Shown: one piece after another, positions 1 through 64,000 of the stretch
Layout: every line of letters starts with the position of its first letter
How positions within the stretch are numbered: position 1 is the stretch's first letter
Assembly (NCBI GenBank): GCA_003647275.1
Contig: QMMN01000002.1
Coordinates: 21,726 to 85,725, forward strand
Origin: Deltaproteobacteria bacterium
GTDB taxonomy: Bacteria; Desulfobacterota; Desulfobacteria; Desulfobacterales; C00003060
Direction: 5' to 3'
Length of the DNA: 64,000 nucleotides
Position numbers and translations under genes: made by a program
The notes under the pieces: generated by a model
What the model was told of the DNA's origin: nothing
Database searches by the model: none
Seen by the model: the letters and a program-made list of their open reading frames with translations, nothing else

Positions 1-597
1 TTGCACAAAGAAGCGATCAAAAGCATGCCTGAATACCATGTCCCCTATTTTAGATTAGGCGAAAGTTTATTCAGGCATGGTAAGACAGAGGCCATTTACT
101 ACCTGGATCATGCCAATAGGTTGTGTGCGGCTTCTCTTCGAACTAAACTCCTCTTGGGCCTGGCATTTTTGAACAGGGATAAGCAAGCAGCTTACCGTTA
201 TTTCAAAGATGCCCTGGAAGTGTCTCCCATGTATGCCCCGGCCTGGGACGCGCTTGGGAGAATGCAGGAAGAATCTGGAGATTACGGAAAAGCCATCGAG
301 TTCTTTAATCTTGCGTTAAAGGCCAATCCCTTTTATGGGTTGGCATCGCTGGGTTTAGGCCGGGCCTATTTGGCGATGGGAAAATTGAACGAGGCCCTTA
401 AAGCCTTACACATAGCAGATGATATCTTACCCAACCATGTGGAATCGAGATTACAACTGACAAAACTCTTTTTGAAAATTGAAAAGTTTGAAGAGGCAGT
501 ATGTCAATGTAAAAGAATACTCGGAGAAGATCCCCAAAACAATGCTGCACAAAAACTTCTTGCTGAAATTAGCGATCGATATGTGGCAAGCGTATAA
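1..597 (+). CDS. TPR-repeat protein, C-terminal part (ORF open at the 5' window edge)
   Basis: The frame is open from base 1 to the stop at 595-597. The translation is a run of TPR-like units (AWDALGRMQEESGDYGKAIEFFNLALKANP; GLASLGLGRAYLAMGKLNEALKAL; LQLTKLFLKIEKFEEAVCQCKRILGEDP). It may be the tail of another GT-TPR protein like those downstream. Confidence 0.7.
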   Translation: MHKEAIKSMPEYHVPYFRLGESLFRHGKTEAIYYLDHANRLCAASLRTKLLLGLAFLNRDKQAAYRYFKDALEVSPMYAPAWDALGRMQEESGDYGKAIEFFNLALKANPFYGLASLGLGRAYLAMGKLNEALKALHIADDILPNHVESRLQLTKLFLKIEKFEEAVCQCKRILGEDPQNNAAQKLLAEISDRYVASV

Positions 598-756
598 AAT
601 TCTTCTCAAGAGGCTCCAACATAGAAGAAAACACAAATAAGTGGTGGAACGGACGGCGGAGAGCCTTTTGCTAAGGGCTATCAGATAAACTTAAATTTGG
701 TGCGAGCATAAGCGATCCTCGATTTTTCCTATCAACCATAATAATTTTGAAACCAC

Positions 757-1641
757 GTGGGAGACATTATGAAGACGGTTCTTAAAGCCGAAGTCATAGA
801 TGGTATTCGGACTTTGTCGGTCGATAGCCAACACCCCATTGATAAGGCAATTCCAGAGATAAACCATGTGGATGCTTTTTTGGCCAGCCAGATGCCTCAA
901 GAACTGAAAGAGCAGATTCTTCAGATACCCAGTGAACTTAACATATATCTTTCGGCAATATTTGAGGTCATGCTATACACCAAAAAAAGTTTTGCTGAAT
1001 TGATCGACCTCGTAAAAGTTGAGGTCCCAGTGGAAAGGGATTGGAATTCTGTTCATCCAGACCCGGATGATCAAGAGTCCCTTGATGATTTTTACAAAAA
1101 GACTGAGGCATTTATCTACGATGGCATGGCCAATCATACCTCTCCCCCTACAATGGCTACCTTAGGAGAAGTAGTGCGGATATGCCTCCACTTTGGATTG
1201 AAAGAAATGCTGGACTGGGGGGCCGGAGTGGGGACCCTGACAATTCTTTTGAACAAATACGGGATACAAACACATCATGTAGACTTGCCTGGCAAGACCC
1301 TTGAATTTGCACGATGGCGATATCGTCTTCGTGCCATGGATGTTAACGTTATCCCTTTGCCTCACCTCTTTACAACAGAAAGTGTGGATGGCATTGTCTG
1401 CCTTGAAGTGGTGGAACATGTAAAAGAGCCTGTTGAAATGCTCAAAAAGTTACATCGTATTATAAGGCCTGGAGGCATCCTGATATGTTCTGAGTCGTGC
1501 GCTCAACTTGAATATTCATCGCATTTGAAAACAAATGCTTCATTTTCCGGAGAGGCTTTCATTGAGAAAATGAATCAGATTGGTTTCCAACTGATACCGG
1601 AGTTTTCCCGGTTTTACCCCAAGACATATCAGAGAATCTAA
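757..1641 (+). CDS. Class I SAM-dependent methyltransferase
   Basis: 294-aa ORF with SAM-binding motif I (LDWGAGVGTLT), an acidic loop (HHVDL) and downstream motifs (VCLEVVEHVKEP, LHRIIRPGGILI). The start is either GTG 757 or ATG 769. Confidence 0.8.
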   Translation: MGDIMKTVLKAEVIDGIRTLSVDSQHPIDKAIPEINHVDAFLASQMPQELKEQILQIPSELNIYLSAIFEVMLYTKKSFAELIDLVKVEVPVERDWNSVHPDPDDQESLDDFYKKTEAFIYDGMANHTSPPTMATLGEVVRICLHFGLKEMLDWGAGVGTLTILLNKYGIQTHHVDLPGKTLEFARWRYRLRAMDVNVIPLPHLFTTESVDGIVCLEVVEHVKEPVEMLKKLHRIIRPGGILICSESCAQLEYSSHLKTNASFSGEAFIEKMNQIGFQLIPEFSRFYPKTYQRI

Positions 1642-1720
1642 TGATACCCATCTCAAAAAAGGCTCTTTAAAGCTTTTATGGCTGGACGACCGGGATAGCC
1701 CTCTTTCAAAAGAGGTTACG

Positions 1721-3472
1721 ATGCCGGGAAGATGGCCAGTTTGCAAAAACATCCCATCAAAGAAATCCATTGAGAAAGGAACAAGACGACCAATGCAGCA
1801 AAAACTTCCAGAACGTTTTTCCATGACCACCTTAGAGAAAAACTTGGCGGCCCTGATGCCTGTCAACGAGGATCTGGTTCGGCGTATATGTCTTCCAGTT
1901 GACGGGACCCATATCCATTTCTTACAAGGTGGAGAGGCCCGATACCAGAGACACCGCACCCTTTTACCTTTTGTTGTTGGTAAAGAAGATTTTCTCAGTA
2001 CCTTGGGCGATGCCAACATCGGAGAAAATATATTCCTTTTTGGCATTGGATTGGGTGAACAGCTTGATTATCTGCTAGAGCATTTCAAGGAGGCCGGAAT
2101 CACAGTTTGGGACCGTGATCCCTGGCTCGTCCGTCTGGTATTAATGCAAAGAGATTACAGTCAGTATATAGGTTCCGGACAACTGCAATTACATATGTGC
2201 GCGGATCTTTTTGGCATGCTTGATACGGTCAAAAGCGCTTCAGTCATATGTCATCCTTTCTTGCGCTCGGTTTACGAGAATGAATACAAGCTGGTTGAGG
2301 ATGGTGTGGGGAAAAAACGAGCCATCATCTGTTCAGGAGATCTTTTTGTGGATGATGTAGGTAAAATTCTTAGGGGGTTTGGCTACTCTCTTTACACCCT
2401 CGAGATCAAGAAGTTGGCTCTTGAAGAAATAGAGACGGCAATCCAGCGTTTTGATCCCAATATGATTATAGCCATTAACTATACAAATGGCCTGGCGGAG
2501 ATGTGCCATAGCCAAGGCGTTGACCTGATTTGCTGGGAGGTAGATCCTGCCGCAGACCGCCTTAAACCGTGTAATGCACCTACAGATCGAGCTTTCATCT
2601 TTACCTACAGAAAGGCCAATGTGAGGGCATTTATCCAGGCTGGATTCAAAAACGTCGAGTACCTACCTCTTGCATCCAATATTGAAAAAAGGTTTCCAGC
2701 AGAACTTTCATTAAAGGAAAAAGAGAGCTATGGCTCGTCATTATCATTTGTTGGATCTAGCATGATTGAACAGGCCAAATCCTTTCGGGATATCTTTCTT
2801 TCTCATTATAAGGCTTACTGTGGAGGATCTCCCAATGCGGTAGAAGAGGGAAATCGCCTGTTGGAAGAGATCCTGTCGGTCCAGCGGCAAGATCTTTCCA
2901 CTTATCGGATTCCCGATCTCTTGAGTCAGTATTTTTCAGACTTTATTAGTTACCTGTTTAATCTCCCGGGGGCGCATAATCCGTTCATGCTGGTCGGTGA
3001 GATTGCTGCAGCTGAGAAGCGGATCAACTACATCGCCAGTCTCGGTCGCCTGGGCCTTAATGTGTGGGGAGACCAGGGGTGGCGGATAACAGAGCAATAC
3101 GGAGTCAAATATATGGGAAGTGCGGGCCATACCTATGAGATCAATAAGATTTATAGCGCTTCCCTCGTCAATGTGGATATCAACAGGCTCTATCAGGCCG
3201 ATATTGTAACCATGCGGGTCTTTGATATTATGGCCTGTGGCGGGTTTGTCCTGGCCGAATACAGCCGTGATCTGGACGAGCTCTTTGAGATTGGGAAGGA
3301 GGTTGAAGCCTACCATACACTTGATGAATTACTCTCAAAGGCCTCCTATTATCTGGATCACAGGGGTGAGGCATTAGAAATCGCCGAGCGCGGCCGGGAA
3401 GCGGTGCGAAACAACCATACCATAGAAAAACGCGTCAAGTACATGTTGAGTGTGGCCATGAATAACCAATGA
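1721..3472 (+). CDS. Glycosyltransferase: Maf-type N-terminal domain fused to a CgeB/DUF3880-like GT domain
   Basis: The C-terminus (NRLYQADIVTMRVFDIMACGGFVLAEYSRDLDELFEIGKEVEAYHTLDELLSKASYYLDH..EIAERGREAV) matches the CgeB/YkvP-type Glyco_trans_1_2 pattern. The N-terminus (TLEKNLAALMPVNEDL ... FLFGIGLGEQLDYLLEHF..ITVWDRDPWLVRLVL) is visibly homologous to the N-terminus of the Maf protein at 4761-7031. The start is uncertain (ATG 1721, 1793 or 1823). Confidence 0.7.
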   Translation: MPGRWPVCKNIPSKKSIEKGTRRPMQQKLPERFSMTTLEKNLAALMPVNEDLVRRICLPVDGTHIHFLQGGEARYQRHRTLLPFVVGKEDFLSTLGDANIGENIFLFGIGLGEQLDYLLEHFKEAGITVWDRDPWLVRLVLMQRDYSQYIGSGQLQLHMCADLFGMLDTVKSASVICHPFLRSVYENEYKLVEDGVGKKRAIICSGDLFVDDVGKILRGFGYSLYTLEIKKLALEEIETAIQRFDPNMIIAINYTNGLAEMCHSQGVDLICWEVDPAADRLKPCNAPTDRAFIFTYRKANVRAFIQAGFKNVEYLPLASNIEKRFPAELSLKEKESYGSSLSFVGSSMIEQAKSFRDIFLSHYKAYCGGSPNAVEEGNRLLEEILSVQRQDLSTYRIPDLLSQYFSDFISYLFNLPGAHNPFMLVGEIAAAEKRINYIASLGRLGLNVWGDQGWRITEQYGVKYMGSAGHTYEINKIYSASLVNVDINRLYQADIVTMRVFDIMACGGFVLAEYSRDLDELFEIGKEVEAYHTLDELLSKASYYLDHRGEALEIAERGREAVRNNHTIEKRVKYMLSVAMNNQ

Positions 3473-3510
3473 GATTTAAAAACCCGCGTTAAAGCCATAC
3501 AACATGAGTT

Positions 3511-4728
3511 ATGAATATCCTTATCATCGGTAATGCCTATCCGCCTACCTATATGGGTGGTGAATCGGCCCATCTCTACAATCTGGCAACCAGTCTGAAA
3601 AAAAGGGGACACACGATTTTTGTGGCTCATCCGGCCGCCAGTACGGACGGCCGAACGAGCATCCGGTTGTCTCGCTCAGGCGAGGGGATCCATGTTTATC
3701 GGCTCTGTTTGCCTGCAGAAGATAGGGGGCTTGAAAGGCTAAATATCATGCTTATGGATATTTTTCAGGGTCTGCTTGAAAAAGGAGACGAGATAGACAT
3801 CATCCACTGCCATTCAAACAAGTTTTCATCAAGTATGGAGGTTCTGACGAAAAGATATTCTGTCCCGCTGGTTACAACCATTCACGCCGTCCACATAGCC
3901 ATGGTCCATGACTTGATTAAGAGGAAGGGTACTCCTGTGGATCCCCATGAACTGGCACTTTACACAGCAGACACAGAACGTCAGAAAGCTATCTGTGCTA
4001 AAAGTGCGAGGATTATCGCCATCAGCAGGGCCATGAACTCATTGGTCGTTAAATATTTTGACGCTGATCCTCAAAAAGTAAGGCATGTCTATAACGGCAT
4101 TAACTTTGATCGTTTAGCCAATTTTTCCGACCAGAGCCAAATGGAGGAAATCAAGAAACGACTCGGGATTGGCGACAGAACAGTGATCCTGTTTGCAGGT
4201 CGAGTTGAACCGGTCAAGGGAATTCAGCCTCTCGCTTCAGCCTGCAAGACCCTGTGCGAAAGGTATGACCAGATTGCCTTTATCTTTTTGGGCAATGGGA
4301 GTGCAGATACCTGGTTAAGGTCTTATTTGGCCGAATGCAGAAACGTATATTTTATTGACTGGCTGTCCTTTGATGGCGTGATACCCTACTATCATTTGGC
4401 AGATATCGCAGTCGTTCCTTCACTCATAGAACCCTTTGGCTTGGTGGTTATTGAGTCCATGGCCTGCTGTACATGCGTGATTTCATCCAATGCCGATGGC
4501 TTGGATGAGATCATTACTCATAACCTGAATGGCGTAAAGATTCCTCTGGTCGTGGATGAATACGGGGATCGAGATATCAGGGCAGAAGATATTTGCAGCG
4601 CCCTGGAAAGGGCTATTTGCGAGCCTGACTGGCGCCAGTCACTGGCTGACCAGGGTGTTATGAGGGCCAAGGAATTCACTCTGGATCACATGGCCGAGGA
4701 GGTAGAAAAAGTCTATTCAGAGCTTTGA
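3511..4728 (+). CDS. GT4-family (GT-B, glycosyl transferase group 1) glycosyltransferase
   Basis: N-terminus MNILIIGNAYPPTYMGGESAHLYNLATSLKKRGHTIFV. C-terminal EX7E region SLIEPFGLVVIESMACCTCVISSNADGLDEIITHNLNGVKI. Confidence 0.9.
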   Translation: MNILIIGNAYPPTYMGGESAHLYNLATSLKKRGHTIFVAHPAASTDGRTSIRLSRSGEGIHVYRLCLPAEDRGLERLNIMLMDIFQGLLEKGDEIDIIHCHSNKFSSSMEVLTKRYSVPLVTTIHAVHIAMVHDLIKRKGTPVDPHELALYTADTERQKAICAKSARIIAISRAMNSLVVKYFDADPQKVRHVYNGINFDRLANFSDQSQMEEIKKRLGIGDRTVILFAGRVEPVKGIQPLASACKTLCERYDQIAFIFLGNGSADTWLRSYLAECRNVYFIDWLSFDGVIPYYHLADIAVVPSLIEPFGLVVIESMACCTCVISSNADGLDEIITHNLNGVKIPLVVDEYGDRDIRAEDICSALERAICEPDWRQSLADQGVMRAKEFTLDHMAEEVEKVYSEL

Positions 4729-4760
4729 ACTGTACAAGTGAACGCATTCCCCATCCCGAT

Positions 4761-7031
4761 TTATTGGGACTCCAGGGAATCTTCAAAGATTTTGGATAAA
4801 CGCTGCTTCAGTCCCTCGGCTTCTGTGTCGTTCGGGAGTGAGCGGGCAAGTTCCCGGAACATCAGATATGCGTCAATGCGGGAAGCGGATTGGATAATTC
4901 CCCGCGCTTTCTTTATGAGGTCTCTTTTTTCCTCCTCTATATAAGTAAGAACGAGCCGTCGTTTTTTCCCTGCTTTGGCATCCAGTCTTGCTCCTTCAAG
5001 CAGGCTGGTCGCTTCTGACAACAGTCCCATTCTTGCCTTGAGTTTGGCCATGAGGAGGCGGATTTCAAAACCATTGTCCGGGATGATGTTATCAAGCTCC
5101 ATGGCGGCTTCATGGTGAAGGCCATTATCTGACAAGAAATAGATGTAAGAGATACGTTCAACCAGTTTCTCATCTTGCGACGTTTGATCCATGCCTTTGC
5201 CCACCCTTGCCATTTCCATTTGTTGTTCAGAAATTCGTTCCAGAATTTTTTCCGATTCAGTTTTCATTTTTGTAAAGGCCTCAAGATTTTTTCTGATTTC
5301 AGCACTCAGACGCCGCCCTGGTTCCGAGATAGATGCGATCTTTTGAGTCTCACGCTTGAGTTTGAACCAGATGGAAGACATATATTGATTTAGCAATGGG
5401 TTTTGAACCAAAAAATCCTGTATCTCCTTCCCGTCCTGATTGATTTGGTTTGCCAGTCCCTGGTCTATCTGGCCCCTCTTGAGCCTTTTGTCAAATTCTT
5501 CTAACGCCTTAATGCCGCGAGAGCAAATTTCCATTGTCTTTTGGAAGACCTTGGATAAGGCTTTCATACTGGATACAGGAAGCTTCTCTCTAACGGTCTC
5601 CAGAGATAAAGACGCAGATGGCAGCTTCTTTGAAAGGTCAGGCAGATTTTTACAGACCTCATCTATGTCCATTTCTAAAGTCCCCTCGATACGAGCGCCT
5701 GACAAAGTCGCGTTGATCGGTCTTGCTTCCGAGCATTTGATGTGCCACTCAAGGTGACGTTTAATATCTGAAAGGTGGGGAAAGGTCCTGACTATTGTAT
5801 TATGCATGCCAGGGGCCTTGATTAAACGAGGATCATCGGGCTCAAGGTGCCTCCTGAAGTGGTGCCCGTTAGCATGGGTAACATTGTCCACGGCCAGATC
5901 AAGTCCGATCAGGATAATGGGATCTGCCTCCAAGTAAACAGCCAGATTAAAGGCAAAAACGGCCACAGAGGTTCCTGTGCTTAAGGAGAGTCGGTGGTGC
6001 TTGTGGGAAGGAAGCATAGGGTAAAGTGCTTTTTGAGGTACGGCAAAACAAGGCCCAAGGTATTTTTTGACGAATTTAGGATGGGAGGAGGAAGAAAAAA
6101 TCAGCGGGGTCTGCTGGGCAAATCGGGTATGTTTTAGCATACCAAAAGACTCAATATTCTTATCAGATGTCAAGACGAAGTCTGCTGCAATGCCATTGGA
6201 TAGTAGGTTCCTCCAGGAGGCAGCAAATGCGAAAACAAACATCTTTTTTTGCGCCTGGCTTATTTTTTCCATGGACCGATCCAACGAGGGGCCAGGGCCT
6301 ACCAGAAGGACAGGCTTGCCCTTGACTAGAGATTTGAGTATTTCCACACCGGGCACCAGAGATACAATGATGGTGTTTTCGATCTCATTTTGAATTGAGG
6401 TCCTGCCAATTAGGGTGGCATTTTTTATCAGTACATTCGCATAACGATAGGCCTCCTCTATTTGTTTGCCCCATTTTTTATATTCAATGGATATCGCCTC
6501 GCTTCTGGGATCCACAATAACTTTAATTTTCTTATGTAGAAGCCCTTTGCTGAGGAGATGCAGAAAAAGATTCTCAATGGCCTTTTGGTCGGGCTTTACA
6601 ATGTGCAGGTTATCAGTTCTGATGGGCTCGACAAGGTCCACTTGGTGCAATGCCAGCTTAAGCAGCCAAGGATTTGGCTCCAGGACCATGATATGATGTC
6701 CATGGGCCATCTTTTGAAGAATTGCACTGACAGTATATCCCAGACCCATTCCCACCAGACAGGTCATACTACCGCTTGAAAGGTCCATGCCATGAATGAC
6801 CGAAAACTCTGCTTCAACAGAGGGGGATCTCTCATAATAGAGAACCTGGTTTCCGGATGATAGCCGAATCAGGAGATTAGCTGAACCGTCGTTGGTTGGC
6901 AGGGGGCTTATACCTGGGTCCGCTTGGGCGCCATCAAGCCAGGTGTGCAATTCCGGGTTAAGATCGAAGAGCGCCTCCATGTTCTTTTTAAAGATATGGC
7001 TGCCTTCGAGAGGTAGTTTTTGTTTTAACAT
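4761..7031 (-). CDS. maf: Motility accessory factor (Maf, DUF115/MptE-like) putative flagellin glycosyltransferase with a long helical C-terminal extension
   Basis: 756-aa ORF. DUF115 core motifs are VLLVGPGPSLDRS, FVLTSDKN and GTSVAVFAFNLAVYLEADPIILIGLDLA. N-terminus FKKNMEALFDLNPELHTWL. It lies next to the flagellin locus, convergent with the GT4 gene and divergent from the 1416-aa GT gene. Confidence 0.8.
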   Translation of the reverse strand: MLKQKLPLEGSHIFKKNMEALFDLNPELHTWLDGAQADPGISPLPTNDGSANLLIRLSSGNQVLYYERSPSVEAEFSVIHGMDLSSGSMTCLVGMGLGYTVSAILQKMAHGHHIMVLEPNPWLLKLALHQVDLVEPIRTDNLHIVKPDQKAIENLFLHLLSKGLLHKKIKVIVDPRSEAISIEYKKWGKQIEEAYRYANVLIKNATLIGRTSIQNEIENTIIVSLVPGVEILKSLVKGKPVLLVGPGPSLDRSMEKISQAQKKMFVFAFAASWRNLLSNGIAADFVLTSDKNIESFGMLKHTRFAQQTPLIFSSSSHPKFVKKYLGPCFAVPQKALYPMLPSHKHHRLSLSTGTSVAVFAFNLAVYLEADPIILIGLDLAVDNVTHANGHHFRRHLEPDDPRLIKAPGMHNTIVRTFPHLSDIKRHLEWHIKCSEARPINATLSGARIEGTLEMDIDEVCKNLPDLSKKLPSASLSLETVREKLPVSSMKALSKVFQKTMEICSRGIKALEEFDKRLKRGQIDQGLANQINQDGKEIQDFLVQNPLLNQYMSSIWFKLKRETQKIASISEPGRRLSAEIRKNLEAFTKMKTESEKILERISEQQMEMARVGKGMDQTSQDEKLVERISYIYFLSDNGLHHEAAMELDNIIPDNGFEIRLLMAKLKARMGLLSEATSLLEGARLDAKAGKKRRLVLTYIEEEKRDLIKKARGIIQSASRIDAYLMFRELARSLPNDTEAEGLKQRLSKIFEDSLESQ

Positions 7032-7288
7032 AATTCTAAAAATATCACAAAAAAAAGCTCATTACCATTTAATTTTTCATAACTGTTATTTTTTCGATCC
7101 TATGTAGTCATGCGTGGGCCGATACTGAGGGCAGGAAATCAGGCCGATTGGTGAGATCAGAGATCTCCCTTGCCCCATGAAAAGATGAAACTACTTCATG
7201 GGAATGGACTCAAGTTTTACTGAAGTGCGAAAGTGAGTATAATCTCGTGTCGAATCCGTTTTGTAGGATGATCACCTTACTGTTTTTT

Positions 7289-7304
7289 TGGCATAATTAT
7301 TGCC
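7289..7304 (+). promoter_or_regulatory. Sigma-54 (-24/-12) promoter candidate upstream of the 1416-aa GT gene
   Basis: TGGCATAATTATTGCC has GG at 7290-7291 and GC at 7302-7303, the canonical spacing of TGGCAC-N5-TTGC. It lies about 37 bp upstream of ATG 7341. Confidence 0.6.
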
Positions 7305-7340
7305 TTAGCATTCTGATATTCAATAGCACAAAAGGTTCCC

Positions 7341-10300
7341 ATGCAACAACAGTTTCAGCAAATAATAACTGCCATTCATAAGAAAAGATGGTCCTTTCAA
7401 CCTTTAACCAAAAAGGAGCTCGTATTTCTTTTGGCAGATTGTATCCTGGATAGACGGCTCTTTTCCTCGCCCAACTGGAACTGGCGCTATGGTGGGGTCA
7501 GATACATCCCGGATAAACAGACCGATCCAGAGCCTTCAAAAATACTGGTTTTGCAATGGCCTGGGACATTGGGCGATGTGGCCATGAGCGCTCCGGTATT
7601 CTCCATATTAAGGCAAAAATATCCCCATGCAGAAATCTCCTTTTTATCTGGCAAAACAGCTCAGTATATCTTTATGGGCAACCCTGACATAGATGTTTTG
7701 ATGGACAATCCTCTTGACCCTTATTTAGAGAAGGTTATGCATGGGCGTTCCATTGACCTTGAGGCCCTGTTGAGAGACATCTCCAGCCTTGTCGAATTAT
7801 TGACAAAAAACGAATATATTCTCCTGGTCAATCTTCAGGTTTTGCCCATGTCGGCTGTCCTGGCTAAGCTGTCTGGAGCCAAGCATACGATCGGAATGAC
7901 CCTGACGCCCGATGGGATGCCTGTTATCCACGGAAATATCTGGGCGGCTTATCTATTTGGGGTTTCCGCAAGCCTCATGAGGAGATATAACCTGCTCCAC
8001 CGTACAGAGATCTTTAACCTGATGATTGATGAACAGGGGAGGTTTATACCTGACTCCACGCTTTACATCAATCATGAAGCGGCGGAGAATGTTCAGGCAT
8101 TTTTTGACCACCACAGGATAAAAGATGAAGATCTTGTGGTGGGCATCAATCCCATGGCCGGGACCCCGATCAGAAAGTGGGGGCATTACGATCAGTTGGC
8201 CAAAAGAATCAAAGATGAATTAGGAGCCAAGGTGATCGTCTTCGGGGCAAAGGCTGAAGAAGATAAGGTTGATGAAATTGTCCGAAGAGCAGGAAAAGAT
8301 GTTATCAAAGCCACACAGTTCAATTTACAGGAGCTGATGGCGGCCATCTGCGGTTGTGATCTCTTCATCACCAATGATACCGGCCCCATGCATTTGGCAT
8401 GTTTGCTTAAACGCAAAGTCATAGCCCTTTTCGGGCCAACGTCCTTTCAAGAAGTAGGGCCTTGGCAGACCGAATTCCACGTACTTCAGTCATCACTGTG
8501 CCGGGATTGCTACAAACAGGTGTGTCCCTATCCTGAAAAATACTGCATGAACCAGATAAAGTTGGAAGATGTTTTCAAGGTCGTGGAGAAGGTCGTGAAA
8601 GGCGAGCTTGTTGCTGACATTGGGGACCATCTAATTTATCGGTCGTCAAAGGATATAGATCCCCGTGAGGCTGAGGATGCGTTTCTTGGGCAGATGATTT
8701 TTCAAGTGTTCAAAGTAAAAGGCCAAGGCATAGAAAGGGCTCCGGAAAGACCCCCAGAGGCTTTTAGGGAGACCGAGGGGCTCATGAAGGAATACAGCCA
8801 TGTCAAGAGCATGGTTAAAAAGGCAATCAACTACTTCAATATGCCGGCATCCGTCAATCTACAAAAGCTCCAGGAGATCCATCAGTCTATCGAGAGTGTT
8901 GATGAGATTTTAAAACCCATCGTGGTGATCAATGCGCTTGAATTTTTGGACAGAAGGATTCCCTTAAAAGAAAACCTTGATGCCTATCGCAACTTCTATG
9001 ACAGTCTTCTCAAGGACCTTGAGATCATGATGAGTTGCATCAGTGCGCAACCCAAAAAGGCGGTCAGATTTGGTCAAGACGAGAAAAGAGGACAAGCCAC
9101 ATTGCCAATGGACGACAATAAAGATTCCATTCCTATGATTGCGGAGATTCATCACCATCCTTTGATTAGTGTGCACATGATCGTGTGGAACCAAGAGAAG
9201 TATATAGGCGATGCTATTAGAAGCGTATTAGATCAAACCTACCAAAACTATGAGCTGATCATTGTTGATGACGGGTCAACCGACAACACAAGACAAATCA
9301 TCGAAACTTTCAGATCCGATAAGATCAAATACCACCTTAAAGAACATAGTGGCGTTGTAGCATCAAGGAACTATGCCTGTGATAAATGTGCTGGTGATTA
9401 CATCGCATTCTTGGATTCAGATGACATGTACGAACCGACTATGCTTGAAAAAGAAGTAGCTACCTTATTGAGAAACCCTGACTTGGATGTGGTGTATACC
9501 AATCTTAAGATTATCGATGAAAACGGAAATGAAACAGGAGCCGTATGGACATACAAAGACTATGAGTCCCAAGAATTGATACCAGCTCTCTTTCGTGCTG
9601 GTCAAAATATTACGCCCTTCCCCTCGATGATGGTGACAAAGAGAATCTCAGATAAAGCGGGAGGGTTTGATTCAGATTTTATAATTAACGAAGACAGCGT
9701 TTATACTGCGAAGTTGGCAAAACACGGGAAATTTAAGCATATCAATCTTCCCCTTTATAAGTATCGTCGCCATGGTTCTAACATCTCCCACCGAAGAAGC
9801 AGTTTAAAAGAGAGATCGGCAAGCACCGCTTTGATGCTTACAAAAATGCTGGAAATGTTTTCAAAGGAAGAAATTTTTCCGGAAATTCACTGGGCTGCCA
9901 TGCCCGATAAAGCAAAAGAGGCAGAATTCAACTTCCAGGTGGCCAGGGTATTCTGGGAACATTGCAAGGCCTATTTAACACATGAATGTCATCATAACCT
10001 ATTGGAAGGAGCGAATACATTTTTGGGCAAATGCCTGACAGTCGATCCGACCCACAGAGGCGGGATCAATCTCGCCAAGGAGTTAAATTCATTGTCTGAG
10101 ACAATTCAGGATAGAAGTGGAGAGGCTCCGACCAAAGTTGAGGAGAAGGTTGAATCCACAAAACACAAACTAAGGATTCTTTACCTTGCAGACTGCCGAA
10201 GTCAACACACAAAAAGGTATGTGTGCTTTTTCAAGGACCGGGGCCATGAGGTCCATATCTTTGACACTTCCGAGCATGGGGAGGGCCTGGAGGGTATTCA

Positions 10301-11591
10301 ATTACACTTTCCCCAAACACCACAAAACGATGAATCTAACGACAAGTATGAAGACCTGTTTATCCAGCGTGTATTTCAGCTTAACAGCCTTATTGACCGA
10401 ATAAAACCTGACATCCTCCATGGTCATTACCTGACAGAGCGCTGCTGGTGGGGAGCACTCACGGGCTTTCAGCCCTATGTGCTCACATGTTGGGGGTCCG
10501 ATATATTTTTGGATACGAAACTTAACGATTTTAATCGGAGGTTTAGTGAGTTTTGTCTAAAGACAAGTCCCTTGGTCACAGCCGATTCCATGGATTTACT
10601 TCGGGCGTCCACAAACTTAAGAGGGTTTTCAGATGGTGTGAAATATATACCCTTTGGGATTGATGTGGAGCTGTTTAGACCGGGTCTTGATACCTCTTCT
10701 TTGGCCAAAAAATTAGGAATCAATGGATTAAGGGTTGTCCTCAGCCCCCGGCAGTTTAGACCTCCGGCCAATATAGACGTCCTCATAAAAGCGATTCCAA
10801 AGATCATATCCAAAATACCAAACACCGTTTTTATTTTAAAGAACTATCTAGGCGAAGGGACAGCCTATGAGGAATATAAAAAGTATCTTCATGACTTGGT
10901 CAAAGAACTTAATGTTGAGAGTCACGTCACCTTTATGGACAATGTGAGTTTTGATGAAATGCCTATCCTTTATAATCTTGCAGATGTGATGGTCACCTTG
11001 CGGGACACGGATGGCTCTTCCTGTTCCATGTTAGAATCTATGTCTTGTAAGACGCCGGTGGTAGCCAGTGACATTGAAAGCATGCGGGAATGGATTATGG
11101 ATGGGGAAAACGGAAGGATCGTTAACCAAAACGACCCAGATTCCGTCGCAGATGCCATTTCAGAAATATTACTGGATGATGAGAAAAGACGGAAATTCCA
11201 AGAAGCAAGCCATGCCATAGTTTGCCAGAAAGCAGATTATCGAAAAAACTGGCTTGAGATGGAACAGCTCTACTATGAGGTTAGTCAAAAGAGCATAGAG
11301 GGGCCCCTTTCAAGTGGTTTCCCAGATTCAGATATATCGATAATCTATGGGAATCTCCGAACAGGATGGCATTCTATCGCATCCCATAACCTTGATAAAG
11401 GGAGGGAGGCTTTTGCCAAGATACTGGAGGCTTCCCAGCTCACTGCGCACAGCTACATGAGGGCCTTAATTGGATTGGCAAGGATAGCTTGGATCAAAGG
11501 AGATACAAAGGAAGCTAAAGCCTATTACATGGGGTGTTTAAAACTTTTACAAGGCTTTGAGCTTGATACACGCCTGGACATCAAAGGATAG
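7341..11591 (+). CDS. Giant multi-domain glycosyltransferase: GT9 (heptosyltransferase-like) + GT2 + GT4 + C-terminal TPR
   Basis: 1416 aa.
- GT9 part, about aa 65-400: [65 protein letters not shown].
- GT2 part, about aa 608-830: [52 protein letters not shown].
- GT4 part, about aa 942-1310: [66 protein letters not shown].
- TPR-like tail: [25 protein letters not shown]. Confidence 0.8.
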   Translation: [1416 protein letters not shown]

Positions 11592-11786
11592 GGCATTTGC
11601 TATAACTTGGAAGGCAAATTGGAATTCACCATTATTAAGGACAAAGGCAGATTTAGAACGGAAAATCGTGAGACCCAGAGATTAGTCGCCTCTGAGACCA
11701 GGGCCAAGGAGATGATGAATTGGAAAGCACAAACACCCCTGAAGGAAGGCTTGGACAAAACAGCGGGTTGGATTCAAGGCCCCTGA
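11592..11786 (+). pseudogene. Remnant of the C-terminus of an NAD-dependent sugar epimerase/dehydratase (no start, about 64 codons)
   Basis: This stretch follows the stop of the 1416-aa ORF directly and in the same frame. It reads GICYNLEGKLEFTIIKDKGRFRTENRETQRLVASETRAKEMMNWKAQTPLKEGLDKTAGWIQGP*. The ..ETRAKEMMNWKAQTPLKEGLDKTAGWI tail matches the usual SDR epimerase/dehydratase C-terminus (D.SKA...LGW.P...L.EGL..T..W). No N-terminal Rossmann part is present. Confidence 0.6.
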
Positions 11787-11836
11787 AATCCAGTAAAACA
11801 CAAACCTTTGTCTACTGAGATTTAAGGAGAAGCACC

Positions 11837-12574
11837 ATGTTGGCAGTGATTATGGCCGGAGGAGAAGGTACGCGCCTTAGACCCTACACAAAGGTTATTC
11901 CCAAGCCTTTGCTCCCCGTTGGAGATAAACCCATTCTGGAAATTCTCATAAGGCAGCTTAGAAATGAAGGGTTCAATGATTTGATCATCACAACGGGCTA
12001 TCAAGGAGATCTCATAAAGGCATATTTCCAGAACGGATCAAAATTCGGGGTGCATATCAGATATACAACCGAAAAGATCAGGCTGGGAACCGCCGGCGCG
12101 CTCTCCCTCATTGATCGAACAATAAAAGAACCTTTCCTTGTCATCAATGGAGATATTCTGACTGATCTCAGCCTAAAAAAGTTCATGAGCACCCATGTCT
12201 CCGACAAAGCTACTCTGACGGTGGGTATCGTTAAGTTCAAATTAGATATCCCTTATGGCGTGGTGCAATCCAATGGAAAAATATTTGAAAGCATCGAGGA
12301 GAAACCACGATATTTTTTTGATGTTGGCGCTGGCATTTACGGGGCCGATCCGGGGCTCCTTGATTATCTTCCAAAGGCGCGCAGGATGGATTTCCCTGAA
12401 CTCATCAAGATGTTAAAGAAAAAAGGAGAAAAGGTGATATGCTTTGAGGTGGAGGAATACTGGAAGGATATAGGCATCATGGAGGATTTTGAAGCGGTTC
12501 ATAAGGACATCGAGAATTGGGATCAAGACCGTCTATATCACGTATTTCGTCAGGACTCATCCGAAGCACGCTGA
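11837..12574 (+). CDS. Sugar-phosphate nucleotidyltransferase (NTP_transferase family, HddC/PtmE-like)
   Basis: The N-terminus MLAVIMAGGEGTRLRPYTKVIPKPLLPVGDKPILE carries the G-G-x-G-T-R-L signature. Also LGTAGAL and FLVINGDILTD. An RBS (AAGGAGAAG) precedes the ATG. Confidence 0.85.
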   Translation: MLAVIMAGGEGTRLRPYTKVIPKPLLPVGDKPILEILIRQLRNEGFNDLIITTGYQGDLIKAYFQNGSKFGVHIRYTTEKIRLGTAGALSLIDRTIKEPFLVINGDILTDLSLKKFMSTHVSDKATLTVGIVKFKLDIPYGVVQSNGKIFESIEEKPRYFFDVGAGIYGADPGLLDYLPKARRMDFPELIKMLKKKGEKVICFEVEEYWKDIGIMEDFEAVHKDIENWDQDRLYHVFRQDSSEAR

Positions 12575-12576
12575 TT

Positions 12577-12816
12577 ATGGATAAACTTTCTTGCGTCAAG
12601 CCTGACCCCTTCAGAGGACGGAATTCAAGCCGTCTCCAATGCTATTCTGTCTGGATGGGTCAGTGAGGGGGAAATGGTCCGGAAATTTGAAAAGGTCATA
12701 GAGGATTATATTGTGCACATAGACTTTCAACGGAACCGTCGCCTTTCATGCAGCTTTTCTGCCCCCTTGATTTAGGCGCTGGAGACGAGGTCATTAGCCT
12801 GTCAGAAAAATTTTGA
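12577..12816 (+). pseudogene. Frameshifted, truncated N-terminal remnant of a DegT/DnrJ/EryC1-type sugar aminotransferase
   Basis: Three pieces sit in three different frames: ..EDGIQAVSNAILSGWVSEGEMVRKFEKVIEDYI.., ..NGTVAFHAAFLPP* and ..LDLGAGDEVISLS... Joined, they reproduce the conserved DegT N-terminus (..sgw...G..v..FE..fa.y.., sGTaALhlAl.al, g.GDEVi.ps). The homology stops at about 12816, just before the radical SAM gene. Confidence 0.65.
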
Positions 12817-12826
12817 GAAAGGTATC

Positions 12827-14128
12827 ATGAAAATCACCTTGGTGCAGCCTAGACCAGGTAAATATAACGCCACCTACGTTCACGAACCACTCAATCTTGG
12901 ATATCTGGCAAGTTATTTAAAGGAGCGAGGATTTGATGAGGTGGGTATCATCGTCTCCGCATTTTGGGAAGATGATAAGGAAATCGTTAAACGATGTAGG
13001 GAATCGGATGTGGTAGGTTTTACGGCTACGTCGCCTATGATGGCACATGCTCTCTCTCTGGCAAAGGACATAAAGGGGAAAGATCCGGAAATCATAACGG
13101 TTTTCGGTGGGCCTCATCCGACAATAGAGCCCGATGGGACCCTCCAGAATCCAGCTGTGGATTATGTAGTCCGAGGTGAAGGGGAACAAACTTTTCTGGA
13201 ATTGATTGAATCAATCGATGCGTGCCGTTCAACACTTAAAATCAAGGGGCTCTCCTTTAAAGATAGGCATGGTTGCATTATCCATAATCCGAGACGTCCG
13301 CTTATAAGTGACTTGGATGTCCTTCCCTTTCCAGACCGGGATTTGCTTGGTCAAGCTCGTTTCCTTGACATTGGCTATGAGAAGTACGGTGATCGCGGAG
13401 CATGGGTCTTATCCAGTAGGGGCTGCCCCTTCAGATGCACCTATTGCGCCTCCAACAAGGTTTGGACAAGGACTTGGCGCGCACGTTCACCTGAGAATAT
13501 CATTGTCGAGATAAGGTCCTTAAAATTACACTATAACGTTGATCGCATAAACTTTGCCGATGACACGTTTACTATTTCCAAAAAGAGGGTCGTGGATTTC
13601 TGCAAGAAAATGATGATAGAAAAACTGGACGTTGTGTGGGCATGCAATGCTCGGGTTGACACTGTGGACGCGGAGCTGTTTGCCCTGATGAAACGCGCCG
13701 GGTGTACTGAGGTGTGGATGGGCGTTGAAAGTGGTTCGACAAAGATTTTGAAAGAGATAAAAAAGGAAATTACGCCCAAACAGATCATAGAGGCATTTAA
13801 GGGAGCCAAGGCAGCTGGTTTAAAGAGACGTGGATATTTTATGATTGGATCAAGGAGTGAATCTCTTGAGACCATAAAACAGACCGAGGCTCTTGTTGAT
13901 GCCATAGAACCTGATCGGCTCGCTTTTAGCATTATGACCCCTTACCCAGGGTGTGAAGAATTTGAGCTCTGGAAGAAATACAGCGGAAACCACAAGATCG
14001 AATGGTCTGAGATAGACCTATTGGAGACCGAAGCGGTAATGATGGAAACCCGGTTTCTTTCTAAAGACGAATTGCGAGCTGAACACCGTAGGCTCAAGGA
14101 AAAATACGCTTCCATATGGCGGGTGTGA
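12827..14128 (+). CDS. B12-binding-domain radical SAM enzyme (class B type)
   Basis: The N-terminal B12-binding-like fold is MKITLVQPR..LNLGYLASYLKERGFDEV..VVGFTA. The radical SAM cluster motif is SSRGCPFRCTYCAS (CxxxCxxC). It is followed by elp3-like GVESGS. Confidence 0.85.
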   Translation: MKITLVQPRPGKYNATYVHEPLNLGYLASYLKERGFDEVGIIVSAFWEDDKEIVKRCRESDVVGFTATSPMMAHALSLAKDIKGKDPEIITVFGGPHPTIEPDGTLQNPAVDYVVRGEGEQTFLELIESIDACRSTLKIKGLSFKDRHGCIIHNPRRPLISDLDVLPFPDRDLLGQARFLDIGYEKYGDRGAWVLSSRGCPFRCTYCASNKVWTRTWRARSPENIIVEIRSLKLHYNVDRINFADDTFTISKKRVVDFCKKMMIEKLDVVWACNARVDTVDAELFALMKRAGCTEVWMGVESGSTKILKEIKKEITPKQIIEAFKGAKAAGLKRRGYFMIGSRSESLETIKQTEALVDAIEPDRLAFSIMTPYPGCEEFELWKKYSGNHKIEWSEIDLLETEAVMMETRFLSKDELRAEHRRLKEKYASIWRV

Positions 14129-14173
14129 GACCTTGATGTCTTCAACACGGCACAATATTTTCATATAACCTCG

Positions 14174-14250
14174 ATTGACCGGCCCGTGCCCCGCACGCGA
14201 AGCGCTGCCGTCAGCTAGAATCCCCGTCCGGAAGGGAGGGGAGGCTTCAC
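14174..14250 (+). repeat. Dispersed GC-rich intergenic repeat, family 1, copy 1
   Basis: attgaccggcccgtgccccgcacgcgaagcgctgccgtcagctagaatccccgtccggaagggaggggaggcttcac. The reverse complement of 35177-35255 aligns end to end, roughly 85-90% identical by eye with one small indel. It starts 46 bp after the radical SAM stop codon. Confidence 0.85.
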
Positions 14251-14414
14251 TCATGGATTTCAAAAAAGTTTTCAGACAGATTTTTTCGCTCACTTAAGGT
14301 AAAAAATCGCGCCCTTTAGATAATGGTTAGAAGCATCCTGAGACAGAGGCCAGCCCGAAGAAAATAGTTGTAGACTTTATGACGGTTGGACGTCGGGGTT
14401 ACAGAAGGAATTCA

Positions 14415-16058
14415 ATGAGCAACCAGACTCAAAACAAGAAAGCTTTGCCAAAGATTTCTCTTTGCATGATCGTGAAGAATGAAGAAGAGATGCTTCCAAA
14501 GTGTCTCAGCAGTGTTAAGCATTTTGTGGATGAAATCATTGTGGTGGACACGGGTTCAACCGATAGGACCGTTGACATAGCCCAGAGTTATGGCGCAAAG
14601 GTCTATCACCATCCCTGGGAGGATGACTTCAGCAAGCACCGAAACCAGTCCATTTCTTATGCCGCCGGAGATTGGATCTTCATTATGGATGCGGATGAGG
14701 CGTTAAGGCCTGGAGATGGCGTAAAGATTCGAGAGGCGATTTCACACCCTGAAATCGATAGTGTGATGGTTGTCGTGGTCAATTTTTTTAATCAGGGAAC
14801 AAGTCAGAGTTTATTCAATCAGGTGCGTTTGTTCAAAAGAGATCCAGCCATCTTTTACTCGGGCATTGTTCACAATCAGCTGACCGGATACCAGTCAACC
14901 GTGGCCTGTTCCGCACAGATCTATCACTATGGTTATGATTTGGGCCAGGAGAGGATGCAGGCAAAGTTTGTTCGTACTTCCTCTCTGCTAAAGAAAAGAA
15001 TAAAACAGGACCCTGAAAATTTTCGCCATTATCATGACCTCGCTGTCAGCTATTCCATGAACAGAATGTTCGATGAAGCTGTCTCGGCAGGTATCAAGGC
15101 GATTGAATTAGCCAAAAACACTGAAAAAAAAGGCGGGGTTCTGATTCTGTGGACCTACTTTATTGTGGCATCCTCGTTGCTGATACAGAGAGATTTTCAG
15201 GGGGCAGAGAAGTATGCCCTTGAGGCACTGAAAAGATTTCCTAACCATCTTGATTCCCATTTTATTCTTGTAATGGCTTATCACGGATTGAAGGATTGGG
15301 CCCGTGTGAAAGAGGTTTCCGATGACTATTTCAATCTTCTCAAGGCCGTGCAGGAGCACCCCGGTCGCTTTGGCTATATTGTCAACAATACCACTGGAGA
15401 AGCTTGGCGCGTTCATCTGGTTTTAGGAGATTATTACCTGGAACAAGGGGATGTTCATCGGTGTAAGGAGGCATTTGATCATGCTTTTTCCGGTGCGCCA
15501 GTGGCATTTGAATGCCTGAAGATTATTGCCGACAGTTATAAAAACCGATCCTTATGGAAGGAGGCCGCCTATTATTACCAGCAGGCCTTCAAGGAAAAGG
15601 GTGACTTTCTGGGGGCCTTGTTGGGTCTGGCCTTGGCAAAGAATCGCCTTGGTAAAAAGAGAGAGGCCATCCAATATTATGAAAGGGCTTTGGAATTAGA
15701 ACCTGATTCCATTGAGGCCCTGGTCAACTTGGGCGACCTTTACTGTGAACAAGGGGAGGAAGATCTTGCTCAAAAATTCTATGAGAAGGCCCTGGGCATT
15801 GAATCCAAACTCGTCAATGTTTCACTTCGGCTGGCTAACTTTTCCGTGCAAAATGGTGAACTTGAGAAATGCGTGAGCTATTGTGAAAATATTCTTGAAA
15901 GCCTTGGTCTGTCGTTCAACCGCCCACTGGAAAGCGTATCGGATTTGGCTGATCTCTTTTTGATTATTGGCCATGAGTTGGATAAATCTGGGAGGGATGA
16001 CCTGTTTAGGGAGGCCATGAAGGTCGCGTTAAATCTAAAACCAGAACTAATAGCATAG
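14415..16058 (+). CDS. GT2 glycosyltransferase with C-terminal TPR domain (paralogue 1)
   Basis: GT2 motifs are ISLCMIVKNEEEMLPKCLSSVKHFVDEIIVVDTGSTDRTVDIA, HHPWEDDFSKHRNQ and DWIFIMDADE. The C-terminal half is TPR repeats. ATG 14415 (RBS GAAGGA) is preferred over the ORF-track start at 14379. Confidence 0.85.
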   Translation: MSNQTQNKKALPKISLCMIVKNEEEMLPKCLSSVKHFVDEIIVVDTGSTDRTVDIAQSYGAKVYHHPWEDDFSKHRNQSISYAAGDWIFIMDADEALRPGDGVKIREAISHPEIDSVMVVVVNFFNQGTSQSLFNQVRLFKRDPAIFYSGIVHNQLTGYQSTVACSAQIYHYGYDLGQERMQAKFVRTSSLLKKRIKQDPENFRHYHDLAVSYSMNRMFDEAVSAGIKAIELAKNTEKKGGVLILWTYFIVASSLLIQRDFQGAEKYALEALKRFPNHLDSHFILVMAYHGLKDWARVKEVSDDYFNLLKAVQEHPGRFGYIVNNTTGEAWRVHLVLGDYYLEQGDVHRCKEAFDHAFSGAPVAFECLKIIADSYKNRSLWKEAAYYYQQAFKEKGDFLGALLGLALAKNRLGKKREAIQYYERALELEPDSIEALVNLGDLYCEQGEEDLAQKFYEKALGIESKLVNVSLRLANFSVQNGELEKCVSYCENILESLGLSFNRPLESVSDLADLFLIIGHELDKSGRDDLFREAMKVALNLKPELIA

Positions 16059-16132
16059 TGTCCATCTTACGAAGATTAATCATTTGAGGTGTGATTTCTA
16101 CTTGTCCGTTCGCTTAGACTGATAGACGAAGA

Positions 16133-19108
16133 ATGACTCATAAAATTAGGTTAGCATATGTACACAGTTATTTGCCGTTAGGTGGGGTTGAGAATCACAT
16201 TCTTCAACTGTGCAGGCACCTGGACAGGAATCAGTTTGAAATCGAGGTCTGTCTCTTCCGAGGAGGCGGGCCTATGCTGCCCCTGTTTGAAGAAATCGAT
16301 ATACCAGTGGAAATCATTCCTGTGCTTGACCAAAAAGGGGCCATTAGCGAGAGAAAATTCCAAGACTTCGTGAAAAAACTGAGAGAATTTGACGTGTTCC
16401 ACAGTTGGTATGGAGGCGGGCAACTACACGTCGGGTTTCAGGCAGCTTATATGGCCAAAGTCCCTGTTCAGGTGCAGAGCATTGCCTGGCCGGTCCCAGC
16501 CTTTGGCCAACATTTTGATGCCGTGATCCTGGAAACCGACTTCGTGTTGAGAATTCAGCAAAAAGCCGGCGTAAAGTCTCGTATGGTGCGCATCAATCCG
16601 GGAATCGACCTCTCACGTTTCGATCCCAAAACTATCCGCCCTGCGGTCCAGTTCGATGGTCAGGTTGTCGGGCGGGTAAGTCGCCTTGTGCCAGAGAAAG
16701 ATCCCGAATCCTTTGTGCGGTCTGCAGCCCTGGTTCAGAAGCGCCACCCAGAGGTGAATTTCCTCATTGTGGGGGATGGTCCTCTTCGCCATGAGCTTGA
16801 GGTGTTGGCTGGTCAGCTTGATGCTAATGTTCAATTTTATGGAGAAACCACGAACGTGCCTGGCGTTTTAGCTGCCATGGATGTCTTTGCTTATTCCACC
16901 CTAGGCGACTCGTTCGGCTTCGTCAATGCCGAGGCCATGGCCATGGCAAAGCCTGTCATCAGCACTCGAGTTGCCGCCATCCCCGAAGTGGTAGAAGATG
17001 GTCGAAGTGGAATTCTGGTTCCTCCGAAAGATGTGGACATGCTATCCGATGCGATCTGCTACTTAATTGAGCATCCCGAGGAGGCCAAGCGGTTGGGACA
17101 AAGAGGACGCCAGATCATCGAGCAGCGATATAACCTCAAGCGATATATAAGTCAACATGCACGGCTGTATGAGGAACTGTACTTCCAAAAACAAAATTCC
17201 AAGCATGGGCACCTTATCACTCCGAGGATTCAGCAGTCATCTCAAAATAATCATTCAGTTGAGACTATAGGGAGCCTAAGCACTGCAACGACTTCCTCGC
17301 GCAGAAAACGGATTCTCATTATCCAGGAAAATGGCCGCCACGAGCGCAACCGCCAGTTTCGGGAATGCTTTGCTCTGCAGAGAGCATTTGGTCACCTGGG
17401 CGTGTCCGCAGACGTGTGGGGTTTGGGGCACGACAATTTCCGTCAACCGTTTGATGACATCGTTGGTCAGTATGACGCCGTGCTTTCACTGGAAAATTAC
17501 GACACAGGCTGGCACCCAGACCTTGCAACGCTGAAGATACCTAAAGCCTTCTGGTGCATCGACGCGCACATGGGCGTTGAACGGTATCTGGATTTTGTGC
17601 GCCGCCACCGGTTTGACTTGGTTTTCAATGCCACAGAACACTTTGTTGACCGCTTTACCGGACTTGCTGAAACCAGTCTTTGGTTGCCGAACGCATATGA
17701 TAGTTTTTTGGTGGACAAGATTTTTAATGTTCAGAAAACAGTGTCCCTTGGCTTCTGTGGCAACGTTGTCAACCGTGGGGAGTGGATCGAATATCTCAAT
17801 GAGCGTTGGAACCTTAGGCACGACGAGATGGTCATTGGCCCCGACATGGTACGTGCGATTAACAGTTATCAGGTCCACTGGAATCGTAATTTCTCGATTG
17901 ACATCAACTACCGCACCTTCGAGACTCTGGGTTGCTGCACCTTCCTGCTTACGAACTACACGCCGGGCCTCGAAAAACTCTTCACGTTGGGTAAGCACCT
18001 CGTGGTTTATGAAACCCGGGACGATCTTGACGAGAAGATTTCTTACTACCTTACGCATCCTGAAGAGCGGGAACAGATCGCCAGACAGGGGTATGATCAT
18101 GTCCGGAAGAACCACAAATATATCCATCGCGCGGAGCAAATCCTCGATGCGCTAGGCTTCACCGTTTCTGACGCGGTACACTATAGTCAGAGAATTCAGA
18201 TTTATGAAATTACGCAGAGAATGATCTCTATCAAGGAATATCTGTTCGTGTCTGGCGCCACAAAATCGGGAACAACTTTATTGGCTAACGCCCTGAGTTT
18301 CTCGGAAAGAGTTTCATTCTTGAGAAATGCAGATGGAAAGATAGAAGAAGGCCAGTGGGTTCAGGACGTTTATGAGTGGGGAAAGGGAAATCAAGATCTC
18401 ACAGAAGAATATCACATGACAGAAGATCACCCCCTGGCAACCGCAGAAAACCGGATTCGGTTGTACAGGTGTTGGCTTCGCTACTGGGACATAAAAAAGC
18501 CTATTTTGGCTGAAAAAAGTCCTCATAACATCATTAAGACAAGATTCCTTCAGGCTCTGTTTCCGAATTCCAAGTTCATCATACTGGTGAGGAACGGTGT
18601 CGTCCAAGCGACCGGGGAAACGCTGCAGCAAAAAAGATCTCCCCTTGTTTGCTGCCAAGAGTGGGTGAATGCCTACCAGATGTTGATGCGCGATTTGCCC
18701 CACTTAAACGAGTACCTGATCGTGCGCTATGAAGATTTGACAAACAATGTCGAAGCAACGTTTGATAAGATCTGTAAGTTTATCGGGATCCCAAGGATTA
18801 ATGTCAAAGATAAGTATTTCTATGTCCATGCCTTTCGGGATGGAATTAAACGGCCAGATTTCAACAAAATCCAGGATATGAATAGGCCACATATCCAGAA
18901 TTTTCTTACTAGATTTGACCAGGAAACCCAGCAGGCAATGCTTCGCATTTGTGAGCCTGCAATGACAATGTTTGGCTATACCACAGATATAGCCAAGTAT
19001 CATGAATACATAAAAAACCATAACTATCGTCTCTTGGTCACGGATACTGGTAAACAAGAAACACAAAGAGAAAAACAAACAAAAACCTCTCTCGCCTGTA
19101 TCCAATGA
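16133..19108 (+). CDS. Tri-domain enzyme: GT4 + CgeB/DUF3880-like GT + C-terminal sulfotransferase
   Basis: 991 aa.
- GT4, about aa 1-350: RLAYVHSYLPLGGVENH, DSFGFVNAEAMAMAKPVISTRVAAIPEVVEDGRSGILV.
- CgeB-like GT, about aa 390-680: INYRTFETLGCCTFLLTNYTPGLEKLFTLGKHLVVYETRDDLDEKISYYLTHPEEREQIARQGYDHV.
- Sulfotransferase, about aa 700-960: 5'-PSB loop FVSGATKSGTTLLANAL, 3'-PB region ILAEKSPHNIIKTRFLQALFPNSKFIILVRNGVVQATGE, and IVRYEDLTNNVEATFDKICKFIGI. Confidence 0.8.
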   Translation: MTHKIRLAYVHSYLPLGGVENHILQLCRHLDRNQFEIEVCLFRGGGPMLPLFEEIDIPVEIIPVLDQKGAISERKFQDFVKKLREFDVFHSWYGGGQLHVGFQAAYMAKVPVQVQSIAWPVPAFGQHFDAVILETDFVLRIQQKAGVKSRMVRINPGIDLSRFDPKTIRPAVQFDGQVVGRVSRLVPEKDPESFVRSAALVQKRHPEVNFLIVGDGPLRHELEVLAGQLDANVQFYGETTNVPGVLAAMDVFAYSTLGDSFGFVNAEAMAMAKPVISTRVAAIPEVVEDGRSGILVPPKDVDMLSDAICYLIEHPEEAKRLGQRGRQIIEQRYNLKRYISQHARLYEELYFQKQNSKHGHLITPRIQQSSQNNHSVETIGSLSTATTSSRRKRILIIQENGRHERNRQFRECFALQRAFGHLGVSADVWGLGHDNFRQPFDDIVGQYDAVLSLENYDTGWHPDLATLKIPKAFWCIDAHMGVERYLDFVRRHRFDLVFNATEHFVDRFTGLAETSLWLPNAYDSFLVDKIFNVQKTVSLGFCGNVVNRGEWIEYLNERWNLRHDEMVIGPDMVRAINSYQVHWNRNFSIDINYRTFETLGCCTFLLTNYTPGLEKLFTLGKHLVVYETRDDLDEKISYYLTHPEEREQIARQGYDHVRKNHKYIHRAEQILDALGFTVSDAVHYSQRIQIYEITQRMISIKEYLFVSGATKSGTTLLANALSFSERVSFLRNADGKIEEGQWVQDVYEWGKGNQDLTEEYHMTEDHPLATAENRIRLYRCWLRYWDIKKPILAEKSPHNIIKTRFLQALFPNSKFIILVRNGVVQATGETLQQKRSPLVCCQEWVNAYQMLMRDLPHLNEYLIVRYEDLTNNVEATFDKICKFIGIPRINVKDKYFYVHAFRDGIKRPDFNKIQDMNRPHIQNFLTRFDQETQQAMLRICEPAMTMFGYTTDIAKYHEYIKNHNYRLLVTDTGKQETQREKQTKTSLACIQ

Positions 19109-19172
19109 CTTCCCAATGGGCATATAGTCGGGCACAAGTGACGAGGACCGCGCCACAACTTAGAGGTTAAGT

Positions 19173-22100
19173 ATGATCATCCGGATTGACGATTACCCGC
19201 ACGGCGATCTTATTATCTACAATCGCTTGCTTGCTGATCGCAGTTACGATCACCGCAGGCACGTGTACCACTTTCTGCGACCGTTCGAGGAGAGGGGGGT
19301 GTCCTACGTGCTAGGCGTATCGCCCGGCCTGATCAACCGCGAGTCCGATCTATTTTTTCTTCGCTCCTTGCACCACTGCGAGGTCGCCATGCATGGGTTC
19401 AGTCACGGCTGGCATGAATTTGCAGAAACATGGCACAGCATTACGGAGACATGGCCGTATGGCGGTGAATTTGCTCATGCGTCGCGCGAGGAGGTACGCG
19501 AAAAAATTCAACGTGGGTTAGAGATTCTTTCCGACTTCAAGATTCGAAAATTTATCGCTCCTTTCAACGCCTACACTCAAGAACTGCTCGACGTGCTCAA
19601 TGAGTTTGGCTTCGAGATGATCATGGGAGGTAGACAAACGCTTCAGTTTGGCATGGACCGCCTCGACCACGGTAATCTCCAGCTTGATGTCTGTGTGCCG
19701 CCGCTTTGCAATGACAGCCACAAGATCATCCCGCACTTGGATCAGGCTATTGTAGAGCAAAAGACGATTCTCCTTCATTGGATCTTCGAACAGGCCGCCA
19801 ATGTGTCCTATTGGGATCAAATTGCCGAAGCCGTCCAGCATGCGGAATCGCACCGTGTTGTATCTCCGAAGCATGCGGAGCCATATCTTGCCAGGTCTCC
19901 CGTTGAAGTGCGCAATGTCCATACGCCGATTAGGAGACCATCGTCTGCCCTTGCCACCGGCAAGGAGTTGCTGCACTCCCTGCCCATTGCCATTGTTACT
20001 GAAACAATGAACTACATCTCGGGCGGTGTGAGGTGCATTGCCGAGGTGCTCAACCGCCTTGCCGCCCGCGGCTATCAAACCGCGTGCTATGTCACCCTTT
20101 CTGACCTGCGTTGCGAGTGGCTAACCACAGACTTTCCTATTTTGCCAGTCTCTGAACTGCTTAACTTCCGAGGTATTCTCATCAGTCCATTTTCGCCCAC
20201 CGCCGAAATCGTGGCCCGTTCTAATGCCATCGGCAAATTTTATTGGGTTCACTCCTACGAACCTAAGTTTCCCGAGATCACGGGTCGACCAGACAGTTGG
20301 CGTGTGATGTCTGAGAACTCGTATCGTCTGCCCGAGTTACAATATTTCACCACCTCATCCTATGTGAGGATGATTCTAGAGTTAATCTATGGGCTTGAGG
20401 TGCTCTCTCCACTCGTTCCTGGAGGGGTGGACATAAGTTTATTCAGGCCTGGCCCTAAGGGAAACCGCCCACTCCGGGTGTTGTTCCTGAGCCGCGAAAA
20501 TCCATTTCGCGGCGCACACGACGTTGTGCACGCCCTTCGTATTGTTCGTGATCAGGGCGTAGACTTGGACGTGTACGTGATGGGTCAGGCAATAAATATG
20601 GAAGGTCTGCCCCATCGCCTTGTGCCACCGCTTCCCCAATCCGAGTTTGCCCAATTGCTTGGATCGGCAGATATCTTCATTCATGCCAGCCACTTCGAAG
20701 GGCTACCGCTTCCACCGTTGGAGGCTATGGCTGCCAAATGTGCGGTGATCGCCACCTACGTGGGAGCCAGTGATTATCTGCTCAACGGCTACAACGCCCT
20801 CGTTGTGCCACCCAAACGCCCGGACAAAATTGCCGAGGCGCTACTGTGTCTTGCGACTGATGCAGATTTAAGGGCTCGGTTTGGGGAAGGCGGCTACCGG
20901 ACCGTGACCAATAACTACACATGGGAGCACACTGTAGATCGGCTGGAAGAAGCTCTATCCGAGGGAATGGCCCGGATCGGCTATGGCTCAATGGCAACCA
21001 CGGCGTGGATGTCATCCCATGAGCCTAAACCAAGTACAAGTACCCATTTTCACGTATCAGAATTAGAAAAGTCGAGGGACCCCCATAAACCGGGGGAGGC
21101 TCCTTTTGGTGAAGGTGATGTGGAAGATGATTGGGAATACCTCGTTTCTGCCATCGTCTCCACCTATAATGCCGAACGTTTCATCCGTGGTTGTCTTGAG
21201 GACTTGGAGGCCCAGACCATTTCAGATAGGCTAGAGATAATTGTTGTCAACAGCGGTTCAGAGCAAAATGAAGAGATGATTGTCAAGGAATTTCAGGAGA
21301 AATACCCAAACATCAAATATATAAGGACGCCACAGCGCGAAACAGTCTATGCCGCCTGGAATCGTGGCATCAAGGCTTCGCGTGGCAAATATATTACCAA
21401 TGCCAATACCGACGATCGACATCGCCCGGATGCCTACGAACGGATGGTGGGGGTGTTGGAGGCCAGACCAGATATTGCATTAGTCTATGCAGACGTCATC
21501 ATTACTGAAAAAGAGAATGAAACATTTGAAAAATGCACGCCCATTGGCATTTGTGGTTGGATTGATTGGGACAGACGTCGCCTCTTGGAGGGGAGATGCT
21601 TCATGGGTCCGCAGCCCATGTGGCGACGCAGTTTGCATGATGAGTATGGCTATTTCGATGAGTCATTTGTTACTTCAGGCGATTACGAGTTCTGGCTGCG
21701 TGTTTCGCAGACCAACAATTTTTTCCACATTCCAACGCCCTTGGGACTATATTTGAAATCTTCGGACAGTATTGAGCACTTAAATCGTAAACAGCAACAG
21801 GAAGAGAATGAAAAGATCGTTGCAATGTATAAAAAAGCAGAAGCTTCCGGGGATATTATCAGGCGTTTTTACTCAGATAATGAGGAGGATTTGATAAGAG
21901 TTCATAATCGAAAAGGGGAAGAACTCTTTAAAACAGGAAACGTCAAAGTCGCCAAAGTCATTTTTGAACAAATCCTGTCCAAGAATCCGAAAATGGTCGA
22001 TCCCCTCAACAACCTGGGCGTCATTGCCTTTCAGCAAGGTGAAATAGATCGGGCCATTTCCTATTTTACCCGTGTGATTGAAATCGATGAGGACTGTTTT

Positions 22101-22379
22101 GAAGCGATCGAAAATCTTGGAAAATGCATGGAAATAAAAAGAGACTATCTAAAAGCAATAAAGTGGTTTAAACGAGCACTGGAAATCAAACCTGATGAAG
22201 TTAGCCTGTTAAACGCCTTGGGAAATTGTTTTGTTCAGATAGAAGATTTGATGAATGCAAAAGACGTTTATACCAAATCTTTTCACCTTGACAGCAGCCA
22301 GGATACCATCAGGACAATTCTTGAGGAGATGGAGAGAATTGGGAAAGAAAAAAAAGACCTCGCCAAAGAGTATGAATAG
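19173..22379 (+). CDS. Tetra-domain enzyme: polysaccharide-deacetylase-like (NodB/DUF2334-type) + GT4 + GT2 + TPR
   Basis: 1068 aa.
- N-terminal domain: MIIRIDDYPHGD ... VAMHGFSHGWHEF (the deacetylase assignment is tentative).
- GT4, about aa 270-590: IAIVTETMNYISGGVRCIAEVLNRLAARGY, HFEGLPLPPLEAMAAKCAVIATYVGASDYLLNGYNALVV.
- GT2, about aa 645-860: VSAIVSTYNAERFIRGCLEDLEAQT..LEIIVVNSGSEQNEE, ITNANTDDRH.
- TPR tail: NNLGVIAFQQGEIDRAISYFTRVIEID, ALGNCFVQIEDLMNAKDVY. Confidence 0.75.
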   Translation: MIIRIDDYPHGDLIIYNRLLADRSYDHRRHVYHFLRPFEERGVSYVLGVSPGLINRESDLFFLRSLHHCEVAMHGFSHGWHEFAETWHSITETWPYGGEFAHASREEVREKIQRGLEILSDFKIRKFIAPFNAYTQELLDVLNEFGFEMIMGGRQTLQFGMDRLDHGNLQLDVCVPPLCNDSHKIIPHLDQAIVEQKTILLHWIFEQAANVSYWDQIAEAVQHAESHRVVSPKHAEPYLARSPVEVRNVHTPIRRPSSALATGKELLHSLPIAIVTETMNYISGGVRCIAEVLNRLAARGYQTACYVTLSDLRCEWLTTDFPILPVSELLNFRGILISPFSPTAEIVARSNAIGKFYWVHSYEPKFPEITGRPDSWRVMSENSYRLPELQYFTTSSYVRMILELIYGLEVLSPLVPGGVDISLFRPGPKGNRPLRVLFLSRENPFRGAHDVVHALRIVRDQGVDLDVYVMGQAINMEGLPHRLVPPLPQSEFAQLLGSADIFIHASHFEGLPLPPLEAMAAKCAVIATYVGASDYLLNGYNALVVPPKRPDKIAEALLCLATDADLRARFGEGGYRTVTNNYTWEHTVDRLEEALSEGMARIGYGSMATTAWMSSHEPKPSTSTHFHVSELEKSRDPHKPGEAPFGEGDVEDDWEYLVSAIVSTYNAERFIRGCLEDLEAQTISDRLEIIVVNSGSEQNEEMIVKEFQEKYPNIKYIRTPQRETVYAAWNRGIKASRGKYITNANTDDRHRPDAYERMVGVLEARPDIALVYADVIITEKENETFEKCTPIGICGWIDWDRRRLLEGRCFMGPQPMWRRSLHDEYGYFDESFVTSGDYEFWLRVSQTNNFFHIPTPLGLYLKSSDSIEHLNRKQQQEENEKIVAMYKKAEASGDIIRRFYSDNEEDLIRVHNRKGEELFKTGNVKVAKVIFEQILSKNPKMVDPLNNLGVIAFQQGEIDRAISYFTRVIEIDEDCFEAIENLGKCMEIKRDYLKAIKWFKRALEIKPDEVSLLNALGNCFVQIEDLMNAKDVYTKSFHLDSSQDTIRTILEEMERIGKEKKDLAKEYE

Positions 22380-24000
22380 AAAACGCACGCCTACGATTTC
22401 ACTGTGCATGATCGTAAAAAATGAAGAACAGTTTCTTGGCCAGTGCTTGAATAGCGTGAAAGATTATGTGAACGAAATGATCGTTGTGGATACGGGTTCA
22501 ACAGACAAGACCATTGAGATCGCCAAAGGCTTTGGTGCAAAGGTTTACCATCACCCATGGGAGAATGATTTCAGCAAACATAAAAACCAGGCGATTGCCC
22601 ACGCGACCGGAGACTGGATTTTCATCATGGATGCTGATGAAGAGCTAAGGCAGGGTTCTGGTCCTATTTTAAAAAAGGCTGTAGCGAATACGCAAATAGA
22701 CGCTGTTATTGTCACACTTGTCAGCTATTTTAACAATAAAGCGAGCCAATCTTGGGAAAGCAAGATAAGGCTTTTCAAAAATCACCCCTCGATCCGTTAT
22801 GAAGGAATCGTCCATGAGCAGCTCGTGGGCTATAAGTCCGCCCGAATGTATCCTATTTATTTGCAACATTATGGATATGATTTAGACCCTGAACAACAGC
22901 AAAAGAAGTTTGAAAGGACGTCTTCGCTCTTAAAACGGCAGATAAAAGAAGACCCCGAAAATTATTGGCATCATCACAACCTCGCGGTTTGCTATTCCAG
23001 CAACTTTATGTTTTCAGAGGCCGTGGAGGAGGGAATGTGCGCCCTGGCCTTAGCTGAAGACCAGGGCCTACGAGGCCCGACCCTGTTATGGACACTCCAT
23101 ATTGTAGCGGCCTCATACCTGAAGCTGGGCAATCTATCCAAGGCAGAAGATTTAGCACTGAAAGCCCTTAAGCAGTCAAAGAATCACTTGGACCCCCATT
23201 TCATTCTGGTTCTCATCTACCACCAGCAGAAGCAATGGAAGAGCCTTGAGCGCCATGCCAAAGCATTTTTTCGGGTTGTGGAGCTGATGAAATCCTCGCC
23301 AGAAAGTTTTGCGGGCTCAATTATTAATATGGCCGGTGAGGGCTGGCGGGTGCGCTTAGCCATGGGCGATCTCCATTTGGAGAGAAATGAGTTAGAAAAA
23401 GCCAGGGCTGCCTTTGAAATAGCCCTGACCGAAACGCCCGTGCCATTTGAATGTCTCAAAATTATTGCAGATTGCTATAAGAACCATTGCTTATGGAAAG
23501 GTGCCGCTCATTTTTATCGACAGGCAATCAATGAAAAACAGGACTTTTTGGAGGCTGTTTTTGGTCTGGCCTTGTCCAAAAATCGTCTCGGTCAGAAGAA
23601 TGAGGCCATTAGATATTATGAAAAGGCCTTGGAATTAAAGCCCGATTCCATTGAGGCGCTGGTCAATCTGGGAGACCTTCACTATGAACAAGGCCTTGAA
23701 GACCTGGCTCAAGAATTTTATGAAAGAGCCATGGATGTTGAATCCAATCTCATCAACGTTTCCCTTCGGCTGGCCAATTTTTCCGTGAAAAAAGGCGAAA
23801 TTGAGAAATGCGTGAGCTATTGTGAAAATATTTTCATAAGCCTTGGTCTGTCGTGCAACCGCCCACTGGAAAGCGTATCGGATTTAGCCAATCTCTTTTT
23901 GATTATCGGCCACGAGTTGGACAAGGCTGGGAGGGATGACTTGTTCAGGGAGGCCATGGAGATCGCGATCAGAATCAAGCCGGACTTGCTCCAAGGTTAA
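22372..24000 (+). CDS. GT2 glycosyltransferase with C-terminal TPR domain (paralogue 2)
   Basis: MNRKRTPTISLCMIVKNEEQFLGQCLNSVKDYVNEMIVVDTGSTDKTIEIA, HHPWENDFSKHKNQ, DWIFIMDADE, then TPR repeats. ATG 22372 overlaps the upstream stop (tATGAATAG), which suggests translational coupling. The ORF-track start at 22255 lies inside the upstream gene. Confidence 0.85.
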   Translation: MNRKRTPTISLCMIVKNEEQFLGQCLNSVKDYVNEMIVVDTGSTDKTIEIAKGFGAKVYHHPWENDFSKHKNQAIAHATGDWIFIMDADEELRQGSGPILKKAVANTQIDAVIVTLVSYFNNKASQSWESKIRLFKNHPSIRYEGIVHEQLVGYKSARMYPIYLQHYGYDLDPEQQQKKFERTSSLLKRQIKEDPENYWHHHNLAVCYSSNFMFSEAVEEGMCALALAEDQGLRGPTLLWTLHIVAASYLKLGNLSKAEDLALKALKQSKNHLDPHFILVLIYHQQKQWKSLERHAKAFFRVVELMKSSPESFAGSIINMAGEGWRVRLAMGDLHLERNELEKARAAFEIALTETPVPFECLKIIADCYKNHCLWKGAAHFYRQAINEKQDFLEAVFGLALSKNRLGQKNEAIRYYEKALELKPDSIEALVNLGDLHYEQGLEDLAQEFYERAMDVESNLINVSLRLANFSVKKGEIEKCVSYCENIFISLGLSCNRPLESVSDLANLFLIIGHELDKAGRDDLFREAMEIAIRIKPDLLQG

Positions 24001-24111
24001 TTTTTTTTGCCATGATGAGTGCCCCAAAAAGTTCACGATGGTCATTCAACGGACTTTTTCAAAGCTCTCAGATATCGCAAGACCAAATGATGTGATTTTG
24101 GAGGCTACACT

Positions 24112-31961: not shown

Positions 31962-32421
31962 CCAGATGATGGAAGCTGAAGAGATCTGTAAGAAATGCTG
32001 TTCCCGCTTACGGGAAAAGACGCGATTGCTGGGAAACTATAACGAGACGACAGCGAAGATCAAGGAGGCGCTTGAATCCAAAGATATTTTGGGATTAGAT
32101 CGCCGATTAAAGGCGCGCCAAGGCCTTATTGACAAAATCGAACAAATTGATAAAGAGATAGATACCCTTACCAGGGGCAATGGTTTTTCAATAGAAAGAC
32201 TGTCGGACAAGTCCAAAGATCTGTTTAGGGGCTATTTTGACCAGATGAGAACCGTCTTGGAACCACTATCTGGTCTGGACAGGGACTGCCTGGACCTGGC
32301 TCAGGCTGAATATGATGGCATGAAATCTGAGATATTGAAGGTGCGACAAGGACTTCGTGTAGCCAGGGGTTATAGGCCGAGATTGCATCAAAGCCCGAGA
32401 TTTTTGGATGTGAAGAGATAA
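31954..32421 (+). CDS. Helical hypothetical protein, possible FlgN/FliT-like flagellar chaperone
   Basis: About 155 aa, predicted all-helical and charged (..KIKEALESKDILGLDRRLKARQGLIDKIEQIDKEIDTL..). The ATG overlaps the fliS stop (ATGGATAG). The assignment rests on position and composition only. Confidence 0.4.
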   Translation: MDSQMMEAEEICKKCCSRLREKTRLLGNYNETTAKIKEALESKDILGLDRRLKARQGLIDKIEQIDKEIDTLTRGNGFSIERLSDKSKDLFRGYFDQMRTVLEPLSGLDRDCLDLAQAEYDGMKSEILKVRQGLRVARGYRPRLHQSPRFLDVKR

Positions 32422-32431
32422 CCAACAACAA

Positions 32432-32455
32432 ATTGACTAAGCTATTGACTAAGCT
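32432..32455 (+). repeat. Tandem 12-mer (attgactaagct x2) in the spacer before flaG
   Basis: attgactaagct occurs at 32432-32443 and again at 32444-32455. Confidence 0.8.
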
Positions 32456-32476
32456 TAAGAAAAGAATTAGAAAGGG

Positions 32477-32842
32477 ATGATATCCGTGTTGGTCGAACCA
32501 ATTTCAGTACCAAAACCTCAAATGGATCCCACATCGGCTGTCGGGCCGAAGTCAAAAGGTCCGGACCCGCCAAAAGAACCAGAGCGGTCACCGGTGAAGA
32601 AGGAAGAGAAAATAGAAGATGCTGAATTCCTTCAAGACATGTTGGAAGTTGCCCAAAAGCATTTTAATGTTCAGAATATTGGGCTTGAGTTTGCCGTGGA
32701 TGGTGGGACCGGTCGGATTAAGGTAACAGTGCTCGACAAAGAGACAGGGGAAATAGTCCGAGAGGTTCCGCCCCAGCAGGTGTTAGACCTGATGGCAAAG
32801 ATTGACGAAATGATGGGGATTCTCTTTGACCACAGGGCCTAA
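32477..32842 (+). CDS. flaG: FlaG family flagellar protein
   Basis: The C-terminal half is NIGLEFAVDGGTGRIKVTVLDKETGEIVREVPPQQVLDLMAKIDEMMGILFDHRA, the typical FlaG (PF03646) pattern. Confidence 0.8.
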   Translation: MISVLVEPISVPKPQMDPTSAVGPKSKGPDPPKEPERSPVKKEEKIEDAEFLQDMLEVAQKHFNVQNIGLEFAVDGGTGRIKVTVLDKETGEIVREVPPQQVLDLMAKIDEMMGILFDHRA

Positions 32843-32845
32843 TAC

Positions 32846-33538
32846 ATGAAGCAAGTGCAAGCCTCTTCTATTCGGACTGTGATCGTAGATGATGACAGAA
32901 CGATCGGCGACATCCTGAGGGATTTGATTTCAAAAGAGCATGTTTCGGTTGAGGTTTTCAACGATGGTTTTGAGGCTCTACAGTTCATTAAAAAACAGCC
33001 TGTGGATATCCTCATTACTGACCTTGTGATGCCCAGGATTGGAGGCCTGGAAGTATTACGCCGGGCCAAGATCACGAATCCCGATGTGGTTGTGATCATC
33101 ATCACCGGGCATGCCTCACTTGAGACTGCCATTGAGGCTGTAAGGGAAGGGGCTTATGACTATATCAAAAAACCCTTCAAACTCCAGGAGATGGAGATTG
33201 TCTTCAACAATGCTGTTGAGCGGGTCACCCTGATCCGGGAAAACAGGCAGTTGCTCAAAGAACTCAAAGAAGCCTATGACCAATTGGTTGCCATCAAGAA
33301 AGAAAGGACCGAATCCAATTATGAGGACAAAGAGGAAGAGGACAGGATGGATAGGCTTAATTTTTTTTCCCGCGACCTGCTCGGCCTTCACCTTATGCAC
33401 ACCTCTCCAATAGGCAAACCCAACTATTTTGAACAACTGCAAAATATCTCCATGCTAAAAAAGGACGGATTATTGACTGAGAAGGAATTCAATGCGTTTA
33501 AAGCCCACCTATTAAAAGCCATGAAAGCCCATGAGTGA
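32846..33538 (+). CDS. Response regulator: receiver domain + coiled coil + SHOCT-like C-terminal motif
   Basis: REC domain: VIVDDDRTIGDILRDLI..VDILITDLVMPRIGGLEVLR..VVVIIITGHASLETAIEAVREGAYDYIKKPF. C-terminus: LKKDGLLTEKEFNAFKAHLLKAM (SHOCT-like). It starts 3 nt after flaG. Confidence 0.8.
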   Translation: MKQVQASSIRTVIVDDDRTIGDILRDLISKEHVSVEVFNDGFEALQFIKKQPVDILITDLVMPRIGGLEVLRRAKITNPDVVVIIITGHASLETAIEAVREGAYDYIKKPFKLQEMEIVFNNAVERVTLIRENRQLLKELKEAYDQLVAIKKERTESNYEDKEEEDRMDRLNFFSRDLLGLHLMHTSPIGKPNYFEQLQNISMLKKDGLLTEKEFNAFKAHLLKAMKAHE

Positions 33539-35102
33539 ACCCCTGAACATATTGGTTGTTGATGATGACGAAATGATCCTTCAGGTTTTCAAGGATTTTT
33601 TGAACAGAACGGAGACCTATTCGGTCTTGACCGCGCGAGATGGGGCAGAAGCCCTTAAAATCTTTGGACGCGAGCAGGTCGATTTTTGTTTCACAGACCT
33701 TAATATGCCAGGCATGGACGGGATCGAGTTCACCAGACAGGTTCATGAGCTCGACAACACCATACCGGTTGTTGTTATGACGGGATATCCATCTACAGAT
33801 AACGCGATAGCAACCCTGAAACACGGGGTGGTAGACTTCTTGGTCAAACCGTTTAGAATTGGTGAAATAGAGGTCACGATTAGGAGGGCTTTAGAACAAA
33901 AGGCACTCTTTATTGAAAATATGCTGCTAAAGGAGGAAGTCAAAAAAAAGGAACGTATTGCCCAGTTAAATGAAGAACTGTCTAACAAGGTTAGGGATCT
34001 CAAGATATTGAACATGATTTTACAGAAGGTAGACTGGGTAACAAGGAGCTCAGACCTCTTTGATCTGATCGTTAAGCTCTCTGCAGAGATAACCAGCAGC
34101 GACGAAGTCCATTTTTATATCCTGGATGACACTTTTGAACGGCCAACACCTATTGCATCTTTTTATAAAGGATCCAAATCTGGGTGCAGTGAAGACACAG
34201 GGAAACAGGCCGATCAAGCCTGCCGGCTCGGGGACAGCAACAGTTATTTCGCAGAACGCCTTGCAAAAAAAATATCCGAAGGAATGCCGCTTCTTATTGA
34301 TGGCAGTTATGACAAGACATTTTCCGATGCAAATATCTCTTCGCTGGTTGTTATTCCGTTCAAGATTCGCAATAAGCTGTTTGGTATGCTGGCTGCCATC
34401 GCCAGAAATGGATCGGCGCCTTTAAGCGAGAAGGATCTGTACTATCTGAATTTTTTGGCTGAGAGGGCCACGTTTGTTATAGAAAATGTGGCTCTGTATG
34501 AGAACATCTACGAGAACCTTTTCGCCACGCTCTATGCTTTTGTTGAAGCGATTGAGGCTAGAGATCCTTATACCAAGCAGCATTCGAGCCGGGTAACCGA
34601 ACTTGCACTGCGCATCGGAAAGGAGATGGGATGTTCTGACGAGCAACTGGATCTATTAAATTTTTCAGGGTATTTGCATGATATCGGGAAGATCGGTATT
34701 CGGGATAGTATCCTGCTGAAACCCGGTCCCCTAACCGAGCAAGAATATGAAGCCATTAAAAAACATCCCATCATTGGCGCGAACATTGTGGGGCACTTGG
34801 GCCTTTTGGTCGAAGAGCAGAAAATCATTCTACATCATCATGAAAGATGGGACGGGAAAGGATATCCTGATGGTCTTAAAGGTGAATCGATCCCGTTTTT
34901 GTCCCGCATTCTTACCGTGGCCGATGTTTATGATGCCATGGCCTCTGACCGTGCCTACCGGAAAAGGCTTCCTGACGAGGTCGTAATCAGGACGATTAAG
35001 CAAAATGCTGGTAGCCAGTTTGATAAACAGGTGGTTGATGCATTTCTGAGGGTCTGCAAGAATAAACCAGCATTTCTCCCCACGCTTGAACCGCACCCAT
35101 AA
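33531..35102 (+). CDS. Response regulator with HD-GYP domain (putative c-di-GMP phosphodiesterase, RpfG-like)
   Basis: REC domain: ILVVDDDEMILQVF..FCFTDLNMPGMDGIEF..VVVMTGYPS..DFLVKPF. A central GAF-like region follows. HD-GYP domain: HSSRVTELAL..SGYLHDIGKIGI..HHHERWDGKGYPDGL..ADVYDAMASDRAYRK. It overlaps the upstream stop codon. Confidence 0.85.
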   Translation: MSEPLNILVVDDDEMILQVFKDFLNRTETYSVLTARDGAEALKIFGREQVDFCFTDLNMPGMDGIEFTRQVHELDNTIPVVVMTGYPSTDNAIATLKHGVVDFLVKPFRIGEIEVTIRRALEQKALFIENMLLKEEVKKKERIAQLNEELSNKVRDLKILNMILQKVDWVTRSSDLFDLIVKLSAEITSSDEVHFYILDDTFERPTPIASFYKGSKSGCSEDTGKQADQACRLGDSNSYFAERLAKKISEGMPLLIDGSYDKTFSDANISSLVVIPFKIRNKLFGMLAAIARNGSAPLSEKDLYYLNFLAERATFVIENVALYENIYENLFATLYAFVEAIEARDPYTKQHSSRVTELALRIGKEMGCSDEQLDLLNFSGYLHDIGKIGIRDSILLKPGPLTEQEYEAIKKHPIIGANIVGHLGLLVEEQKIILHHHERWDGKGYPDGLKGESIPFLSRILTVADVYDAMASDRAYRKRLPDEVVIRTIKQNAGSQFDKQVVDAFLRVCKNKPAFLPTLEPHP

Positions 35103-35176
35103 AAAACCATTCAAAGTGTGCCCGTCTGCATACTTGCTGGTTGACGACAATCCACCTTTCATCTTGCCATTAGTAA

Positions 35177-35255
35177 GTGAAGCCTCCCCCCGCCCTTCCG
35201 GACGGGGGTTCTGCCTGACGGCAGCGCTTCGCGTCCGGGGAGCAGGCCGGTCAAT
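35177..35255 (-). repeat. Dispersed GC-rich intergenic repeat, family 1, copy 2 (inverted relative to copy 1)
   Basis: gtgaagcctccccccgcccttccggacgggggttctgcctgacggcagcgcttcgcgtccggggagcaggccggtcaat is the reverse complement of the element at 14174-14250. It starts 75 bp after the HD-GYP stop codon. Confidence 0.85.
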
Positions 35256-35309
35256 AGCTTTTTAGCATGCGCCAGAGGCAGTTTTGGGGTTTACCCATAA
35301 TATGCAAGA

Positions 35310-35325
35310 TGGTATAGTGATTGCA
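35310..35325 (+). promoter_or_regulatory. Sigma-54 promoter candidate upstream of the PilZ-kinase pair
   Basis: TGGTATAGTGATTGCA has GG at 35311-35312 and GC at 35323-35324, with a perfect TTGCA -12 element. It lies about 85 bp upstream of ATG 35411. Confidence 0.6.
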
Positions 35326-35410
35326 TGCTGTGATTTCCTGTGACTATCTTGTTCCTTTAGATTAAATTGATCCTTTTGGCTGAACCAAATTTCTGAATGT
35401 GGGGGAAAAT

Positions 35411-36022
35411 ATGCAGGAATTTCCGTGCCAAGAGAGAAGAGAGTATGTCCGGACACCCTTGTGGGTTGATGTTGAGTTTACCATTTTGGATGAGGATGAA
35501 TATGAAGCTGTCAGGCGATCTGAACGGCCGCCCCCGCGGTTTATAAGCCAAGAAGCCTTGCCCCCTGGTGAAGAGGGGCAATATCAAGCGGATAGCGCAT
35601 TTCATTCAAATTTGATAGATTTTTTAATTCACATTGATCAAAAATTGGATCGCATATTAAAGCTGCTATCCAAAGTCCCCGGTCTGGAGGTTCCAGCCTT
35701 CAAGGATGACAAGTGTAAGGGGGACCTTTTTGTGGGAAAGGGTTTAGATATTAGCGGTGCCGGGATGAGTGTCATATGCGATAAGCCTATAGAGCCAGGG
35801 CGGATCCTTAGGGCGAGTTTCATGATCTCAAGATTTCCTATCATACCGTTAGTTGTATTTGGGGAGGTTGTACGTACGACACCTGTGCAAGATGATGGCA
35901 AGCAGCGCTATCAGGTTGTTATAAAGTTTATTGATCTGGATGAAGAGGATAAAGAAAAAATCATTGCTTACACATTTCAAGTCCAAAGAGATGCAATTAG
36001 AAAAAAGAAAAAGAGACAATGA
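35411..36022 (+). CDS. PilZ-domain protein (c-di-GMP receptor) with a long insertion between the two binding motifs
   Basis: RxxxR motif (QERREYVRTP) and D-x-S-x-x-G motif (LDISGAGMS). The C-terminus has a beta-barrel-like pattern. ATG 35411 is preferred over GTG 35399. Confidence 0.75.
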   Translation: MQEFPCQERREYVRTPLWVDVEFTILDEDEYEAVRRSERPPPRFISQEALPPGEEGQYQADSAFHSNLIDFLIHIDQKLDRILKLLSKVPGLEVPAFKDDKCKGDLFVGKGLDISGAGMSVICDKPIEPGRILRASFMISRFPIIPLVVFGEVVRTTPVQDDGKQRYQVVIKFIDLDEEDKEKIIAYTFQVQRDAIRKKKKRQ

Positions 36023-36870
36023 TGGATAATCGTAAAGAAAGTTCCGGAGAATTGATATTCCCATCGGCATCGTCAAGGGAACGGATGCTGCTGAGAAAAC
36101 TTATTGAAAACTATTATGGTTTGTACTTGGTTCGACTCATCAAGGGGATAATCCACAACCTCAATGGTCCGCTTCAAATCCTTTATATTCGATCTGAACA
36201 ATTGGAGCAGAGTCTGTCGCAATTACGGGGTGTCTTGCAATCAGAAACTCTTAGCGAAGCCGAGGGATTAGTAGGCCGCATGGAGGAAAGGATCAAATCG
36301 CTTTCAACGAGTCTTTATGATTTGAATACCCAACTCAGCCACCTCACAAGTGATTTGGTTATTGAAAGGCACTCTGAAGTCGGGGATGTTAAGATCAATC
36401 AAGTGGTAGAAAGCTGTCTTTATCTTCTCAATGCCAATATGTTTTTCAAGCACAACGTGAAAAAAAAGATTCGATTGGATGATGGGCTTCCAATTTTAAA
36501 GGGGAGAAAAACCGATTTTTCCCTTATCATTTTAAATCTTGTTCAAAATGCCCTAGAGGCAATGGTCGATGCTCAAGACAAACACCTTACCCTCGAAACC
36601 GCCAGCAAAGAGGACAAGGTGGTTATCAGGGTTGAGGATACTGGCTGCGGCGTCCCTGAAGAACACCGTGAATACATATATGAGACTTTCTTTACGACCA
36701 AGAAAGGAGCTGAGTACGAAGGCAAGCTTGATAAACATGTAGGCCTCGGCCTGTCACTTGTATGCCTCTTGCTTGAGGATTACAATGGAACCATTGCACA
36801 CCAAAGTGTTCCTGGCAAGACCACCTTTACTGTTGAAATCCCCTGCTTGGTCAATTTGTCAGATGGATAG
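36019..36870 (+). CDS. Soluble sensor histidine kinase (HisKA-like + HATPase_c)
   Basis: H-box-like IKGIIHNLNGPLQIL. N, G1 and G2 boxes: LNLVQNALEAM, VEDTGCGVPEE, GLGLSLV. There are no hydrophobic segments. The start overlaps the PilZ stop (ATGATGG). Confidence 0.75.
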   Translation: MMDNRKESSGELIFPSASSRERMLLRKLIENYYGLYLVRLIKGIIHNLNGPLQILYIRSEQLEQSLSQLRGVLQSETLSEAEGLVGRMEERIKSLSTSLYDLNTQLSHLTSDLVIERHSEVGDVKINQVVESCLYLLNANMFFKHNVKKKIRLDDGLPILKGRKTDFSLIILNLVQNALEAMVDAQDKHLTLETASKEDKVVIRVEDTGCGVPEEHREYIYETFFTTKKGAEYEGKLDKHVGLGLSLVCLLLEDYNGTIAHQSVPGKTTFTVEIPCLVNLSDG

Positions 36871-37233
36871 ACGACTCAGTTGTGAGGTGGCGGTATTGCC
36901 GCAATGCCCTTTGGGATGAGCCTAAAACTCAGGGATATTTGTTAAGGAAATCAGACCATTGTATCTTGCTGTGGTGGTGGGCGGTCATAAAAAAGGGCTC
37001 GTGGCCAATGGTGTCCTTATTCACGGTGAAGACGTTTGGTGCACAGCCCATAGAAGCATACGGGTGAGGATTTCAACAAGGGGACTTTGAGGATTTCTGG
37101 CCCGGGATATTAGATTAACCCCTATATACCAAGAATGATGGGAAGCATCTTTCCTAAGCCCCTTTGCGTCCATTATGGCTTCCATGAGTTCGCAACCCAG
37201 CAAATAAAGTGCGGTCATTTCAACAAACCATAG

Positions 37234-38283
<1,050 letters not shown>

Positions 38284-38381
38284 TGCTGACGGTTCGTGAA
38301 TGGCAATGCTATGGATCTCTACTTTTTTGAACCATATTCATTTCTCATAACCGCTTAGCTTGGGAAAACCACTGGATTTCA

Positions 38382-38504
38382 ACAGGCTGGCTGTTGCCCA
38401 AACAGCCGCGTACCTGGCATGAGGCTGATAAACACTCAAAGAGGGCTGAAACTTGGATTGTCGTGATTTGGGTAACAGCCTGTCAAAATTTCTAAGGATC
38501 TGAT
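38382..38504 (+). repeat. Dispersed intergenic repeat, family 2, copy A
   Basis: acaggctggctgttgcccaaacagccgcgtacctggcatgagg..aaacactcaaagagggctgaaacttgg..tcgtgatttgggtaacagcctgtcaa..gatctgat aligns with 47202-47358 in the same orientation. It contains the hairpin ggctgtt-gccca-aacagcc. Confidence 0.8.
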
Positions 38505-38823
38505 CCTTTTCCTGTATCTTCTGTCAAAAAAATGGCAGACCGGAAAAAATGTCCGTCTTAAAAGACTTGAGGTCTTGGCCTGAGCCATCTCCCAGCTTTG
38601 CTCGTTCATGTTTTTTTACGGTATTTTGTCCCAAATTATGCGATGAAACCTCCGTGGGTGAGAAGGGAATTTTCCTTAAAAGCCATGATCATATTGGCCA
38701 TCCAAAAGGGAATAATCGGCAAAAGAAAATGTAATATAAAGAGATAGTTAGATATGCCCTTGCCATTAAGGCATGATTCAATTTCATTGCCCTTTCTGAG
38801 TTTTTTGAATCATGTGCCTATTT

Positions 38824-38839
38824 TGGTGCAATTAATGCA
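38824..38839 (+). promoter_or_regulatory. Sigma-54 promoter candidate upstream of the HTH-PAS/cheW/cheA/cheR genes
   Basis: TGGTGCAATTAATGCA has GG at 38825-38826 and GC at 38837-38838, the correct spacing. It lies about 170 bp upstream of ATG 39008. Confidence 0.45.
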
Positions 38840-39007
38840 TGTAATGCATGAGGATCATTATGCGAGCGAGGGGGATAAACCTGAACAGCATACCATTGTT
38901 GTCATGACCCCGCTTGTGGCCCGTTGCGAGAAGGGGACTAAAGATTCAGGACCATTCTCCCGATAGATAGAAGCAACAGGGTATTTTGAATCTTCAGGAG
39001 CAGGGCA

Positions 39008-39595
39008 ATGGAGAAAAGTCTCTTTTCTACACCAGAGTTAGCCCACCTTTTGGGTGTATTTCACACCACCATCAGGCGATGGATTGAACGGGGTAAGATA
39101 AGGGGTATCAGGGTGGGGAGAAATTATAAGATTCCTGCCGAGGAAGTGATCCGAATATTGGATGATCATGACCTGCCCCTGCCCGAATCACTACGCAAAT
39201 ATAAGCACAAGTTGACAGATGAGAATGAGGGCTTATCCACGGTACACCATCATGGTTCTATTCTAGAAAAGTTACTCCTGGTTGAAGAAATAAAAGATCC
39301 GGCCCTCATATGCCGTAAGCAGGCTATTATAGGTGCCAATCAGGCCTGTGCGGATTTGTTTGGGTATAGCCAGGCGGATCTGATTGGTCTGGATGTTGCT
39401 GAGGTCATGAATGGCACTTTTTACGAGAAATTAGTCGATTTGGCTGAAAACCGCCGGGAGCACACTGATCAGGGACCGGCACATTATAAAGCACATTTGA
39501 AGACAGACAAGATGCAGAAAAAGAGGGTAAAGATTTCAGTTAGTTCCTTGAAGCATCTACCGGATGCTTTGCTACTGATCATAAGAGAATACTGA
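39008..39595 (+). CDS. DNA-binding protein: excisionase/MerR-type HTH (HTH_17) + PAS-like domain
   Basis: N-terminus: TPELAHLLGVFHTTIRRWIERGKIRGIRVGRNYKIPAEEV. C-terminus, PAS-like: ICRKQAIIGANQACADLFGYSQADLIGLDVAEVM. Confidence 0.65.
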   Translation: MEKSLFSTPELAHLLGVFHTTIRRWIERGKIRGIRVGRNYKIPAEEVIRILDDHDLPLPESLRKYKHKLTDENEGLSTVHHHGSILEKLLLVEEIKDPALICRKQAIIGANQACADLFGYSQADLIGLDVAEVMNGTFYEKLVDLAENRREHTDQGPAHYKAHLKTDKMQKKRVKISVSSLKHLPDALLLIIREY

Positions 39596-39646
39596 CAAGG
39601 CTTTGCTTCAAGTCGACATTCAGTCAATCCACAGCGAGGTGAGAAA

Positions 39647-40159
39647 ATGCCAGAATTGCAGGAGGGGGGTGACCGGGCTTCGGAGATGGGCCGTGGTAAG
39701 GAGGGTAAATATCTTACCTTTACGTTGGCCAAAGAGGAATACGGCATTGGCATCCTGAAGGTCAAGGAGATCATCGGGATGATGCCGATCACTTCCATTC
39801 CCCAGACCCCGGAATTTGTCAAGGGGGTCGTAAACTTGCGGGGCAAGGTGATCCCAGTGGTGGACCTGAGGCTGAAGTTCGGGATAGAGGAAATGGCGTA
39901 TACGGAACGCACCTGCATTATCGTGGTGGAGATTGCAGGGGAAGCCGGGGATGTCCTTGTCAGGATCGTGGTCGATGCAGTCTCGGAGGTATTGAACATA
40001 AAAGATGGCGATATCGAGGATGCGCCCACATTTGGCACCAGGTTGAATATGAACTACATTCTCGGGATGGCCAAGATAGAGGGGGGCGTGAAGATCCTGC
40101 TTGATATAGATCAGGTGCTGAGTACGGAAGAAATTGGCCTGTTAGATCAGGTGGGATAG
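39647..40159 (+). CDS. cheW: Chemotaxis coupling protein CheW
   Basis: KYLTFTLAKEEYGIGILKVKEIIGMMPITSIPQTPEFVKGVVNLRGKVIPVVDLRLKFG. Confidence 0.9.
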   Translation: MPELQEGGDRASEMGRGKEGKYLTFTLAKEEYGIGILKVKEIIGMMPITSIPQTPEFVKGVVNLRGKVIPVVDLRLKFGIEEMAYTERTCIIVVEIAGEAGDVLVRIVVDAVSEVLNIKDGDIEDAPTFGTRLNMNYILGMAKIEGGVKILLDIDQVLSTEEIGLLDQVG

Positions 40160-40201
40160 AGGTTTTGGGCTTTCAAGACTTACTAAGAGGGGTTTTGCTA
40201 T

Positions 40202-42403
40202 ATGGAGGGTTATCTTAATACTGTCAAAGAGTTACTCGACAAGCTGGCCCTTGAAGTTGTCATGCTGGAGCCAGATGACGTCCAGGGGTTCGGTGTTGTT
40301 TTGAATCGTCTGGATGAGGTTATCGGGGTGTCCACAGAAGCTGGCGAAGCCTCTTTTGCCAATCTTGGGAGGGCCATAAAGTCGATTGCAGAAAAATTAG
40401 TGTTGGGTGAGGTGTCCGCGCCAGAGGAAGGGATAAAGCAGATTGAGAAGGGCGTATCACTGTTTCAGGAAGTCTTGAGAGATGCTGAAGATGGCAAGTC
40501 CGCTTCTGAGAGGATCGCAAGGTTTTTGGTCGAATGCGGTATTTCAGATACTGATGGGAGCAAGAGTGAGGCAGGTGGTTCCAAAAGTGAAGACGCGGAA
40601 AAAGCAGGCGAGACAATGCCAGACATTGATCAGGACAGGGAACTTGTTGAAAGTTTCATTATAGAGGCCTTGGAACATCTTGGGAACATAGAGGTCAATG
40701 TCCTTGCTCTTGAACAGGATCCAGAAAACCGTGAGGTCATTGATGCGATTTTCAGGCCCTTTCACACGATCAAGGGGGTTTCTGGTTTTCTGAATCTTTC
40801 TGATATCAACCGACTTGCCCATGAGGTGGAAACCCTGTTGAATGGTGCAAGGAATCAAAAGCTGACTGTGGATGAAACATTGACTGACACGGTTTTAGAC
40901 GCGGTTGATTTGATAAAGGCAATGATCAACCACCTCAAGGAAGAGCTTGACACGGGCGTGGTTCAGCCAGCTGATTTTGGGCTGGAAGCTTTTTTGGATC
41001 GATTAAGAAGGTTACAAGCCAGGGAGGTTGAAAAGGTTCAAACCGAAACCGCACATGTTTTAGCAGGGGATGGGGCTGATGCTGGAAAGATTTTGATTGA
41101 AAAGGGGGGGGTGGCGGAGCCAGATGTTGCCAAGACCCTCGAGAAGCAGAAAGAGCTGAGCGGGCCGGGCAAGAAGCTCGGTGAACTTCGGAGGGCTTTA
41201 GGTGTTGCAGAGGTGGGAGTGGAGGCGTCTCGGTTTGTAAAGGTGGATACGCAGAAGCTGGATAACATGGTGGATATGGTGGGAGAATTGGTGATTACCC
41301 AGGCGATGTTGGGCCAGGATATAAGCGGTTTGGCCAGCCAGAACAAGAAACTTTATACCAATCTGGGTCAGCTCAGGCGGATTACCTCTGAGATCCAGAG
41401 GATTTCGATGTCAATGCGCATGATTCCCATCAGACAGACCTTTCAAAAGATGATTCGTCTGGTTCGTGACCTTTCGAGAAAGTCCGGCAAGCAGGTCTCC
41501 CTTGAGATGACCGGCGAGGAGACCGAGATAGACCGCAACATGGTGGATGAGATCTATGATCCCCTGGTGCACATGGTCAGAAATTCTGTTGATCACGGTA
41601 TTGAGAAGCCCAACGTGCGCAAAGCAAAGGGCAAGCCCGAGGTCGGGACATTGAAGCTGAAGGCCTATCATAAGGGAGGGAATATCGTGATTGAAATCTC
41701 GGATGACGGTGGGGGGCTTGACCGGGATAAGATCATTGAAAAGGCTATAGAGCGTAATGTGATTCGATCTGGTGAAAATATGACGGATCAAGAGGTTTAC
41801 AGCCTTATTTTACAGCCCGGTTTTTCAACGGCCGATGTCGTGACCGATGTGTCAGGCCGGGGTGTGGGCATGGATGTGGTCAAGCGAGCCCTTGACAAGA
41901 TGCGCGGGTCACTGGATATCCATTCGGTCAAAGATCAGGGGACAACGATCCTGATGAAACTGCCTCTGACCCTAGCCATTATTGACGGCGTCATGGTCCG
42001 TGCAGGGGACAGAAATTATATCATCCCGACGGTTTCGGTGGTTGAGTCCCTCAGGCCGGATAGGGCGGACTGCACCACTGTGGTCGACAAAGGGGAGATG
42101 GTCAAGATCAGGGAGAATCTTTATCCTTTGATCAGGCTTCATGAGCTTTTTGACTTTGAGCCTGCGTATTATAACCCCTGGGAAGCGATTGTTGTGGTGG
42201 TCGAAAGTGACGGCCGGCGCAAGTGTATCCTGGTGGATGAGCTTGTCGGCAAACAAGAGATTGTGATCAAGAGCCTGGGCGAACAGCTAAAGCGTGTGCA
42301 AGGGATGGCTGGTGGCGCCATCCTGGCTGATGGACGGGTGGGCCTCATCCTGGATGTGCCGGGGTTATTCACCCTGAGTGAGGGTGAGACCAAAGTGAAC
42401 TAA
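40202..42403 (+). CDS. cheA: Chemotaxis histidine kinase CheA
   Basis: HPt domain: IDAIFRPFHTIKGVSGFLNL. Dimerisation and HATPase regions: DPLVHMVRNSVDHGIE, ISDDGGGLD, GRGVGMDVV. C-terminal CheW-like domain. Confidence 0.95.
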   Translation: MEGYLNTVKELLDKLALEVVMLEPDDVQGFGVVLNRLDEVIGVSTEAGEASFANLGRAIKSIAEKLVLGEVSAPEEGIKQIEKGVSLFQEVLRDAEDGKSASERIARFLVECGISDTDGSKSEAGGSKSEDAEKAGETMPDIDQDRELVESFIIEALEHLGNIEVNVLALEQDPENREVIDAIFRPFHTIKGVSGFLNLSDINRLAHEVETLLNGARNQKLTVDETLTDTVLDAVDLIKAMINHLKEELDTGVVQPADFGLEAFLDRLRRLQAREVEKVQTETAHVLAGDGADAGKILIEKGGVAEPDVAKTLEKQKELSGPGKKLGELRRALGVAEVGVEASRFVKVDTQKLDNMVDMVGELVITQAMLGQDISGLASQNKKLYTNLGQLRRITSEIQRISMSMRMIPIRQTFQKMIRLVRDLSRKSGKQVSLEMTGEETEIDRNMVDEIYDPLVHMVRNSVDHGIEKPNVRKAKGKPEVGTLKLKAYHKGGNIVIEISDDGGGLDRDKIIEKAIERNVIRSGENMTDQEVYSLILQPGFSTADVVTDVSGRGVGMDVVKRALDKMRGSLDIHSVKDQGTTILMKLPLTLAIIDGVMVRAGDRNYIIPTVSVVESLRPDRADCTTVVDKGEMVKIRENLYPLIRLHELFDFEPAYYNPWEAIVVVVESDGRRKCILVDELVGKQEIVIKSLGEQLKRVQGMAGGAILADGRVGLILDVPGLFTLSEGETKVN

Positions 42404-42407
42404 TTGT

Positions 42408-43253
42408 TTGAGCACAGATATGCTTTCTACTGAGTTATCAGACCGAGATTTCAGACGGTTCAGTGACCTGGTTTATAAAAGGTGCGGGATCAACCTGCAT
42501 GAGGGCAAAAAGGAACTGGTCCGCGCCCGGCTGGGCAAACGGCTCCGAGAGACAGGTTTTAAAGATTTCAATGCCTACTATAAGTTCTTAACCCAAAAGG
42601 ATAACGGGCATGAACTGGTGAAGATGCTTGATGCGATCTCCACCAACCTGACGAGCTTTTTTCGGGAAGAAAAACACTTTGATTTTCTGAATCAGGTGGT
42701 CTTTCCGTCTTATGTGGCAGGCCGGAATGGGAAACGTCTTCAGAGGCTCCGATTCTGGAGTGCAGGGTGTTCAAGTGGGGAGGAGCCCTATTCTCTGGCC
42801 ATAAGCTTGTTGGAATACTTCGGCGACAGCCCGGGTTTTGATATAAAAATTTTGGGAACCGATATCTCCACGAAGGTCCTGGCGCAGGCCAAAGGAGGGG
42901 TCTATCCGGCAGCCAGGCTTGAAAGGATGCCGTCCTCTGTGGTCAGGAAGTATTTTCAACGGGGTTACGGGCGGCAGGAAGGTTACTTCAGGGTGAAGCT
43001 GTCAGTAAGAGCAATGGTGGAGTTTAGGCGTCTTAATCTGATCGAGCCGTTTCCGTTCAAAGAGGCCTTTAATCTCATACTTTGCCGAAATGTTATGATC
43101 TACTTTGACAAAAGCACACAGCAGACACTGGCGAACAAGTTCTACGACGCGCTAACAGAAGAGGGTTATCTGTTTATCGGACACTCAGAAACCCTGACAG
43201 GGATTAACCATCAGTTCAAGTACATCAGGCCAAGCGTTTATCAAAAGCCATGA
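42408..43253 (+). CDS. cheR: Chemotaxis protein methyltransferase CheR
   Basis: LSDRDFRRFSDLVYKRCGINL, TNLTSFFREEKHFDFL, RFWSAGCSSGEEPYSLAI, ILCRNVMIYFD. The start is either TTG 42408 or ATG 42420. Confidence 0.9.
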   Translation: MSTDMLSTELSDRDFRRFSDLVYKRCGINLHEGKKELVRARLGKRLRETGFKDFNAYYKFLTQKDNGHELVKMLDAISTNLTSFFREEKHFDFLNQVVFPSYVAGRNGKRLQRLRFWSAGCSSGEEPYSLAISLLEYFGDSPGFDIKILGTDISTKVLAQAKGGVYPAARLERMPSSVVRKYFQRGYGRQEGYFRVKLSVRAMVEFRRLNLIEPFPFKEAFNLILCRNVMIYFDKSTQQTLANKFYDALTEEGYLFIGHSETLTGINHQFKYIRPSVYQKP

Positions 43254-43298
43254 AAAGAGAAAAGATACGCATTGCCAATATGGCTCCTGATATGCCAG

Positions 43299-43314
43299 TG
43301 GCACGAAGCCGGCA
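43299..43314 (+). promoter_or_regulatory. Sigma-54 promoter candidate upstream of cheX-cheY
   Basis: TGGCACGAAGCCGGCA has a perfect -24 element (TGGCACG) and GC at 43312-43313 at the correct spacing. It lies about 115 bp upstream of cheX. Confidence 0.5.
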
Positions 43315-43428
43315 GGTTGGTTTAGAATTCTTTATAGATAGCTTCAAGCGCGCAGGGGGGTTGGCGGTTGATTTGACTTTGTACCGTGAAGGTGGTAAAA
43401 AAAAATATCAGGTCGATGGAGGGTGAAC

Positions 43429-43890
43429 ATGGATGTAAAATATATTAATCCTTTTATTAATGCGACGATCAATGTGCTGGAGACGATGGCATTTACCAAG
43501 GCCGAGGCCGGAAAGCCATACCTAAAGAAAGATCAAGTTGCCCAGGGTGATGTTACAGGGGTGATTGGCTTGATAGGGGGTGTCAGCGGAACGATTTCGG
43601 TCAGCTTTACCGAAAAGAGCATCCTGTCCATTGTCTCCAATATGTTTGGCGAGGAGATGAAGGAACTGAACGAAGAGATAAAGGATGCCGTTGGTGAGAT
43701 TACCAACATGATCTCTGGGCAGGCAAGGCAGGAATTGGAAGGGATGGGCATATCGTTAAAGGCGGCAATCCCTTCGGTGATCGTCGGCAAGAATCATTCT
43801 ATAAACCACATTACCAAACACCCCATAATCGCCATCCCATTTAATACCGCTAACGGGGGGTTTACGATTGAGGTGTGTTTTGAAAAGTGA
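43429..43890 (+). CDS. cheX: CheX-type CheY-P phosphatase (CheC/CheX/FliY family)
   Basis: MDVKYINPFINATINVLETM.., GDVTGVIGLIGGVSGTISVSF, DAVGEITNMISGQAR. RBS GGAGGG precedes ATG 43429. Confidence 0.8.
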   Translation: MDVKYINPFINATINVLETMAFTKAEAGKPYLKKDQVAQGDVTGVIGLIGGVSGTISVSFTEKSILSIVSNMFGEEMKELNEEIKDAVGEITNMISGQARQELEGMGISLKAAIPSVIVGKNHSINHITKHPIIAIPFNTANGGFTIEVCFEK

Positions 43891-43918
43891 TGGAATCCTG
43901 CCTAAGGAGGTCTGAAAG

Positions 43919-44296
43919 ATGGATTTAAGCATGAAAATATTGGTGGTCGATGATTTTGCCACCATGCGACGTATTGTGAAAAATGTCCTCAGGCAGATCG
44001 GTTTTACGAATATCGTAGAGGCTGACGATGGGTCAACTGCCCTGGGGGTGCTTAAGAAGGACAAGATTGACCTGATTATATCTGATTGGAATATGCCCAA
44101 GGTAAATGGGCTGGAGCTATTGAAAGCCGTTAGAGGCGATGAATCAACGAAAAATTTGCCATTTATCATGGTCACAGCAGAGGCCCAAAAAGATAGTGTG
44201 GTACAGGCGGTTCAAGCTGGTGTAAGCAACTACGTTGTAAAACCGTTCACAGCAGAGGCCTTGAAGGAAAAATTAGAAAAGGTATTCAGTAAATAG
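43919..44296 (+). CDS. cheY: Chemotaxis response regulator CheY
   Basis: KILVVDDFATMRRIVKNVLRQIGF..DLIISDWNMPKVNGLELLK..PFIMVTAEA..NYVVKPF. RBS AAGGAGG. Confidence 0.9.
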   Translation: MDLSMKILVVDDFATMRRIVKNVLRQIGFTNIVEADDGSTALGVLKKDKIDLIISDWNMPKVNGLELLKAVRGDESTKNLPFIMVTAEAQKDSVVQAVQAGVSNYVVKPFTAEALKEKLEKVFSK

Positions 44297-44415
44297 GTTA
44301 AGAAATTGGCCCAATGGACCGACAAGATATATATAAACTTTCGCAGGGGTAAAATTTGGTTAGAACTTCATGCGCTTTGCTTTTAACTCTGGATCTATAA
44401 AGGGGGTATGTTCAA

Positions 44416-44871
44416 ATGAATATCAATGAAGTCAATGGGTATACCCACACGAAGCAGCCCTCCTCAGATCGAAAGGCGGGGGGTGACAAGAAATTTGACC
44501 GGATTTTGAATGATGCCATGGATAGCGTTGTCCATGAAGAACGTGCCGGAGACGACCTCTTCCCGGTAAAAGGGGTGGATGCCCCTGTCTTATGGGACCG
44601 CGGACACGTGGACCATTCCATTTTGTTGCAACACGCTTATCATATGCTGGATTTGCTGGAAGAGTACTCAGAGGCCTTAAATAACCCCCACATGACCTTA
44701 AAGCGGATTGAGCCGATTGTGGCCCGAATAGCGCAGGGGCTCAAAGGCTTGGACATGCAATCTATGGACAATGTCGCTCAAGATGATGAGCTTGCAGGCA
44801 TTATCAATGATATAGCCGTCACAGCCAGAGTGGAGGCCTTTAAGTTCCAGCGTGGCGACTATGTTGCATAA
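44416..44871 (+). CDS. Hypothetical protein (151 aa), no recognisable motif
   Basis: The ORF has a good RBS (AAGGGGG) and sits directly after cheY. The composition looks like a real protein, but I recognise no family. Confidence 0.5.
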   Translation: MNINEVNGYTHTKQPSSDRKAGGDKKFDRILNDAMDSVVHEERAGDDLFPVKGVDAPVLWDRGHVDHSILLQHAYHMLDLLEEYSEALNNPHMTLKRIEPIVARIAQGLKGLDMQSMDNVAQDDELAGIINDIAVTARVEAFKFQRGDYVA

Positions 44872-45429
44872 TCTCGAAGGAAAATTAATACACCTTTCCC
44901 CTTAAGGAACTTGTTGTCCAGAAAGGTGTGCTGGTAGCTCGAAAGCTGTCAGAGGGGATTTTTGGGTAGGTCACGGAGATTCCCCCGACAGGCTCGATAA
45001 AGGCGCAGAATTTTCCACACCGACTTATCCCCAAAAAAGATGTCCCTTCGCAGTTCAAAGATGAATGTGCACCTCTTTGGTCAACATCCCGTCAAGCATT
45101 AACCTGGTTGATTTAAGATCTTATTCGGTGCCCAATGAACTCGGGCAAAATCTATGAATCAATTGAGCCGAAATTCAGCGCACAAAAATTTTGCTTGCCT
45201 GTTGATAATCCACTTGAATTATGATAGATTAAATTCATAAACGGGTTAGGCTTTTAGCCTGCGACCATGGGTGAGCTGGACCGGGTTCGTTATTCGGAAA
45301 TCATGATCCGATGACACATTTGCAGTTCACGATTTAGCGCAACCCTGCGCAAAAAATGCACTCCGTGTCCAACTTCAGATTCACGGACCCAAAAGGGCCA
45401 AACGATCTCAACGTGTCAAAACGACGATT

Positions 45430-46827
45430 ATGATAGCACCGATGCAAAAGATTCTGATTGTGGATGATGATCCTGAGATTCTGGAGGTGATCGCAGATAT
45501 ATTAAGAGAGAAAGGCTATGATGTAGGCACGGCCGAAGACGGGGCAAAGGCCATTAAATGTATTGATGCTGAGTTTTACGATCTGGTTATTACCGATCTT
45601 AAAATGCCTGAGATTGATGGGATGATGCTCCTAAGACATGTTGTTGATCAATCGCCTGACACGGTGTGCATCATCTTAACCGGTTATGGCACCATTGAGA
45701 GCGCTGTTGAAGCCATCAAGACAGGGGCCTTTCATTATATTACCAAACCCATCAAGTCGGGTGAGATGTTGATGGTTGTGGAAACGGCTTTAAGATACAA
45801 ACATCTGGAGAGAGAGAATATCCTTTTAAGGCGGCAGCTTAGGAAAAAGTATCGATTTGAAAACTTTGTTGGTGACAGCAGGCCAATTCAAAAAGTGTTT
45901 GAACTCATAGAAAAGGTTGCGGATACAGACAGCACCGTACTGATCACAGGGGAAAGTGGTACGGGAAAGGAGTTAATAGCCAAGGCAATCCATTATAACA
46001 GCGACCGAAGAGACAAACCCATGGTTGTTATTAACTGTGGGGCAATCCCTGAGGAACTCTTGGAAAGCGAGCTGTTCGGGCATGAAAAAGGGGCCTTCAC
46101 TGGCGCGCACAAGACTCGCATTGGCCGTTTTGAACTCGCCAATGAAGGGACGATTTTCTTAGATGAAATCGGGGATATGAGTCCCAACCTCCAAGTGAAA
46201 CTGCTACGGGTCCTTCAGGAACAGAAGTTTGAGCGGGTTGGAAGTACAAGAACCATCAAGGTAGATATACGCATTATTGCTGCGACGAATCAGAATTTGG
46301 TTAATGCGGTCAACAAAAACACGTTCAGAGAAGACCTTTATTATCGACTCAATGTTATTCCAATAAAGGTTCCTCCTTTAAGGCACAGAAAATCGGATAT
46401 TCCTTTGCTTGTGGATTTTTTTGTCAAGAAATTTAACAAGGAAAAGCGAAAACATGTGAAGGAATTTACAGCAGAAGCGATGGATCTCTTGCTCCAGTAT
46501 GATTGGCCCGGAAATGTGCGCGAGCTTGAGAACCTGGTAGAAAGGGTTATCATCCTTGCAAATAGTGATCAGATCGGGTTGGATGACGTCCCTGATTCGA
46601 TTAAAGGCCGAGTTGAAAAGATAGGGTCTCCCGAACCCACCATCCCCAAGGGCGGGATTCCCTTTGATCATGCTGTCGAGGAATACGAGAAAAAGTTGAT
46701 TCTGCAAGCCCTGAATGAGACGAACTGGGTGAAAACAAAAGCGGCAAAACTGCTTAATATGAATCGAACAACCCTCATCGAAAAGATGAAGAAGAAAAAA
46801 CTATACAGACCCGCTGCTAGTTCATGA
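45430..46827 (+). CDS. Sigma-54-dependent response regulator (NtrC family; FlrC/FleR/AtoC-like)
   Basis: REC domain: ILIVDDDPEILEVI..DLVITDLKMPEIDG. AAA+ domain: GESGTGKELIA, ESELFGHEKGAFTGA (GAFTGA loop), IFLDEIG. Fis-type HTH: NRTTLIEKMKK. Confidence 0.9.
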   Translation: MIAPMQKILIVDDDPEILEVIADILREKGYDVGTAEDGAKAIKCIDAEFYDLVITDLKMPEIDGMMLLRHVVDQSPDTVCIILTGYGTIESAVEAIKTGAFHYITKPIKSGEMLMVVETALRYKHLERENILLRRQLRKKYRFENFVGDSRPIQKVFELIEKVADTDSTVLITGESGTGKELIAKAIHYNSDRRDKPMVVINCGAIPEELLESELFGHEKGAFTGAHKTRIGRFELANEGTIFLDEIGDMSPNLQVKLLRVLQEQKFERVGSTRTIKVDIRIIAATNQNLVNAVNKNTFREDLYYRLNVIPIKVPPLRHRKSDIPLLVDFFVKKFNKEKRKHVKEFTAEAMDLLLQYDWPGNVRELENLVERVIILANSDQIGLDDVPDSIKGRVEKIGSPEPTIPKGGIPFDHAVEEYEKKLILQALNETNWVKTKAAKLLNMNRTTLIEKMKKKKLYRPAASS

Positions 46828-47097
46828 GCCACGTCCTCAAAGCCCTCCATAGTGATTCATAGCATCATCATCGTCAAAAACCTGACAGGTCTCTTTTTAA
46901 TTAGTGCCTGTTGATAGTTGTCAGTTGTCCATTGCCAAAACCGTAAAACCAGTTGATTGAACTAGATCGCAAAAAGAGATTCAGGCGTTCTCATATCTCA
47001 CCTAACTATTTGAAAATATAGATACAACTGGCTACTGACAACGGACTGCTGACATTACCCCTCTTTCCCAACCTCCCAATATTCACAAGCATTTCCT

Positions 47098-47113
47098 TGG
47101 CACAGTAATTGCT
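47098..47113 (+). promoter_or_regulatory. Sigma-54 promoter candidate (best match in the window)
   Basis: TGGCACAGTAATTGCT has GG at 47099-47100 and GC at 47111-47112. It lies about 245 bp upstream of ATG 47357. A small hairpin with a T-run follows (ggcag-gtgtt-ctgcc-cctttttg). Confidence 0.65.
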
Positions 47114-47201
47114 GAATACCCTGTCAGGCAGGTGTTCTGCCCCTTTTTGATCTCTTACTCTGCACTTCTGCGACCTAAGCAGGAGACTGGCAGGCTTCTC
47201 C

Positions 47202-47358
47202 ACAGGCTGTTGCCCAAACAGCCGTGCACGTGGCATGAGGAAAGCAAACACCAAAAGAGGGCTGAAACTTGAAAATGCACAGCGAATGCTAACCCTGCAG
47301 CTTGCTGCGGGAAGCTTTAATTCTCGTGATTTGGGCAAATAGTCTGTCAAGATCTGAT
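47202..47358 (+). repeat. Dispersed intergenic repeat, family 2, copy B (with an internal insertion of about 45 nt)
   Basis: acaggctgttgcccaaacagccgtgcacgtggcatgaggaaagcaaacaccaaaagagggctgaaacttga...tcgtgatttgggcaaatagtctgtcaagatctgat. It carries TGGCATGAGGAAAGCA, with GG/GC at sigma-54 spacing. Its 3' end abuts the ATG of the TPR gene. Confidence 0.8.
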
Positions 47359-49876
47359 GTTCGTGAATTTTTCGTATAAAAAAGCCGTCCTCATAGCATG
47401 GTTAACCTTTGCCTTGAATCTTGTTGTGGTCCAGTACGCGGATTCAAAGGGCCGTGCCGTGATTCATCAAGTGTTGAGGGAATCTAAGGAGGATGGCTCC
47501 AGCATCATTATCAAACTAAGTGGTAATCCCCGCTACAAAGTGATCGGGATAGAGAAAAGGGAGATCTTGATTGCACTAAAAGATACTGAGCTTTCCAAGG
47601 GGCTTTCCAATAAGCAAATCGCAGGTGATGGGCTGATACAGCATATAGAGATCAACAAGAAGCCGCACAATGTGAGCTGCTTGCTTGTTAAGCTCCGAAA
47701 ACCATATATCAGGATTGATCACCAGATAGAGACCGGTAAGGGTAGACTGTGGATTCGAATCACGGATAAAACAGGCGTGTCCACAGGGACATCCACAACA
47801 GCTTCTTTTAACAAAGCTTCAAAACCAGGTGTATCAGATTCCCCTCTTTTACCTACGGAGATGGAAGCCCCTGTGGCCCTGAGTAGGTCGGGGGGTATCG
47901 ATGAACTGCTGAATCCAGGCACCAAGGATGCCACACCAGACACAGATCTTTTCCTGCGGGCTGTAGAGCACTTTCAGGAAGGCAGATGGGATGATGCGAT
48001 TCAAATTTTTAGAAAGATCATGAAAGCCTATCCTGGCAGTCCCCATTTAGAACGGGCCTATTTCCTGCTGGCAAAAAGTTATGATCATAAATTCAAAAAG
48101 AATATTTCAGATCATTTTATGGAGGTCATAATACACTACCGTGAGGCTGTAAGTAAATTTCCCAATTCTGTTTTTGTGCCTGATGCCATGGTATCCATGG
48201 GGAACTGTTACTTTAAAGCAAAAAATTACTATGAGGCCCTGGCCCATTACAACCTTGTCTACAAAAATTATAAGACCCATGCAGTGGCCCCCGAAGCCCT
48301 ATTTCAGCGAGGAAAGATCCTTGCCTTAACCAAAAAACCACAAGAGGCAATTAAGAGCTTTGAGCAGCTTGAATCACGCTATCCTGAAACGCCATTTGCC
48401 AGAACCGCAAAGGTCGAAAGGGCCAAGGCGCTCTTTGACATGAACGCCTTTAAACGTTCCCTGAGGCTGCTTGATGAAGTCATAACCGTAGAACCGGACA
48501 AAGTTTATGAAGATCCAGATATTCTTCTCTATTTTGGTTATAACTACTATGAGCTTGGAAGATTAAAAGAAGCAAGGGATCTCTTGTGTAAAACCTTGAA
48601 CTGTTATCCCGATATAGAATCAAGCCATTTGGTCTTGACAAGGATTGCCGACACCTACCGAGAGGAGGGGATGGAAGCTAAGGCATTAAAATTGTACAAC
48701 ATGGTATTAAGGAGATACCCTGATAGCGAAGGGGGGCTGATTAGCCTGCTTCGCCTTTCTGTAAATAGCGAAGGGGTTGCATCTGAAAAGCAGCTTCTCG
48801 CGGGGCCAGTTGAAGAAATAACCTACAATAGGCCTACGGATGAGACCTACAAAGAGATCATGAAGTCGCATGGAGACCATCCCCTATCCCAGCTTGCCGG
48901 GCTGAGGCTTGCACACGAGCAACTGAAACACAAAGATTATGAAGGGAGTATCCAAACCCTTAGAGGTATCCTGTCTAAACATCCTGATACCCCTTTGTCG
49001 GAGGACATCAAGTCTGCCCTTCGAACATCAATGGAAGCCATTTTTAAAAGGGAGCAGCAAGCAGGAAATTATGAGAATATCCTAAATTACTATGAACAGA
49101 TGAAGGATCTATTGAGCATTGAAGATGCGCCGAATCTCCTTTTGATACTCGGTGATACTTACAGAAGGCTTCATCTGTACGATCGTGCTATCTCCATGTT
49201 TGAAAAAGCCAAAAGTTCGTACACAGATCAAGATCAACCTGGCACGCTGCTGTTCGGTTTGGGGGAATCTTTTTATAAGGTAAAAAGGTTTGAAGAAGCC
49301 CAACAGCCGCTTGAGGTCTTTGTTGCAAGATATCCTGAGGACAAACGGTCAGCCCGGGCCTATTTCTTCATAGGGGATATGATGCTTAGGCAAAAAAAGT
49401 ATGACAAAGCAATGGCGGCCTTTAATCTGGCCAGGCAGAAAACCACTGAGAAAGATATTAAAATCCGCATACTTATGGGCATGGCCGAAGCATTAAGCGG
49501 TGGGGGAGATTATGATAAGGCATCCAGTGTGTTGAACAAAGCCATCGCGTTGCTGAGTCAGAACAAGCGTGATTCGTTGATAGACATCTACGATGCCTAT
49601 CAGAGGCTGGGTGAGACGTATCTTAAACTTGGAGACAATGAACAGGCTGCATCGGCGTTTGAGATGGCCCTTAAGGTTAGCCCCAAGGGCCGGAACGACC
49701 ACCGCCTGCAATTCAGGCTTGCGGAATGTTATCAAAAGCTCCAGGCAAGAGATAAGGCGGAGCGAATATTAAATCAGATTATCGTTGCTGGTGACCCATT
49801 CTGGAGCAGGATGGCCGAGGCAAAGATCAATGAGATTCGCATAGAAAAAACCGTTGAAGGGCTGGGTCATACTTGA
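47357..49876 (+). CDS. Secreted TPR-repeat protein with an AMIN-like N-terminal beta domain (tentative)
   Basis: Signal-peptide-like N-terminus: KKAVLIAWLTFALNLVVVQYADS. AMIN-like segment: SSIIIKLSGNPRYKVIGIEKREILIALKDTEL. More than 10 TPR or YbgF-like repeats follow. No obvious RBS, so the start is uncertain. Confidence 0.7.
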   Translation: MFVNFSYKKAVLIAWLTFALNLVVVQYADSKGRAVIHQVLRESKEDGSSIIIKLSGNPRYKVIGIEKREILIALKDTELSKGLSNKQIAGDGLIQHIEINKKPHNVSCLLVKLRKPYIRIDHQIETGKGRLWIRITDKTGVSTGTSTTASFNKASKPGVSDSPLLPTEMEAPVALSRSGGIDELLNPGTKDATPDTDLFLRAVEHFQEGRWDDAIQIFRKIMKAYPGSPHLERAYFLLAKSYDHKFKKNISDHFMEVIIHYREAVSKFPNSVFVPDAMVSMGNCYFKAKNYYEALAHYNLVYKNYKTHAVAPEALFQRGKILALTKKPQEAIKSFEQLESRYPETPFARTAKVERAKALFDMNAFKRSLRLLDEVITVEPDKVYEDPDILLYFGYNYYELGRLKEARDLLCKTLNCYPDIESSHLVLTRIADTYREEGMEAKALKLYNMVLRRYPDSEGGLISLLRLSVNSEGVASEKQLLAGPVEEITYNRPTDETYKEIMKSHGDHPLSQLAGLRLAHEQLKHKDYEGSIQTLRGILSKHPDTPLSEDIKSALRTSMEAIFKREQQAGNYENILNYYEQMKDLLSIEDAPNLLLILGDTYRRLHLYDRAISMFEKAKSSYTDQDQPGTLLFGLGESFYKVKRFEEAQQPLEVFVARYPEDKRSARAYFFIGDMMLRQKKYDKAMAAFNLARQKTTEKDIKIRILMGMAEALSGGGDYDKASSVLNKAIALLSQNKRDSLIDIYDAYQRLGETYLKLGDNEQAASAFEMALKVSPKGRNDHRLQFRLAECYQKLQARDKAERILNQIIVAGDPFWSRMAEAKINEIRIEKTVEGLGHT

Positions 49877-49913
49877 AACACATCACAGGCCCAAATCCAG
49901 ACCGAGGATCTCT

Positions 49914-51260
49914 ATGCATAAAAGTCACATTTTACTCATAGAAGATATGGATCAAGAAAGGGCTGCCTTGTCCGAGACCTTGAAGGGCTATGGATACAGG
50001 GTCACGGCTGTCAGCAATGGTGTCAACGCCCTGGAAAAACTCAAGGGTCAGGATTACGACCTTGTCATATCCGACCTTAAAATGCCGGAACTAGATGGTA
50101 TAGAATTATTAAGGAGGGTTAATGAAGAAGAAATCGCTGTCCCTGTCATCATCATTTCAGGATACGGAACGGTCGAATCTGCTGTTGAGGCCATGAAACT
50201 GGGCGCCTTTGACTTTATTTTGAAGCCTTTTGCACCAAAAGTCATGAACTCTGTTGTCGAGAGGGCGATTCGGTGTCGTGTATCTTCATCTCCTGGGACA
50301 GATTCAGGTCCAATGGAGCCTTTAATTATTACCAGGAATCGTCAAATGCTTGATCTGTTGGACTTGGCAAAGACTGTAGCCGACAGCAAGGCAGCCGTAT
50401 TGATTCAGGGAGAGAGCGGTACAGGAAAAGAACTCTTTGCTCGTTTCATTCACAACCAGAGTTCGAGGCGTAACAAAACTTTTGTGGCGGTCAACTGCGC
50501 AGCGCTTCCAGAAGGACTTTTAGAAAGCGAACTCTTTGGACACGAAAAGGGGGCCTTTACTGGGGCAGTTTCAAGAAAACTCGGCAAGTTTGAATTGGCC
50601 CGGGGTAGCACCATACTCTTAGACGAAATAAGCGAAATGAACATACAACTCCAAGCCAAGCTGCTTCGGGTATTGCAGGAGTCTGAGGTTGACAGGGTGG
50701 GTGGCCAGCATCCTATTCCTATTGACGTCCGCGTGATTGGGACGACGAACCAGGATATCGAGTCGGCCATAGAGGCAAAAAAGTTCCGGGCAGACCTTTA
50801 TTATCGCTTGAACGTCATACCGATCAGGCTACCACCCCTGCGGGACAGAAAGGATGATATACCCCTGTTAGCGGATTATTTTATTAAGAAATACAACAAG
50901 ATAGACGGTCGTGATGTCAAAGGGTTGACAAAAGATGCAGCCCAGACGCTCATGCGCATGCACTGGCCCGGCAACGTCAGGGAACTGGAAAATGTGATGG
51001 AGCGGGCCGTGCTTCTTTGTGGTGGGGATCTGATCGACAAAGATGCGCTTTTTGCAGGTGAGAGGCCCAAAGCCGTTGGGATGCCCGAGTCATCATCCAT
51101 ACCGGCCGGTTCCCTCAAGGAGATGGAAAAAAGGGTGATTTTGGAAACTCTGGATCAGACGAATGGAAATCGAACTCACGCTGCAGAAATTCTTGGCATT
51201 AGTGTGCGGACACTAAGGAACAAGTTGAACGAGTACCGAGAAAAGATGGAAATGCTTTGA
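49914..51260 (+). CDS. Sigma-54-dependent response regulator (NtrC family), second paralogue
   Basis: MHKSHILLIEDMDQERA..DLVISDLKMPELDG, GESGTGKELFA, ESELFGHEKGAFTGA, ILLDEIS, HTH SVRTLRNKLNEY. ATG 49914 is preferred; the ORF-track start at 49854 overlaps the upstream gene. Confidence 0.9.
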   Translation: MHKSHILLIEDMDQERAALSETLKGYGYRVTAVSNGVNALEKLKGQDYDLVISDLKMPELDGIELLRRVNEEEIAVPVIIISGYGTVESAVEAMKLGAFDFILKPFAPKVMNSVVERAIRCRVSSSPGTDSGPMEPLIITRNRQMLDLLDLAKTVADSKAAVLIQGESGTGKELFARFIHNQSSRRNKTFVAVNCAALPEGLLESELFGHEKGAFTGAVSRKLGKFELARGSTILLDEISEMNIQLQAKLLRVLQESEVDRVGGQHPIPIDVRVIGTTNQDIESAIEAKKFRADLYYRLNVIPIRLPPLRDRKDDIPLLADYFIKKYNKIDGRDVKGLTKDAAQTLMRMHWPGNVRELENVMERAVLLCGGDLIDKDALFAGERPKAVGMPESSSIPAGSLKEMEKRVILETLDQTNGNRTHAAEILGISVRTLRNKLNEYREKMEML

Positions 51261-51263
51261 TGA

Positions 51264-51279
51264 AGGCATACAAATTGCT
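51264..51279 (+). promoter_or_regulatory. Sigma-54 promoter candidate for the flgB operon
   Basis: AGGCATACAAATTGCT has GG at 51265-51266 and GC at 51277-51278 with a perfect TTGCT -12 element. The first base is A instead of T. It lies 4 nt after the activator stop and about 330 bp upstream of flgB. Confidence 0.5.
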
Positions 51280-51606
51280 AAGGATAATAATCACGAATGC
51301 CTGAAAATAAGAAAGCGTGAAAGGGACAAAGATTGATTGGGGAAAAAATGACAAATTCCAAAGCCCAAATGACAAACCAAGCTCAAGATTCAAATAGCAG
51401 AAAGTCTACAATGTTGAAGAACTTCCCGGCTTGGAGGAAGTTTTGGCATTTACCATTTGGATTTTTCCATTTGAACTTGTTTGATATCGTGTTCTTGAGA
51501 TTCGTTTATCAGGGGCTTGGTTCCTGCTTATCCTGGTTAAGCCGACCCATGATGCTGTCAGGATTATCGTTATCATCGGGATAAAATAGACAGGTAAGGT
51601 ACAATC

Positions 51607-51987
51607 ATGCCGATCAACTCGCTATTTGGGAAAACGTTTCATGCCATTGAGAGGTCTCTTGATATTACCAAAAAGCGACACGGCCTCTTAACCAGCAACA
51701 TTGCTAATCTGGACACGCCAAATTACAGGGCGAAAGACATCGATTTTAAAGATGCCTTGAAGGATGCTCTGGATGGCATATCGATTGATCTGTCTCGAAC
51801 AGATTCCCATCATTTTGGTTCTAAGACTTTTTATGCAGAGCCGTCTCTCAGTGAGAGCGGCTCGGTCGATATCGATATCGAGATGTCAAAGCTTGCGGAA
51901 AACAATTTACGATATCGGATGAGCGTAGAAGTGCTTTTGAGGAAATTGTCTATGCTAAAACAGGCCATTATTGAAGGAGGGCGATAG
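51607..51987 (+). CDS. flgB: Flagellar basal-body rod protein FlgB
   Basis: SLDITKKRHGLLTSNIANLDTPNYRAKDIDF..; C-terminus EMSKLAENNLRYRMSVEVL. Confidence 0.9.
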   Translation: MPINSLFGKTFHAIERSLDITKKRHGLLTSNIANLDTPNYRAKDIDFKDALKDALDGISIDLSRTDSHHFGSKTFYAEPSLSESGSVDIDIEMSKLAENNLRYRMSVEVLLRKLSMLKQAIIEGGR

Positions 51988-51988
51988 T

Positions 51989-52420
51989 ATGGATCTTTTG
52001 ACCGCACTTCATATCAGCACAACAGGCTTAACCACTCAGAGGATGCGTATGAATATCATTTCAACCAATCTTGCCAATATGTATACAACGCGTACCCAAA
52101 CAGGGGAGGCATACAGAAGGAAGATTGTTGTCATGGAGGCGGAACCGGTTGAAGACTTTGAGTCGACCTTAAGAGCCCAATCTGAATTACTGTATGGGGT
52201 CAGAGTGGGTGACATTGTGGAAGATACAACGCCCTTCAAAAGGGTGTATAGTCCGGGTCATCCTGATGCGGACGAGTCGGGTTATGTTTCTTTGCCTAAC
52301 GTAGACGTGATTACTGAAATGGCCGACATGTTGATTGCCAGAAGGTCTTATGAAGCAAACGTGACTGCCATTGGAGCAACCAAGGCAATGGCTTTAAAGG
52401 CTCTTGAGATTGGAAAGTGA
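51989..52420 (+). CDS. flgC: Flagellar basal-body rod protein FlgC
   Basis: MDLLTALHISTTGLTTQRMRMNIISTNLANMYTTRT..; C-terminus VDVITEMADMLIARRSYEANVTAI. Confidence 0.9.
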   Translation: MDLLTALHISTTGLTTQRMRMNIISTNLANMYTTRTQTGEAYRRKIVVMEAEPVEDFESTLRAQSELLYGVRVGDIVEDTTPFKRVYSPGHPDADESGYVSLPNVDVITEMADMLIARRSYEANVTAIGATKAMALKALEIGK

Positions 52421-52496
52421 GTTTACGGCGAATCCACCTCCATATAAACTCTCCCTTGCGAATGGGGGGCCAAGCTAGGCATGAAGGAGAAGAAAA

Positions 52497-52787
52497 ATGA
52501 GTGACTTAAGGGTCCTAGACAAATTGCATGTTGGTCGGTCTCCTGCAGACAGGAAAAATCGCACCAGCCCAGGGAACTTTGGTGATGTCATCAAACAGGC
52601 GATAAAACATGTCAGCGACATGGAAATACGAGCCGATCAATCTATTGAACAGCTCTTGAAAGGAGAGACCGGTATCCATGAGACCATGATAGCCCTTCAA
52701 AAATCCGATATTTCTCTTCGTCTTTTCCTTCAGGTTCGAAACAAAGTCATGGATGCCTATAGGGAAATTATGAGGATGCAATTCTGA
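52497..52787 (+). CDS. fliE: Flagellar hook-basal body complex protein FliE
   Basis: FGDVIKQAIKHVSDMEIRADQSIEQLLKGETGIHETMIALQKSDISLRLFLQVRNKVMDAYREIMRMQF. Confidence 0.9.
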   Translation: MSDLRVLDKLHVGRSPADRKNRTSPGNFGDVIKQAIKHVSDMEIRADQSIEQLLKGETGIHETMIALQKSDISLRLFLQVRNKVMDAYREIMRMQF

Positions 52788-52862
52788 TCGTGAATCATGA
52801 ATCAGAATATGGGAGCCCGATGCCAGTCAAAACATCCACAATTTGGCATAAGCAGACACAAA

Positions 52863-52890
52863 GTATCAGGTATCGGGTATCAGGTATCAG
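52863..52890 (+). repeat. Tandem heptamer array (GTATCRG x4) in the fliE-fliF spacer
   Basis: gtatcag gtatcgg gtatcag gtatcag, an exact 7-nt period. Confidence 0.85.
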
Positions 52891-52943
52891 ACGGAAACCA
52901 ATAATAACCTTCGAATAACGAACAACAAGGAGCCATAAAAACA

Positions 52944-54503
52944 ATGATTGAACAGTTCATCGCGGCGCTTAAGGCCATGCCGGTCTCAAAGAAAATCTCC
53001 ATGGCGATTATTCTGGCACTGGTGGTTGGGGGGTTTGCATTGATGTTTTTTTGGGCCAATCAGATTGATTATCAGACCCTGTACAGTAATCTTTCCCAGG
53101 AAGATGCAGCCAATATCGTCTCAAAACTAAAGGAGATGCGTATTCCATATAAACTTGAAGCTGGCGGTTCGCTCGTTATGGTTCCGGCAGAAAAGGTCTA
53201 TGAAACACGGCTCGCCTTGGCAGGTGACGGACTCCCGGCAGGGGGGAGTGTGGGGTTTGAAATCTTTGATCATACGGATTTCGGGACCACCGACTTTGTC
53301 CAGAGACTCAACTATCAAAGAGCCCTTCAGGGAGAACTGTCCCGGACCATCAGTGAATTTCGCGAGGTGGAGCACGCAAGAATCCTCATTGTGCTACCCA
53401 AGGATTCCTTATTTGTTGAAGATACTAATCCACCGTCAGCTTCGGTATTGCTAAAACTAAAATCAAGCCTGTCTTCAGAGAAAGTAGCAGGGATCGTCCA
53501 TCTTGTAGCAAGTGCTGTTGAAGGACTGACACCACAACAGGTTACAGTGGTCGATACGAGTGGCAAGGTGTTGTTCAAAGGGGCTAACCAAGGGGATCAG
53601 GCAGCGCTTCTTAGCAGTAACAATTTGGATTATCAACGCCAGGTAGAAGGAAAAATCGCAGGGCGTGTCCAAAGTATGCTGGAGGGTATTGTAGGCAAAG
53701 GCAAAGCCATTGTCCGTGTGAGTGCCGAGATCGATTTTGATCAAATCGACCTCAGTGAGGAAAAATATGATCCTGATAATGTAGTGGTCAGAAGCAGACA
53801 ACGCAGATTAGAGTCGTCTGAAAAAGGCGGAGGGAACGCATCAGCGGCTGCGGCCATGAGTCCTATGATGGCTGGTGTGCCTACCCAAAAAGCCGAAGGG
53901 ATCAAATCTCAAAAAGAGGATGAAGTTGTCAATTATGAAATTAACAAAGTCGTCCGACGAGTTATAAAACCCTCGGGCGTCGTGAAACGACTTTCTGTGG
54001 CAGCAGTGGTTGATGGAACCTACGAAGTCGTCACGGCTGAAGATGGGTCAATGACAAGAAAATATATTCCGAGAAGCCCAAAGGAATTGGAAGAGCTTGA
54101 GAAGATTGTCAAAAGAGCAATGGGCTTTAACGCTGATCGCGAGGATCAGGTCCATGTGAGTTGTTTGCCTTTTTCTGTTTCGGCCGGCATAGAAGAAATC
54201 CCGGATGAAACAGGGACCGATTGGCTGGCATACGCACGTCCGTACATTAAGCCGGCCATTAATTTTGCACTTGTGCTTATGGTCGTTCTTTTTGTGGTGC
54301 GGCCACTTTTAAGATCGGTCAAGGGGGTGGGGACATCGGTCGGGGTCCCAAAACAGTTATCCGCATCGTACGAGGAAATGGAGTCGGCCGCGCTGCCAGA
54401 ACCTGGGGCCAGGGATATCCGGGAGAAGACCAAGATGCTGGCACAAAAGAATGTTGATAAGGCTCAACAGGTGCTCAAGGGCTGGCTGAGTGAGGCGGAA
54501 TAA
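52944..54503 (+). CDS. fliF: Flagellar M-S ring protein FliF
   Basis: N-terminal transmembrane segment. YQTLYSNLSQEDAANIVSKLKEMRIPYKLEAGGSLVMVPAEKVYETRLALAGDGLP. C-terminal transmembrane segment. Confidence 0.9.
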   Translation: MIEQFIAALKAMPVSKKISMAIILALVVGGFALMFFWANQIDYQTLYSNLSQEDAANIVSKLKEMRIPYKLEAGGSLVMVPAEKVYETRLALAGDGLPAGGSVGFEIFDHTDFGTTDFVQRLNYQRALQGELSRTISEFREVEHARILIVLPKDSLFVEDTNPPSASVLLKLKSSLSSEKVAGIVHLVASAVEGLTPQQVTVVDTSGKVLFKGANQGDQAALLSSNNLDYQRQVEGKIAGRVQSMLEGIVGKGKAIVRVSAEIDFDQIDLSEEKYDPDNVVVRSRQRRLESSEKGGGNASAAAAMSPMMAGVPTQKAEGIKSQKEDEVVNYEINKVVRRVIKPSGVVKRLSVAAVVDGTYEVVTAEDGSMTRKYIPRSPKELEELEKIVKRAMGFNADREDQVHVSCLPFSVSAGIEEIPDETGTDWLAYARPYIKPAINFALVLMVVLFVVRPLLRSVKGVGTSVGVPKQLSASYEEMESAALPEPGARDIREKTKMLAQKNVDKAQQVLKGWLSEAE

Positions 54504-55522
54504 TGGCAGAGGGCAACTTAAAAAGGGGAAAATTGACGGGTCCTCAGAAGGCCGCAATATTTCTTTTGATGATGGGGGAAGAATATACTGCGCAGGTTTT
54601 TCAGAAATTGGGGCCAGAGGAAATCAGCAAGCTTGTCACCCATATGTCAGAAATTCAATACGTTCCCCCATATACCTTAACACAGATTATGGAGGAGTTT
54701 GTTGAGAATATTGAAGGCGATGGTCGATTACTGGTGGAAGGTGCATCTTTTCTAAAAAATGTGGTGGAGGGTGCCTTAGGTAAAGAACAAGCCAAAGCCA
54801 TCCACAGGCAGCTTGAAAAGAGCGGGAAGGACGTACCCTTTGGTTATTTTGAGAATATGGACAAAGGGATGGCCGTTAACATTATCAAAGGGGAACATCC
54901 TCAGACCATAGCCCTGATACTGGCACACTTGAAACCCAGCATAGCTGCTGAGATCCTTGCGGGCTTGCCAGAACAAATCCAGGCCAGCGTTGCAATGCGC
55001 ATCGGACAGATTGAGCAGGTACCCAGGGAAGTTGTCCACGAGGTGGACCAGGCGCTTCACAAGGAGGTTATGGGCCTGGGCGATTCTGGCGGTAAAGAAG
55101 TTGAAGGTGTATCGGCCCTTGCCGATATACTGAACGAAATAGAGAGGGGTACTGAAGAACAGATTCTGTCGTGGATTGAAGAGCAAAATGCAGACATGGC
55201 CGAGCAAATCAGGCAGCTGATGTTTATTTTTGAAGATCTCACAAAAGTGGATGATCGTGGTATGCGGGAGATCTTAAAACATGTGGATAGACAACAACTG
55301 GCTGTGGCCCTTAGGACGGCATCTGAAGAATTGAAAGAAAAGATCTTTGCCAACCTCTCAGAAAGGGCAGGTGAGATGCTTCGGGAGGACATGGAGGTTT
55401 TGGGTCCTCTGAGAATTTCTGAGGTCGAAGAAGCCCAGCAGAAAATCATCAGGATTGCCAGGCAACTTGAAGGTGAAGGGAAGATCATACTAGGAAAGGG
55501 GAAGGAGGATATCTTTGTCTAA
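54503..55522 (+). CDS. fliG: Flagellar motor switch protein FliG
   Basis: LTGPQKAAIFLLMMGEEYTAQVFQKL, LMFIFEDLTKVDDRGMREILK, LSERAGEMLREDME. The start overlaps the fliF stop (TAATG). Confidence 0.95.
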   Translation: MAEGNLKRGKLTGPQKAAIFLLMMGEEYTAQVFQKLGPEEISKLVTHMSEIQYVPPYTLTQIMEEFVENIEGDGRLLVEGASFLKNVVEGALGKEQAKAIHRQLEKSGKDVPFGYFENMDKGMAVNIIKGEHPQTIALILAHLKPSIAAEILAGLPEQIQASVAMRIGQIEQVPREVVHEVDQALHKEVMGLGDSGGKEVEGVSALADILNEIERGTEEQILSWIEEQNADMAEQIRQLMFIFEDLTKVDDRGMREILKHVDRQQLAVALRTASEELKEKIFANLSERAGEMLREDMEVLGPLRISEVEEAQQKIIRIARQLEGEGKIILGKGKEDIFV

Positions 55523-56276
55523 CACCGAAGCAGAGACTGGCACCCGGAATGAGACATCCGAAATTTTTGAAATGGAATCCTTTGATATGCCCGATGCCGG
55601 CTCAACTGCCAAGACACGTTCCAGCACCTTTGAGCCCTCCTATAGCGGCCACAGCGAAGATGACGCATTTCAATTTTGGACCTTTTCTGGTGACCGGGAG
55701 AAGGCCGAAGGGATTATAGATGAGGCCAAAAAAAAGGCGAGCTTGATTGAAAGTGAGGCCTACGAAAAAGGTTTTTCCCAAGGCGAAAAAGATGGCTTTG
55801 AAATGGGGACCAAGAAGATTGACAAGGTCTTGGATCGAATCCATGGCATCTGCAACGATATGGCCTCGTATAGACATACATTCATAGAGACATATGAAAA
55901 GGAGATGTTACGTTTGATCCGCGCTATTGCTGAAAAAGTTGTGCGAGGAGCAGTGGCCGTGGATAAACAGATTGTTCGGGAAACCATCCTTGAGGCCTTT
56001 AGCCTTGCTGCGGAGCGCATGGAGGTAACCATAAGCGTCAATCCCGAAGACGTTGAGTACGTGAAAGAAATAAGGCCAGACTTTTTTGATCGCATTAAGG
56101 AGTTAAAATCGATCACGATTAAGTCTGACCCGTCCATTTCCCGGGGTGGGTGTTTTATGGAAACGGCTTTTGGTCATGTAGATGCCCGCGTGGAAACCCA
56201 GCTGGAGAAAATAGCCAGGGCTGTTGAGAGGGCCTTTGAAGAAGGGCATGTGGTAACCGGAAATGGTGAATCGTGA
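55515..56276 (+). CDS. fliH: Flagellar assembly protein FliH
   Basis: It lies between fliG and fliI. EAYEKGFSQGEKDGFEMG motif, FliH/YscL-type C-terminus. TTG start overlapping the fliG end. Confidence 0.75.
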   Translation: MSNTEAETGTRNETSEIFEMESFDMPDAGSTAKTRSSTFEPSYSGHSEDDAFQFWTFSGDREKAEGIIDEAKKKASLIESEAYEKGFSQGEKDGFEMGTKKIDKVLDRIHGICNDMASYRHTFIETYEKEMLRLIRAIAEKVVRGAVAVDKQIVRETILEAFSLAAERMEVTISVNPEDVEYVKEIRPDFFDRIKELKSITIKSDPSISRGGCFMETAFGHVDARVETQLEKIARAVERAFEEGHVVTGNGES

Positions 56277-56287
56277 AACGTTATAGC

Positions 56288-56375
56288 GGTCATTAGTCAC
56301 TGGTCATTAGTCATTAGTGGGCTGTACATGACCAGTGGGCAGTGACCAATGACCAGTGACTAATGACTAATGACC
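56288..56375. repeat. Large dyad built from heptamer repeats (CATTAGT/ACTAATG, ATGACCA) in the fliH-fliI spacer
   Basis: ggtcattagtcattagt (56302-56318) is the exact reverse complement of actaatgactaatgacc (56359-56375). gtcactggtcat (56296-56307) pairs with atgaccagtgac (56349-56360). Confidence 0.8.
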
Positions 56376-57733
56376 AACATAGCGATTCCCGACTAATGAA
56401 TAACGACATGCGCTGGAATCACTATACAGATGCTGTAAACGCCTGCCAGTGCTTAACGGCTGAAGGTCGTGTCGTTAAGGTTGTTGGACTGATTGTGGAA
56501 GGACTTGGTCCGGGGAAGGGTGTGGGGAGCATTTGCGTTATTCACAATGCGGCCGGAGAGGAGGTTCGTGCTGAAGTTGTCGGCTTCAAGAACCACAGGA
56601 TTATTTTGATGCCGTACGGAGAAATGCGAGGCATCAGCCCTGGGTGTAAGATCACGTTGGTTGATGAACGCCCTTATGTCCCAGTCGGTGACGCTTTTCT
56701 AGGAAGGGTGGTCAATGGTTTGGGTGAACCTATTGATGGGAAGGGAGCAATCCCCTCAAACGTTCGATATCCCCTGTATGGCAATGTTGTGAATCCTATG
56801 GAGAGACGGCCTATCCGTGAAGTGGCGGACGTAGGTATCGGTGCGATCAATGCCTTCATAACGATTGGCAAGGGACAGCGAATGGCTATTATGGCCGGTT
56901 CGGGTGTTGGCAAAAGCGTGTTGATGGGAATGATAGTACGACACACCACGGCTGACGTAAGCGTCATCGCCCTGATTGGAGAGCGGGGACGTGAGGTCAA
57001 AGACTTTGTTGAACAAAATCTCGGCCAGGAGGGTCTTAAAAGATCGATTGTTGTGGCGGCAACATCGGATGTGTCTCCGTTGATAAGGATGCGTGGGGCC
57101 TACCTGGCAACTACCATTGCAGAATATTTCAGAGACCGAGGACTCGACGTCATTTTAGTTATGGACTCTATCTCAAGGTTTGCCATGTCTTGTAGGGACG
57201 TAGGTTTGGCCGCAGGAGAGCCGCCCACCGTAAAAGGATATACACCTTCATTCTTTTTTCAACTGCCCAAGCTTCTGGAACGCGCTGGCAGTATTGAGGG
57301 CAAGGGAAGTATCACCGGTATCTACACGGTCCTGGTCGAAGGGGATGATATAAACGATCCTGTGGGAGATGCTACACGAGCTATTGTAGACGGACATATC
57401 GTACTTTCGAGAAAACTGGCTAATCGTGGCCATTATCCGGCCATAGATGTGCTTGCGAGCGTCAGCAGGGTTATGCGAGATGTCGTGGACCCTGAGCACT
57501 TAAAACTTGCCGAGAAGATTAGAGACATCATGGCGACCTATAGTGATGCCGAGGACCTCATCGCTATCGGGGCATATGTGGATGGAAGTGATCCAAAGAT
57601 AGATTATGCCAAAAGTATGATTGACAAGATCAATGCCTTTTTAAAGCAGGATGTTTCCGAGCAAGTATCATTTCGCGTTGGGATAAACAGGGTAAAGGAG
57701 ATGCTTCAAGGCCCCGATCATGAAAAGGTTTAA
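56363..57733 (+). CDS. fliI: Flagellum-specific ATP synthase FliI
   Basis: Walker A GSGVGKSVLMGMI, Walker B DVILVMDSISRFA, plus GSITGIYTVLVEGDD. The start is uncertain (ATG 56363, 56396 or 56408). The first candidate lies inside the dyad repeat. Confidence 0.9.
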   Translation: MTNDQHSDSRLMNNDMRWNHYTDAVNACQCLTAEGRVVKVVGLIVEGLGPGKGVGSICVIHNAAGEEVRAEVVGFKNHRIILMPYGEMRGISPGCKITLVDERPYVPVGDAFLGRVVNGLGEPIDGKGAIPSNVRYPLYGNVVNPMERRPIREVADVGIGAINAFITIGKGQRMAIMAGSGVGKSVLMGMIVRHTTADVSVIALIGERGREVKDFVEQNLGQEGLKRSIVVAATSDVSPLIRMRGAYLATTIAEYFRDRGLDVILVMDSISRFAMSCRDVGLAAGEPPTVKGYTPSFFFQLPKLLERAGSIEGKGSITGIYTVLVEGDDINDPVGDATRAIVDGHIVLSRKLANRGHYPAIDVLASVSRVMRDVVDPEHLKLAEKIRDIMATYSDAEDLIAIGAYVDGSDPKIDYAKSMIDKINAFLKQDVSEQVSFRVGINRVKEMLQGPDHEKV

Positions 57734-58172
57734 GTTCAGACTCGATCCTGTGATTCGGTATCGACAGTATCTTGAACGGATTGCCCGGATCGAGTTGGCC
57801 AGAGACAAACAAGCACTGATTGAAAGTAAAAATAGGATTCGGGAGATCAAGCAAGCCCGGCGGAACACTGCCCGTGAGCTTGACCGGGAGCAGGCGCAAG
57901 GGATTGAAGTTGATCGCTATCGGGTCTTTACAGGCTATTTACAAGGGTTGCTCCACGAGATTGAATCTGAAAGTGAACGCTTGGTTGAGATTGGCGTTAG
58001 GATAAGGCAAAAGCAGGAGGCGGTTAAGGCTGAGACGATAAAGAAGAAAACCCTAGAGTGGCTTAAGCAAACCGAATATAATAAATATTTGGAATGGATT
58101 AACCGGGCAGAACAGAAAGCAGCAGATGATCTGAGCGGGCTGCGGAGAAAATCAGTAAGCAGTAGGCAGTAG
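57720..58172 (+). CDS. fliJ: Flagellar export protein FliJ
   Basis: MKRFKFRLDPVIRYRQYLERIARIELARDKQALIESKNRIREIKQ. Coiled coil, position after fliI, overlaps the fliI end. Confidence 0.8.
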   Translation: MKRFKFRLDPVIRYRQYLERIARIELARDKQALIESKNRIREIKQARRNTARELDREQAQGIEVDRYRVFTGYLQGLLHEIESESERLVEIGVRIRQKQEAVKAETIKKKTLEWLKQTEYNKYLEWINRAEQKAADDLSGLRRKSVSSRQ

Positions 58173-58187
58173 GCAGTACGCAGTTTA
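58153..58187 (+). repeat. Tandem heptamer array (CAGTARG x5) spanning the fliJ stop codon
   Basis: cagtaag cagtagg cagtagg cagtacg cagttta. The fliJ TAG at 58170-58172 lies inside the third unit. Confidence 0.85.
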
Positions 58188-58215
58188 CATGCCACCGTAA
58201 TCTGGCAGAAAAAAC

Positions 58216-58836
58216 ATGAACTTTAGAACGAAACATGTAAAACCTTATCTACTGGCAACCCTGTTGTGCTTTTTGATTTTAAAACTTGTGCTTGGGGCTA
58301 TGCTCCTGTACATCAAAGGACCTGTGTTGTCCGTGCCTGGGTTAGATAGCAGGCCAGCTTTGGCTGAAGATGCCGGTCGAGGCACGTCGAAGGGACCTTC
58401 GGACCAGGATCCCCTTCTTCCATCACGGCCGTCTTTGAATTCCCAAAACGTGAGCGCGAGCTTAAAAATTCTTGAACGCAGGCGTGCTGAGATAGAAATG
58501 GAAAGACGGCAACTTGAAAGTGAGCGTAAACAATTAACAGCCCTCAAGGAGGAAATTGAGGCAAAGCTTGTCCAGCTATCAAAAATTCAGGATAGCATCC
58601 AGAGCAAGCTTGAAACACAAGAGACGATTCGTAATGATAAGATCAAGCATCTCATCAAGATATATACGACCATGGCTCCCAAAAAGGCCGCTGCCCTTAT
58701 AGAAAAACTTGACATGGAGGTCATTATAGAATTGTTTTCAAAGATGAAAGGGGAAAATGTCGGGAAGATACTTCCCTATGTGTCGGCTGAAAAGGCGGCC
58801 AGGATCAGTGAACGCCTTGCCAATTTCAATGATTAA
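58216..58836 (+). CDS. MotE/YlxF-like flagellar protein (MgtE_N-type domain)
   Basis: N-terminal transmembrane segment and a coiled coil. C-terminus: MAPKKAAALIEKLDMEVIIELFSKMKGENVGKILPYVSAEKAARISERL. It occupies the same position (after fliJ, before fliK) as ylxF in the B. subtilis fla/che operon. Confidence 0.7.
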   Translation: MNFRTKHVKPYLLATLLCFLILKLVLGAMLLYIKGPVLSVPGLDSRPALAEDAGRGTSKGPSDQDPLLPSRPSLNSQNVSASLKILERRRAEIEMERRQLESERKQLTALKEEIEAKLVQLSKIQDSIQSKLETQETIRNDKIKHLIKIYTTMAPKKAAALIEKLDMEVIIELFSKMKGENVGKILPYVSAEKAARISERLANFND

Positions 58837-58848
58837 GGTGCGTAGCAC

Positions 58849-58905
58849 AAAGGGCATAGGGCAAATAGAGTTTGAGTCTTGCGCATGCTCTATGCTATGC
58901 CCTTT
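58849..58905. terminator. Long hairpin between convergent genes (possible bidirectional terminator)
   Basis: aaagggcatag (58849-58859) pairs with ctatgcccttt (58895-58905). An inner pair is atagag (58865-58870) with ctctat (58888-58893). There is no clear U-run. Confidence 0.4.
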
Positions 58906-59398
58906 ACGGTTGTGTTACCTTCTCAATATTTATATTATAGGTGCTCTGCGATTTAGCGGGGAGGCTGGTTTCTGGCTCGGGGGCCAGACGTGTACCATAT
59001 ACAATGCTTTCATGTCCATGGTCGTCGACTATCCTTTTCACCGGTATGCTATTGACCATTTGCATGATCACCTCATCTGAAAAGCCCGCCTTTTTTAACA
59101 TCTCTATTTGTTCAATGGACAGCTCAGCTTTCTTGGGGTTCTTATAACGATCTGCCAAAATGACCGATTTCAGCATCGCGTCATTTGCCCCGGCACTTTT
59201 GAGTTTTATCAGAGACTCACCGGTTATGGAACAGGTTTGTTCCGCGATCAACATTTGAATCACACTATCACTGATCTTTGCGCTTTTCATCCTTCTGATG
59301 TCATCAGGGCCAACCAATGAGTTCATGGCCAAAACCAGCCCGGAAAAGATAAGCGTTATACCTACCACGCAGAGCCAGAGGATAATGATTCTTTTCAT
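58904..59398 (-). CDS. Small secreted or membrane-anchored protein with three copies of a repeat of about 18 aa (unknown family)
   Basis: MKRIIILWLCVVGITLIFSGLVLA is signal- or anchor-like. Repeats are IRRMKSAKISDSVIQMLI, LIKLKSAGANDAMLKSVI and IEMLKKAGFSDEVIMQMV. The RBS GAGGGGG precedes ATG 59398, which is preferred over the ORF-track start at 59425. Confidence 0.6.
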   Translation of the reverse strand: MKRIIILWLCVVGITLIFSGLVLAMNSLVGPDDIRRMKSAKISDSVIQMLIAEQTCSITGESLIKLKSAGANDAMLKSVILADRYKNPKKAELSIEQIEMLKKAGFSDEVIMQMVNSIPVKRIVDDHGHESIVYGTRLAPEPETSLPAKSQSTYNINIEKVTQP

Positions 59399-60251
59399 GA
59401 TCTCTTCCCCCTCGTAAGTTATCAAAACGCCTTGTTGCTTTTCCTCCTGTTGTGAGGTCGGCTCGAAGAGCCAGCCTAAGCAGGATTATCATTCCATCCC
59501 TTCCAGTCTGGGATGAGTATATTGCGCAGGCGTTCGGTTGGTAGCGTTTCGTTTGGGCACTTTATGAAACAGAGCAATATTTGTGCCTAGGATTATATAC
59601 GCATTATGGCAACACACAATCAGAGGATGGTTGGTTTCTAGTTCTTGCCAAAGGCGGACGGCTGTTGGTTGAACACTTGCTAACAAGGGTAGGCACTAAA
59701 CATAAATATCCACCAGGGTTCCTTTTTCAGAAGCAATGTCCCGGGGTAATCGTCGGGACCCCTGATTTTCGGGATTTTTCTCTGAGGTAGTTTCGTATCG
59801 GTCCCCAGGGATGGCAGTCCTTTGATAAGGCTTGGCAAGATATGTGCTGTTCTTTGTAAAAGGAACAATCGCTAGATTTTTGGTGGGATTCACTTCCATA
59901 GCTGGGTACCCCCCCTCTTTAAAGGTGTAAGGCTTTGGGCGCAAGGCTCACGGTTGTCTGTTTTTCTCTTACGGCGTTTGCCGTGCGCACAATGTCCAGC
60001 GCTTTTGAGATCTCTTAAGAGATGAGTACTGCTCCCGCATGATTTTAGTGCATTATTTTTACTTACATTATAAATGTATTTATAGAAAGTCAAGCCTTTT
60101 TGTCTCAGGTCGCATGGATATGGGAAATATTTTCCTCCTCAGCCTTAATCATGGAAAAACTTTCTATTTAAGGAGGGCCCCAAATGCTTCTTGCTGGGCA
60201 TCATTTTTACAACCTGATGTATTCATTGAAAATAAATAAAATCACCTTTTC

Positions 60252-60267
60252 TGGCATGCTCATTGCT
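60252..60267 (+). promoter_or_regulatory. Sigma-54 promoter candidate for fliK-flgD-flgE
   Basis: TGGCATGCTCATTGCT has GG at 60253-60254 and GC at 60265-60266. It lies about 50 bp upstream of ATG 60318. Confidence 0.65.
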
Positions 60268-60317
60268 CACAAGATGTGCAGCAGTCACAAAAAACAGGAC
60301 GATACAATGAGGAAACC

Positions 60318-61928
60318 ATGAGTCTGCATTCGATGAAACTTGGGCTTATCTTGAAAAACCTGAAAGTTGAACCGTCTCAGGGCAATGCTACAGGGTCGGT
60401 AAATTCTGGGGGACTATTTTCAAGGCTCTTGGAACAGACGATGAAGTCTGCTAGGGGACTTCTTTCGCCTGCAGCCCGCAAAGGAGCGAAGGCAGGAGGA
60501 ACCGACCGGGGATGGCTTGAGCATTTTAGAAATCGATTAATGTCCTTGGGTATTCCCCTTAAAGATATGTCATTATCCAGCGATGCCTTCCCTGATTTAA
60601 AAAAGCTCCTGATGGGGCAAGGATATTCAGAATCAGAGATTAACAGTTTTCTCAAAAAACTGCTTCACGGGAAACCATGGCCTGAGATTAAGGTTACCGA
60701 ACTTCTTGAAAAACTCTCTGAGCTAAAGGCGTTGTCCAAAAAGAAATCCCCGGATCCTGCCATAGAGGTGTCGGCCGTAGCCTATATAGAAGCTTCACTG
60801 CACCGCCTCGGCCTGGATGTCCAGGAGGTAAACAGGGCAATAGCTCAGGCAAGGGCGCGCGCGGGGCAGGTTAACCTGGAAAGTTTGATCCAAAATCTGA
60901 AAGGCATTCTCAGGGGTTTACCTGAGGGAAAACAGCTAAAAGCTGACGGGAAAGCCGCCGAGGATATAAAGGGCATGCTGGCTCGCATAGGGATGATTAA
61001 TAAAGCGGGCGATGTCAATGGCCCCATCTCTTTGGAACGATTTATCCAGATACTCGAACAAAGGATGGCCAGCATGATGCCCGGCCGTCTGTCAGACACA
61101 CAGATCGAAAATCGCGTAGACCGTCTCATGGACAACGTGTTGGTGGCCTCAGGACAAGACGAGACAAAATCCAGTGTTCGGCCCCTTTATGGCGGTAAAC
61201 TTAAGGGCCTCCCCGGTGATGACTTAAAGGCGAATCAGGCACATAAACAAATAGGGAAGGGGGAGGACCCAGCACTTCAAGTAAAAAGGCCAGCAACTGA
61301 GGTGAAGGGGACTGCTGAATTTCAGACAAAAAAAGAGAAAGAGGCATTCTTCCCTAAAATGGAAAAGCTGGTCGAAGCCATAGAAGGGGCACGTGGAAAG
61401 AAGGCGGTTGATCAGGATAAAGGGACCTTGCTACATGGGGTCAGAGAGGCGATCATGGATCGGGTGCCTGTGATGAAGGAGGGAGGCAGGCCCATTCCCG
61501 TTTACGTGGCTAACCAGGTTGCAAGACAGATCTCGCTTTCCCTCCAAAGGGGAGAAAATCACATCAGGCTTCAATTAAAGCCCCCTCAGCTTGGGTCCAT
61601 TCAAATTGACATGGATATGAAGGATAGCGTGCTAAAGATTGGAATAACCACTGAACTTCATTCAGTCAAGGAATTCTTGACAACCAGTATCCATGAACTC
61701 AGAGACACCTTGGTACAGCAGGGCGTAAAGCTTGAGAGAGTAGATATTCAGGTTAGCTATAATCTTGACCAGTCTATGGCCCATACCCAAAGGGACCTCA
61801 AACATGCACACTCCGGGAGGCGTAGTTCGGCGACTGCATCTGCTATTTCGTCAAGTGAGGCGGACAGCAAGGAGGATGCGTCGTTGGCCAATATCCGGAG
61901 CAATGCCTTATTGGATATGTTTGCGTGA
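60318..61928 (+). CDS. fliK: Flagellar hook-length control protein FliK
   Basis: C-terminal Flg_hook domain: IRLQLKPPQLGSIQIDMDMKDSVLKIGITTELHSVKEFLTTSIHELRDTLVQQGVKLERVDIQV. ATG 60318 (RBS GAGGAAA) is preferred over GTG 60276. Confidence 0.8.
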   Translation: MSLHSMKLGLILKNLKVEPSQGNATGSVNSGGLFSRLLEQTMKSARGLLSPAARKGAKAGGTDRGWLEHFRNRLMSLGIPLKDMSLSSDAFPDLKKLLMGQGYSESEINSFLKKLLHGKPWPEIKVTELLEKLSELKALSKKKSPDPAIEVSAVAYIEASLHRLGLDVQEVNRAIAQARARAGQVNLESLIQNLKGILRGLPEGKQLKADGKAAEDIKGMLARIGMINKAGDVNGPISLERFIQILEQRMASMMPGRLSDTQIENRVDRLMDNVLVASGQDETKSSVRPLYGGKLKGLPGDDLKANQAHKQIGKGEDPALQVKRPATEVKGTAEFQTKKEKEAFFPKMEKLVEAIEGARGKKAVDQDKGTLLHGVREAIMDRVPVMKEGGRPIPVYVANQVARQISLSLQRGENHIRLQLKPPQLGSIQIDMDMKDSVLKIGITTELHSVKEFLTTSIHELRDTLVQQGVKLERVDIQVSYNLDQSMAHTQRDLKHAHSGRRSSATASAISSSEADSKEDASLANIRSNALLDMFA

Positions 61929-61939
61929 ACAAAGTTGCC

Positions 61940-61988
61940 AATAACCAGTAACGAGTAACCAATGACCAATGACAAACGACAGATAACG
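61940..61988 (+). repeat. Tandem heptamer array (7 units: AATAACC AGTAACG AGTAACC AATGACC AATGACA AACGACA GATAACG) in the fliK-flgD spacer
   Basis: An exact 7-nt period over 49 nt that ends at the flgD RBS (aaaggga). Confidence 0.85.
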
Positions 61989-62002
61989 AAAGGGATAAGA
62001 CC

Positions 62003-62680
62003 ATGTCTATAGCAGCGCTTGGACCAACCTATATCAGTGAGGATGAGACGACACGTTATACCAGCCCGAAAGATGTCTTGGGTCGAGATCAATTCCTGAC
62101 CCTGCTGGTAGCCCAGCTTCAACATCAAGATCCCTTAAACCCCCTGGAAAGCACGGAGTTTACCGCGCAACTGGCCCAGTTCTCCAGCCTTGAACAGTTG
62201 TTTTCGATAAACGAGAACCTGATGAATATTCAAGAAGGGATCCGCTCACAGGAATACGGGGATATCCTTGGCTATATCGGGAAGACAGTAAAGACAACGG
62301 ATAATACGATTCAAGTAAGCAATGGCACAATGGAATCAGGCTCCTATACCCTGGAGGATCGGGCCGATGTGGCCGTTTTTATATACGATAGCGACGGCAT
62401 GGAGGTCCGAAGGCTCTATCCGGGCTGGCAGGATCCTGGTGAGCATGCGCTCGCCTGGGACGGCAAAGACAATACAGGCGACAAGGTGGCGGATGGCACT
62501 TACACCTTTGAGATCGAAGCTCGGAATGAAAGAGGTGCCATTGTTCCTTACAGCACTTATTTAACGGGAGAGGTTACGGGTGTGACCTATCAAGGCGGTA
62601 TCCCCTATCTGATGATCGGGGATCAGTTGGTGACACCTGAAAACATTGTAGAGGTTACGAAAACAGTGGCAGGGCAGTAA
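62003..62680 (+). CDS. flgD: Flagellar hook assembly (capping) protein FlgD
   Basis: LGRDQFLTLLVAQLQHQDPLNPLESTEFTAQLAQFSSLEQL. FlgD Ig-like part: HALAWDGKDNTGDKVADGTYTFEI. Confidence 0.9.
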   Translation: MSIAALGPTYISEDETTRYTSPKDVLGRDQFLTLLVAQLQHQDPLNPLESTEFTAQLAQFSSLEQLFSINENLMNIQEGIRSQEYGDILGYIGKTVKTTDNTIQVSNGTMESGSYTLEDRADVAVFIYDSDGMEVRRLYPGWQDPGEHALAWDGKDNTGDKVADGTYTFEIEARNERGAIVPYSTYLTGEVTGVTYQGGIPYLMIGDQLVTPENIVEVTKTVAGQ

Positions 62681-62690
62681 CCAACAGGAA

Positions 62691-62726
62691 GTGCCTAAAG
62701 TGCCTAAAGTGTCTAAAATGCCTAAA
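62691..62726 (+). repeat. Tandem 9-mer array (GTGCCTAAA x4, slightly degenerate) in the flgD-flgE spacer
   Basis: gtgcctaaa gtgcctaaa gtgtctaaa atgcctaaa. Confidence 0.85.
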
Positions 62727-62740
62727 ATTACAAACTCAAA

Positions 62741-62768
62741 TGACTAGTGACCAATGACCAATGACCAG
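62741..62768 (+). repeat. Tandem heptamer array (TGACYAR x4) in the flgD-flgE spacer
   Basis: tgactag tgaccaa tgaccaa tgaccag, ending 10 nt before the flgE RBS (aaagggggga). Confidence 0.85.
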
Positions 62769-62787
62769 ATAAAAGGGGGGAGATAAA

Positions 62788-64000
62788 ATGTCACTATCAA
62801 GTTCACTCTTTTCAGGCATCAGTGGCCTAAATACCCTTGGCAATGCCATGACGGTCATCGGTGACAATATCGCCAACGTCAACACAGTGGGGTTTAAGGC
62901 AAGCCGGGTCACCTTTCAGGATGTCCTGAGCCAGACCGTGGCCACTACAGCCGGCACGGCCCAGGTCGGACGCGGTACATCCCTTGCGGATATTAGCAGC
63001 AGTTTTGCTCAGGGCTCGTTTGAATCCACGGATTCGACCACAGACCTGGCCATCGGTGGAACGGGTTTCTTTGTGGTTCGAGATCCTTCTGCTGAAGAGG
63101 AGGAATACTATACCCGATCCGGGGAATTTCGATTTGACAAAGATGGCTACTTTACCAACCCGGCCGGCTATATTGTTCGGGGATGGGCACTCGACGAGGA
63201 CACAGGTGAAGATGTGGGATCGATTACGGACATCAAACTCCAATCCTTTACATCATCGCCCAAGGAAACTGACAAGATAACCGTGATCACGAACCTTGAT
63301 GCTGATGCCACCAGTAAGTCGGCAGTCCTTGCCTCTGCATGGGATGGTGCCGATGGCGACGATGAATACATTGGTGACAACGAGTACGAGTATCAAACGA
63401 CCCTCAAGGTCTATGATTCTCTGGGAAGCACCCATGACATCACCATCTATTATGATAAGGGTAGCGCTACATCAACGTATGAGTACATCGTCACCTGTAA
63501 TCCTGATGAAGATAAAAGGTCGGGTATAGATAGTACTCAGTCCGGTGTTGGCATGTTGGGCAAAGGCACCATTACCTTTAATCAGGCATCCGGGTCAATT
63601 TCTGATATCGATTTTTCAGCTTTTGATGCGACAAACACGACGACGGTCATAAACGCTGTGGTCAAAGGGACATGGAGCGGGACATCAGACCCGGTCTCCG
63701 GCGGAACCTATGCCTCAGGGACCAAATCACGCACTTATACTTTCACCGTAACCACTGCAGGGACTGTAGATGATGGTTCAAACGTGGTGCATTGGGATGA
63801 TGGCGAAGGAAATTCTGGGGATATAAGTGCGGACGGATCTGCTCAGGCGATCGGATCCTTGGGGCTGACGGTCGATTTTGGTTCTACAGGCGACACGCTT
63901 GTTTTAAACGACACCTTCACGGTAACCTGCTATGGCGACAATGACGTTCGAAACACCAACTGCTGGGTCGCAAAAAGCGAAGCCACTGACCTGACCAACG
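62788..64000 (+). CDS. flgE: Flagellar hook protein FlgE (5' part; ORF runs off the 3' window edge)
   Basis: This ORF is not in the ORF track because it has no stop. My hand translation from ATG 62788 stays open to base 64000. It reads MSLSSSLFSGISGLNTLGNAMTVIGDNIANVNTVGFKASRVTFQDVLSQ...GGTGFFVV...YYTRSGEFRFDKDGYFTNPAGYIVRGW. Confidence 0.9.
   Translation, partial: MSLSSSLFSGISGLNTLGNAMTVIGDNIANVNTVGFKASRVTFQDVLSQTVATTAGTAQVGRGTSLADISSSFAQGSFESTDSTTDLAIGGTGFFVVRDPSAEEEEYYTRSGEFRFDKDGYFTNPAGYIVRGWALDEDTGEDVGSITDIKLQSFTSSPKETDKITVITNLDADATSKSAVLASAWDGADGDDEYIGDNEYEYQTTLKVYDSLGSTHDITIYYDKGSATSTYEYIVTCNPDEDKRSGIDSTQSGVGMLGKGTITFNQASGSISDIDFSAFDATNTTTVINAVVKGTWSGTSDPVSGGTYASGTKSRTYTFTVTTAGTVDDGSNVVHWDDGEGNSGDISADGSAQAIGSLGLTVDFGSTGDTLVLNDTFTVTCYGDNDVRNTNCWVAKSEATDLTN

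What the first reader, a model, noticed from the sequence alone, without database searches (positions are those of the whole stretch)
1721..7031. The Maf N-terminal domain is reused on a different catalytic scaffold
Seen in sequence: the first 170 aa or so of the 583-aa CgeB-like GT align by eye with the N-terminus of the neighbouring Maf protein.
- CgeB-like GT: TLEKNLAALMPVNEDLVRRI ... FLFGIGLGEQLDYLLEHFKEAGITVWDRDPWLVRLVLMQRD.
- Maf: FKKNMEALFDLNPELHTWL ... CLVGMGLGYTVSAILQKMAHGHHIMVLEPNPWLLKLALHQVD.
- The catalytic halves are unrelated (Glyco_trans_1_2 versus DUF115).

Inference: the shared module may be a substrate- or flagellin-targeting domain shuffled between transferases. That would be a second targeting solution alongside the TPR domains.
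Basis: partly seen in the sequence, partly recalled or inferred. Interest (0 to 1): 0.55.

Follow-up and report, generated by a model that had tools for sequence, protein, structure and literature searches.

The report
Maf N-domain fused to GT-B glycosyltransferase
The first ~165 residues of this CgeB-like glycosyltransferase are a true relative of the N-terminal domain of the neighbouring Maf flagellin glycosyltransferase, and this fusion defines a widespread, unstudied, often flagellum-linked enzyme family; published experiments on Maf argue against this domain being what grips flagellin.

Summary
OBSERVATION CONFIRMED. Residues 35-200 of the 583-aa ORF (window 1823-2320) are homologous to the N-terminal domain of the Maf at 4761-7031(-). 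A family profile scores 36 bits on the Maf N-terminus against a maximum of 7.2 in 5000 shuffles. Maf_flag10_N is the only Pfam family hit (19 of 38 members). The confident N-domain model (pLDDT 94.9) has the Maf crystal structure 5MU5 as its best PDB match, ahead of class-I methyltransferases. The catalytic parts are unrelated: GT-B versus MptE-like/DUF115.

The fusion is old and common, not a local shuffle: 197 cluster representatives at E<=1e-10 and 80 MAG loci across several phyla.

INTERPRETATION ONLY PARTLY SUPPORTED. The module sits on two scaffolds, and many members lie in flagellar loci; in some it is the only annotated GT, flanked by flagellin genes. However, Shewanella Maf fragments that keep the N-region do not bind flagellin (a C-terminal TPR or the adaptor GlfM does), and most of the 80 sampled loci show no flagellar genes within 10 kb. 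The domain is a truncated methyltransferase-like Rossmann fold with conserved ligand-contact positions. A conserved accessory or ligand-binding role is more likely than primary flagellin docking. Moderate interest.

The parts
1793..3472 (+). CgeB-like glycosyltransferase gene carrying the Maf-type N-domain. The longest ORF starts at 1721 (583 aa); the likely start is M25 at 1793 (559 aa).
   Evidence: ORF list. P0008 is 100% identical and called as 559 aa in two public assemblies. Pfam DUF3880 34.5 bits and Glyco_trans_1_2 103.8 bits. AF2 full-length model pLDDT 94.6, pTM 0.91.
1823..2320 (+). Maf-type N-terminal domain, 166 aa counted from M35. Layout: two helices (L..NL.AL, P.L..R), a beta-hairpin region (RICLPVDG.H...Y..HR), then a 4-stranded Rossmann-like core with GxGxG (G74/G76/G78), D/E97 at the end of beta2, D99-P100-W101, R104, D128, H144-P145, Y151 and E154.
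   Evidence: Family conservation. Sub-threshold Maf_flag10_N hit of 19.7 bits. HMM and hhalign matches to Maf. AF2 model pLDDT 94.9 with secondary-structure elements. Foldseek top hit 5MU5.
2321..3469 (+). GT-B catalytic body: an N-terminal Rossmann half containing DUF3880, a helical insert, and a C-terminal Glyco_trans_1_2 half.
   Evidence: Pfam. Foldseek matches to BshA, GlgM, MshA, PimA and other GT4 GT-B enzymes, E down to 8.8e-9.
3511..4728 (+). GT4 glycosyltransferase lying between the two genes. It is part of the island but does not carry the module.
   Evidence: Pfam Glycos_transf_1 / Glyco_transf_4. No N-domain HMM hit.
4761..7031 (-). Maf (motility-associated factor) glycosyltransferase gene, 756 aa.
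   Evidence: Pfam MptE-like 113.4 bits. PDB 5mu5_A E 1.5e-6. NCBIfam PseD-like 85.6 bits, far below the cut-off of 670.
6417..7031 (-). Maf N-terminal domain (aa 1-205), the homologue of the GT N-domain. Contains GMGLGY and VLEPNPWLLKLAL.
   Evidence: Maf_flag10_N 20.8 bits, sub-threshold. GT-family HMM 33.6-36 bits. hhalign 96.3%. Weak alignment to 5MU5 residues 77-166.
5886..6353 (-). Maf central catalytic domain (MptE-like / MAF_flag10 / former DUF115), aa 227-382.
   Evidence: Pfam PF01973. Alignment to 5MU5 residues 273-430.
26444..27646 (+). Flagellin gene, the presumed ultimate acceptor of the island's glycosyltransferases. It lies 23 kb downstream of the GT.
   Evidence: Pfam Flagellin_N + Flagellin_C. 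FliD, che genes and fliF-G-H-I-J-K and flgD follow.

Best explanation
WHAT IT IS. The gene at 1793-3472 encodes an ordinary member of a widespread, uncharacterised family. In this family, a roughly 165-residue domain homologous to the Maf N-terminal domain (Pfam Maf_flag10_N) is permanently fused to the front of a CgeB-like GT-B glycosyltransferase.

SHOWN:
- The homology, by profile, profile-profile and fold comparison.
- The domain is a discrete module in front of a complete GT-B fold.
- The fusion is ancient and found across phyla.
- In this window it sits with a Maf in a GT-rich island at the head of a flagellar gene cluster.
- In several other lineages the gene lies next to Maf, or directly between flagellin genes.

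INFERRED:
- The enzyme acts in flagellin glycosylation, either on flagellin itself or on its glycan. The GT-B body transfers a sugar from a nucleotide sugar.
- The N-domain is a truncated class-I-methyltransferase-like Rossmann half: four parallel strands, preceded by a helix/hairpin extension seen here only in these two families.
- Both families keep the two classic nucleotide/SAM-contact elements: GxGxG after beta1 and an acidic residue ending beta2. The GT family additionally keeps near-invariant polar residues at the ends of beta3 (D128) and beta4 (H144-P145), plus W96, D99, R104, Y151 and E154.
- I therefore think the domain most likely plays the same conserved accessory role in both enzymes: a small-ligand-binding or acceptor-side positioning module held rigidly against the catalytic domain.
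- It is probably not the primary flagellin-docking determinant. In characterised systems that role is supplied by TPR domains, Maf C-terminal domains or the adaptor GlfM.
For: HOMOLOGY.

DISCRETE MODULE: the isolated domain is predicted with pLDDT 94.9 and the same secondary structure as in the full-length model (pLDDT 94.6, pTM 0.91). The remainder matches complete GT4 enzymes.

ANCIENT AND WIDESPREAD:
- 482 word-index hits at E<=1e-10; 116 of the 120 listed cover 96-100% of the query, most at 533-595 aa.
- 546 cluster representatives at E<=1e-3, 197 at <=1e-10.
- 80 MAG loci from Desulfobacterota, Planctomycetota, Myxococcota, Nitrospirota, Acidobacteriota and others.
- The N-domain stays directly in front of the CgeB body even in larger fusions with GT2 domains.

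FLAGELLAR LINK:
- The window island runs into flagellin, FliD, che genes and fliF-K.
- Maf is immediately downstream of the GT in L011 and L090.
- The GT is flanked by flagellins and is the only annotated GT within 10 kb in L089. It sits among flagellin/FliD/FliW/FlgK genes in L088, is 9.6 kb from flagellin in L085, and is near flagellin or FliD in L012, L013, L018, L019 and L025.

LIGAND-POCKET PATTERN (mapped on DSSP strands 70-73, 93-97, 121-125 and 140-143):
- G74 100%, G76 97%, G78 97%.
- D/E97 100%, D99 100%, R104 100%.
- D128 97%, H144 96%, Y151 99%, E154 99%.
- GxGxG and the beta2 acid are also kept in three Maf N-domains.
- 25 of 165 N-domain positions are >=90% conserved, against 33 of 165 in the acceptor half of the GT-B fold.
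- Weak methyltransferase similarity: 3CBG at E 0.42 over the motif I-III region and the Foldseek methyltransferase hits. This agrees with the published description of the 5MU5 N-domain (PMC11339370).

NOT THE FLAGELLIN BINDER: Maf-1(1-420) and Maf-2 do not bind flagellin (bioRxiv 10.1101/2023.12.03.569772).
Against: - No ligand binding was or could be tested here, and I had no model coordinates to confirm that the conserved residues line one pocket or face the GT-B active site.
- The fold is truncated (4 strands rather than 7), so it may not bind SAM or a nucleotide at all. The conserved residues could equally form an inter-domain or protein-protein interface.
- In L089-type loci the N-domain is the only non-catalytic domain available. 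No TPR protein, Maf or adjacent adaptor-like small ORF was found. That keeps acceptor recognition by the N-domain alive.
- The Shewanella data are negative two-hybrid results on Maf proteins. I could not verify that their N-regions match PF20157, and they say nothing directly about this GT family.
- Most Planctomycetota and Myxococcota loci show no flagellar genes within 10 kb, so 'flagellin glycosylation' may hold only for part of the family. Conversely, that test would have missed the window's own flagellin, which is 23 kb away.
Confidence: 0.55

Rival explanations
1. One reading: the shared N-domain is a flagellin- (or substrate-) targeting module. It brings either catalytic scaffold to flagellin, as a second solution alongside TPR domains.
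For: - The same module sits on two unrelated transferases in a flagellar glycosylation island.
- In L089-type loci the N-domain GT is the only annotated GT, sits between flagellin genes, and has no TPR domain, Maf or adjacent adaptor. The N-domain is then the only accessory domain available.
- One sister paralogue on the same CgeB scaffold carries weak TPR matches in the equivalent position, and TPR is the flagellin binder in FlmG.
- The flagellin D0/D1 regions are conserved across bacteria, so a conserved binder is conceivable.
Against: - Maf-1(1-420) keeps the N-region yet fails to bind flagellin or complement, while the C-terminal TPR alone binds. Maf-2 needs GlfM.
- The published 5MU5 analysis assigns FliS/flagellin resemblance to the C-terminal domain.
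- The conservation pattern sits on canonical Rossmann ligand-contact positions.
- 73 of 80 genome loci lack flagellar or Maf genes within 10 kb, and many hosts are Myxococcota or Planctomycetota.
Confidence: 0.2
2. The N-domain is a docking platform for a partner protein rather than for flagellin. Candidates are a GlfM/FliS/FliT-like helical adaptor, or N-domain-to-N-domain pairing that assembles Maf and the GT-B enzyme into one glycosylation complex.
For: - Maf-2 (N-region plus catalytic domain only) binds the four-helix adaptor GlfM, and the binding site has not been mapped.
- Maf and the GT are adjacent in the window, L011 and L090.
- The window's Maf has the most GT-like N-domain of the four Mafs scored: 35.8 bits against 21.8, 12.2 and -1.6.
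Against: - No conserved small ORF lies beside the GT in the flagellin-flanked loci. The only conserved small ORFs there are about 3 kb away, one of them FliS (Pfam-annotated in L089).
- No neighbour family is shared by more than 14 of 80 loci.
- Most family members have no Maf nearby.
- GlfM did not bind Maf-1 even though Maf-1 also has an N-region.
Confidence: 0.15
3. The N-domain is still an active SAM-dependent methyltransferase, for example methylating the sugar or flagellin, which would make the protein bifunctional.
For: - Motif I GxGxG, an acidic residue at the end of beta2, D128 after beta3, and an H-P-F motif at the motif-IV position are conserved.
- Foldseek finds N-methyltransferases, KsgA/Dim1 and PrmC.
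Against: - Only 4 of the 7 strands of the class-I fold are present, and the substrate-binding half is missing.
- No methyltransferase Pfam family is hit by any of 38 members.
- The best PDB sequence match is E 0.42.
- A complete, separate methyltransferase gene lies immediately upstream (757-1641).
Confidence: 0.04
4. The similarity is chance, or generic Rossmann/methyltransferase-fold convergence, and not a specific common origin with the Maf N-domain.
For: - Pairwise BLASTP is only E 7e-4 over a GxGxG-containing stretch.
- Both Pfam hits are below the gathering threshold.
- The family profile does not find 5MU5 by sequence.
Against: - 36 bits against a maximum of 7.2 bits in 5000 shuffles.
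- hhalign 96.3% over 120 columns, including the non-Rossmann N-terminal helices.
- Maf_flag10_N is the only Pfam family hit, by 19 of 38 members.
- 5MU5 ranks first by fold, ahead of all methyltransferases.
- Maf is the only other ORF in the 64-kb window that matches.
Confidence: 0.03

Closest known systems
Maf / PseD / PseE motility-associated-factor flagellin glycosyltransferases (Pfam PF20157 Maf_flag10_N + PF01973 MptE-like; crystal structure 5MU5, Magnetospirillum magneticum AMB-1)
   Same: The N-terminal domain is homologous: same helix-helix-hairpin-Rossmann layout, GxGxG, an acidic residue ending beta2, and the [PW]L..L.L helix. 5MU5 is the best structural match. Both occur in flagellar glycosylation islands, here side by side.
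   Different: The catalytic domain is a GT-B (CgeB-like, Glyco_trans_1_2) instead of the MptE-like/DUF115 domain. There is no Maf C-terminal helical or TPR domain. The N-domain is far more conserved in the GT family (W96, D99, P100 and R104 are invariant) than among the Mafs compared. The donor is probably a different class of nucleotide sugar (untested).
CgeB-like glycosyltransferases (Pfam PF13524 Glyco_trans_1_2 with PF12996 DUF3880; named after Bacillus subtilis spore maturation protein CgeB)
   Same: The catalytic body matches both Pfam models above threshold and folds as a GT-B. Public sources label relatives 'spore maturation protein CgeB'.
   Different: It carries an extra 165-residue Maf-type N-domain. 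The hosts are uncultured MAGs from Desulfobacterota, Planctomycetota, Myxococcota and other phyla, and the context is flagellar rather than spore-related.
FlmG-class flagellin O-glycosyltransferases (Caulobacter crescentus; N-terminal TPR + C-terminal GT-B)
   Same: The logic is the same two-part design: a non-catalytic N-terminal domain followed by a GT-B catalytic domain, encoded in flagellar loci. One adjacent paralogue on the CgeB scaffold has weak TPR matches ahead of the catalytic domain (L007).
   Different: The N-domain is a Rossmann-like Maf-type domain, not TPR. I could not test whether FlmG's GT-B domain belongs to the same Pfam family. Flagellin binding is shown for the FlmG TPR but not for this domain.
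Class I SAM-dependent methyltransferases (e.g. CCoAOMT-like 3CBG, KsgA/Dim1, PrmC)
   Same: Rossmann-like beta1-beta4 with motif I GxGxG, an acidic residue at the end of beta2, and polar residues after beta3 and beta4. They are the second-best structural matches.
   Different: Only four strands are present. No methyltransferase Pfam hit. The domain has an N-terminal helix/hairpin extension shared here only with Maf.

Membership tests
Pfam PF20157 Maf_flag10_N (domain family) | HMM score at or above the curated gathering threshold (23.5 bits) | tested here: not met
   The window GT scores 16.8 bits full-length and 19.7 bits as the isolated domain. The window Maf itself reaches only 20.8 bits. 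However, 19 of 38 family N-domains match at E<=0.01 (best 5.8e-6). P0022 and P0051 carry a precomputed PF20157 hit, P0033 scores 23.0 bits, and the L011 Maf scores 24.8 bits. The window protein is therefore a divergent relative detected at family level, not by the curated single-sequence cut-off.
Pfam PF20157 Maf_flag10_N (domain family) | Fold of the Maf N-terminal domain (degenerate Rossmann, 4 parallel strands flanked by helices) | tested here: met
   The AF2 model (pLDDT 94.9) has 4 parallel core strands plus helices. The top Foldseek PDB hit is 5MU5: E 1.2e-5, prob 1.00, TMq 0.59. hhalign to Maf N-domains gives 96.3%.
Maf glycosyltransferase family (whole protein) | Central MAF_flag10 / MptE-like (PF01973) catalytic domain following the N-domain | tested here: not met
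   The GT has no PF01973 hit. Its body is DUF3880 + Glyco_trans_1_2 with a GT-B fold. It is not a Maf. The neighbour at 4761-7031 is one: PF01973 113.4 bits against a cut-off of 34.6, and 5mu5_A at E 1.5e-6.
CgeB-like GT (PF13524 Glyco_trans_1_2 / PF12996 DUF3880) | HMM matches above the gathering thresholds | tested here: met
   103.8 bits (cut-off 25) and 34.5 bits (cut-off 25.2).
CgeB-like GT (PF13524 Glyco_trans_1_2 / PF12996 DUF3880) | GT-B two-Rossmann fold | tested here: met
   The full-length model (pLDDT 94.6) matches BshA, GlgM, MshA, PimA and others, E down to 8.8e-9 and TMt about 0.6.
FlmG-class flagellin glycosyltransferase | N-terminal TPR domain that binds flagellin | tested here: not met
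   No TPR Pfam hit in the GT. The N-domain is Rossmann-like. Flagellin binding is not testable with these tools.
FlmG-class flagellin glycosyltransferase | C-terminal GT-B domain of the FlmG type transferring Pse or Leg | not tested
   The GT-B fold is met, but no FlmG sequence was available for comparison. Donor specificity is unknown, and no nonulosonic-acid synthase gene was identified among the window ORFs I scanned.
Class I SAM-dependent methyltransferase | Motif I GxGxG after beta1 and an acidic residue at the end of beta2 | tested here: met
   G74/G76/G78 at 97-100% and D/E97 at 100%, located directly after strands 70-73 and 93-97.
Class I SAM-dependent methyltransferase | Complete seven-stranded sheet and a match to a methyltransferase family model | tested here: not met
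   Only four core strands before the GT-B begins. No methyltransferase Pfam family hit in 38 members. Best PDB sequence match E 0.42.
Class I SAM-dependent methyltransferase | Binds SAM and transfers methyl | not testable with these tools
   Requires biochemistry.

The most novel reading that the evidence does not exclude
The Maf_N + CgeB-type GT-B proteins are a third, autonomous class of flagellin O-glycosyltransferase, beside Maf and FlmG. In this class the Maf-type N-domain, rather than a TPR domain, a Maf C-terminal domain or a GlfM adaptor, supplies acceptor recognition, for example by binding the conserved flagellin D1 region or a flagellin-chaperone complex. This reading fits the loci where the protein is the only annotated glycosyltransferase and sits between flagellin genes (L089, L012-L025). 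It would also finally assign a function to the enigmatic Maf N-domain.
Probability: 0.18. Interest if true: 0.7.

Novelty: new variant of a known kind. Interest (0 to 1): 0.45.

Why it matters
The role of the Maf N-terminal domain is an acknowledged unknown: the literature calls its function "unclear". Finding the same domain rigidly fused to an unrelated GT-B scaffold gives a natural comparative handle on that question.

- The fusion defines a family of about 200 clusters at 50% identity that has no NCBIfam name. The full-text searches I ran for the architecture (CgeB with flagellin; PF20157/DUF3880) turned up no paper describing it.
- All 80 genome loci are from uncultured MAGs.
- Whatever the domain does should be common to two otherwise different enzymes.
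- The GT family's very strong conservation points to specific residues to mutate: D/E97, D99, R104, D128, H144, Y151 and E154.
- In some lineages the protein is the sole annotated glycosyltransferase embedded between flagellin genes. That makes it a candidate new class of flagellin-modifying enzyme and a compact system for reconstitution.

If the domain turns out to be only a structural or ligand-binding appendage, the finding is a tidy annotation improvement: these "CgeB" proteins are flagellar-island glycosyltransferases carrying a Maf_N domain.

Tried and rejected
- **Word-index search with the Maf N-terminus alone:** no hits at E<=1e-3. I had to build the Maf profile from only two sequences, found in neighbouring loci. 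A third Maf (L064) was dropped because its N-terminus misaligned and does not score with the GT N-domain HMM (-1.6 bits).
- **L001 as a natural split:** it looked like a separate N-domain ORF followed by a separate GT ORF, which would have argued for separability. Reading the DNA showed a deletion of about 30 codons plus a frameshift at the junction, so I rejected it as damage or an assembly error.
- **Family profile against PDB sequences:** it does not retrieve 5MU5; only an O-methyltransferase appears, at E 0.42. Only fold comparison links the domain to 5MU5.
- **Full-length fold search:** dominated by GT-B hits, with 5MU5 only at rank 37. The domain had to be modelled alone.
- **Exhaustive representative search:** it lists only the best 150 of 546 hits, all from the GT family. 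The weaker tail, where Mafs and any third architecture would sit, could not be inspected.
- **Single-query phmmer for the neighbouring MTase and GT4:** zero hits in 80 loci. I consider this too insensitive to mean absence.
- **Neighbour clustering:** no universally conserved partner gene.
- **GlfM-like small ORF next to the GT in flagellin-flanked loci:** none found. The only conserved small ORFs are about 3 kb away, one of them FliS; the other is an unannotated ~124-aa ORF beside it.
- **Recent gene conversion between the two window genes:** rejected. The core is only about one-third identical, and the fusion is shared across phyla.
- **FlmG's catalytic family:** the FlmG paper does not state a Pfam family, and I had no sequence.

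Full report
**1. What is at the coordinates**

The region 1721-7031 holds three genes:
- A 583-aa ORF on the + strand, 1721-3472.
- A GT4 glycosyltransferase, 3511-4728.
- A 756-aa ORF on the - strand, 4761-7031.

Pfam assigns the first to DUF3880 + Glyco_trans_1_2, the CgeB-like type, and the last to MptE-like (former DUF115), the signature of Maf flagellin glycosyltransferases. The Maf also matches the only solved Maf structure, 5MU5. An identical protein in public assemblies (P0008) is called from M25, giving 559 aa, so the gene probably starts at 1793.

**2. Is the claimed similarity real?**

Pairwise BLASTP gives only 28.9 bits (E 7e-4), over the stretch FLFGIGLGEQ...WDRDPWLVRLVL against LVGMGLGYT...LEPNPWLLKLAL. 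Both proteins hit the same positions of Pfam Maf_flag10_N, each below threshold.

I then collected the GT's family. There are 482 proteins at E<=1e-10. Of the 120 listed, 116 cover 96-100% of the query, most at 533-595 aa. From them I cut the N-terminal ~165 residues. The evidence from that set is as follows:
- An HMM of this domain scores 36.0 bits on the Maf N-terminus, against at most 7.2 bits for 5000 shuffles.
- Across every six-frame ORF of the 64-kb window, the Maf is the only other match.
- A profile-profile comparison with two Maf N-domains (the window's and one from locus L011) gives 96.3% probability, E 1.8e-9, over 120 columns.
- Half of 38 diverse family members hit Maf_flag10_N, and none hits any other Pfam family.
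- The AlphaFold2 model of the isolated domain (pLDDT 94.9) has 5MU5 as its best PDB match (Foldseek E 1.2e-5, TMq 0.59). Class-I methyltransferases follow at E values about 50-fold worse or more.

**3. Anatomy**

The full-length model is very confident (pLDDT 94.6, pTM 0.91).

The N-domain, numbered from M35, has:
- Two helices: L..NL.AL and P.L..R.
- A small beta-hairpin region: RICLPVDG.H...Y..HR.
- Four parallel strands alternating with helices.
- GxGxG directly after strand 1.
- An invariant acidic residue (D/E97) ending strand 2, followed by the invariant D99-P100-W101 and R104.
- D128 after strand 3 and H144-P145 after strand 4.
- Y151 and E154 in the closing helices.

This matches the published description of the 5MU5 N-domain: a degenerate Rossmann-like fold with four parallel strands and weak methyltransferase motifs, of unknown function (PMC11339370).

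The rest of the protein is a complete GT-B fold that on its own matches 360-380-aa GT4 enzymes. It is nevertheless strongly constrained: 25 of 165 positions are >=90% conserved, against 33 of 165 in the adjacent GT-B half.

**4. How widespread, and how old?**

- An exhaustive HMMER search of 1.84 billion representatives finds 546 at E<=1e-3 and 197 at E<=1e-10. The 150 listed are essentially all the fused architecture.
- A scan of one genome per species returns 80 loci, all from uncultured MAGs of Desulfobacterota, Planctomycetota, Myxococcota, Nitrospirota, Acidobacteriota, KSB1 and others.
- In larger fusions with GT2 domains, the N-domain still sits directly in front of the CgeB body.

The fusion is therefore ancient and stable, not a local exchange between the two window genes. 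Their cores are only about one-third identical.

A seemingly split version in L001 turned out to be a deletion plus frameshift.

**5. Genomic context**

In the window, the two genes lie in a large island of glycosyltransferases. It includes several GT2-TPR proteins, a 1416-aa GT9+GT2+GT4+TPR protein and a GT4+CgeB+sulfotransferase protein. The island leads into flagellin, FliD, chemotaxis genes and fliF-G-H-I-J-K/flgD.

Among relatives on long, pre-annotated contigs:

| Member (locus) | Identity | Context within +-10 kb |
|---|---|---|
| P0018 (L085) | 68% | 9.6 kb upstream of flagellin, in a similar island |
| P0053 (L088) | 48% | Between flagellin/FliD/FliT and GT2-TPR/CsrA/FliW/flagellin/FlgK |
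| P0068 (L089) | 46% | The only annotated GT; flagellin genes on both sides |
| P0106 (L090) | 43% | Followed immediately by a Maf |
| P0030 (L087) | 65% | GT island next to che genes |
| P0048 (L086) | 49% | Nothing flagellar |

In the 80 genome loci, only 7 show Maf, flagellin or FliD within 10 kb, and no neighbour family is shared by more than 14 loci. That window would also have missed the flagellin in the present case, which is 23 kb away. The family therefore has a clear flagellum-linked component spread over several lineages, plus a component (Planctomycetota, Myxococcota) whose context is different or unresolved.

**6. What the domain does**

For:
- It is shared by two unrelated transferases in flagellar islands.
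- In L089-type loci it is the only accessory domain present.
- One paralogue on the same CgeB scaffold carries weak TPR matches in the equivalent position, and the N-terminal TPR of FlmG is a proven flagellin binder.

Against:
- In Shewanella oneidensis, Maf-1(1-420), which is the N-region plus the catalytic domain, neither binds flagellin in two-hybrid assays nor complements. The C-terminal TPR alone binds.
- Maf-2, which consists of only the N-region and the catalytic domain, cannot bind flagellin without the four-helix adaptor GlfM (bioRxiv 10.1101/2023.12.03.569772).
- The 5MU5 analysis placed the FliS/flagellin resemblance in the C-terminal domain.
- The conserved residues fall on the four positions where Rossmann/methyltransferase folds contact an adenosine-containing ligand. 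The two most diagnostic of these, GxGxG and the acidic residue ending strand 2, are kept in the Maf N-domains as well.

My best-supported reading is that this is a conserved accessory module derived from the cofactor-binding half of a methyltransferase. It would do the same job in both enzyme types, either binding a small ligand or positioning the substrate against the catalytic domain. Primary flagellin docking would be provided elsewhere.

This mechanism is inference. I could test neither ligand binding nor protein-protein contacts. The targeting idea (about 0.2) and a partner-docking idea (about 0.15) remain open.

**7. Comparison with what is known**

The protein is not a Maf, because it lacks the PF01973 catalytic domain. 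It is a CgeB-like GT-B enzyme: both Pfam models are above threshold and the fold is confirmed. Its N-domain belongs to the Maf_flag10_N superfamily by profile and fold, although the window sequence itself stays under Pfam's curated cut-off (16.8-19.7 bits against 23.5). It resembles FlmG in overall logic (an accessory N-domain followed by a GT-B) but not in the nature of the N-domain.

The architecture is implicit in databases: P0022 and P0051 carry precomputed PF20157+PF13524. NCBIfam has no model for it, and my full-text searches for the architecture returned no paper on it.

**8. Verdict**

The 'shuffled module' description is fair in the evolutionary sense, but the event is ancient. The 'flagellin-targeting' function is not supported by the available experiments on Maf and remains a minority possibility.

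The novelty is a new variant of known kinds: a known domain on a known scaffold, in an uncharacterised, largely flagellum-associated family. Interest is moderate, mainly because it offers a second, highly conserved context in which to work out what the Maf N-domain does, and a candidate stand-alone flagellin glycosyltransferase in some lineages.

Noticed in passing
window 16133-19108 (+); also L085 11736-13025 and L090 2183-3004: A 991-aa tri-domain protein (GT4 + CgeB-like Glyco_trans_1_2 + sulfotransferase) sits in the island. Sulfotransferase or TPR-sulfotransferase genes recur beside the N-domain GT in two unrelated loci, which hints at sulfated flagellin glycans.
   Followed up: no
window 12827-14128 (+); L090 18741-20510; L006 11922-13550: A B12-binding radical SAM enzyme recurs in these glycosylation islands. 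It may modify the sugar.
   Followed up: no
window 7341-11591 (+): A 1416-aa single protein combines GT9 (heptosyltransferase-like), GT2, GT4 and C-terminal TPR domains. Gene callers start it 30 codons later, giving 1386 aa.
   Followed up: no
window 27891-31427 (+): The FliD filament cap protein is unusually long: 1178 aa, with the FliD_N and FliD_C domains far apart.
   Followed up: no
L001 1380-1680 (JGI 3300040951): A close homologue of the GT carries a deletion of about 30 codons plus a frameshift exactly at the N-domain/GT-B junction, so it is annotated as two ORFs. This is a pseudogene or an assembly error, not a natural split.
   Followed up: yes
window 6417-7031 (-) compared with L011, L090 and L064 Mafs: Of four Maf N-domains scored with the GT N-domain HMM, the window's own Maf scores highest (35.8 bits against 21.8, 12.2 and -1.6). 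It alone keeps the P-W-L motif (EPNPWLLKLAL). This could be coincidence, co-evolution with the co-resident GT, or an old partial conversion.
   Followed up: partly
L089 10001-11695 and its flanks; also L012, L013, L018, L019, L025: In one MAG lineage the N-domain GT is the only annotated glycosyltransferase within 10 kb and is flanked on both sides by flagellin genes, next to FlaG/FliD/FliS. This makes it a candidate stand-alone flagellin glycosyltransferase.
   Followed up: partly
L042, L049-L052 (Planctomycetota MAGs): The GT lies directly upstream of genes that look like histidine-biosynthesis genes (judged by eye from the cluster representatives, not checked against Pfam). It is preceded by several CgeB-like paralogues without the N-domain, and no flagellar genes lie within 10 kb.
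   Followed up: partly
window 1-597 (+) and L083 7018-8805: The truncated ORF at the window start is the C-terminal TPR end of a 595-aa protein annotated with a weak Glyco_trans_1_4 hit plus TPR. Its TPR end matches the C-terminus of L058 15720-17498, a CgeB-like paralogue without the N-domain. In this island TPRs occur C-terminal to GT domains as well as N-terminal.
   Followed up: partly
all 80 loci L003-L082: Every genome contigs locus carrying this family is a metagenome-assembled genome. No cultured organism appeared among the 80 best loci, which may explain why the family is unstudied.
   Followed up: no

Follow-up and report, generated by a model that had tools for sequence, protein, structure and literature searches.

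Flagellar, flagellin-glycosylation and chemotaxis genes lie side by side in a 64,000-nucleotide stretch of an uncultured Desulfobacterales genome (hereafter, the window), from a bacterium of the sulfate-reducer type. Promoters of the -24/-12 type are used by RNA polymerase carrying sigma-54, which depends on an enhancer-bound, ATP-driven activator. A preliminary description had listed seven GG-N10-GC promoter candidates in the window; all seven 15-mers are present on the plus strand at those coordinates, and Pfam upheld the gene identities. Judged from the sequence and its conservation, most structural flagellar operons in the window are probably read from -24/-12 sigma-54 promoters (probability about 0.8 for the best explanation as a whole), and most of the proposed promoters appear to be real conserved elements with conserved putative activator-binding sites (Table 1).

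Table 1. Predicted promoters, enhancers and related genes in the window; matrix ranks are out of 127,966 positions
Feature	Position	Strand	Sequence	Rank	Remark
Sigma-70-like match	7216–7243		TTTACT-16-TATAAT		45 nt upstream of 7289
Candidate sigma-54 promoter	7289–7303	+	TGGCATAATTATTGC	4	exact consensus; 37 nt before giant glycosyltransferase gene
Giant glycosyltransferase gene	7341–11591
Exact consensus match	15166–15180	+	TGGCATCCTCGTTGC		inside GT2-TPR gene (14379–16058); score 13.4
Sigma-28-type promoter, fliC	26228–26254	+	TAAA-N15-GCCGATAA		zero mismatches
Predicted sigma-54 promoter, fliD	27755–27769	+	TGGCAGGTATTTTGC	3	score 16.4
Sigma-28-like stretch, fliD	27796–27823	+	TCAAGTTTCGGGCAAACTTTTCCGATAG		conserved in five genomes
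Palindrome of the fliK enhancer type	27806–27818		GGCAAACTTTTCC		52 nt past start of sigma-54 site
Predicted sigma-54 promoter, PilZ–histidine kinase pair	35310–35324	+	TGGTATAGTGATTGC	7
One-mismatch class A copy	38523–38536	.	GTCAAAAAAATGGC		300 nt before 38824
Non-canonical GG-N10-GC element	38824–38838	+	TGGTGCAATTAATGC	24	before HTH-PAS-cheW-cheA-cheR; score 10.4
Sigma-28-type promoter	38939–38966	+	TAAAGATTCAGGACCATTCTCCCGATAG		42 nt before HTH-PAS start codon
Weak match before cheX	43299–43313	+	TGGCACGAAGCCGGC	14	score 11.8
Activator 1	45430–46827	+			receiver, AAA+ (GAFTGA), Fis-type HTH
Class A enhancer	46873–46886	.	GTCAAAAACCTGAC		224 nt before 47098
Predicted sigma-54 promoter, TPR protein–activator 2 operon	47098–47112	+	TGGCACAGTAATTGC	1
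TPR protein gene	47357–49876
Activator 2	49914–51260	+			receiver, AAA+ (GAFTGA), HTH; best family match FlbD
Class A enhancer	50916–50929	.	GTCAAAGGGTTGAC		inside activator 2 gene, 347 nt upstream of flgB promoter
Predicted sigma-54 promoter, flgB-flgC-fliE-fliF-fliG-fliH-fliI-fliJ	51264–51278	+	AGGCATACAAATTGC	9
Predicted sigma-54 promoter	59574–59588	-	AGGCACAAATATTGC	5	upstream of minus-strand gene 58904–59398
Class B palindromes	60123–60165	.	GGAAATATTTTCC (60123), GGAAAAACTTTCT (60153)		-128 and -98 from fliK promoter
Predicted sigma-54 promoter, fliK-flgD-flgE	60252–60266	+	TGGCATGCTCATTGC	2

Strong sigma-54 matches are enriched and mostly intergenic

The bare GG-N10-GC pattern was not enriched in the window (435 sites against 453 ± 21 expected). 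By contrast, exact matches to TGGCAY-N5-TTGC numbered 4 where 0.47 were expected, a count equalled in 0 of 100 shuffles, and matches with at most one mismatch numbered 19 against 9.6 expected, equalled in 1 of 100, whereas those with at most two mismatches were at chance level (128 against 117). We scanned the window with a sigma-54 matrix that approximates the published consensus; the plain consensus counts agree with it. Scores of at least 14 were reached by 7 sites against 1.7 expected, and 10–17 sites per window scoring at least 10–11 are expected by chance. The preliminary description had reckoned with the possibility that matches of equal quality might be as frequent inside coding sequence, but strong sites were not: of the sites scoring at least 13, 7 fell within the 7.1 kb that is intergenic and 2 within the 56.9 kb that is coding (Fisher p = 6e-6; density ratio 28), and the top five matrix sites are all intergenic and all face a gene. 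In the coding sequence of related loci, scores of at least 12.7 occurred at only 0.014 per kb per strand.

Four promoters recur before the same genes

Sigma-54 promoters are very likely real at 35310, 47098, 51264 and 60252: these sites rank among the nine best, are intergenic and share the strand of their gene, and 5–25 related Desulfobacterales genomes carry a site ahead of the same gene. Conserved sites were found across genomes with only about 50% FliF identity, and the -24/-12 blocks are the only conserved islands in spacers that otherwise do not align. The promoter at 47098 is kept in 16 of 16 loci (scores 16.2–18.8) as the sole conserved block of its spacer. The flgB promoter, which starts 3 nt past the activator 2 stop codon, is conserved as RAGGCAYNCAAATTGCTA in 25 of 26 loci, a type of count that overstates the independent observations, the related loci being non-independent samples. 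Six of seven loci share the unusual TGGTAY form of the PilZ promoter, and sites are found in three more loci; before PilZ, the site is of the TGGTAY form in L042 and canonical (TGGCAT) in L040 and L041. The fliK promoter is kept in 5/6 annotated loci and in further loci in which tblastn had missed fliK.

The minus-strand site at 59574, absent from the preliminary list, precedes a gene whose product resembles a signal-peptide protein; sites scoring 13.1–13.3 stand before its orthologue in L003 and L005 (2/2). Predicted sigma-54 promoters in the window would therewith serve fliD (see below), the PilZ–kinase pair, the TPR–activator 2 operon, the flgB operon, this small minus-strand gene and fliK-flgD-flgE, and a further site lies just beyond the window edge, upstream of a motA-to-flhB operon. 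The exact match at 15166 may be either a chance match or an internal promoter; about three sites of its score are expected per window by chance.

Two activators and two enhancer classes

Both activators named in the preliminary description were confirmed, each with Walker A and ESELFGH motifs in addition to GAFTGA; their genes flank that of a conserved 839-amino-acid TPR protein. Activator 1, whose receiver is of the canonical phospho-accepting type, has no sigma-54 promoter of its own, the best upstream score being 5.0 in the window and no higher than 6.7 in any of 15 relatives. A small conserved gene ahead of activator 1 gave a weak FliX match in 4 of 11 orthologues. Activator 2, for which the ATG at 49914 is a plausible start, has a receiver that looks canonical by eye and scored 454 bits against the FlbD model, under the cut-off of 750.

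Two distinct conserved predicted enhancer motifs accompany the sigma-54 promoters. Class A, YGTCA-N6-TGACR, which matches the FlrA/FleQ-type motif, occurs upstream of the TPR–activator 2 operon, where it is present in about 19 loci, and, ahead of flgB, inside the activator 2 gene. At the latter site (50916), Val is always encoded by GTC and Leu/Met by NTG (23 of 23 genes), with variable third positions around them, which points to synonymous-site constraint on an enhancer inside a gene. In 616 kb, GTCA-N6-TGAC was counted 68 times, where shuffled sequence gave about 9, and nearly every copy sits 110–350 nt upstream of a sigma-54 site. Class B, GGMAA-N3-TTTCC, lies upstream of fliK, where 10 of 12 loci have it at about -130 and five of these again at about -98, and directly past the fliD promoter; it resembles FlbD-type sites, as a loose match only (TTCC for TGCC). 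Neither class was found near 7289, 35310 or 59574 in the window.

Control of fliC and fliD

As the preliminary description had stated, fliC has a perfect sigma-28 promoter, and we found an equivalent element in 6 of 6 genomes. For fliD, it had proposed a weaker sigma-28-like promoter. That stretch exists, but it runs across a palindrome of the type seen at the fliK enhancer, and a conserved sigma-54 site is present. The latter, which comes after the fliC terminator and had not been listed, is conserved ahead of fliD in L040, L041, L042 and L045 (4/5 relatives; five genomes with the window); it is absent in L039, where flaG precedes fliD. In Pseudomonas aeruginosa, fliD is sigma-54-dependent.

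These features suggest a cascade from activator 1 through activator 2 to sigma-28. Activator 1 would bind YGTCA-N6-TGACR and turn on the early operons, including the activator 2 gene; FlbD-like activator 2 would then bind GGMAA-N3-TTTCC and turn on the hook genes and fliD; sigma-28 would afterwards read fliC and the HTH-PAS-cheW-cheA-cheR operon. We infer the pairing of each activator with an enhancer class by analogy with other systems.

Chemotaxis genes may belong to sigma-28

The preliminary description had also placed the chemotaxis genes in the sigma-54 tier, an assignment that is poorly supported. By score alone, its two sites, 38824 (three mismatches to the consensus) and 43299 (two), are indistinguishable from noise. 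At slightly better than even odds, HTH-PAS-cheW-cheA-cheR would instead be read by sigma-28 from 38939–38966 and cheX-cheY would be co-transcribed or have another promoter, with 43299 a chance match and 38824 a regulator's operator or weak secondary promoter. A sigma-28-type element 42–70 nt ahead of the HTH-PAS start codon is conserved in 5 of 5 genomes (L002, L042, L004 and L005 among them) and lies nearer the operon than does 38824, which L042 lacks. Two of the three mismatches of the 38824 element replace -23 C and -22 A, which are usually conserved, and reading the sequence reveals an imperfect palindrome, TGCA-N5-TGCA. However, its exact GG-N10-GC spacing is kept in three genomes, L004 and L005 carrying the near-identical TTGGTGCGATTARTGCA, and it is preceded by GGAAA..TTTCC-like palindromes (in the window and L005) and by the site at 38523. 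This site has the GTCA-N6-TGGC form reported for Vibrio cholerae FlrA (PMC4641369), and a similar one, TGTCAAAAAAATGGC, lies before HTH-PAS in L042 and L004. A tandem sigma-54/sigma-28-like layout is also found upstream of fliD, and two sigma-54-dependent chemotaxis operons have been reported in Desulfovibrio (PMC4641369). The 38824 element is best described as a conserved element of uncertain function.

With its two mismatches, the site at 43299 belongs to a class no more frequent than chance would give, and it has no counterpart upstream of cheX in L013 or L033, two relatives with cheX. It is probably not a promoter and most likely a chance match, although its score alone does not dismiss it, because only about one intergenic site scoring at least 11 is expected by chance in the window, as derived from scan rates.

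A candidate promoter of the glycosylation island

For the giant glycosyltransferase gene, too, a sigma-54 promoter is probable, at 7289, although this is less certain: the assignment is plausible, not secure, and links directly only to the first gene of the glycosylation island. The site matches TGGCAY-N5-TTGC exactly and lies on the gene's strand, close ahead of its start codon, and the divergent maf/glycosyltransferase spacers of 4 of 4 genomes (L043, L044, L045 and the window) contain a sigma-54-like motif scoring at least 11, where about 0.02 are expected per spacer. Strong sigma-54 sites with class A enhancers also occur at other island junctions in relatives (L043, sites 16157/16376 and enhancer 16312; L044, site 16767 and enhancer 16889). 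These observations favour the preliminary placement of glycosylation in the sigma-54 tier; the orientation of the motif, the enhancers and a sigma-70-like rival do not. The nearly identical element of L044 is oriented oppositely, to maf, and no motif of either enhancer class lies within 450 nt of 7289. It is possible, but unlikely, that 7289 is not a working promoter, that the gene is read from the sigma-70-like element at 7216–7243, and that GGCA-N7-TGCC (7290–7304) is a palindromic operator or fortuitous. The sigma-70-like element fits at 10 of 12 positions and ranks first or second among such matches in 19.5 kb, but sigma-70-like matches in general do not exceed chance; the 7289 element, for its part, can be read as GG-N10-GC on either strand and has C rather than A/T at -11. 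Strict orthologue footprinting is impossible because a full-length homologue of the giant fused gene is lacking.

Comparison with known systems

That every site fits a short degenerate pattern by chance, with sigma-54 promoters absent, is very improbable and already contradicted by the comparative data: GG-N10-GC by itself and the two-mismatch class do occur at chance frequency and one exact match falls within a gene, but closer matches are enriched, strong sites favour intergenic sequence and the gene's strand, orthologous positions are conserved between distant genomes, enhancers are kept at fixed distances and the cluster encodes two GAFTGA activators.

Among the systems closest to the predicted sigma-54 scheme is that of Desulfovibrio vulgaris Hildenborough, which also has two flagellar sigma-54 activators, FlrA/FleQ-like DVU2894 and FlbD-like DVU1063 (PMC4641369, PMC3333781), and -24/-12 promoters at many flagellar and some chemotaxis operons. 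The window shares the enhancer yGTCA-N6-TGACr, which in Desulfovibrio is the predicted binding site of the FlrA/FleQ-like activator (PMC4641369). DVU1063, like FlbD, recognises the palindrome GGCA-N4-5-TGCC (PMC3333781) and often binds 40–70 bp downstream of promoters (PMC4641369), as proposed here for fliD. The window, however, belongs to a different order (Desulfobacterales), its activator 1 has a full receiver domain whereas DVU2894 lacks an N-terminal domain, its class B motif reads GGMAA-N3-TTTCC instead of GGCA-N4-TGCC, its activator genes flank the TPR protein gene, and one enhancer lies inside the activator 2 coding sequence.

Vibrio cholerae FlrA/FlrBC and P. aeruginosa FleQ/FleSR form four-tier hierarchies in which, as proposed for the window, a top activator lacking its own sigma-54 promoter switches on a sigma-54 operon encoding a second activator, and late genes including flagellin are sigma-28-dependent. 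The proposed FleQ box GTCaNTAAAtTGAC (PMC6120874) and the FlrA site GTCA-N6-TGGC have the half-sites and spacing of class A. Unlike in those systems, activator 2 adjoins the TPR protein gene rather than a histidine kinase gene, activator 1 looks phosphorylatable, unlike FleQ and FlrA, and the PilZ–kinase pair has its own predicted sigma-54 promoter. In Caulobacter crescentus, FlbD and FliX control flagellar genes of classes III and IV. The FlbD model gives activator 2 its highest score, although one below the cut-off, and the hook operon is a proposed target of activator 2 too; the class B palindrome is shaped similarly to the FlbD enhancer GGCA-N5-TGCC (PMC3333781), and the small gene before activator 1 is weakly FliX-like. 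Yet the receiver of activator 2 looks canonical, whereas those of FlbD and DVU1063 are atypical (PMC3333781), the FliX-like gene adjoins activator 1 rather than activator 2, and the scheme has no CtrA tier.

In Geobacter sulfurreducens, flgB and other flagellar operons are RpoN-dependent, with RpoN-type promoters of consensus TTGGCACGGTTTTTGCT, and RpoN stands above sigma-28 as proposed here; activators and enhancers were not compared in that study, and a glycosylation island is not involved (PMC2725144). A putative flagellin glycosyltransferase gene on an RpoN promoter is known from flaB-jhp0106 of the epsilon-proteobacterium Helicobacter pylori (PMC5368276); there it rides on the flaB promoter, whereas the gene in the window would have its own, and the flagellin gene in the window would depend on sigma-28.

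Of the seven sites first proposed, then, 35310, 47098, 51264 and 60252 stand, 7289 is plausible, 38824 is non-canonical and 43299 is at chance level. The window itself contains neither rpoN nor fliA. The proposed hierarchy from sigma-54 to sigma-28 is a sound reading, since it follows from conserved sigma-54 sites at four operons, two GAFTGA activators and a conserved sigma-28 promoter of fliC. Similar schemes have already been described in Desulfovibrio, Geobacter, Vibrio, Pseudomonas and Caulobacter, and sigma-54 control of the flagellum in this bacterium would follow a familiar scheme.

Gene content of the region

Pfam scans confirmed the gene calls of the preliminary description. The flagellin glycosylation island contains a minus-strand Maf-like gene, then a fused GT9-GT2-GT4 gene (1416 aa) and numerous GT2-TPR genes. 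Next come fliC, fliD (1178 aa), fliS and flaG, then genes for a response regulator, a receiver-HD-GYP protein, PilZ and a short histidine kinase. These are followed by cheB, HTH-PAS-cheW-cheA-cheR and cheX-cheY; by the small ORF orf151, activator 1, an 839-aa TPR protein and activator 2; and by flgB, flgC, fliE, fliF, fliG, fliH, fliI, fliJ and an MgtE_N-like gene. A small minus-strand gene and then fliK-flgD-flgE close the window. The source is a 129.7-kb metagenome contig from an organism known from metagenome assemblies only, and its FliF is 63–77% identical to proteins of Desulfobacterales metagenome-assembled genomes. Scanning the whole window returned no Rfam matches.

A search of 5.8 billion clustered proteins found no full-length homologue of the giant glycosyltransferase, a GT9-GT2-GT4-TPR fusion whose start the source's gene caller places 30 codons later; the next-best matches reached about 40% coverage at 39–43% identity, and a metagenome scan with it returned only four distant matches, all to the GT4 domain. 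FliD homologues of comparable length occur both in Desulfobacterales and in anammox Planctomycetota (Scalindua, Brocadiaceae), at 51–56% identity over about three quarters of its length, a cross-phylum similarity that is unusual for a filament cap. The MgtE_N-like gene after fliJ gave a weak, sub-threshold match (E = 8e-9) to FlbB, the collar protein of spirochaete periplasmic flagella; most related loci have this gene at the same place. Small and conserved, orf151 precedes activator 1 in most related loci; its orthologues weakly match Caulobacter FliX assembly-regulator models in 4 of 11 cases (best E = 0.001), and no other family recurs. A solved-structure search with the orf151 family matched only designed coiled coils and was uninformative.

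Conserved sigma-54 promoters precede flagellar operons

Seven sigma-54 promoters had been proposed from GG-N10-GC matches, and all seven 15-mers were found in the sequence at the correct coordinates. The GG-N10-GC core alone is at chance (435 sites versus 453 expected). The pattern TGGCAY-N5-TTGC occurred four times without mismatch against 0.47 expected, a count reached in 0 of 100 shuffles, 19 times with up to one mismatch against 9.6 expected, and 128 times with up to two against 117 expected. Thus, only the best matches are informative. We then ranked 127,966 positions with an approximate sigma-54 matrix, its weights following the published consensus (Table). Seven sites scored at least 14, whereas simulated sequences gave 1.7; at the score levels of 43299 and 38824, the simulations gave 10–17. 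The density of sites scoring at least 13 was 28-fold higher in intergenic than in coding sequence (p = 6e-6), so for strong sites the outcome named in the preliminary description as damaging, equally good matches being as frequent in coding sequence, does not hold. TGGCAC-N5-TTGCW is matched with no more than one mismatch at 7289, 27755, 35310, 47098, 51264, 59574 (-) and 60252; at 38824 (three mismatches) and 43299 (two), the consensus is kept in the dinucleotides and spacing only. The strong sites are above chance, intergenic and gene-facing, which is not true of the score class of 38824 and 43299. Three further intergenic matches, scoring 11.6–13.0, lack an evident target gene; at the derived rate, chance alone would give about one of this kind in the intergenic sequence.

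Table. Coordinates of promoter-like elements, leaders and genes. Ranks are of 127,966 positions; positions are in the window except for motA (L046, the source contig region extending past the window end).
Feature	Position (strand)	Downstream genes or content	Matrix rank	Sigma-54 site in compared loci (scores)	Enhancer position
Sigma-54-like site	7289 (+)	giant glycosyltransferase gene	4		
Sigma-54-like site	27755 (+)	fliD	3	4/5 relatives	class B, 27806
Sigma-54-like site	35310 (+)	PilZ-kinase	7	6/7	
Sigma-54-like site	38824 (+)	HTH-PAS-cheW-cheA-cheR	24		
Sigma-54-like site	43299 (+)	cheX	14		
Sigma-54-like site	47098 (+)	TPR-activator 2 operon	1	16/16 (16.2–18.8)	class A, 46873
Sigma-54-like site	51264 (+)	flgB operon	9	25/26 (12.7–15.3)	class A, 50916
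Sigma-54-like site	59574 (-)	minus-strand gene	5	2/2 (13.1–13.3)	
Sigma-54-like site	60252 (+)	fliK-flgD-flgE	2	5/6 annotated	class B, 60123 and 60153
Sigma-54-like site	L046 12903–12920	motA operon			
Further match	47231–47245 (+)				
Further match	58180–58194 (-)				
Further match	59833–59847 (+)				
Sigma-28-type promoter	38939–38966	HTH-PAS			
Sigma-70-like candidate	7216–7243				
Sigma-70-like candidate	45202–45230	activator 1			
fliC leader hairpin	26343–26354	GGCAAGGATGCC			
Hairpin and T-run	47127–47150	GGCAGGTGTTCTGCC CCTTTTTGAT			
flgB leader	51281–51606				
ORF in flgB leader	51333–51584	83 aa			
Giant glycosyltransferase gene	7341–11591	1416 aa			
fliD	27891–31427	1178 aa			
Short kinase gene	36019–36870				
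orf151	44416–44871				
Activator 1	45430–46827 (+)				
Activator 2	49914–51260 (+)				
MgtE_N-like gene	58216–58836				
Minus-strand gene	58904–59398 (-)	signal-peptide-like			

A FliF genome scan gave 34 loci, most with the same gene order, in which we took the best spacer score for each orthologous gene. Sites before the orthologous gene were conserved for 47098, 51264, 60252, 35310, 27755 and 59574, counted in loci that are related rather than independent. Scores of at least 12.7 occur in the coding sequence of the compared loci at 0.014 per kb per strand, so this conservation is far beyond chance. The flgB site always directly follows the activator 2 stop codon, and the PilZ sites share the odd TGGTAY of the window. 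More fliK sites were seen where fliK is too diverged to annotate. The fliD loci, found via FliD homologues, showed the PilZ site again. In closest-relative alignments the -24/-12 block is the sole conserved island in the spacer. No sigma-54 site was found in the compared loci in the spacers before activator 1, orf151, fliE, fliF, fliI, cheX or cheY. About 905 nt past the window end, ATGGCACAAAGGTTGCTC lies 47 nt upstream of motA, and this element recurs downstream of flgE in nine relatives; the operon behind the source-contig site comprises motA, two OmpA/MotB-like genes, fliL, fliM, fliN, fliO, fliP, fliQ, fliR and flhB. Four of the seven proposed sites are therefore solid and one (7289) plausible, whereas one (38824) is ambiguous, one (43299) is probably noise, and two good sites (27755 and 59574) had been missed.

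The flgB element abuts a stop codon in a spacer that is itself conserved, and might have been something other than a promoter. We rejected this reading: every orthologous promoter keeps its own spacer, so the conservation of the flgB spacer fits ordinary purifying selection. At 328 nt, the flgB leader is close in length to that of the related locus L022 (about 330 nt) but longer than those of most relatives (about 30–110 nt), and the ORF within it has no family match. The hairpin and T-run at 47127 start within a few nucleotides of the predicted TPR-activator 2 transcript start, with similar stretches in two related loci (L004 and L005); attenuation or stabilisation as a 5' hairpin would be possible roles. 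In another related locus, L042, the fliD promoter sequence TTGGCAGGTATTTTGCTG occurs twice (5156–5173 and 9854–9871), one copy on each side of an SBBP/PKD-repeat gene and AbiEii/AbiEi pair inserted between fliC and fliD; the insertion looks to have duplicated the fliD promoter.

Two enhancer motifs mark separate sets of promoters

Counting k-mers over orthologous upstream regions yielded two enhancer motifs, class A (YGTCA-N6-TGACR) and class B (GGMAA-N3-TTTCC). The 616 kb of loci contain 68 class A matches, whereas shuffled sequence gives about 9. Class A lies 110–300 nt before the TPR promoter, with the enhancer present in about 19 loci, and about 140 nt before the motA promoter (231 nt in the source contig). 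It also precedes PilZ in three relatives and adjoins strong sigma-54 sites within the glycosylation islands of two others (L043 and L044). In 10 of 12 loci a class B copy sits about -130 relative to the fliK promoter, and five of these loci have another at about -98; the window and L042 also carry one at +52 relative to the fliD promoter. The target sets are thus separate: TPR-activator 2, flgB and motA promoters for class A, with PilZ and glycosyltransferase genes in relatives, and fliK and fliD for class B. Enhancers were located for 47098, 51264, 60252 and 27755; neither class was found near 7289, 35310 or 59574 in the window.

The class A site of flgB lies inside the activator 2 gene in every genome, about 340 nt before the promoter, where its codons read Val-Lys-Gly-Leu-Thr. 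The Val codon is GTC in 23 of 23 genes, although GTC makes up 28% of Val codons in these genes, and the Leu/Met codon is always NTG, whereas the Lys, Gly and Thr codons show free third-position variation. This codon pattern indicates selection on the DNA of the embedded site as well as on the protein.

Glycosylation, chemotaxis and fliD

Site 7289 matches the consensus exactly and lies 37 nt upstream of the giant glycosyltransferase gene, for which it is a plausible sigma-54 promoter. Because the fusion has no full-length homologue, we compared maf/glycosyltransferase spacers in relatives found via its GT9 part; the divergent spacer has a site scoring at least 11 in 4 of 4 genomes, against about 0.02 expected per spacer. 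However, a near-identical element in L044 faces maf, the site in a further relative (L045) overlaps the called start codon, no enhancer was found, and a sigma-70-like TTTACT-16-TATAAT lies nearby. The 245–252-nt gaps of the island contain no sigma-54 sites, and its intergenic gaps no plus-strand terminator-like sites. The placement of glycosylation in the sigma-54 tier is supported in part.

The chemotaxis genes had also been assigned to the sigma-54 tier, an assignment that found little support. We scored the sigma-28 pattern TAAA-N15/16-GCCGATAA and found a sigma-28-type promoter, with two mismatches and N16 spacing, 42–70 nt before the HTH-PAS start codon in 5 of 5 genomes, so that the chemotaxis operon would belong to the sigma-28 tier in part at least, and perhaps entirely. 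The non-canonical 38824 is ambiguous: L004 and L005 have almost the same element, and GTCA-N6-TGGC lies upstream of it at 38523. The 43299 site has a chance-level score and no counterpart in the two relatives that have cheX.

The sigma-28 promoter of fliC, described as perfect, indeed fits the pattern without mismatch and recurs in 6 of 6 genomes; fliA was not located. The weaker sigma-28-like stretch reported for fliD is conserved too, but it overlaps the class B palindrome and lies about 25 nt after the better, conserved sigma-54 site at 27755, which puts fliD in the sigma-54 tier, with a possible further input from sigma-28. The fliC 5' leader carries a hairpin with AGGA in its loop in 6 of 6 compared genomes, and a second GGA in the Shine-Dalgarno region. 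This hairpin resembles CsrA binding sites on flagellin mRNAs and would mean FliW-CsrA control; the window contains no csrA or fliW gene.

A proposed four-step model of flagellar gene control

Both activators proved to carry GAFTGA, as claimed, together with Walker A and ESELFGH, and both receivers look canonical; that of activator 1 matches the Response_reg model at 1.6e-30 and shows the DD...D...T...K pattern by eye. We found no rpoN in the window or 10 kb beyond, and infer from the two GAFTGA activators that the genome encodes sigma-54. Activator 1 lacks a sigma-54 promoter: upstream scores peak at 5.0 in the window and do not exceed 6.7 in relatives. Activator 2, for which FlbD is the best-scoring family model (below cut-off), has a sigma-54 promoter in all of its loci plus a class A enhancer. 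It is co-transcribed with the 839-aa TPR protein gene; the only short kinase gene in the window follows PilZ.

Starting from the promoters and motifs in the data, we infer the activator-motif pairing and the tier order as follows. Activator 1 would be expressed without a sigma-54 promoter, perhaps from the weak candidate at 45202; because sigma-70-like totals are at chance, this element and that at 7216 are leads only. Activator 1 would then bind class A and switch on the TPR-activator 2, basal-body/export and motor/export operons, and probably also PilZ-kinase and some glycosyltransferase genes. Activator 2 would bind class B and drive the hook operon and fliD, after which sigma-28 would read fliC. 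This four-step model is the most economical account of the promoters, motifs and activators. The earlier interpretation is supported in part: in its sigma-54 flagellar promoters and two activators, with little support for the chemotaxis genes and with fliD moved to the sigma-54 tier.

Comparison with known systems

Early and middle flagellar genes under sigma-54, with flagellin under sigma-28, are known from Vibrio, Pseudomonas, Campylobacter/Helicobacter and Caulobacter. The same division is established in Geobacter (PMC2725144) and Desulfovibrio (PMC4641369). The locus therefore belongs to a known type, with four differences. Unlike FleQ-type top activators, whose N-terminal domain lacks the phospho-acceptor or is absent, activator 1 has a canonical receiver. 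Where gamma-proteobacteria have a kinase gene (flrB, fleS) beside the second activator, a conserved TPR protein gene is found here. An enhancer is embedded in coding sequence, and PilZ-kinase and, probably, glycosyltransferase genes have sigma-54 promoters of their own.

In Desulfovibrio vulgaris, yGTCA-N6-TGACr is predicted as the site of the FlrA/FleQ-like DVU2894, and GTCA-N6-TGGC is noted for V. cholerae FlrA (Kazakov et al., PMC4641369). A FleQ box proposed for P. aeruginosa, as quoted in PMC6120874, reads GTCaNTAAAtTGAC. The FlbD-like flagellar regulator DVU1063 has sites that are often 40–70 bp downstream of promoters (PMC4641369); its motif is GGCA-N4-TGCC, and that of FlbD is CCCGGCA-N5-TGCCGGG (Rajeev et al., PMC3333781). 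A flagellin-glycosylation gene is reported to be under RpoN control in H. pylori (PMC5368276); the main text of the FlmG paper mentions neither RpoN nor FlbD.

Read jointly, three features of this Desulfobacterales clade would amount to undescribed wiring of the flagellar cascade, a tentative reading to which we give roughly a 30% chance. The basal-body operon enhancer may be written into the activator 2 coding sequence and held there by synonymous-site selection. Co-transcription of an FlbD-like activator with a large periplasmic TPR protein, and not with a kinase, hints that it responds to an assembly or envelope cue. Flagellin glycosyltransferase genes and the PilZ-kinase (c-di-GMP) module may be direct targets of the FlrA-type activator that also serves the early flagellar genes.

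The general picture of flagellar gene control is unchanged. For these uncultured sulfate-reducer relatives, the analysis provides a regulatory map of the flagellar region: its sigma-54 and sigma-28 operons, their likely tier order, and two enhancer motifs usable as queries against further genomes. It also extends the FlrA/FleQ-type half-site GTCA-N6-TGAC, proposed in Pseudomonas and predicted in Desulfovibrio, to Desulfobacterales, and a pattern common to all three points to an old, stable activator-DNA code.

Follow-up and report, generated by a model that had tools for sequence, protein, structure and literature searches.

Decayed dehydratase and aminotransferase genes in a flagellin glycosylation cassette of an uncultured sediment deltaproteobacterium

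Results

The analysed DNA is a stretch of 64,000 nucleotides (hereafter the window) from the metagenome-assembled genome of an uncultured sediment 'Deltaproteobacteria bacterium', and the locus described here belongs to a flagellin glycosylation island. Every feature from 7341 to 14128 lies on the plus strand. The island encodes a Maf-type protein (PF01973) at 4761-7031 and an intact giant multi-domain glycosyltransferase (GT) of 1416 aa at 7341-11591 (GT9 + GT2 + GT4/GT1 + TPR by Pfam; GenBank RLB83752.1). Further downstream are two intact genes, a sugar-1-phosphate nucleotidyltransferase gene (11837-12574; 245 aa; RLB83754.1) and a B12-binding radical SAM (rSAM) gene (12827-14128; 433 aa; RLB83755.1). 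Remains of a LegB-like SDR 4,6-dehydratase gene separate the GT gene from the nucleotidyltransferase gene, and remains of a DegT-type aminotransferase gene separate the latter from the rSAM gene. Dehydratase, nucleotidyltransferase, aminotransferase and B12-radical-SAM enzyme are the four members of a conserved cassette.

The nucleotidyltransferase matched PF00483 with an E-value of 3.6e-42 (positions 2-243 of 245) and carries 'GGEGTRLRP', with the N-terminal G-x-G-T-R-L motif; Pfam gave no match to CBS (PF00571). It is 70-76% identical to its counterparts in the three metagenome lineages L026, L112 and L113, and it keeps 70/70 residues that are invariant in 22 relatives and 132/142 that are invariant in six syntenic relatives. 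Comparison with genome contigs yielded relatives of at most 42% identity only, and a profile search of metagenome contigs returned patterns on a generic Gly-rich motif and, among the matches listed, relatives of at most 43% identity. The rSAM protein matched PF02310 (E 6.9e-24) and PF04055 (E 3.9e-25), has the CxxxCxxC motif as CPFRCTYC and keeps 203/211 invariant residues. Its identity to the syntenic gene product is 63-73% in six relatives and 71-73% in L026, L112 and L113. No NCBIfam equivalog cut-off was reached: the best scores were ~205 bits, where 480-580 would be required. Residues 607-1416 of the GT (the last 810) are 50-58% identical to the product of the gene upstream of the SDR gene in seven relatives, and the GT ends at '...FELDxxLDIK' followed by the stop, a terminus common to the relatives' upstream gene.

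To locate the SDR remnant, a profile HMM was built from six intact syntenic SDRs and used to search 3150 six-frame peptides of the window. Results showed a single match at 11592-11783 (E 4.1e-12, HMM positions 264-316 of 329). A reading made from the sequence alone (hereafter the sequence-only reading) had placed an SDR tail of 64 codons there, in frame with the 1416-aa ORF, and this was borne out, with the stop at 11784-11786. The best NCBIfam match of the remnant was LegB TIGR04180 (positions 259-295 of 297, E 1.3e-4), with a score of 21 bits against a curated cut-off of 475; Pfam by itself was weak (E 0.01). The segment at 11616-11786 corresponds to codons ~262-318 of 329 and ends at a premature stop. 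A frameshift near 11780, absent from the sequence-only reading, leads into the final 11 codons and the original stop (11783-11818, stop at 11816-11818), as seen in the DNA and peptide alignment with L026: the end peptide is 'LKSSKTQTFVY' in the window and 'AAYKTRKFVY' or 'KTRKFVY' in L026, each followed by a stop. The original stop and the downstream spacer are conserved in the DNA. This 18-nt spacer (11819-11836) holds the ribosome-binding site of the nucleotidyltransferase gene, AAGGAGAAG, at an equal distance to the start codon in L026, L028, L029 and L023.

The SDR relic had also been described as having no N-terminal part, which holds for codons ~8-261 and fails for codons 1-7. The 32 nt after the GT stop (11592-11623) matched the region from GT stop to SDR start of L028 at 22/32 nt with one gap, a score reached by 0/5000 shuffles and by 0/3000 after best-of-5 correction. 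They consist of a 10-nt remnant of the former GT-SDR spacer followed by the first seven SDR codons, in which a 1-nt deletion has turned the former start codon (11602-11604) from ATG into ATA; the deletion junction lies near 11620. By alignment, the relic thus retains the first ~7 and last ~68 codons and lacks ~255. Since only codons 1-7 and ~262-329 could be aligned, the Rossmann fold, the GxxGxxG NAD-binding motif (the intact orthologues carry 'TGAGGFIGSH') and the catalytic Ser/Thr-Tyr-Lys region are missing. The stretch is therefore a relic of a LegB-like family member and not itself a member. That its tail shares the frame of the GT gene looks like chance. Fusion or readthrough between GT and SDR tail was considered and rejected, because the two are separated by the old spacer and the SDR start, and because the GT stops at the residue where its counterparts in the relatives stop. 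GenBank annotates 11607-11786 as a 'hypothetical protein' of 59 aa (RLB83753.1, DRH17_00945), which covers the SDR relic; this ORF begins with TTG without an upstream Shine-Dalgarno sequence and is a singleton among ~15 billion proteins.

The DegT relic (12577-12816) lies ~0.8 kb 3' of RLB83753.1 and is unannotated in GenBank. It starts with an ATG at 12577 and is colinear in DNA with the first ~260 nt of the intact L026 gene apart from small indels. The sequence-only reading had seen the start of a DegT gene, about 75 codons broken over three frames; we found the same with an extent of ~80-85 of 364 codons, in four segments (12577-12606, 12602-12724, 12726-12764 and 12766-12816) separated by three frameshifts, one of them in a C5 run at 12762-12766. 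The frame-corrected peptide matched Pfam DegT (PF01041) with an E-value of 3.5e-7 (positions 5-71 of 360). A DegT orthologue HMM detected uncorrected single-frame pieces with E-values of 8.5e-6 and 0.086; it matched only 12575-12772, with no further DegT similarity found anywhere in the 64-kb window, so both relics lie where they had been placed. Pfam matches of raw single-frame pieces were weak (E ~0.01), and identification of the relics draws on the orthologue HMMs, colinearity and synteny. The family motifs 'NGT.AL' and 'GDEVI' are represented by 'FNGTVAFHAA' and 'GAGDEVI', which align with the orthologues. The deletion has removed ~280 codons and with them the PLP-lysine region; without the PLP-binding lysine, the large and C-terminal domains and an uninterrupted ORF, the relic falls short of a full family member. 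Judged by eye, ~12807-12826 resembles the extreme 3' end of the L026 DegT gene. Its final 10 nt (12817-12826), compared by eye with L026 and L028, presumably carry the rSAM ribosome-binding site; the sequences before the rSAM ATG are ATTTTGAGAAAGGTATC in the window, ATCTTGGAAACAAAATC in L026 and ATTTTGAAAAGCAACT in L028.

Constraint on the two relics was compared with that on the intact neighbours. The SDR tail keeps 13/19 and the DegT head 27/39 orthologue-invariant residues, that is 68-69% against 93-96% in the two intact neighbours (Fisher p 0.005 to 2e-6). Overall, the SDR tail is 41-46% and the DegT head ~50% identical to the orthologues, values not below those of some pairs of intact orthologues over the same segments. 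The decay signal depends on the invariant positions and on few references, namely six SDRs and, from two clades, five DegTs.

As an alternative to decay, the sequence-only reading had named sequencing or assembly error in the frameshifted stretch. On such a view, SDR and DegT would be intact in the cell and the truncations and frameshifts artefactual. The source being a metagenome-assembled genome and the one frameshift in a C5 homopolymer would suit such an error. However, the 1.5-kb stretch at 11401-12900 is 100% identical in independent assemblies from different pipelines: ENA ERZ1742239 (a SPAdes contig, with a coverage of ~39x from the record name), Logan SRR6823441 and JGI 3300033148. 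Separate contigs of 126,824 bp (NCBI/JGI) and 129,679 bp (ENA/Logan) carry these genes, and the GT allele of the JGI contig is strongly divergent upstream of ~11050, so that this contig comes from a different strain background. Moreover, the flanking genes of 245, 433 and 1416 codons contain zero frameshifts, and indel errors cannot cause the outright loss of ~255 and ~280 codons. We therefore regard error as extremely improbable. All relic copies being identical, they are silent on selection acting on the relics.

Comparison with relatives that retain the intact genes, as had been proposed, showed an SDR gene of 329 aa and a DegT gene of 364 aa at the syntenic site. The genes run GT, SDR, NTP transferase, DegT, B12-rSAM (433 aa) and flagellin in L026, L112 and L113. 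The proposal of an ancestral cassette of dehydratase, nucleotidyltransferase and aminotransferase, two genes of which are now dead, agrees with this order. Other relatives have fewer genes: L028, L029/L030 and L023-L025 have SDR, NTP transferase and rSAM without DegT, and L027 has NTP transferase and rSAM alone. Searches by blastn or HMM found no DegT relic in the NTP-rSAM spacer of L028, and L023-L025, L027 and L029-L030 yielded no relic of either gene. Intact SDR or DegT paralogues were not found by tblastn and HMM in the window and 8 kb upstream. A close sister strain with intact genes was not found either (76% identity for the closest NTP transferase homologue), and the deletion endpoints are accordingly known only to ~5-15 nt.

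The same synteny bears on how the cassette was broken. It had been suggested that the giant GT and rSAM genes were inserted into an older amino-sugar cassette, overwriting the 5' part of SDR and the 3' part of DegT. Each relic does adjoin one of these two genes, and the GT gene has seen some recombination, as its N-terminal module (GT9) is unlike that of most relatives and its body is mosaic between strains. Yet GT and rSAM already flank SDR...DegT in L026, L112 and L113 and are therefore ancestral neighbours, not insertions. The rSAM gene lies directly 3' of DegT or NTP transferase in 9/9 related loci with this gene order, at 63-73% identity, and the last 810 residues and exact C-terminus of the GT are shared with the relatives' upstream gene. 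Directly after the GT stop, the former GT-SDR spacer and the first seven SDR codons are still present, so the 5' end of SDR was not overwritten, and at the other side the ~20 nt that precede the rSAM start look, by eye, like the L026 DegT end. Overwriting by insertion is thus very improbable.

We also considered that the relics are retained for a new role, as a 59-aa small protein, as a programmed-frameshift product, or as a regulatory leader or spacer for the nucleotidyltransferase and rSAM genes. Both deletions spared the sequences immediately 5' of the downstream start codons, GenBank annotates part of the SDR relic as a protein, and the NTP transferase-rSAM junction of DegT-less relatives is either tight or, in L028, a spacer of 216 nt. 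Against such a role, the 59-aa ORF is a singleton cluster with a TTG start and no Shine-Dalgarno sequence, and the relics have lost every catalytic part together with ~30% of the residues that are invariant in their families. An Rfam scan of 11300-13000 gave no significant family, and a promoter and terminator scan of the same region gave nothing above shuffle expectation. Judging from their sequences, the same gene pair in L023, L027 and L029 appears to manage with junctions of 8-20 nt or an overlap and without such sequence. A new role therefore seems improbable.

Discussion

These results indicate that the region is the decayed middle of the conserved four-gene cassette between the large GT gene and the flagellin genes, and that it arose by ordinary pseudogenisation through internal deletions, a reading to which we assign a probability of about 0.9. 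Both stretches are pseudogenes by homology to functional genes, disabling lesions, relaxed constraint and reproducible sequence; these features, together with synteny, deletion boundaries and frameshifts, were all observed directly.

The dehydratase gene lost codons ~8-261 and the aminotransferase gene codons ~86-360, in each case through a single internal deletion of ~0.8 kb that did not reach beyond the gene. Both relics then probably gathered small indels, and residues that are invariant elsewhere were replaced; this order, deletions before indels and substitutions, is what we consider likely. Among the lesions are the nucleotide missing from the SDR start codon, a single frameshift in the tail of that gene and three frameshifts in the head of DegT. 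The nucleotidyltransferase and radical SAM genes and their immediate upstream sequences stayed intact, and the tolerated deletions were probably those that spared the downstream start regions. The locus would no longer supply the lineage with a 4-amino-4,6-dideoxy NDP-sugar, and relatives that have the whole cassette probably carry a different flagellar glycan. The relatives show a full state, a DegT-less state and a state in which both genes are absent, which suggests a glycosylation cassette shedding accessory genes module by module. For annotation, DRH17_00945 represents the 3' end of an inactivated dehydratase gene, ~0.8 kb upstream of an aminotransferase pseudogene that lacks annotation.

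The closest functional comparison is the front end of legionaminic acid synthesis. According to the passage of PMC5378307 that cites Schoenhofen et al. 2009, the enzymes in Campylobacter jejuni and Tannerella forsythia are PtmE (GlcN-1-P guanylyltransferase), LegB (GDP-GlcNAc 4,6-dehydratase) and LegC (aminotransferase). Enzymes of these three classes are likewise encoded by neighbouring genes of the cassette, within a locus for flagellin or surface glycosylation that includes a gene for a Maf-type protein. TIGR04180 is the best match of both the SDR relic and its intact orthologues, the latter at 426-442 bits and so just below the cut-off of 475, and the intact aminotransferase orthologues score below both the PseC and LegC cut-offs. 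On these scores, the PseB/PseC-like label in the sequence-only reading calls for adjustment. Among the homologues that share 45-50% identity with the nucleotidyltransferase are CBS + NTP-transferase proteins of Sulfurimonas and Arcobacter, putatively PtmE-like by their domain architecture; unlike PtmE, the 245-aa enzyme of the window lacks the CBS domain pair. Pfam was applied to ORFs across ~48 kb of the contig, beginning 8 kb upstream of the window and reaching window position ~40 kb (the larger window ORFs up to that point and the called genes of L114); genes of LegG, LegH, LegI, LegF or nonulosonate synthase type were not seen among them. The cassette includes a B12-radical-SAM gene instead, and in the window its LegB-like and aminotransferase genes are dead.

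For the rSAM protein, the top structural-database match was 9ccb, an unnamed radical SAM protein, and the nearest solved relatives of named function were AprD4 (PDB 6fd2, E 3e-21), OxsB (5ul2, 1e-17) and TokK (7kdx, 1e-8). Like these enzymes, which are B12-dependent or related radical SAM proteins with sugar or nucleoside substrates, it has B12-binding and radical SAM domains and CxxxCxxC, at a distant level of similarity. The nucleotidyltransferase and B12-rSAM pair is kept in every sampled lineage (the window, L023, L026-L029, L112 and L113), with or without SDR and DegT, and always within a flagellin glycosylation island. Tentatively, the pair may be central to an uncharacterised pathway whose rSAM enzyme modifies an NDP-sugar destined for flagellin (for example by C-methylation or deoxygenation), with the LegB-like and DegT enzymes as optional glycan-diversifying add-ons and the window as a recent glycan switch; we hold this to be possible rather than probable. 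The pair is a candidate for an uncharacterised sugar-modification step.

Pseudogenes that arise by internal deletion and frameshift are well known in bacterial surface-glycan loci in general. The present case shares with them truncation, frameshifts, loss of the start codon, substitution of invariant residues, intact neighbours and presence or absence among relatives. The decay is ordinary in this respect and will be no surprise to a specialist; the one notable point is that both accessory genes have decayed while the nucleotidyltransferase and rSAM pair is intact.

Pseudogene relics of a dehydratase and an aminotransferase flank the nucleotidyltransferase gene

Two decayed genes had been noticed in the sequence-only reading beside the nucleotidyltransferase gene (11837-12574; RLB83754.1), and our analysis confirms and extends this observation, adding a frameshift in the first relic and seven N-terminal codons. 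Both are genuine pseudogene relics that arose from internal deletions in a conserved, modular flagellin-glycan cassette. The first is the remains of a LegB-like SDR gene (11592-11818). As reported, 64 codons (11592-11783) follow directly after the stop of the 1416-aa giant glycosyltransferase gene (7341-11591; RLB83752.1, DRH17_00940), reading '...ETRAKEMMNWKAQTPLKEGLDKTAGWIQGP*'. Generic libraries matched this tail weakly overall (Pfam GDP_Man_Dehyd, E 0.01; NCBIfam LegB TIGR04180, positions 259-295 of 297, E 1.3e-4). When an HMM of six intact orthologues from syntenic loci was searched against the 3150 six-frame peptides (stop to stop) of the window, the tail peptide was its only match (E 4.1e-12, HMM positions 264-316 of 329). 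The relic carries its own frameshift near 11780, previously overlooked: the true C-terminus 'KTQTFVY*' (compare 'KTRKFVY*' in L026, a metagenome locus with the full cassette), together with the original stop (11816-11818), is read in a different frame, and the 18-nt spacer 3' of that stop, with its AAGGAGAAG ribosome-binding site, is conserved.

The tail had been described as lacking any N-terminal part, but codons 1-7 are recognisable. The 32 nt after the glycosyltransferase stop matched the corresponding region up to the SDR start of L028, another metagenome locus, at 22/32 positions with one gap, which deletes the G of the SDR start ATG; the alignment score was reached by 0/5000 shuffles (0/3000 after best-of-five correction). 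Because of this alignment and the frameshifted C-terminus, the pseudogene retains codons 1-7 and ~262-329, with ~255 codons lost via one internal out-of-frame deletion (junction near 11620). That the tail lies in the glycosyltransferase reading frame is a coincidence. The 59-aa 'hypothetical protein DRH17_00945' (RLB83753.1) of GenBank coincides exactly with a TTG-initiated ORF within this relic (11607-11786); it is a singleton cluster in a collection of about 15 billion proteins, and no Shine-Dalgarno was found in the sequence upstream of it.

The DegT head (12577-12816), absent from the GenBank annotation, begins with an ATG at 12577, two bases past the nucleotidyltransferase stop, and is broken into four pieces (12577-12606, 12602-12724, 12726-12764 and 12766-12816), with one indel falling in the C5 run 12762-12766. 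The frame-broken head proposed earlier was borne out: the frame-corrected peptide matched Pfam DegT (E 3.5e-7, positions 5-71 of 360), the raw single-frame pieces matched the orthologue HMM (E 8.5e-6 and 0.086) with no other match in the window, and, small indels aside, its DNA runs colinear with the opening ~260 nt of the intact L026 gene. The final ~20 nt before the radical SAM start resemble, judged by eye alone, the extreme 3' end of the L026 gene, consistent with the internal loss of about 280 codons, the radical SAM start region being left in place.

The alternative offered earlier, sequencing or assembly error in the frameshifted stretch, was excluded: positions 11401-12900 were 100% identical in three contigs (ENA ERZ1742239, 129,679 bp at about 39x coverage; Logan SRR6823441; JGI 3300033148), and two ~0.8 kb deletions are impossible as indel errors. 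A 126,824-bp contig (NCBI and JGI) also carries these genes. The relics occur in at least two strain backgrounds, because JGI 3300033148 diverges upstream of ~11050.

The glycosyltransferase and radical SAM genes are ancestral neighbours

Gene order was compared in metagenome contigs bearing nucleotidyltransferase homologues at 55-76% identity. Three loci (L026, L112 and L113) carry, tightly packed or overlapping, a large glycosyltransferase, SDR (329 aa), nucleotidyltransferase, DegT (364 aa), B12-radical-SAM (433 aa) and flagellin genes. L028 has SDR, nucleotidyltransferase, a spacer and radical SAM; L029/L030 and L023-L025 have SDR, nucleotidyltransferase and radical SAM with no room for DegT; L027 has only nucleotidyltransferase (90% identical to that of L023) and radical SAM. 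A different order (radical SAM, GalE-like SDR, methyltransferase, DegT, nucleotidyltransferase) was found in L020-L022 and L111. No DegT similarity was detected in the L028 spacer (6745-6960), a non-coding stretch of 216 nt whose last ~20 nt resemble window 12807-12826 and the L026 DegT 3' end. In L111, a 26-aa peptide just 3' of the nucleotidyltransferase (5729-5806) shows weak similarity to the start of the DegT protein (HMM positions 2-18, E 0.015) and may be another relic of this junction.

The earlier proposal that the cassette was overwritten by insertion of the giant glycosyltransferase and radical SAM genes is refuted. The window radical SAM protein (12827-14128; RLB83755.1, DRH17_00955) shares 65-73% identity with its syntenic counterparts, and the last 810 residues of the glycosyltransferase share 50-58% with the gene upstream of SDR in relatives and have the same '...FELDxxLDIK*' terminus. 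The glycosyltransferase and radical SAM genes are therefore ancestral neighbours of the cassette. The loss of SDR and DegT is ordinary reductive evolution.

The glycosyltransferase gene itself is a mosaic between strains. From ~11050 onward L003, the JGI contig, matches the window at 100%, with only 45-75% DNA identity upstream, inside this gene, which implies a recombination breakpoint there; the proteins share 67% identity over 812 residues (compared region 9076-11100). Its N-terminal ~600 residues (1-606; 7341-9160) carry a GT9 heptosyltransferase-like domain, in whose place the orthologues of L026, L028, L112 and L113 have a TPR and methyltransferase module. The gene is conserved apart from this 5' part, where domains appear to have been swapped.

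Relaxed constraint on the relics

Positions invariant in intact syntenic relatives were counted for retention in the window. The nucleotidyltransferase kept 132/142 (93%) and the radical SAM protein 203/211 (96%), compared with 13/19 (68%) in the SDR tail and 27/39 (69%) in the DegT head (Fisher p between 0.005 and 2e-6; small reference sets). The ERTRPxxSEV motif of the SDR tail is lost, now reading GRFRTENRET. Decay is moderate, because identity of the relics to orthologues (41-50% overall) is not below that of some intact orthologue pairs in these fast-evolving segments. Rfam and promoter/terminator scans of 11300-13000 gave nothing above background, and there is no sign of new function.

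A flagellin glycosylation island

The window derives from a metagenome-assembled genome labelled 'Deltaproteobacteria bacterium' in GenBank, and the surroundings of the relics are a flagellin glycosylation island. It encodes a Maf/MptE-like protein (4761-7031, minus strand), many GT2/GT4-TPR proteins, methyltransferases and one GT-sulfotransferase fusion, all before flagellin (26444-27646), then FliD (27891-31427) and FlaG. The 8 kb before the window hold further glycosyltransferases behind a MerR-family gene. At 1178 aa the FliD homologue is of unusual length, and its FliD_N and FliD_C domains are widely separated. Two GT2-TPR genes (14379-16058 and 22255-24000) share ~82% DNA identity over ~530 nt in their 3' parts (15496-16028 and 23435-23967), an internal duplication or gene conversion in the island. 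GC content is 50-56% over the GT-sulfotransferase gene and the next glycosyltransferase gene (16200-21300) versus 41-47% in adjacent island genes, which suggests mixed origin of the modules.

Predicted role of the cassette

The PseB/PseC-like label given earlier held in part: a dehydratase, aminotransferase and nucleotidyltransferase cassette exists in L026, L112 and L113, but the intact SDRs are LegB-like (426-442 bits against TIGR04180, slightly under the cut-off of 475) and the aminotransferases fall below the PseC and LegC cut-offs alike. In the legionaminic acid pathway, PtmE makes a GDP-hexosamine, LegB catalyses C-4,6 dehydration of GDP-GlcNAc and LegC introduces the amino group at C-4 (PMC5378307). 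By likeness to this pathway, the full cassette probably makes an NDP-4-amino-4,6-dideoxyhexose, on which the B12-radical-SAM enzyme may act in turn. Among solved proteins with a named function, those closest to this enzyme are AprD4, OxsB and TokK. Functional SDR or DegT copies elsewhere had also been considered; direct search of the window plus 8 kb upstream found no second gene of either kind, nor did Pfam analysis of the larger ORFs to position ~40 kb, which likewise yielded no nonulosonate synthase.

These results are of modest value as an annotation correction (DRH17_00945 and the unannotated DegT relic) and for the range of cassette states across relatives. The always-kept nucleotidyltransferase and B12-radical-SAM pair is a candidate uncharacterised sugar-modification step.

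Follow-up and report, generated by a model that had tools for sequence, protein, structure and literature searches.

A predicted PAPS-dependent sulfotransferase domain fused to two glycosyltransferase domains in a flagellar glycosylation island of an uncultured Desulfobacterales bacterium

Gene content of the flagellar island

The window analysed here is the whole 64,000-nucleotide stretch of contig QMMN01000002.1 (assembly GCA_003647275.1). Its glycosylation island includes a gene for a 991-aa protein that joins a GT4-type domain, a linker, a CgeB-like Glyco_trans_1_2 (GT1_2) domain and a sulfotransferase domain (Table 1). The island also comprises a Maf gene, four proteins combining GT2 with TPR repeats, a triple-glycosyltransferase protein, a nucleotidyltransferase and a radical-SAM enzyme. 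Apart from Maf, these genes share one strand and immediately precede those for flagellin, FliD, FliS and FlaG. The Maf gene product has a partial NCBIfam match to “flagellin modification protein PseD,” and Maf proteins are flagellin-directed glycosyltransferases (PMC4065374). The flagellin has 37 Ser/Thr residues in its central variable region (aa 170–310) and nine Tyr residues, four of them central; the public gene call puts its start 20 codons further downstream, for a length of 380 aa. The giant FliD protein, which contains three internal repeats, is possibly an alternative glycan carrier.

The 991-aa protein is soluble, with no predicted transmembrane segment (Kyte-Doolittle 19-residue window maximum 1.16), and the island ORFs include neither a multi-pass membrane protein nor a flippase, polymerase, ABC exporter or polyprenyl-phosphate transferase. 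For these two reasons, the island reads as a putative system for cytoplasmic protein glycosylation rather than for a lipid-linked polysaccharide. As the preliminary description of this DNA had stated, the window contains no PAPS-synthesis genes (ATP sulfurylase, APS kinase); PAP phosphatase was likewise not found. This search covered window ORFs of at least 150 aa against Pfam, and inspection of the remaining gaps revealed CheY, FlgB, FlgC, FliE and FlgE.

Table 1. Features of the 991-aa protein and its flagellar island (nt, position in the window).
Feature	Position (nt)	Strand	Basis
Maf / MptE-like motility-associated factor (flagellin glycosyltransferase family)	4761..7031	-	PF01973, E 1.3e-32
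Upstream island: 1416-aa GT9+GT2+GT4 protein, sugar-1-phosphate nucleotidyltransferase, B12-binding radical-SAM enzyme, GT2-TPR protein	7341..16058	+	Pfam, NCBIfam
Three-domain protein, 991 aa: GT4, linker, Glyco_trans_1_2 (CgeB-like), Sulfotransfer_3	16133..19108	+	ORF list, Pfam
GT4-type GT-B glycosyltransferase domain, aa 1-345	16133..17167	+	Pfam Glyco_transf_4 + Glycos_transf_1
Ser/Thr/Gln-rich low-complexity linker between GT4 domain and two-domain module, aa 346-391	17168..17305	+	Homologue starts, identity drop
Glyco_trans_1_2 (CgeB-like) glycosyltransferase domain, aa 392-690	17306..18202	+	Pfam PF13524
Sulfotransferase domain, aa 691-965	18203..19027	+	PF13469, AF2 model, Foldseek
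5′-phosphosulfate-binding (PSB) loop SGATKSGTTLL, aa 707-717	18251..18283	+	Aligned to GVPRSGTT of TPST1/2
EEGQ motif; E739 (18347-18349), candidate catalytic base	18344..18355	+	Family conservation
EKSPHNIIKTRFLQALFPNSKFIILVRNGVVQATGE, aa 794-829: EKSP and 3′-phosphate-binding strand FIILVRNG	18512..18619	+	Aligned to NKDP and LLMVRDG of TPST2
RYEDL motif, aa 865-869	18725..18739	+	R-Y-E-D invariant in 18/18 members; aligns with YYEQL of TPST2
FIGI, aa 883-886	within the 991-aa protein	+	Motif search
Non-conserved tail, aa 966-991	19028-19105	+	27% identity to P0002
Partner gene, 1068 aa: DUF2334 (deacetylase-like), Glycos_transf_1, Glycos_transf_2, TPR	19173..22379	+	Pfam
Two more GT2-TPR glycosyltransferases, between partner gene and flagellin	22255..26118	+	Pfam
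Flagellin, presumed glycan carrier	26444..27646	+	Flagellin_N, Flagellin_C
Giant FliD cap protein, 1178 aa, 26% Ser/Thr	27891..31427	+	FliD_N, FliD_C

In the 991-aa protein, Pfam places Glyco_transf_4 at aa 17–162, Glycos_transf_1 at aa 177–327 (E 2.4e-34) and Glyco_trans_1_2 (PF13524) at aa 543–672 (E 1.8e-40). The public gene calls for the contig start at Met48, preceded by a strong GGAGG, and give 944 aa (P0001). The 991-aa start is the better one, because the match to the GT4 N-domain begins at residue 17 and because an independent homologue (P0002; 77% identity, 98% of the query aligned) has the same architecture and is likewise 991 aa long. A D-x7-E variant (DSFGFVNAE) replaces the E-x7-E motif of the family in the GT4 domain, and its NCBIfam GT4 matches are partial, every one under the cut-off. 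Among the related loci, tblastn with this domain found matches on the source contigs only (L001/L002), and P0002 also carries it; the domain is probably a lineage-specific N-terminal addition. The linker is 54% identical to that of P0002, the flanking glycosyltransferase domains 80–84%, and the stand-alone module proteins P0004–P0007 begin at the equivalent of aa 392 with K(R)ILIIQENGRH.

The sulfotransferase domain

Sulfotransfer_3 (PF13469) matches aa 704–887 with an E-value of 8e-22 (79 bits; gathering cut-off 27), and Sulfotransfer_1 (PF00685) matches aa 704–902 at 8.9e-10 (38.8 bits against 22). The AF2 model of the domain has a pLDDT of 86.8, with values below 50 in the final residues, and a pTM of 0.86. 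All 33 Foldseek matches to this model at E <= 0.001 are PAPS-dependent sulfotransferases, comprising TPST2/1, CurM, NDST1, 3-OSTs, Stf1, Stf9 and cytosolic SULTs; TPST2 (3ap1) is the top match (E 1.5e-8, TM 0.59). A profile built from 18 family members also matches TPST2 in PDB (E 8.6e-18). The nearest experimental structures are thus those of enzymes that sulfate protein tyrosines rather than carbohydrates.

The profile alignment pairs the PSB loop, K158/K795, R183/R820 and YEQL/RYEDL of TPST2 and the family. K711 (nt 18263–18265) aligns with the catalytic R78 of TPST2 (TPST2 residue numbers are our own count), while K795 and R820 occupy nt 18515–18517 and nt 18590–18592. The 3′-phosphate-binding Ser of TPST2 has an approximate counterpart only, at T827/G828. 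Across the 18 fused and stand-alone relatives, K/R711, S712, G713, T714, E739, G740, E794, K795, S796, P797, R820 and R865–D868 are invariant or nearly so. A K or R at position 711 followed by S-G-T is kept in 17 of 17 members covering the region, E794 to P797 and R820 are invariant family-wide, and the EEGQ motif keeps E739 and G740 without exception and Q741 almost always. E739 comes 28 residues after the PSB lysine, a distance similar to that at which TPST2 and NDST/3-OST have their Glu base. The EEGQ region gave no alignment between the profile and TPST2, including its E99 base and acceptor side, so E739 is treated as a candidate base.

On the evidence of sequence and model, the C-terminal domain is a bona fide sulfotransferase fold with an intact PAPS-binding loop, matched far beyond chance. 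Its core is 72% identical to that of P0002 and its tail 27%; core identity and motif invariance give no sign of decay. The preliminary description had placed a sulfotransferase domain with PAPS-binding signatures in one chain with a GT4 and a CgeB-like glycosyltransferase, and this is confirmed by both Pfam families above their cut-offs, by the model and by the alignment to TPST2. The motifs that it quoted (SGATKSGTTLL, EKSPHNIIKTRFLQALFPNSKFIILVRNGVVQATGE, RYEDL and FIGI) are located where it put them, and the span that it gave runs from 18230 (aa 700, four residues ahead of the Pfam domain start) to the stop codon at 19108.

The two-domain module and its swap slot

The module of GT1_2 and sulfotransferase domains occurs in only 8 clusters among 5.8 billion proteins, and its carriers are uncultured MAGs or metagenome contigs throughout. 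The flagellar connection is much stronger than the preliminary description could have known: all five independent module loci with enough flanking DNA (the window, L003/L004, L005, L018 and L019) are flagellar, and in each the module adjoins flagellin, FliD or FlaF/FlbT. Two of them, L005 and L018, have flagellin on one side of the module and FliD on the other. The conserved DUF2334-glycosyltransferase partner gene directly follows the GT1_2 gene in L005, L011, L012, L016 and L018; it forms one polypeptide with the module in P0003 and P0008, and with the GT1_2 domain in P0009.

The contexts of stand-alone sulfotransferase relatives (31–39% identity) are non-flagellar. In the wider subfamily, which by the profile comprises 649 representative clusters (E <= 1e-30), some members are fused to GT2 and methyltransferase domains, and the GT2-sulfotransferase fusions P0090 and P0102 (the latter on a short contig) are located in glycan clusters in which flagellar genes are not visible.

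Orthologues of the GT1_2 domain in flagellar islands (55–78% identity) carry a sulfotransferase, an FkbM or a class-I methyltransferase, or no tailoring domain. FkbM domains occupy the same C-terminal position in Desulfosarcina alkanivorans PL12 and Desulfobacterales bin589, as do class-I methyltransferases in P0012 and P0015, and the tailoring domain is absent from P0009. Loci of orthologous domains at 55–73% identity contain Maf (L012, L016), flagellin and FliD (L015) or the DUF2334-glycosyltransferase partner (L011, L013, L014). In a neighbour-joining tree without support values, the GT1_2 domains bearing sulfotransferase and FkbM domains interleave. The GT1_2 domain is thus the conserved core, with the tailoring domain attached to it changing from genome to genome, and the position after it is an evolutionary swap slot for glycan-tailoring domains. 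FkbM-type methyltransferases are O-methyltransferases of sugars and natural products. The methyltransferase domains in flagellar-island orthologues point to a glycan-tailoring role for the slot and, since it holds an O-methyltransferase domain or nothing in relatives, the same glycan position would receive sulfate, methyl or nothing.

Interpretation and comparison with known systems

The reading that we favour, and hold to be reasonably probable, is that a sugar of a flagellin O-glycan is O-sulfated in the cytoplasm in a PAPS-dependent manner. We infer catalytic activity, the PAPS donor, the sugar acceptor, the flagellin carrier and the order of steps as follows. The 991-aa protein would be a soluble cytoplasmic assembly-line enzyme of a flagellin O-glycosylation island, in which the GT4 and GT1_2 domains each add one sugar to a glycan growing on flagellin, and possibly on FliD, before export via the flagellar type III system. 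The final ~275 residues, as an active sulfotransferase domain, would then move sulfate from PAPS to a hydroxyl of the sugar set by the adjoining GT1_2 domain, or of a neighbouring sugar. K711 would act on the 5′-phosphosulfate loop, K795 would stabilise the transition state and R820 would bind the 3′-phosphate, with E739 as the probable general base. The uncultured source bacterium is accordingly predicted, not proven, to bear sulfated sugars on its flagellum; no report of such sugars in bacteria was found in the searchable papers. The concerted addition of sugar and sulfate that had been proposed earlier is unsupported: the linker between the GT1_2 and sulfotransferase domains ranges from about 25 to about 75 residues across homologues, the AF2 model of the two domains (pTM 0.43) is too poor to show active-site coupling, and the domain swaps seen in nature favour modules that work independently, one after the other.

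The sulfated glycan could instead be built on a non-flagellar target, such as a secreted or surface glycoprotein or an envelope polysaccharide, with the flagellar genes only adjacent or co-regulated. The acceptor protein is a matter of inference, and both the GT2-sulfotransferase fusions and the stand-alone relatives fit such a target; however, the five flagellar loci (in two of which flagellin and FliD flank the gene), the Maf and several GT2-TPR proteins typical of direct flagellin glycosylation, and an island devoid of export and lipid-linked machinery make it unlikely. Less likely again is sulfation ahead of transfer, in which a nucleotide-sugar or free sugar is modified first and the GT1_2 domain then transfers a sugar that already bears sulfate. 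The island's own sugar-1-phosphate nucleotidyltransferase and radical-SAM enzyme suggest an unusual activated sugar, and the fusion fits an order of “modify, then transfer” equally well. However, the characterised carbohydrate sulfotransferases, such as those for heparan sulfate, Nod factor and trehalose, modify glycans or free sugars and are not known to modify nucleotide-sugar donors, and modifier-less orthologues (P0009) imply that the GT1_2 domain uses an unmodified donor.

Direct sulfation of Tyr or Ser/Thr side chains in flagellin or another protein, as by TPST or RaxST, would suit the rank of TPST1/2 as top sequence and structure matches and the central tyrosines of the flagellin. It is nonetheless improbable: identity to the TPSTs is only 17–21% with a TM of about 0.6, the carbohydrate sulfotransferases NDST1, 3-OSTs, Stf1 and Stf9 match too, the acceptor-side region around E99 is unaligned, the domain is covalently tied to glycosyltransferases, and its slot in orthologues holds FkbM-type methyltransferases. 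The smallest chance of all is given to a catalytically dead scaffold or nucleotide-binding module. Activity is a prediction from sequence and PAPS genes are not nearby in the window, but all motifs known for PAPS binding and catalysis are invariant in fused and stand-alone relatives, and the core has been kept while linker and tail drifted to 27–54% identity.

Human TPST2 and TPST1 (PDB 3AP1, 5WRI) share the PSB loop, the aligned Lys and Arg and the YEQL/RYEDL motif with the domain described here, which is predicted to be cytoplasmic and is fused to two glycosyltransferases, whereas the TPSTs are Golgi membrane-anchored, stand-alone and sulfate peptide tyrosines. The heparan-sulfate NDST (1NST, 8CCY), also a structural match, tailors glycans with several domains in one chain, the C-terminal one a PAPS sulfotransferase and its partner a deacetylase; here a deacetylase-like DUF2334 domain is encoded in the partner gene. 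NDST is, however, a eukaryotic Golgi enzyme, and its same-chain partner is the deacetylase rather than a glycosyltransferase; DUF2334 is found with the methyltransferase variants as well, and is therefore not specifically coupled to sulfation.

Listeria GmaR and Caulobacter FlmG are flagellin-directed GT-TPR glycosyltransferases. The island neighbours share their GT2-TPR and the Maf architectures, typical of direct, cytoplasmic, pre-export flagellin glycosylation. Unlike this island, with its approximately ten GT domains, the GmaR, FlmG and Maf systems attach single sugars or nonulosonic acids, and we know of no characterised one that includes a sulfotransferase. Close in architecture are the GT1_2-methyltransferase fusions of D. 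alkanivorans PL12 (L016 9983–11545), Desulfobacterales bin589 (L011) and the Verrucomicrobiota (P0012/P0015), which have a GT1_2 domain 55–73% identical, the same C-terminal slot and the partner downstream, with Maf or flagellin nearby at L015 and L016. They differ in SAM-dependent methylation (FkbM/class-I) instead of sulfation, and all of them lack the extra N-terminal GT4.

The same Pfam family includes the stand-alone Sulfotransfer_3 proteins (P0041–P0050) and the GT2-sulfotransferase fusions, as well as XssA/XssE, the synechan sulfotransferases of cyanobacteria. Those relatives that were examined lie outside flagellar loci, and the GT1_2-sulfotransferase module itself is limited to the 8 clusters. 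XssA/XssE show that glycans can be substrates of such bacterial sulfotransferases (PMC8205485), although synechan is a Wzx/Wzy-type exopolysaccharide and not a protein-linked glycan. The sole experimentally defined enzymes that we found sulfating a prokaryotic motility-filament glycan are Agl30/Agl31 (VNG1056C/VNG1057C) of Halobacterium salinarum, the sulfotransferases of its archaellin and S-layer N-glycan (PMC11980604). The archaeal background invoked in the preliminary description needs one refinement: the precedent is one of analogy, not homology, since Agl30/Agl31 have an alkaline-phosphatase/sulfatase-like fold and not that of the PAPS-type Sulfotransfer family (PMC11980604). They are stand-alone proteins of an archaeal lipid-linked N-glycosylation pathway, whereas the domain described here has a P-loop PAPS-sulfotransferase fold and is fused to glycosyltransferases in a bacterial flagellin-type island.

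Architecture and fold of the three-domain protein

The 991-aa protein joins a GT4-type GT-B glycosyltransferase to a CgeB-like Glyco_trans_1_2 domain (GT1_2) and a C-terminal sulfotransferase domain (ST). Stand-alone homologues of the GT1_2–ST pair, here called the module, start at the equivalent of aa 392, and the protein is thus read as GT4, a low-complexity linker and the module. The C-terminal half of GT4 carries the acidic x7-E motif as a D-x7-E variant (DSFGFVNAE, read from the translation). Since no hydrophobic segment is present (the 19-residue Kyte-Doolittle mean peaks at 1.16), the protein is soluble and presumably cytoplasmic. In public gene calls it begins at Met48 (window position 16274 vs 16133), behind a strong GGAGG, and is cut to 944 aa; the ribosome-binding site of the upstream ATG is weak. 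The 991-aa start is preferred because the GT4 N-domain is incomplete without it, lacking its first strand and glycine loop, and because a 77%-identical homologue from a separate sample (P0002) is likewise 991 aa long. A frameshift or assembly artefact as the origin of the fusion is rejected in view of the identical architecture of P0002 and the independent assembly of an identical sequence from a second dataset (source contig L002).

The preliminary description had recognised both PAPS-binding signatures of sulfotransferases near the C-terminus, and its motifs are found at SGATKSGTTLL (aa 707–717), the 3′-PB stretch EKSP...VRNG...TGE (aa 794–829), RYEDL (aa 865–869) and FIGI (aa 883–886). Both sulfotransferase models score above their curated gathering thresholds. 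The domain was aligned with seven homologues that carry it in fusion and with ten stand-alone relatives (29–39% identity). The 5′-phosphosulfate (PSB) loop T710-K711-S712-G713-T714-T715 comes after the strand YLFVSG and aligns with GVPRSGTT of TPST1/2; of the 18 relatives, 17 extend over this region, and every one of these keeps the loop. Within this loop K/R711, S712, G713 and T714 are invariant or near-invariant, as are E739, G740 and Q741, E794 to P797 (E794, K795, S796, P797), R820, and R865, Y866, E867 and D868.

Searched against the PDB, the profile of this alignment matched TPST2 (E 8.6e-18), pairing K795 with K158, R820 with R183, and RYEDL with YYEQL; a single-sequence alignment was also made. 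The roles of the TPST2 residues are those given in the TPST2 structure literature. In the putative 3′-phosphate-binding strand-turn-helix the invariant R820 aligns, and TPST2 Ser191 has only an approximate counterpart in T827/G828. The TPST2 E99 region falls between two aligned blocks of the profile alignment, so that the general base did not map by sequence. The candidate for this role is E739, which is invariant and lies 28 residues past K711, much as the catalytic Glu is spaced in TPST2, NDST and 3-OST; judged by position, it may face the acceptor hydroxyl. An AlphaFold2 (AF2) model of aa 690–991 (pLDDT 86.8, pTM 0.86) has the sulfotransferase alpha/beta fold, and all 33 PDB structures that Foldseek matches to it at E <= 0.001 are PAPS-dependent sulfotransferases (probability 0.97–1.00), among them TPST2/1, the CurM and OLS sulfotransferase domains, NDST1, 3-O-sulfotransferases, Stf1, Stf9 and cytosolic SULTs.

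The ST subfamily is large, with 649 representative clusters at E <= 1e-30, mostly stand-alone proteins of ~270 aa. Identity to P0002 is 72% in the ST core, 80–84% in the glycosyltransferase domains and 27–54% in the linker and tail, and nothing in these sequences suggests decay of the ST domain. It is very probably an active PAPS sulfotransferase.

The flagellar glycosylation island and its counterparts

From end to end the window is a super-locus of flagellar and chemotaxis genes, and its first 26 kb form a glycosylation island.

Features of the island, of the fusion protein and of the flagellar genes downstream (window positions; aa, residues of the 991-aa protein)
Feature	Position	Strand	Remarks
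Methyltransferase (one)			island
DUF3880/GT1_2 protein (one)			island
GT4 (one)			island
Maf (MptE-like)	4761–7031	-	island
GT9 (heptosyltransferase-like) + GT2 + GT4	7341–11591	+	1416 aa, single polypeptide
Sugar-1-phosphate nucleotidyltransferase	11837–12574		island
B12-binding radical-SAM enzyme	12827–14128	+	island
GT2-TPR protein	14379–16058		upstream of the fusion gene
Fusion gene	16133–19108	+	991 aa
 Glyco_transf_4 (PF13439), GT4-type GT-B	aa 17–162		39.5 bits vs 28.5 threshold
 Glycos_transf_1 (PF00534)	aa 177–327		E 2.4e-34, 118.8 bits vs 26.4
 Glyco_trans_1_2 (PF13524)	aa 543–672		E 1.8e-40, 138.6 bits vs 25
 Sulfotransfer_3 (PF13469)	aa 704–887		E 8e-22, 79.0 bits vs gathering score 27
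 Sulfotransfer_1 (PF00685)			C-terminal domain, 38.8 bits vs 22
Partner gene, DUF2334-GT1-GT2-TPR	19173–22379	+	1068 aa
GT2-TPR protein	22255–24000		downstream of the partner gene
GT2-TPR protein	24112–26118		downstream of the partner gene
Flagellin	26444		directly downstream of the island
FliD	27891–31427	+	filament cap, 1178 aa
FliS	31518
FlaG	32477
HD-GYP response regulator, PilZ protein, GHKL kinase, two sigma-54-dependent response regulators	32846–36870 and 45430–51260
Response regulators and CheB/W/A/R/X/Y, along with the HD-GYP, PilZ and two sigma-54 activator genes of the row above			further downstream
FlgB/C, FliE/F/G/H/I/J/K, FlgD, FlgE			further downstream

The window shows the pattern of a flagellin-glycosylation island, in that its glycosyltransferase genes run directly up to flagellin, FliD and FliS and include Maf and TPR-bearing glycosyltransferases. 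GT-TPR enzymes such as GmaR and FlmG act on flagellin before its export. The same is known of Maf proteins (PMC4065374). In the Pfam scan the island lacks any flippase, polymerase, ABC exporter and polyprenyl-phosphate transferase, and families of lipid-carrier, flippase or polymerase machinery are absent from the whole window. None of the island ORFs encodes a multi-pass membrane or hydrophobic protein. This pattern fits direct glycosylation of protein in the cytoplasm and does not fit a lipid-linked polysaccharide. As the preliminary description had it, the window holds no PAPS-synthesis genes.

Across the island there are ~13–14 glycosyltransferase domains, Maf counted, which implies a long or branched glycan. 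The C-terminal half of the partner gene is a fourth GT2+TPR combination, and the four paralogous combinations have a near-identical N-terminal motif (SLCMIVKNEEE.LP.CLSSVK...VVDTGSTDRT) and look like flagellin-directed GT-TPR enzymes. As listed, the partner gene and the GT2-TPR ORF behind it share 125 nt (22255–22379), an overlap that falls to ~40 nt with the public start of the latter at ~22339 (553 aa). Two ORFs at the start of the island (757–1641 and 1721–3472) have no exact-sequence match among public protein calls, probably because the start codons differ there. The best partial NCBIfam matches of the radical-SAM enzyme are HpnJ, BchE and P-/C-methyltransferases, all below cut-off, and it lies beside the nucleotidyltransferase. 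This points to a glycan with an unusual sugar, C-methylated or rearranged. FliD is about twice the usual size, consists of 26% Ser/Thr and contains three ~95-aa repeats (~aa 375–470, 770–870 and 895–990; mutual identity 37–47%); its relatives in loci L003–L005 are likewise 1146–1170 aa long. This giant FliD could itself be a glycosylation substrate. The two sigma-54-dependent response regulators flank an 839-aa TPR protein and, with the HD-GYP, PilZ and GHKL genes, suggest c-di-GMP and RpoN control of the flagellum.

The GT1_2–ST pair is rare, forming only eight 90%-identity clusters in a search of 5.8 billion proteins. Besides the protein described here these are P0002, with the same three-domain layout, four clusters of ~600 aa that consist of the module alone (P0004–P0007), and two that carry the module as an N-terminal fusion to GT1+GT2(+TPR) (P0003 and P0008). 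All carriers are uncultured, and the source organism has its nearest relatives among MAGs that bear the label Deltaproteobacteria or Desulfobacterales. Wherever the sequence flanking a module is usable, the locus is flagellar (5/5, this window included). In L003/L004 the module is followed by flagellin and FliD 6 kb downstream; L005 (MAG GCA_016930835.1) and L018 have the order flagellin, module, DUF2334-GT, FliD, FliS, FlaG; and in L019 FlaF/FlbT follow 3 kb downstream. The DUF2334-GT1-GT2-TPR gene downstream is a constant partner of the module and is sometimes fused with it. The pair shows Rosetta-stone behaviour (19173–22379 in the window, 7661–14290 in L003 and 5806–9636 in L019): L003 has DUF2334 as a gene of its own, upstream, and the GT1-GT2-TPR part fused behind the module. 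A DDE transposase fragment and a MerR-family gene break the run of glycosyltransferase genes in L003/L004 (5987–6859), which fits islands that are prone to recombination.

The stand-alone ST relatives P0047 and P0050 are not in a flagellar context; a GT–ST fusion on a 6.4-kb contig (P0102) has only GT2 neighbours, and another (P0090) shares a non-flagellar glycan cluster with two further sulfotransferases. The link to flagella is therefore specific to the GT1_2–ST module and not to the ST subfamily. P0047 (35% identity to ST; L007, 1415–2233) adjoins a TauE sulfite-exporter-like gene and lies ~9 kb from an APS-kinase-domain gene (11241–12233), the sole PAPS-pathway neighbour in any locus examined, which is weakly suggestive.

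An exchangeable position behind GT1_2 and the proposed route

In a scan of one genome per species, the full module occurs in a single genome, the MAG Zod_Metabat.1361, and the other seven matches cover GT1_2 only (42–73% identity). These seven genomes include Desulfosarcina alkanivorans PL12, two Desulfobacterales MAGs, a Geobacter MAG and two Verrucomicrobiota MAGs. Most of their loci have the same DUF2334-GT partner and several also have Maf, flagellin or FliD; GT1_2 orthologues adjoin Maf or flagellin in L012, L015 and L016. According to Pfam, the position C-terminal to GT1_2 is occupied by an FkbM methyltransferase in D. alkanivorans, whose orthologue lies at about 744,789–746,351 of NZ_AP021874.1, and in Desulfobacterales bin589, and by a class-I SAM methyltransferase followed by GT1 in P0012 and P0015; in P0009 no tailoring domain is present and GT1+GT2 follow directly. 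In a neighbour-joining tree of GT1_2, which carries no support values, ST-bearing forms interleave with one FkbM-bearing and one modifier-less form, and the forms with a class-I methyltransferase group apart in a clade of their own. To judge from these sequences, the position holds interchangeable small-group transferases, and this is the strongest argument about function: the ST domain most likely modifies the sugar on which the neighbouring glycosyltransferase acts, as the methyltransferase does in sister genomes.

In the proposed route, flagellin, or possibly the Ser/Thr-rich giant FliD, would be O-glycosylated in the cytoplasm by the island enzymes, with the TPR domains of the neighbouring proteins probably recruiting the substrate. 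GT4 and GT1_2 would each lengthen the glycan, and ST would then move sulfate from PAPS to a sugar hydroxyl by means of K711, K795, R820 and probably E739, after which the modified protein would leave through the flagellar type III system. The domains, motifs, fold, solubility, synteny and swaps are observed, whereas the activity, its donor, acceptor and carrier, and the sequence of the steps are inferred; the chain as a whole is favoured, if not strongly. Of the preliminary description, a sulfotransferase that tailors a flagellar glycan is strongly backed by the evidence, while the sulfate itself is a prediction and a concerted addition of sugar and sulfate finds no support: the GT1_2–ST linker varies from ~25 to ~75 residues (P0003), and the shuffling of domains argues for autonomous modules that act in sequence. 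The AF2 model of the two domains together (aa 386–991, from a 7-sequence alignment; pLDDT 62.8, pTM 0.43) is too poor to show which way the active sites face.

Other readings of the ST domain are less favoured. A sulfated glycan destined for a non-flagellar target is unlikely, given the flagellar synteny of all five module loci and an island without export machinery. Sulfation of a nucleotide-sugar precursor before its transfer is somewhat less likely again. The closest structures are TPSTs, which would suit direct sulfation of protein side chains; such an activity is nonetheless improbable in view of the low identity to TPST, the fusion of ST to glycosyltransferases and the exchange of methyltransferases into the same position. 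The least probable of these readings, a catalytically dead domain, is contradicted by conservation.

Tailoring of a flagellar glycan by ST would have several consequences. Flagellin glycans carry methyl, acetyl, acetamidino and phosphate-linked decorations. Neither a sulfated bacterial flagellin glycan nor a sulfotransferase in a flagellar glycosylation island is reported in the literature searched, which holds few subscription-journal papers and makes this result suggestive rather than conclusive. The enzyme fold and the island type are known, and their combination and the predicted chemistry are previously undescribed. Should the prediction be right, no sulfated flagellin glycan in Bacteria would precede this one, and the chemistry would be new to bacterial protein glycosylation; it would give a strongly anionic filament surface, with expected effects on recognition by phages and predators, adhesion and metal binding, and would mean that heavily charged glycans can traverse the flagellar export channel. 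That the filaments of this Desulfobacterales-like lineage bear sulfated O-glycans made wholly in the cytoplasm, and that the GT1_2 position is a plug-and-play site for sulfate, methyl or nothing among close relatives, has in our estimate an even chance of being correct. Exchange at this position would then make filament surfaces more diverse, for instance in defence against phages or grazers or for adhesion. A near-identical glycosyltransferase followed by ST, FkbM, a class-I methyltransferase or nothing is also a natural experiment for glyco-engineering, to which the FkbM variant of D. alkanivorans PL12 offers a cultured entry point, and a soluble bacterial GT–ST fusion could serve the enzymatic synthesis of sulfated glycans.

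Comparison with known systems

The ST domain belongs to the PAPS-sulfotransferase superfamily (Sulfotransfer_3) and not to the TPST family. TPST is its closest solved structure, but membership of that family was rejected on the basis of an identity of 17–21%, a TM-score of ~0.6 and an unaligned acceptor-side segment containing the E99 base. The DUF2334 of the partner protein together with ST recalls NDST, which combines a deacetylase with a sulfotransferase. By analogy, the deacetylase-like DUF2334 might expose an amine for ST to N-sulfate, which is doubtful at best; DUF2334 also accompanies the methyltransferase variants.

Sulfated glycans and glycoconjugates are described as rare in bacteria, and the best known, cyanobacterial synechan, is made with stand-alone sulfotransferases in a Wzx/Wzy cluster (PMC8205485). 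The fusion of a glycosyltransferase to a sulfotransferase is not new in itself, since GT2–ST fusions occur within the same ST subfamily in non-flagellar clusters. In Hbt. salinarum, Agl30 and Agl31 sulfate the N-glycan of archaellin and the S-layer (PMC11980604). Agl30/Agl31 have a sulfatase-like fold and belong to a lipid-linked pathway (PMC11980604), in contrast to the PAPS-sulfotransferase fold found here, and the archaeal enzymes were rejected as homologues of ST for this difference in fold; by analogy only, they are its nearest functional precedent.
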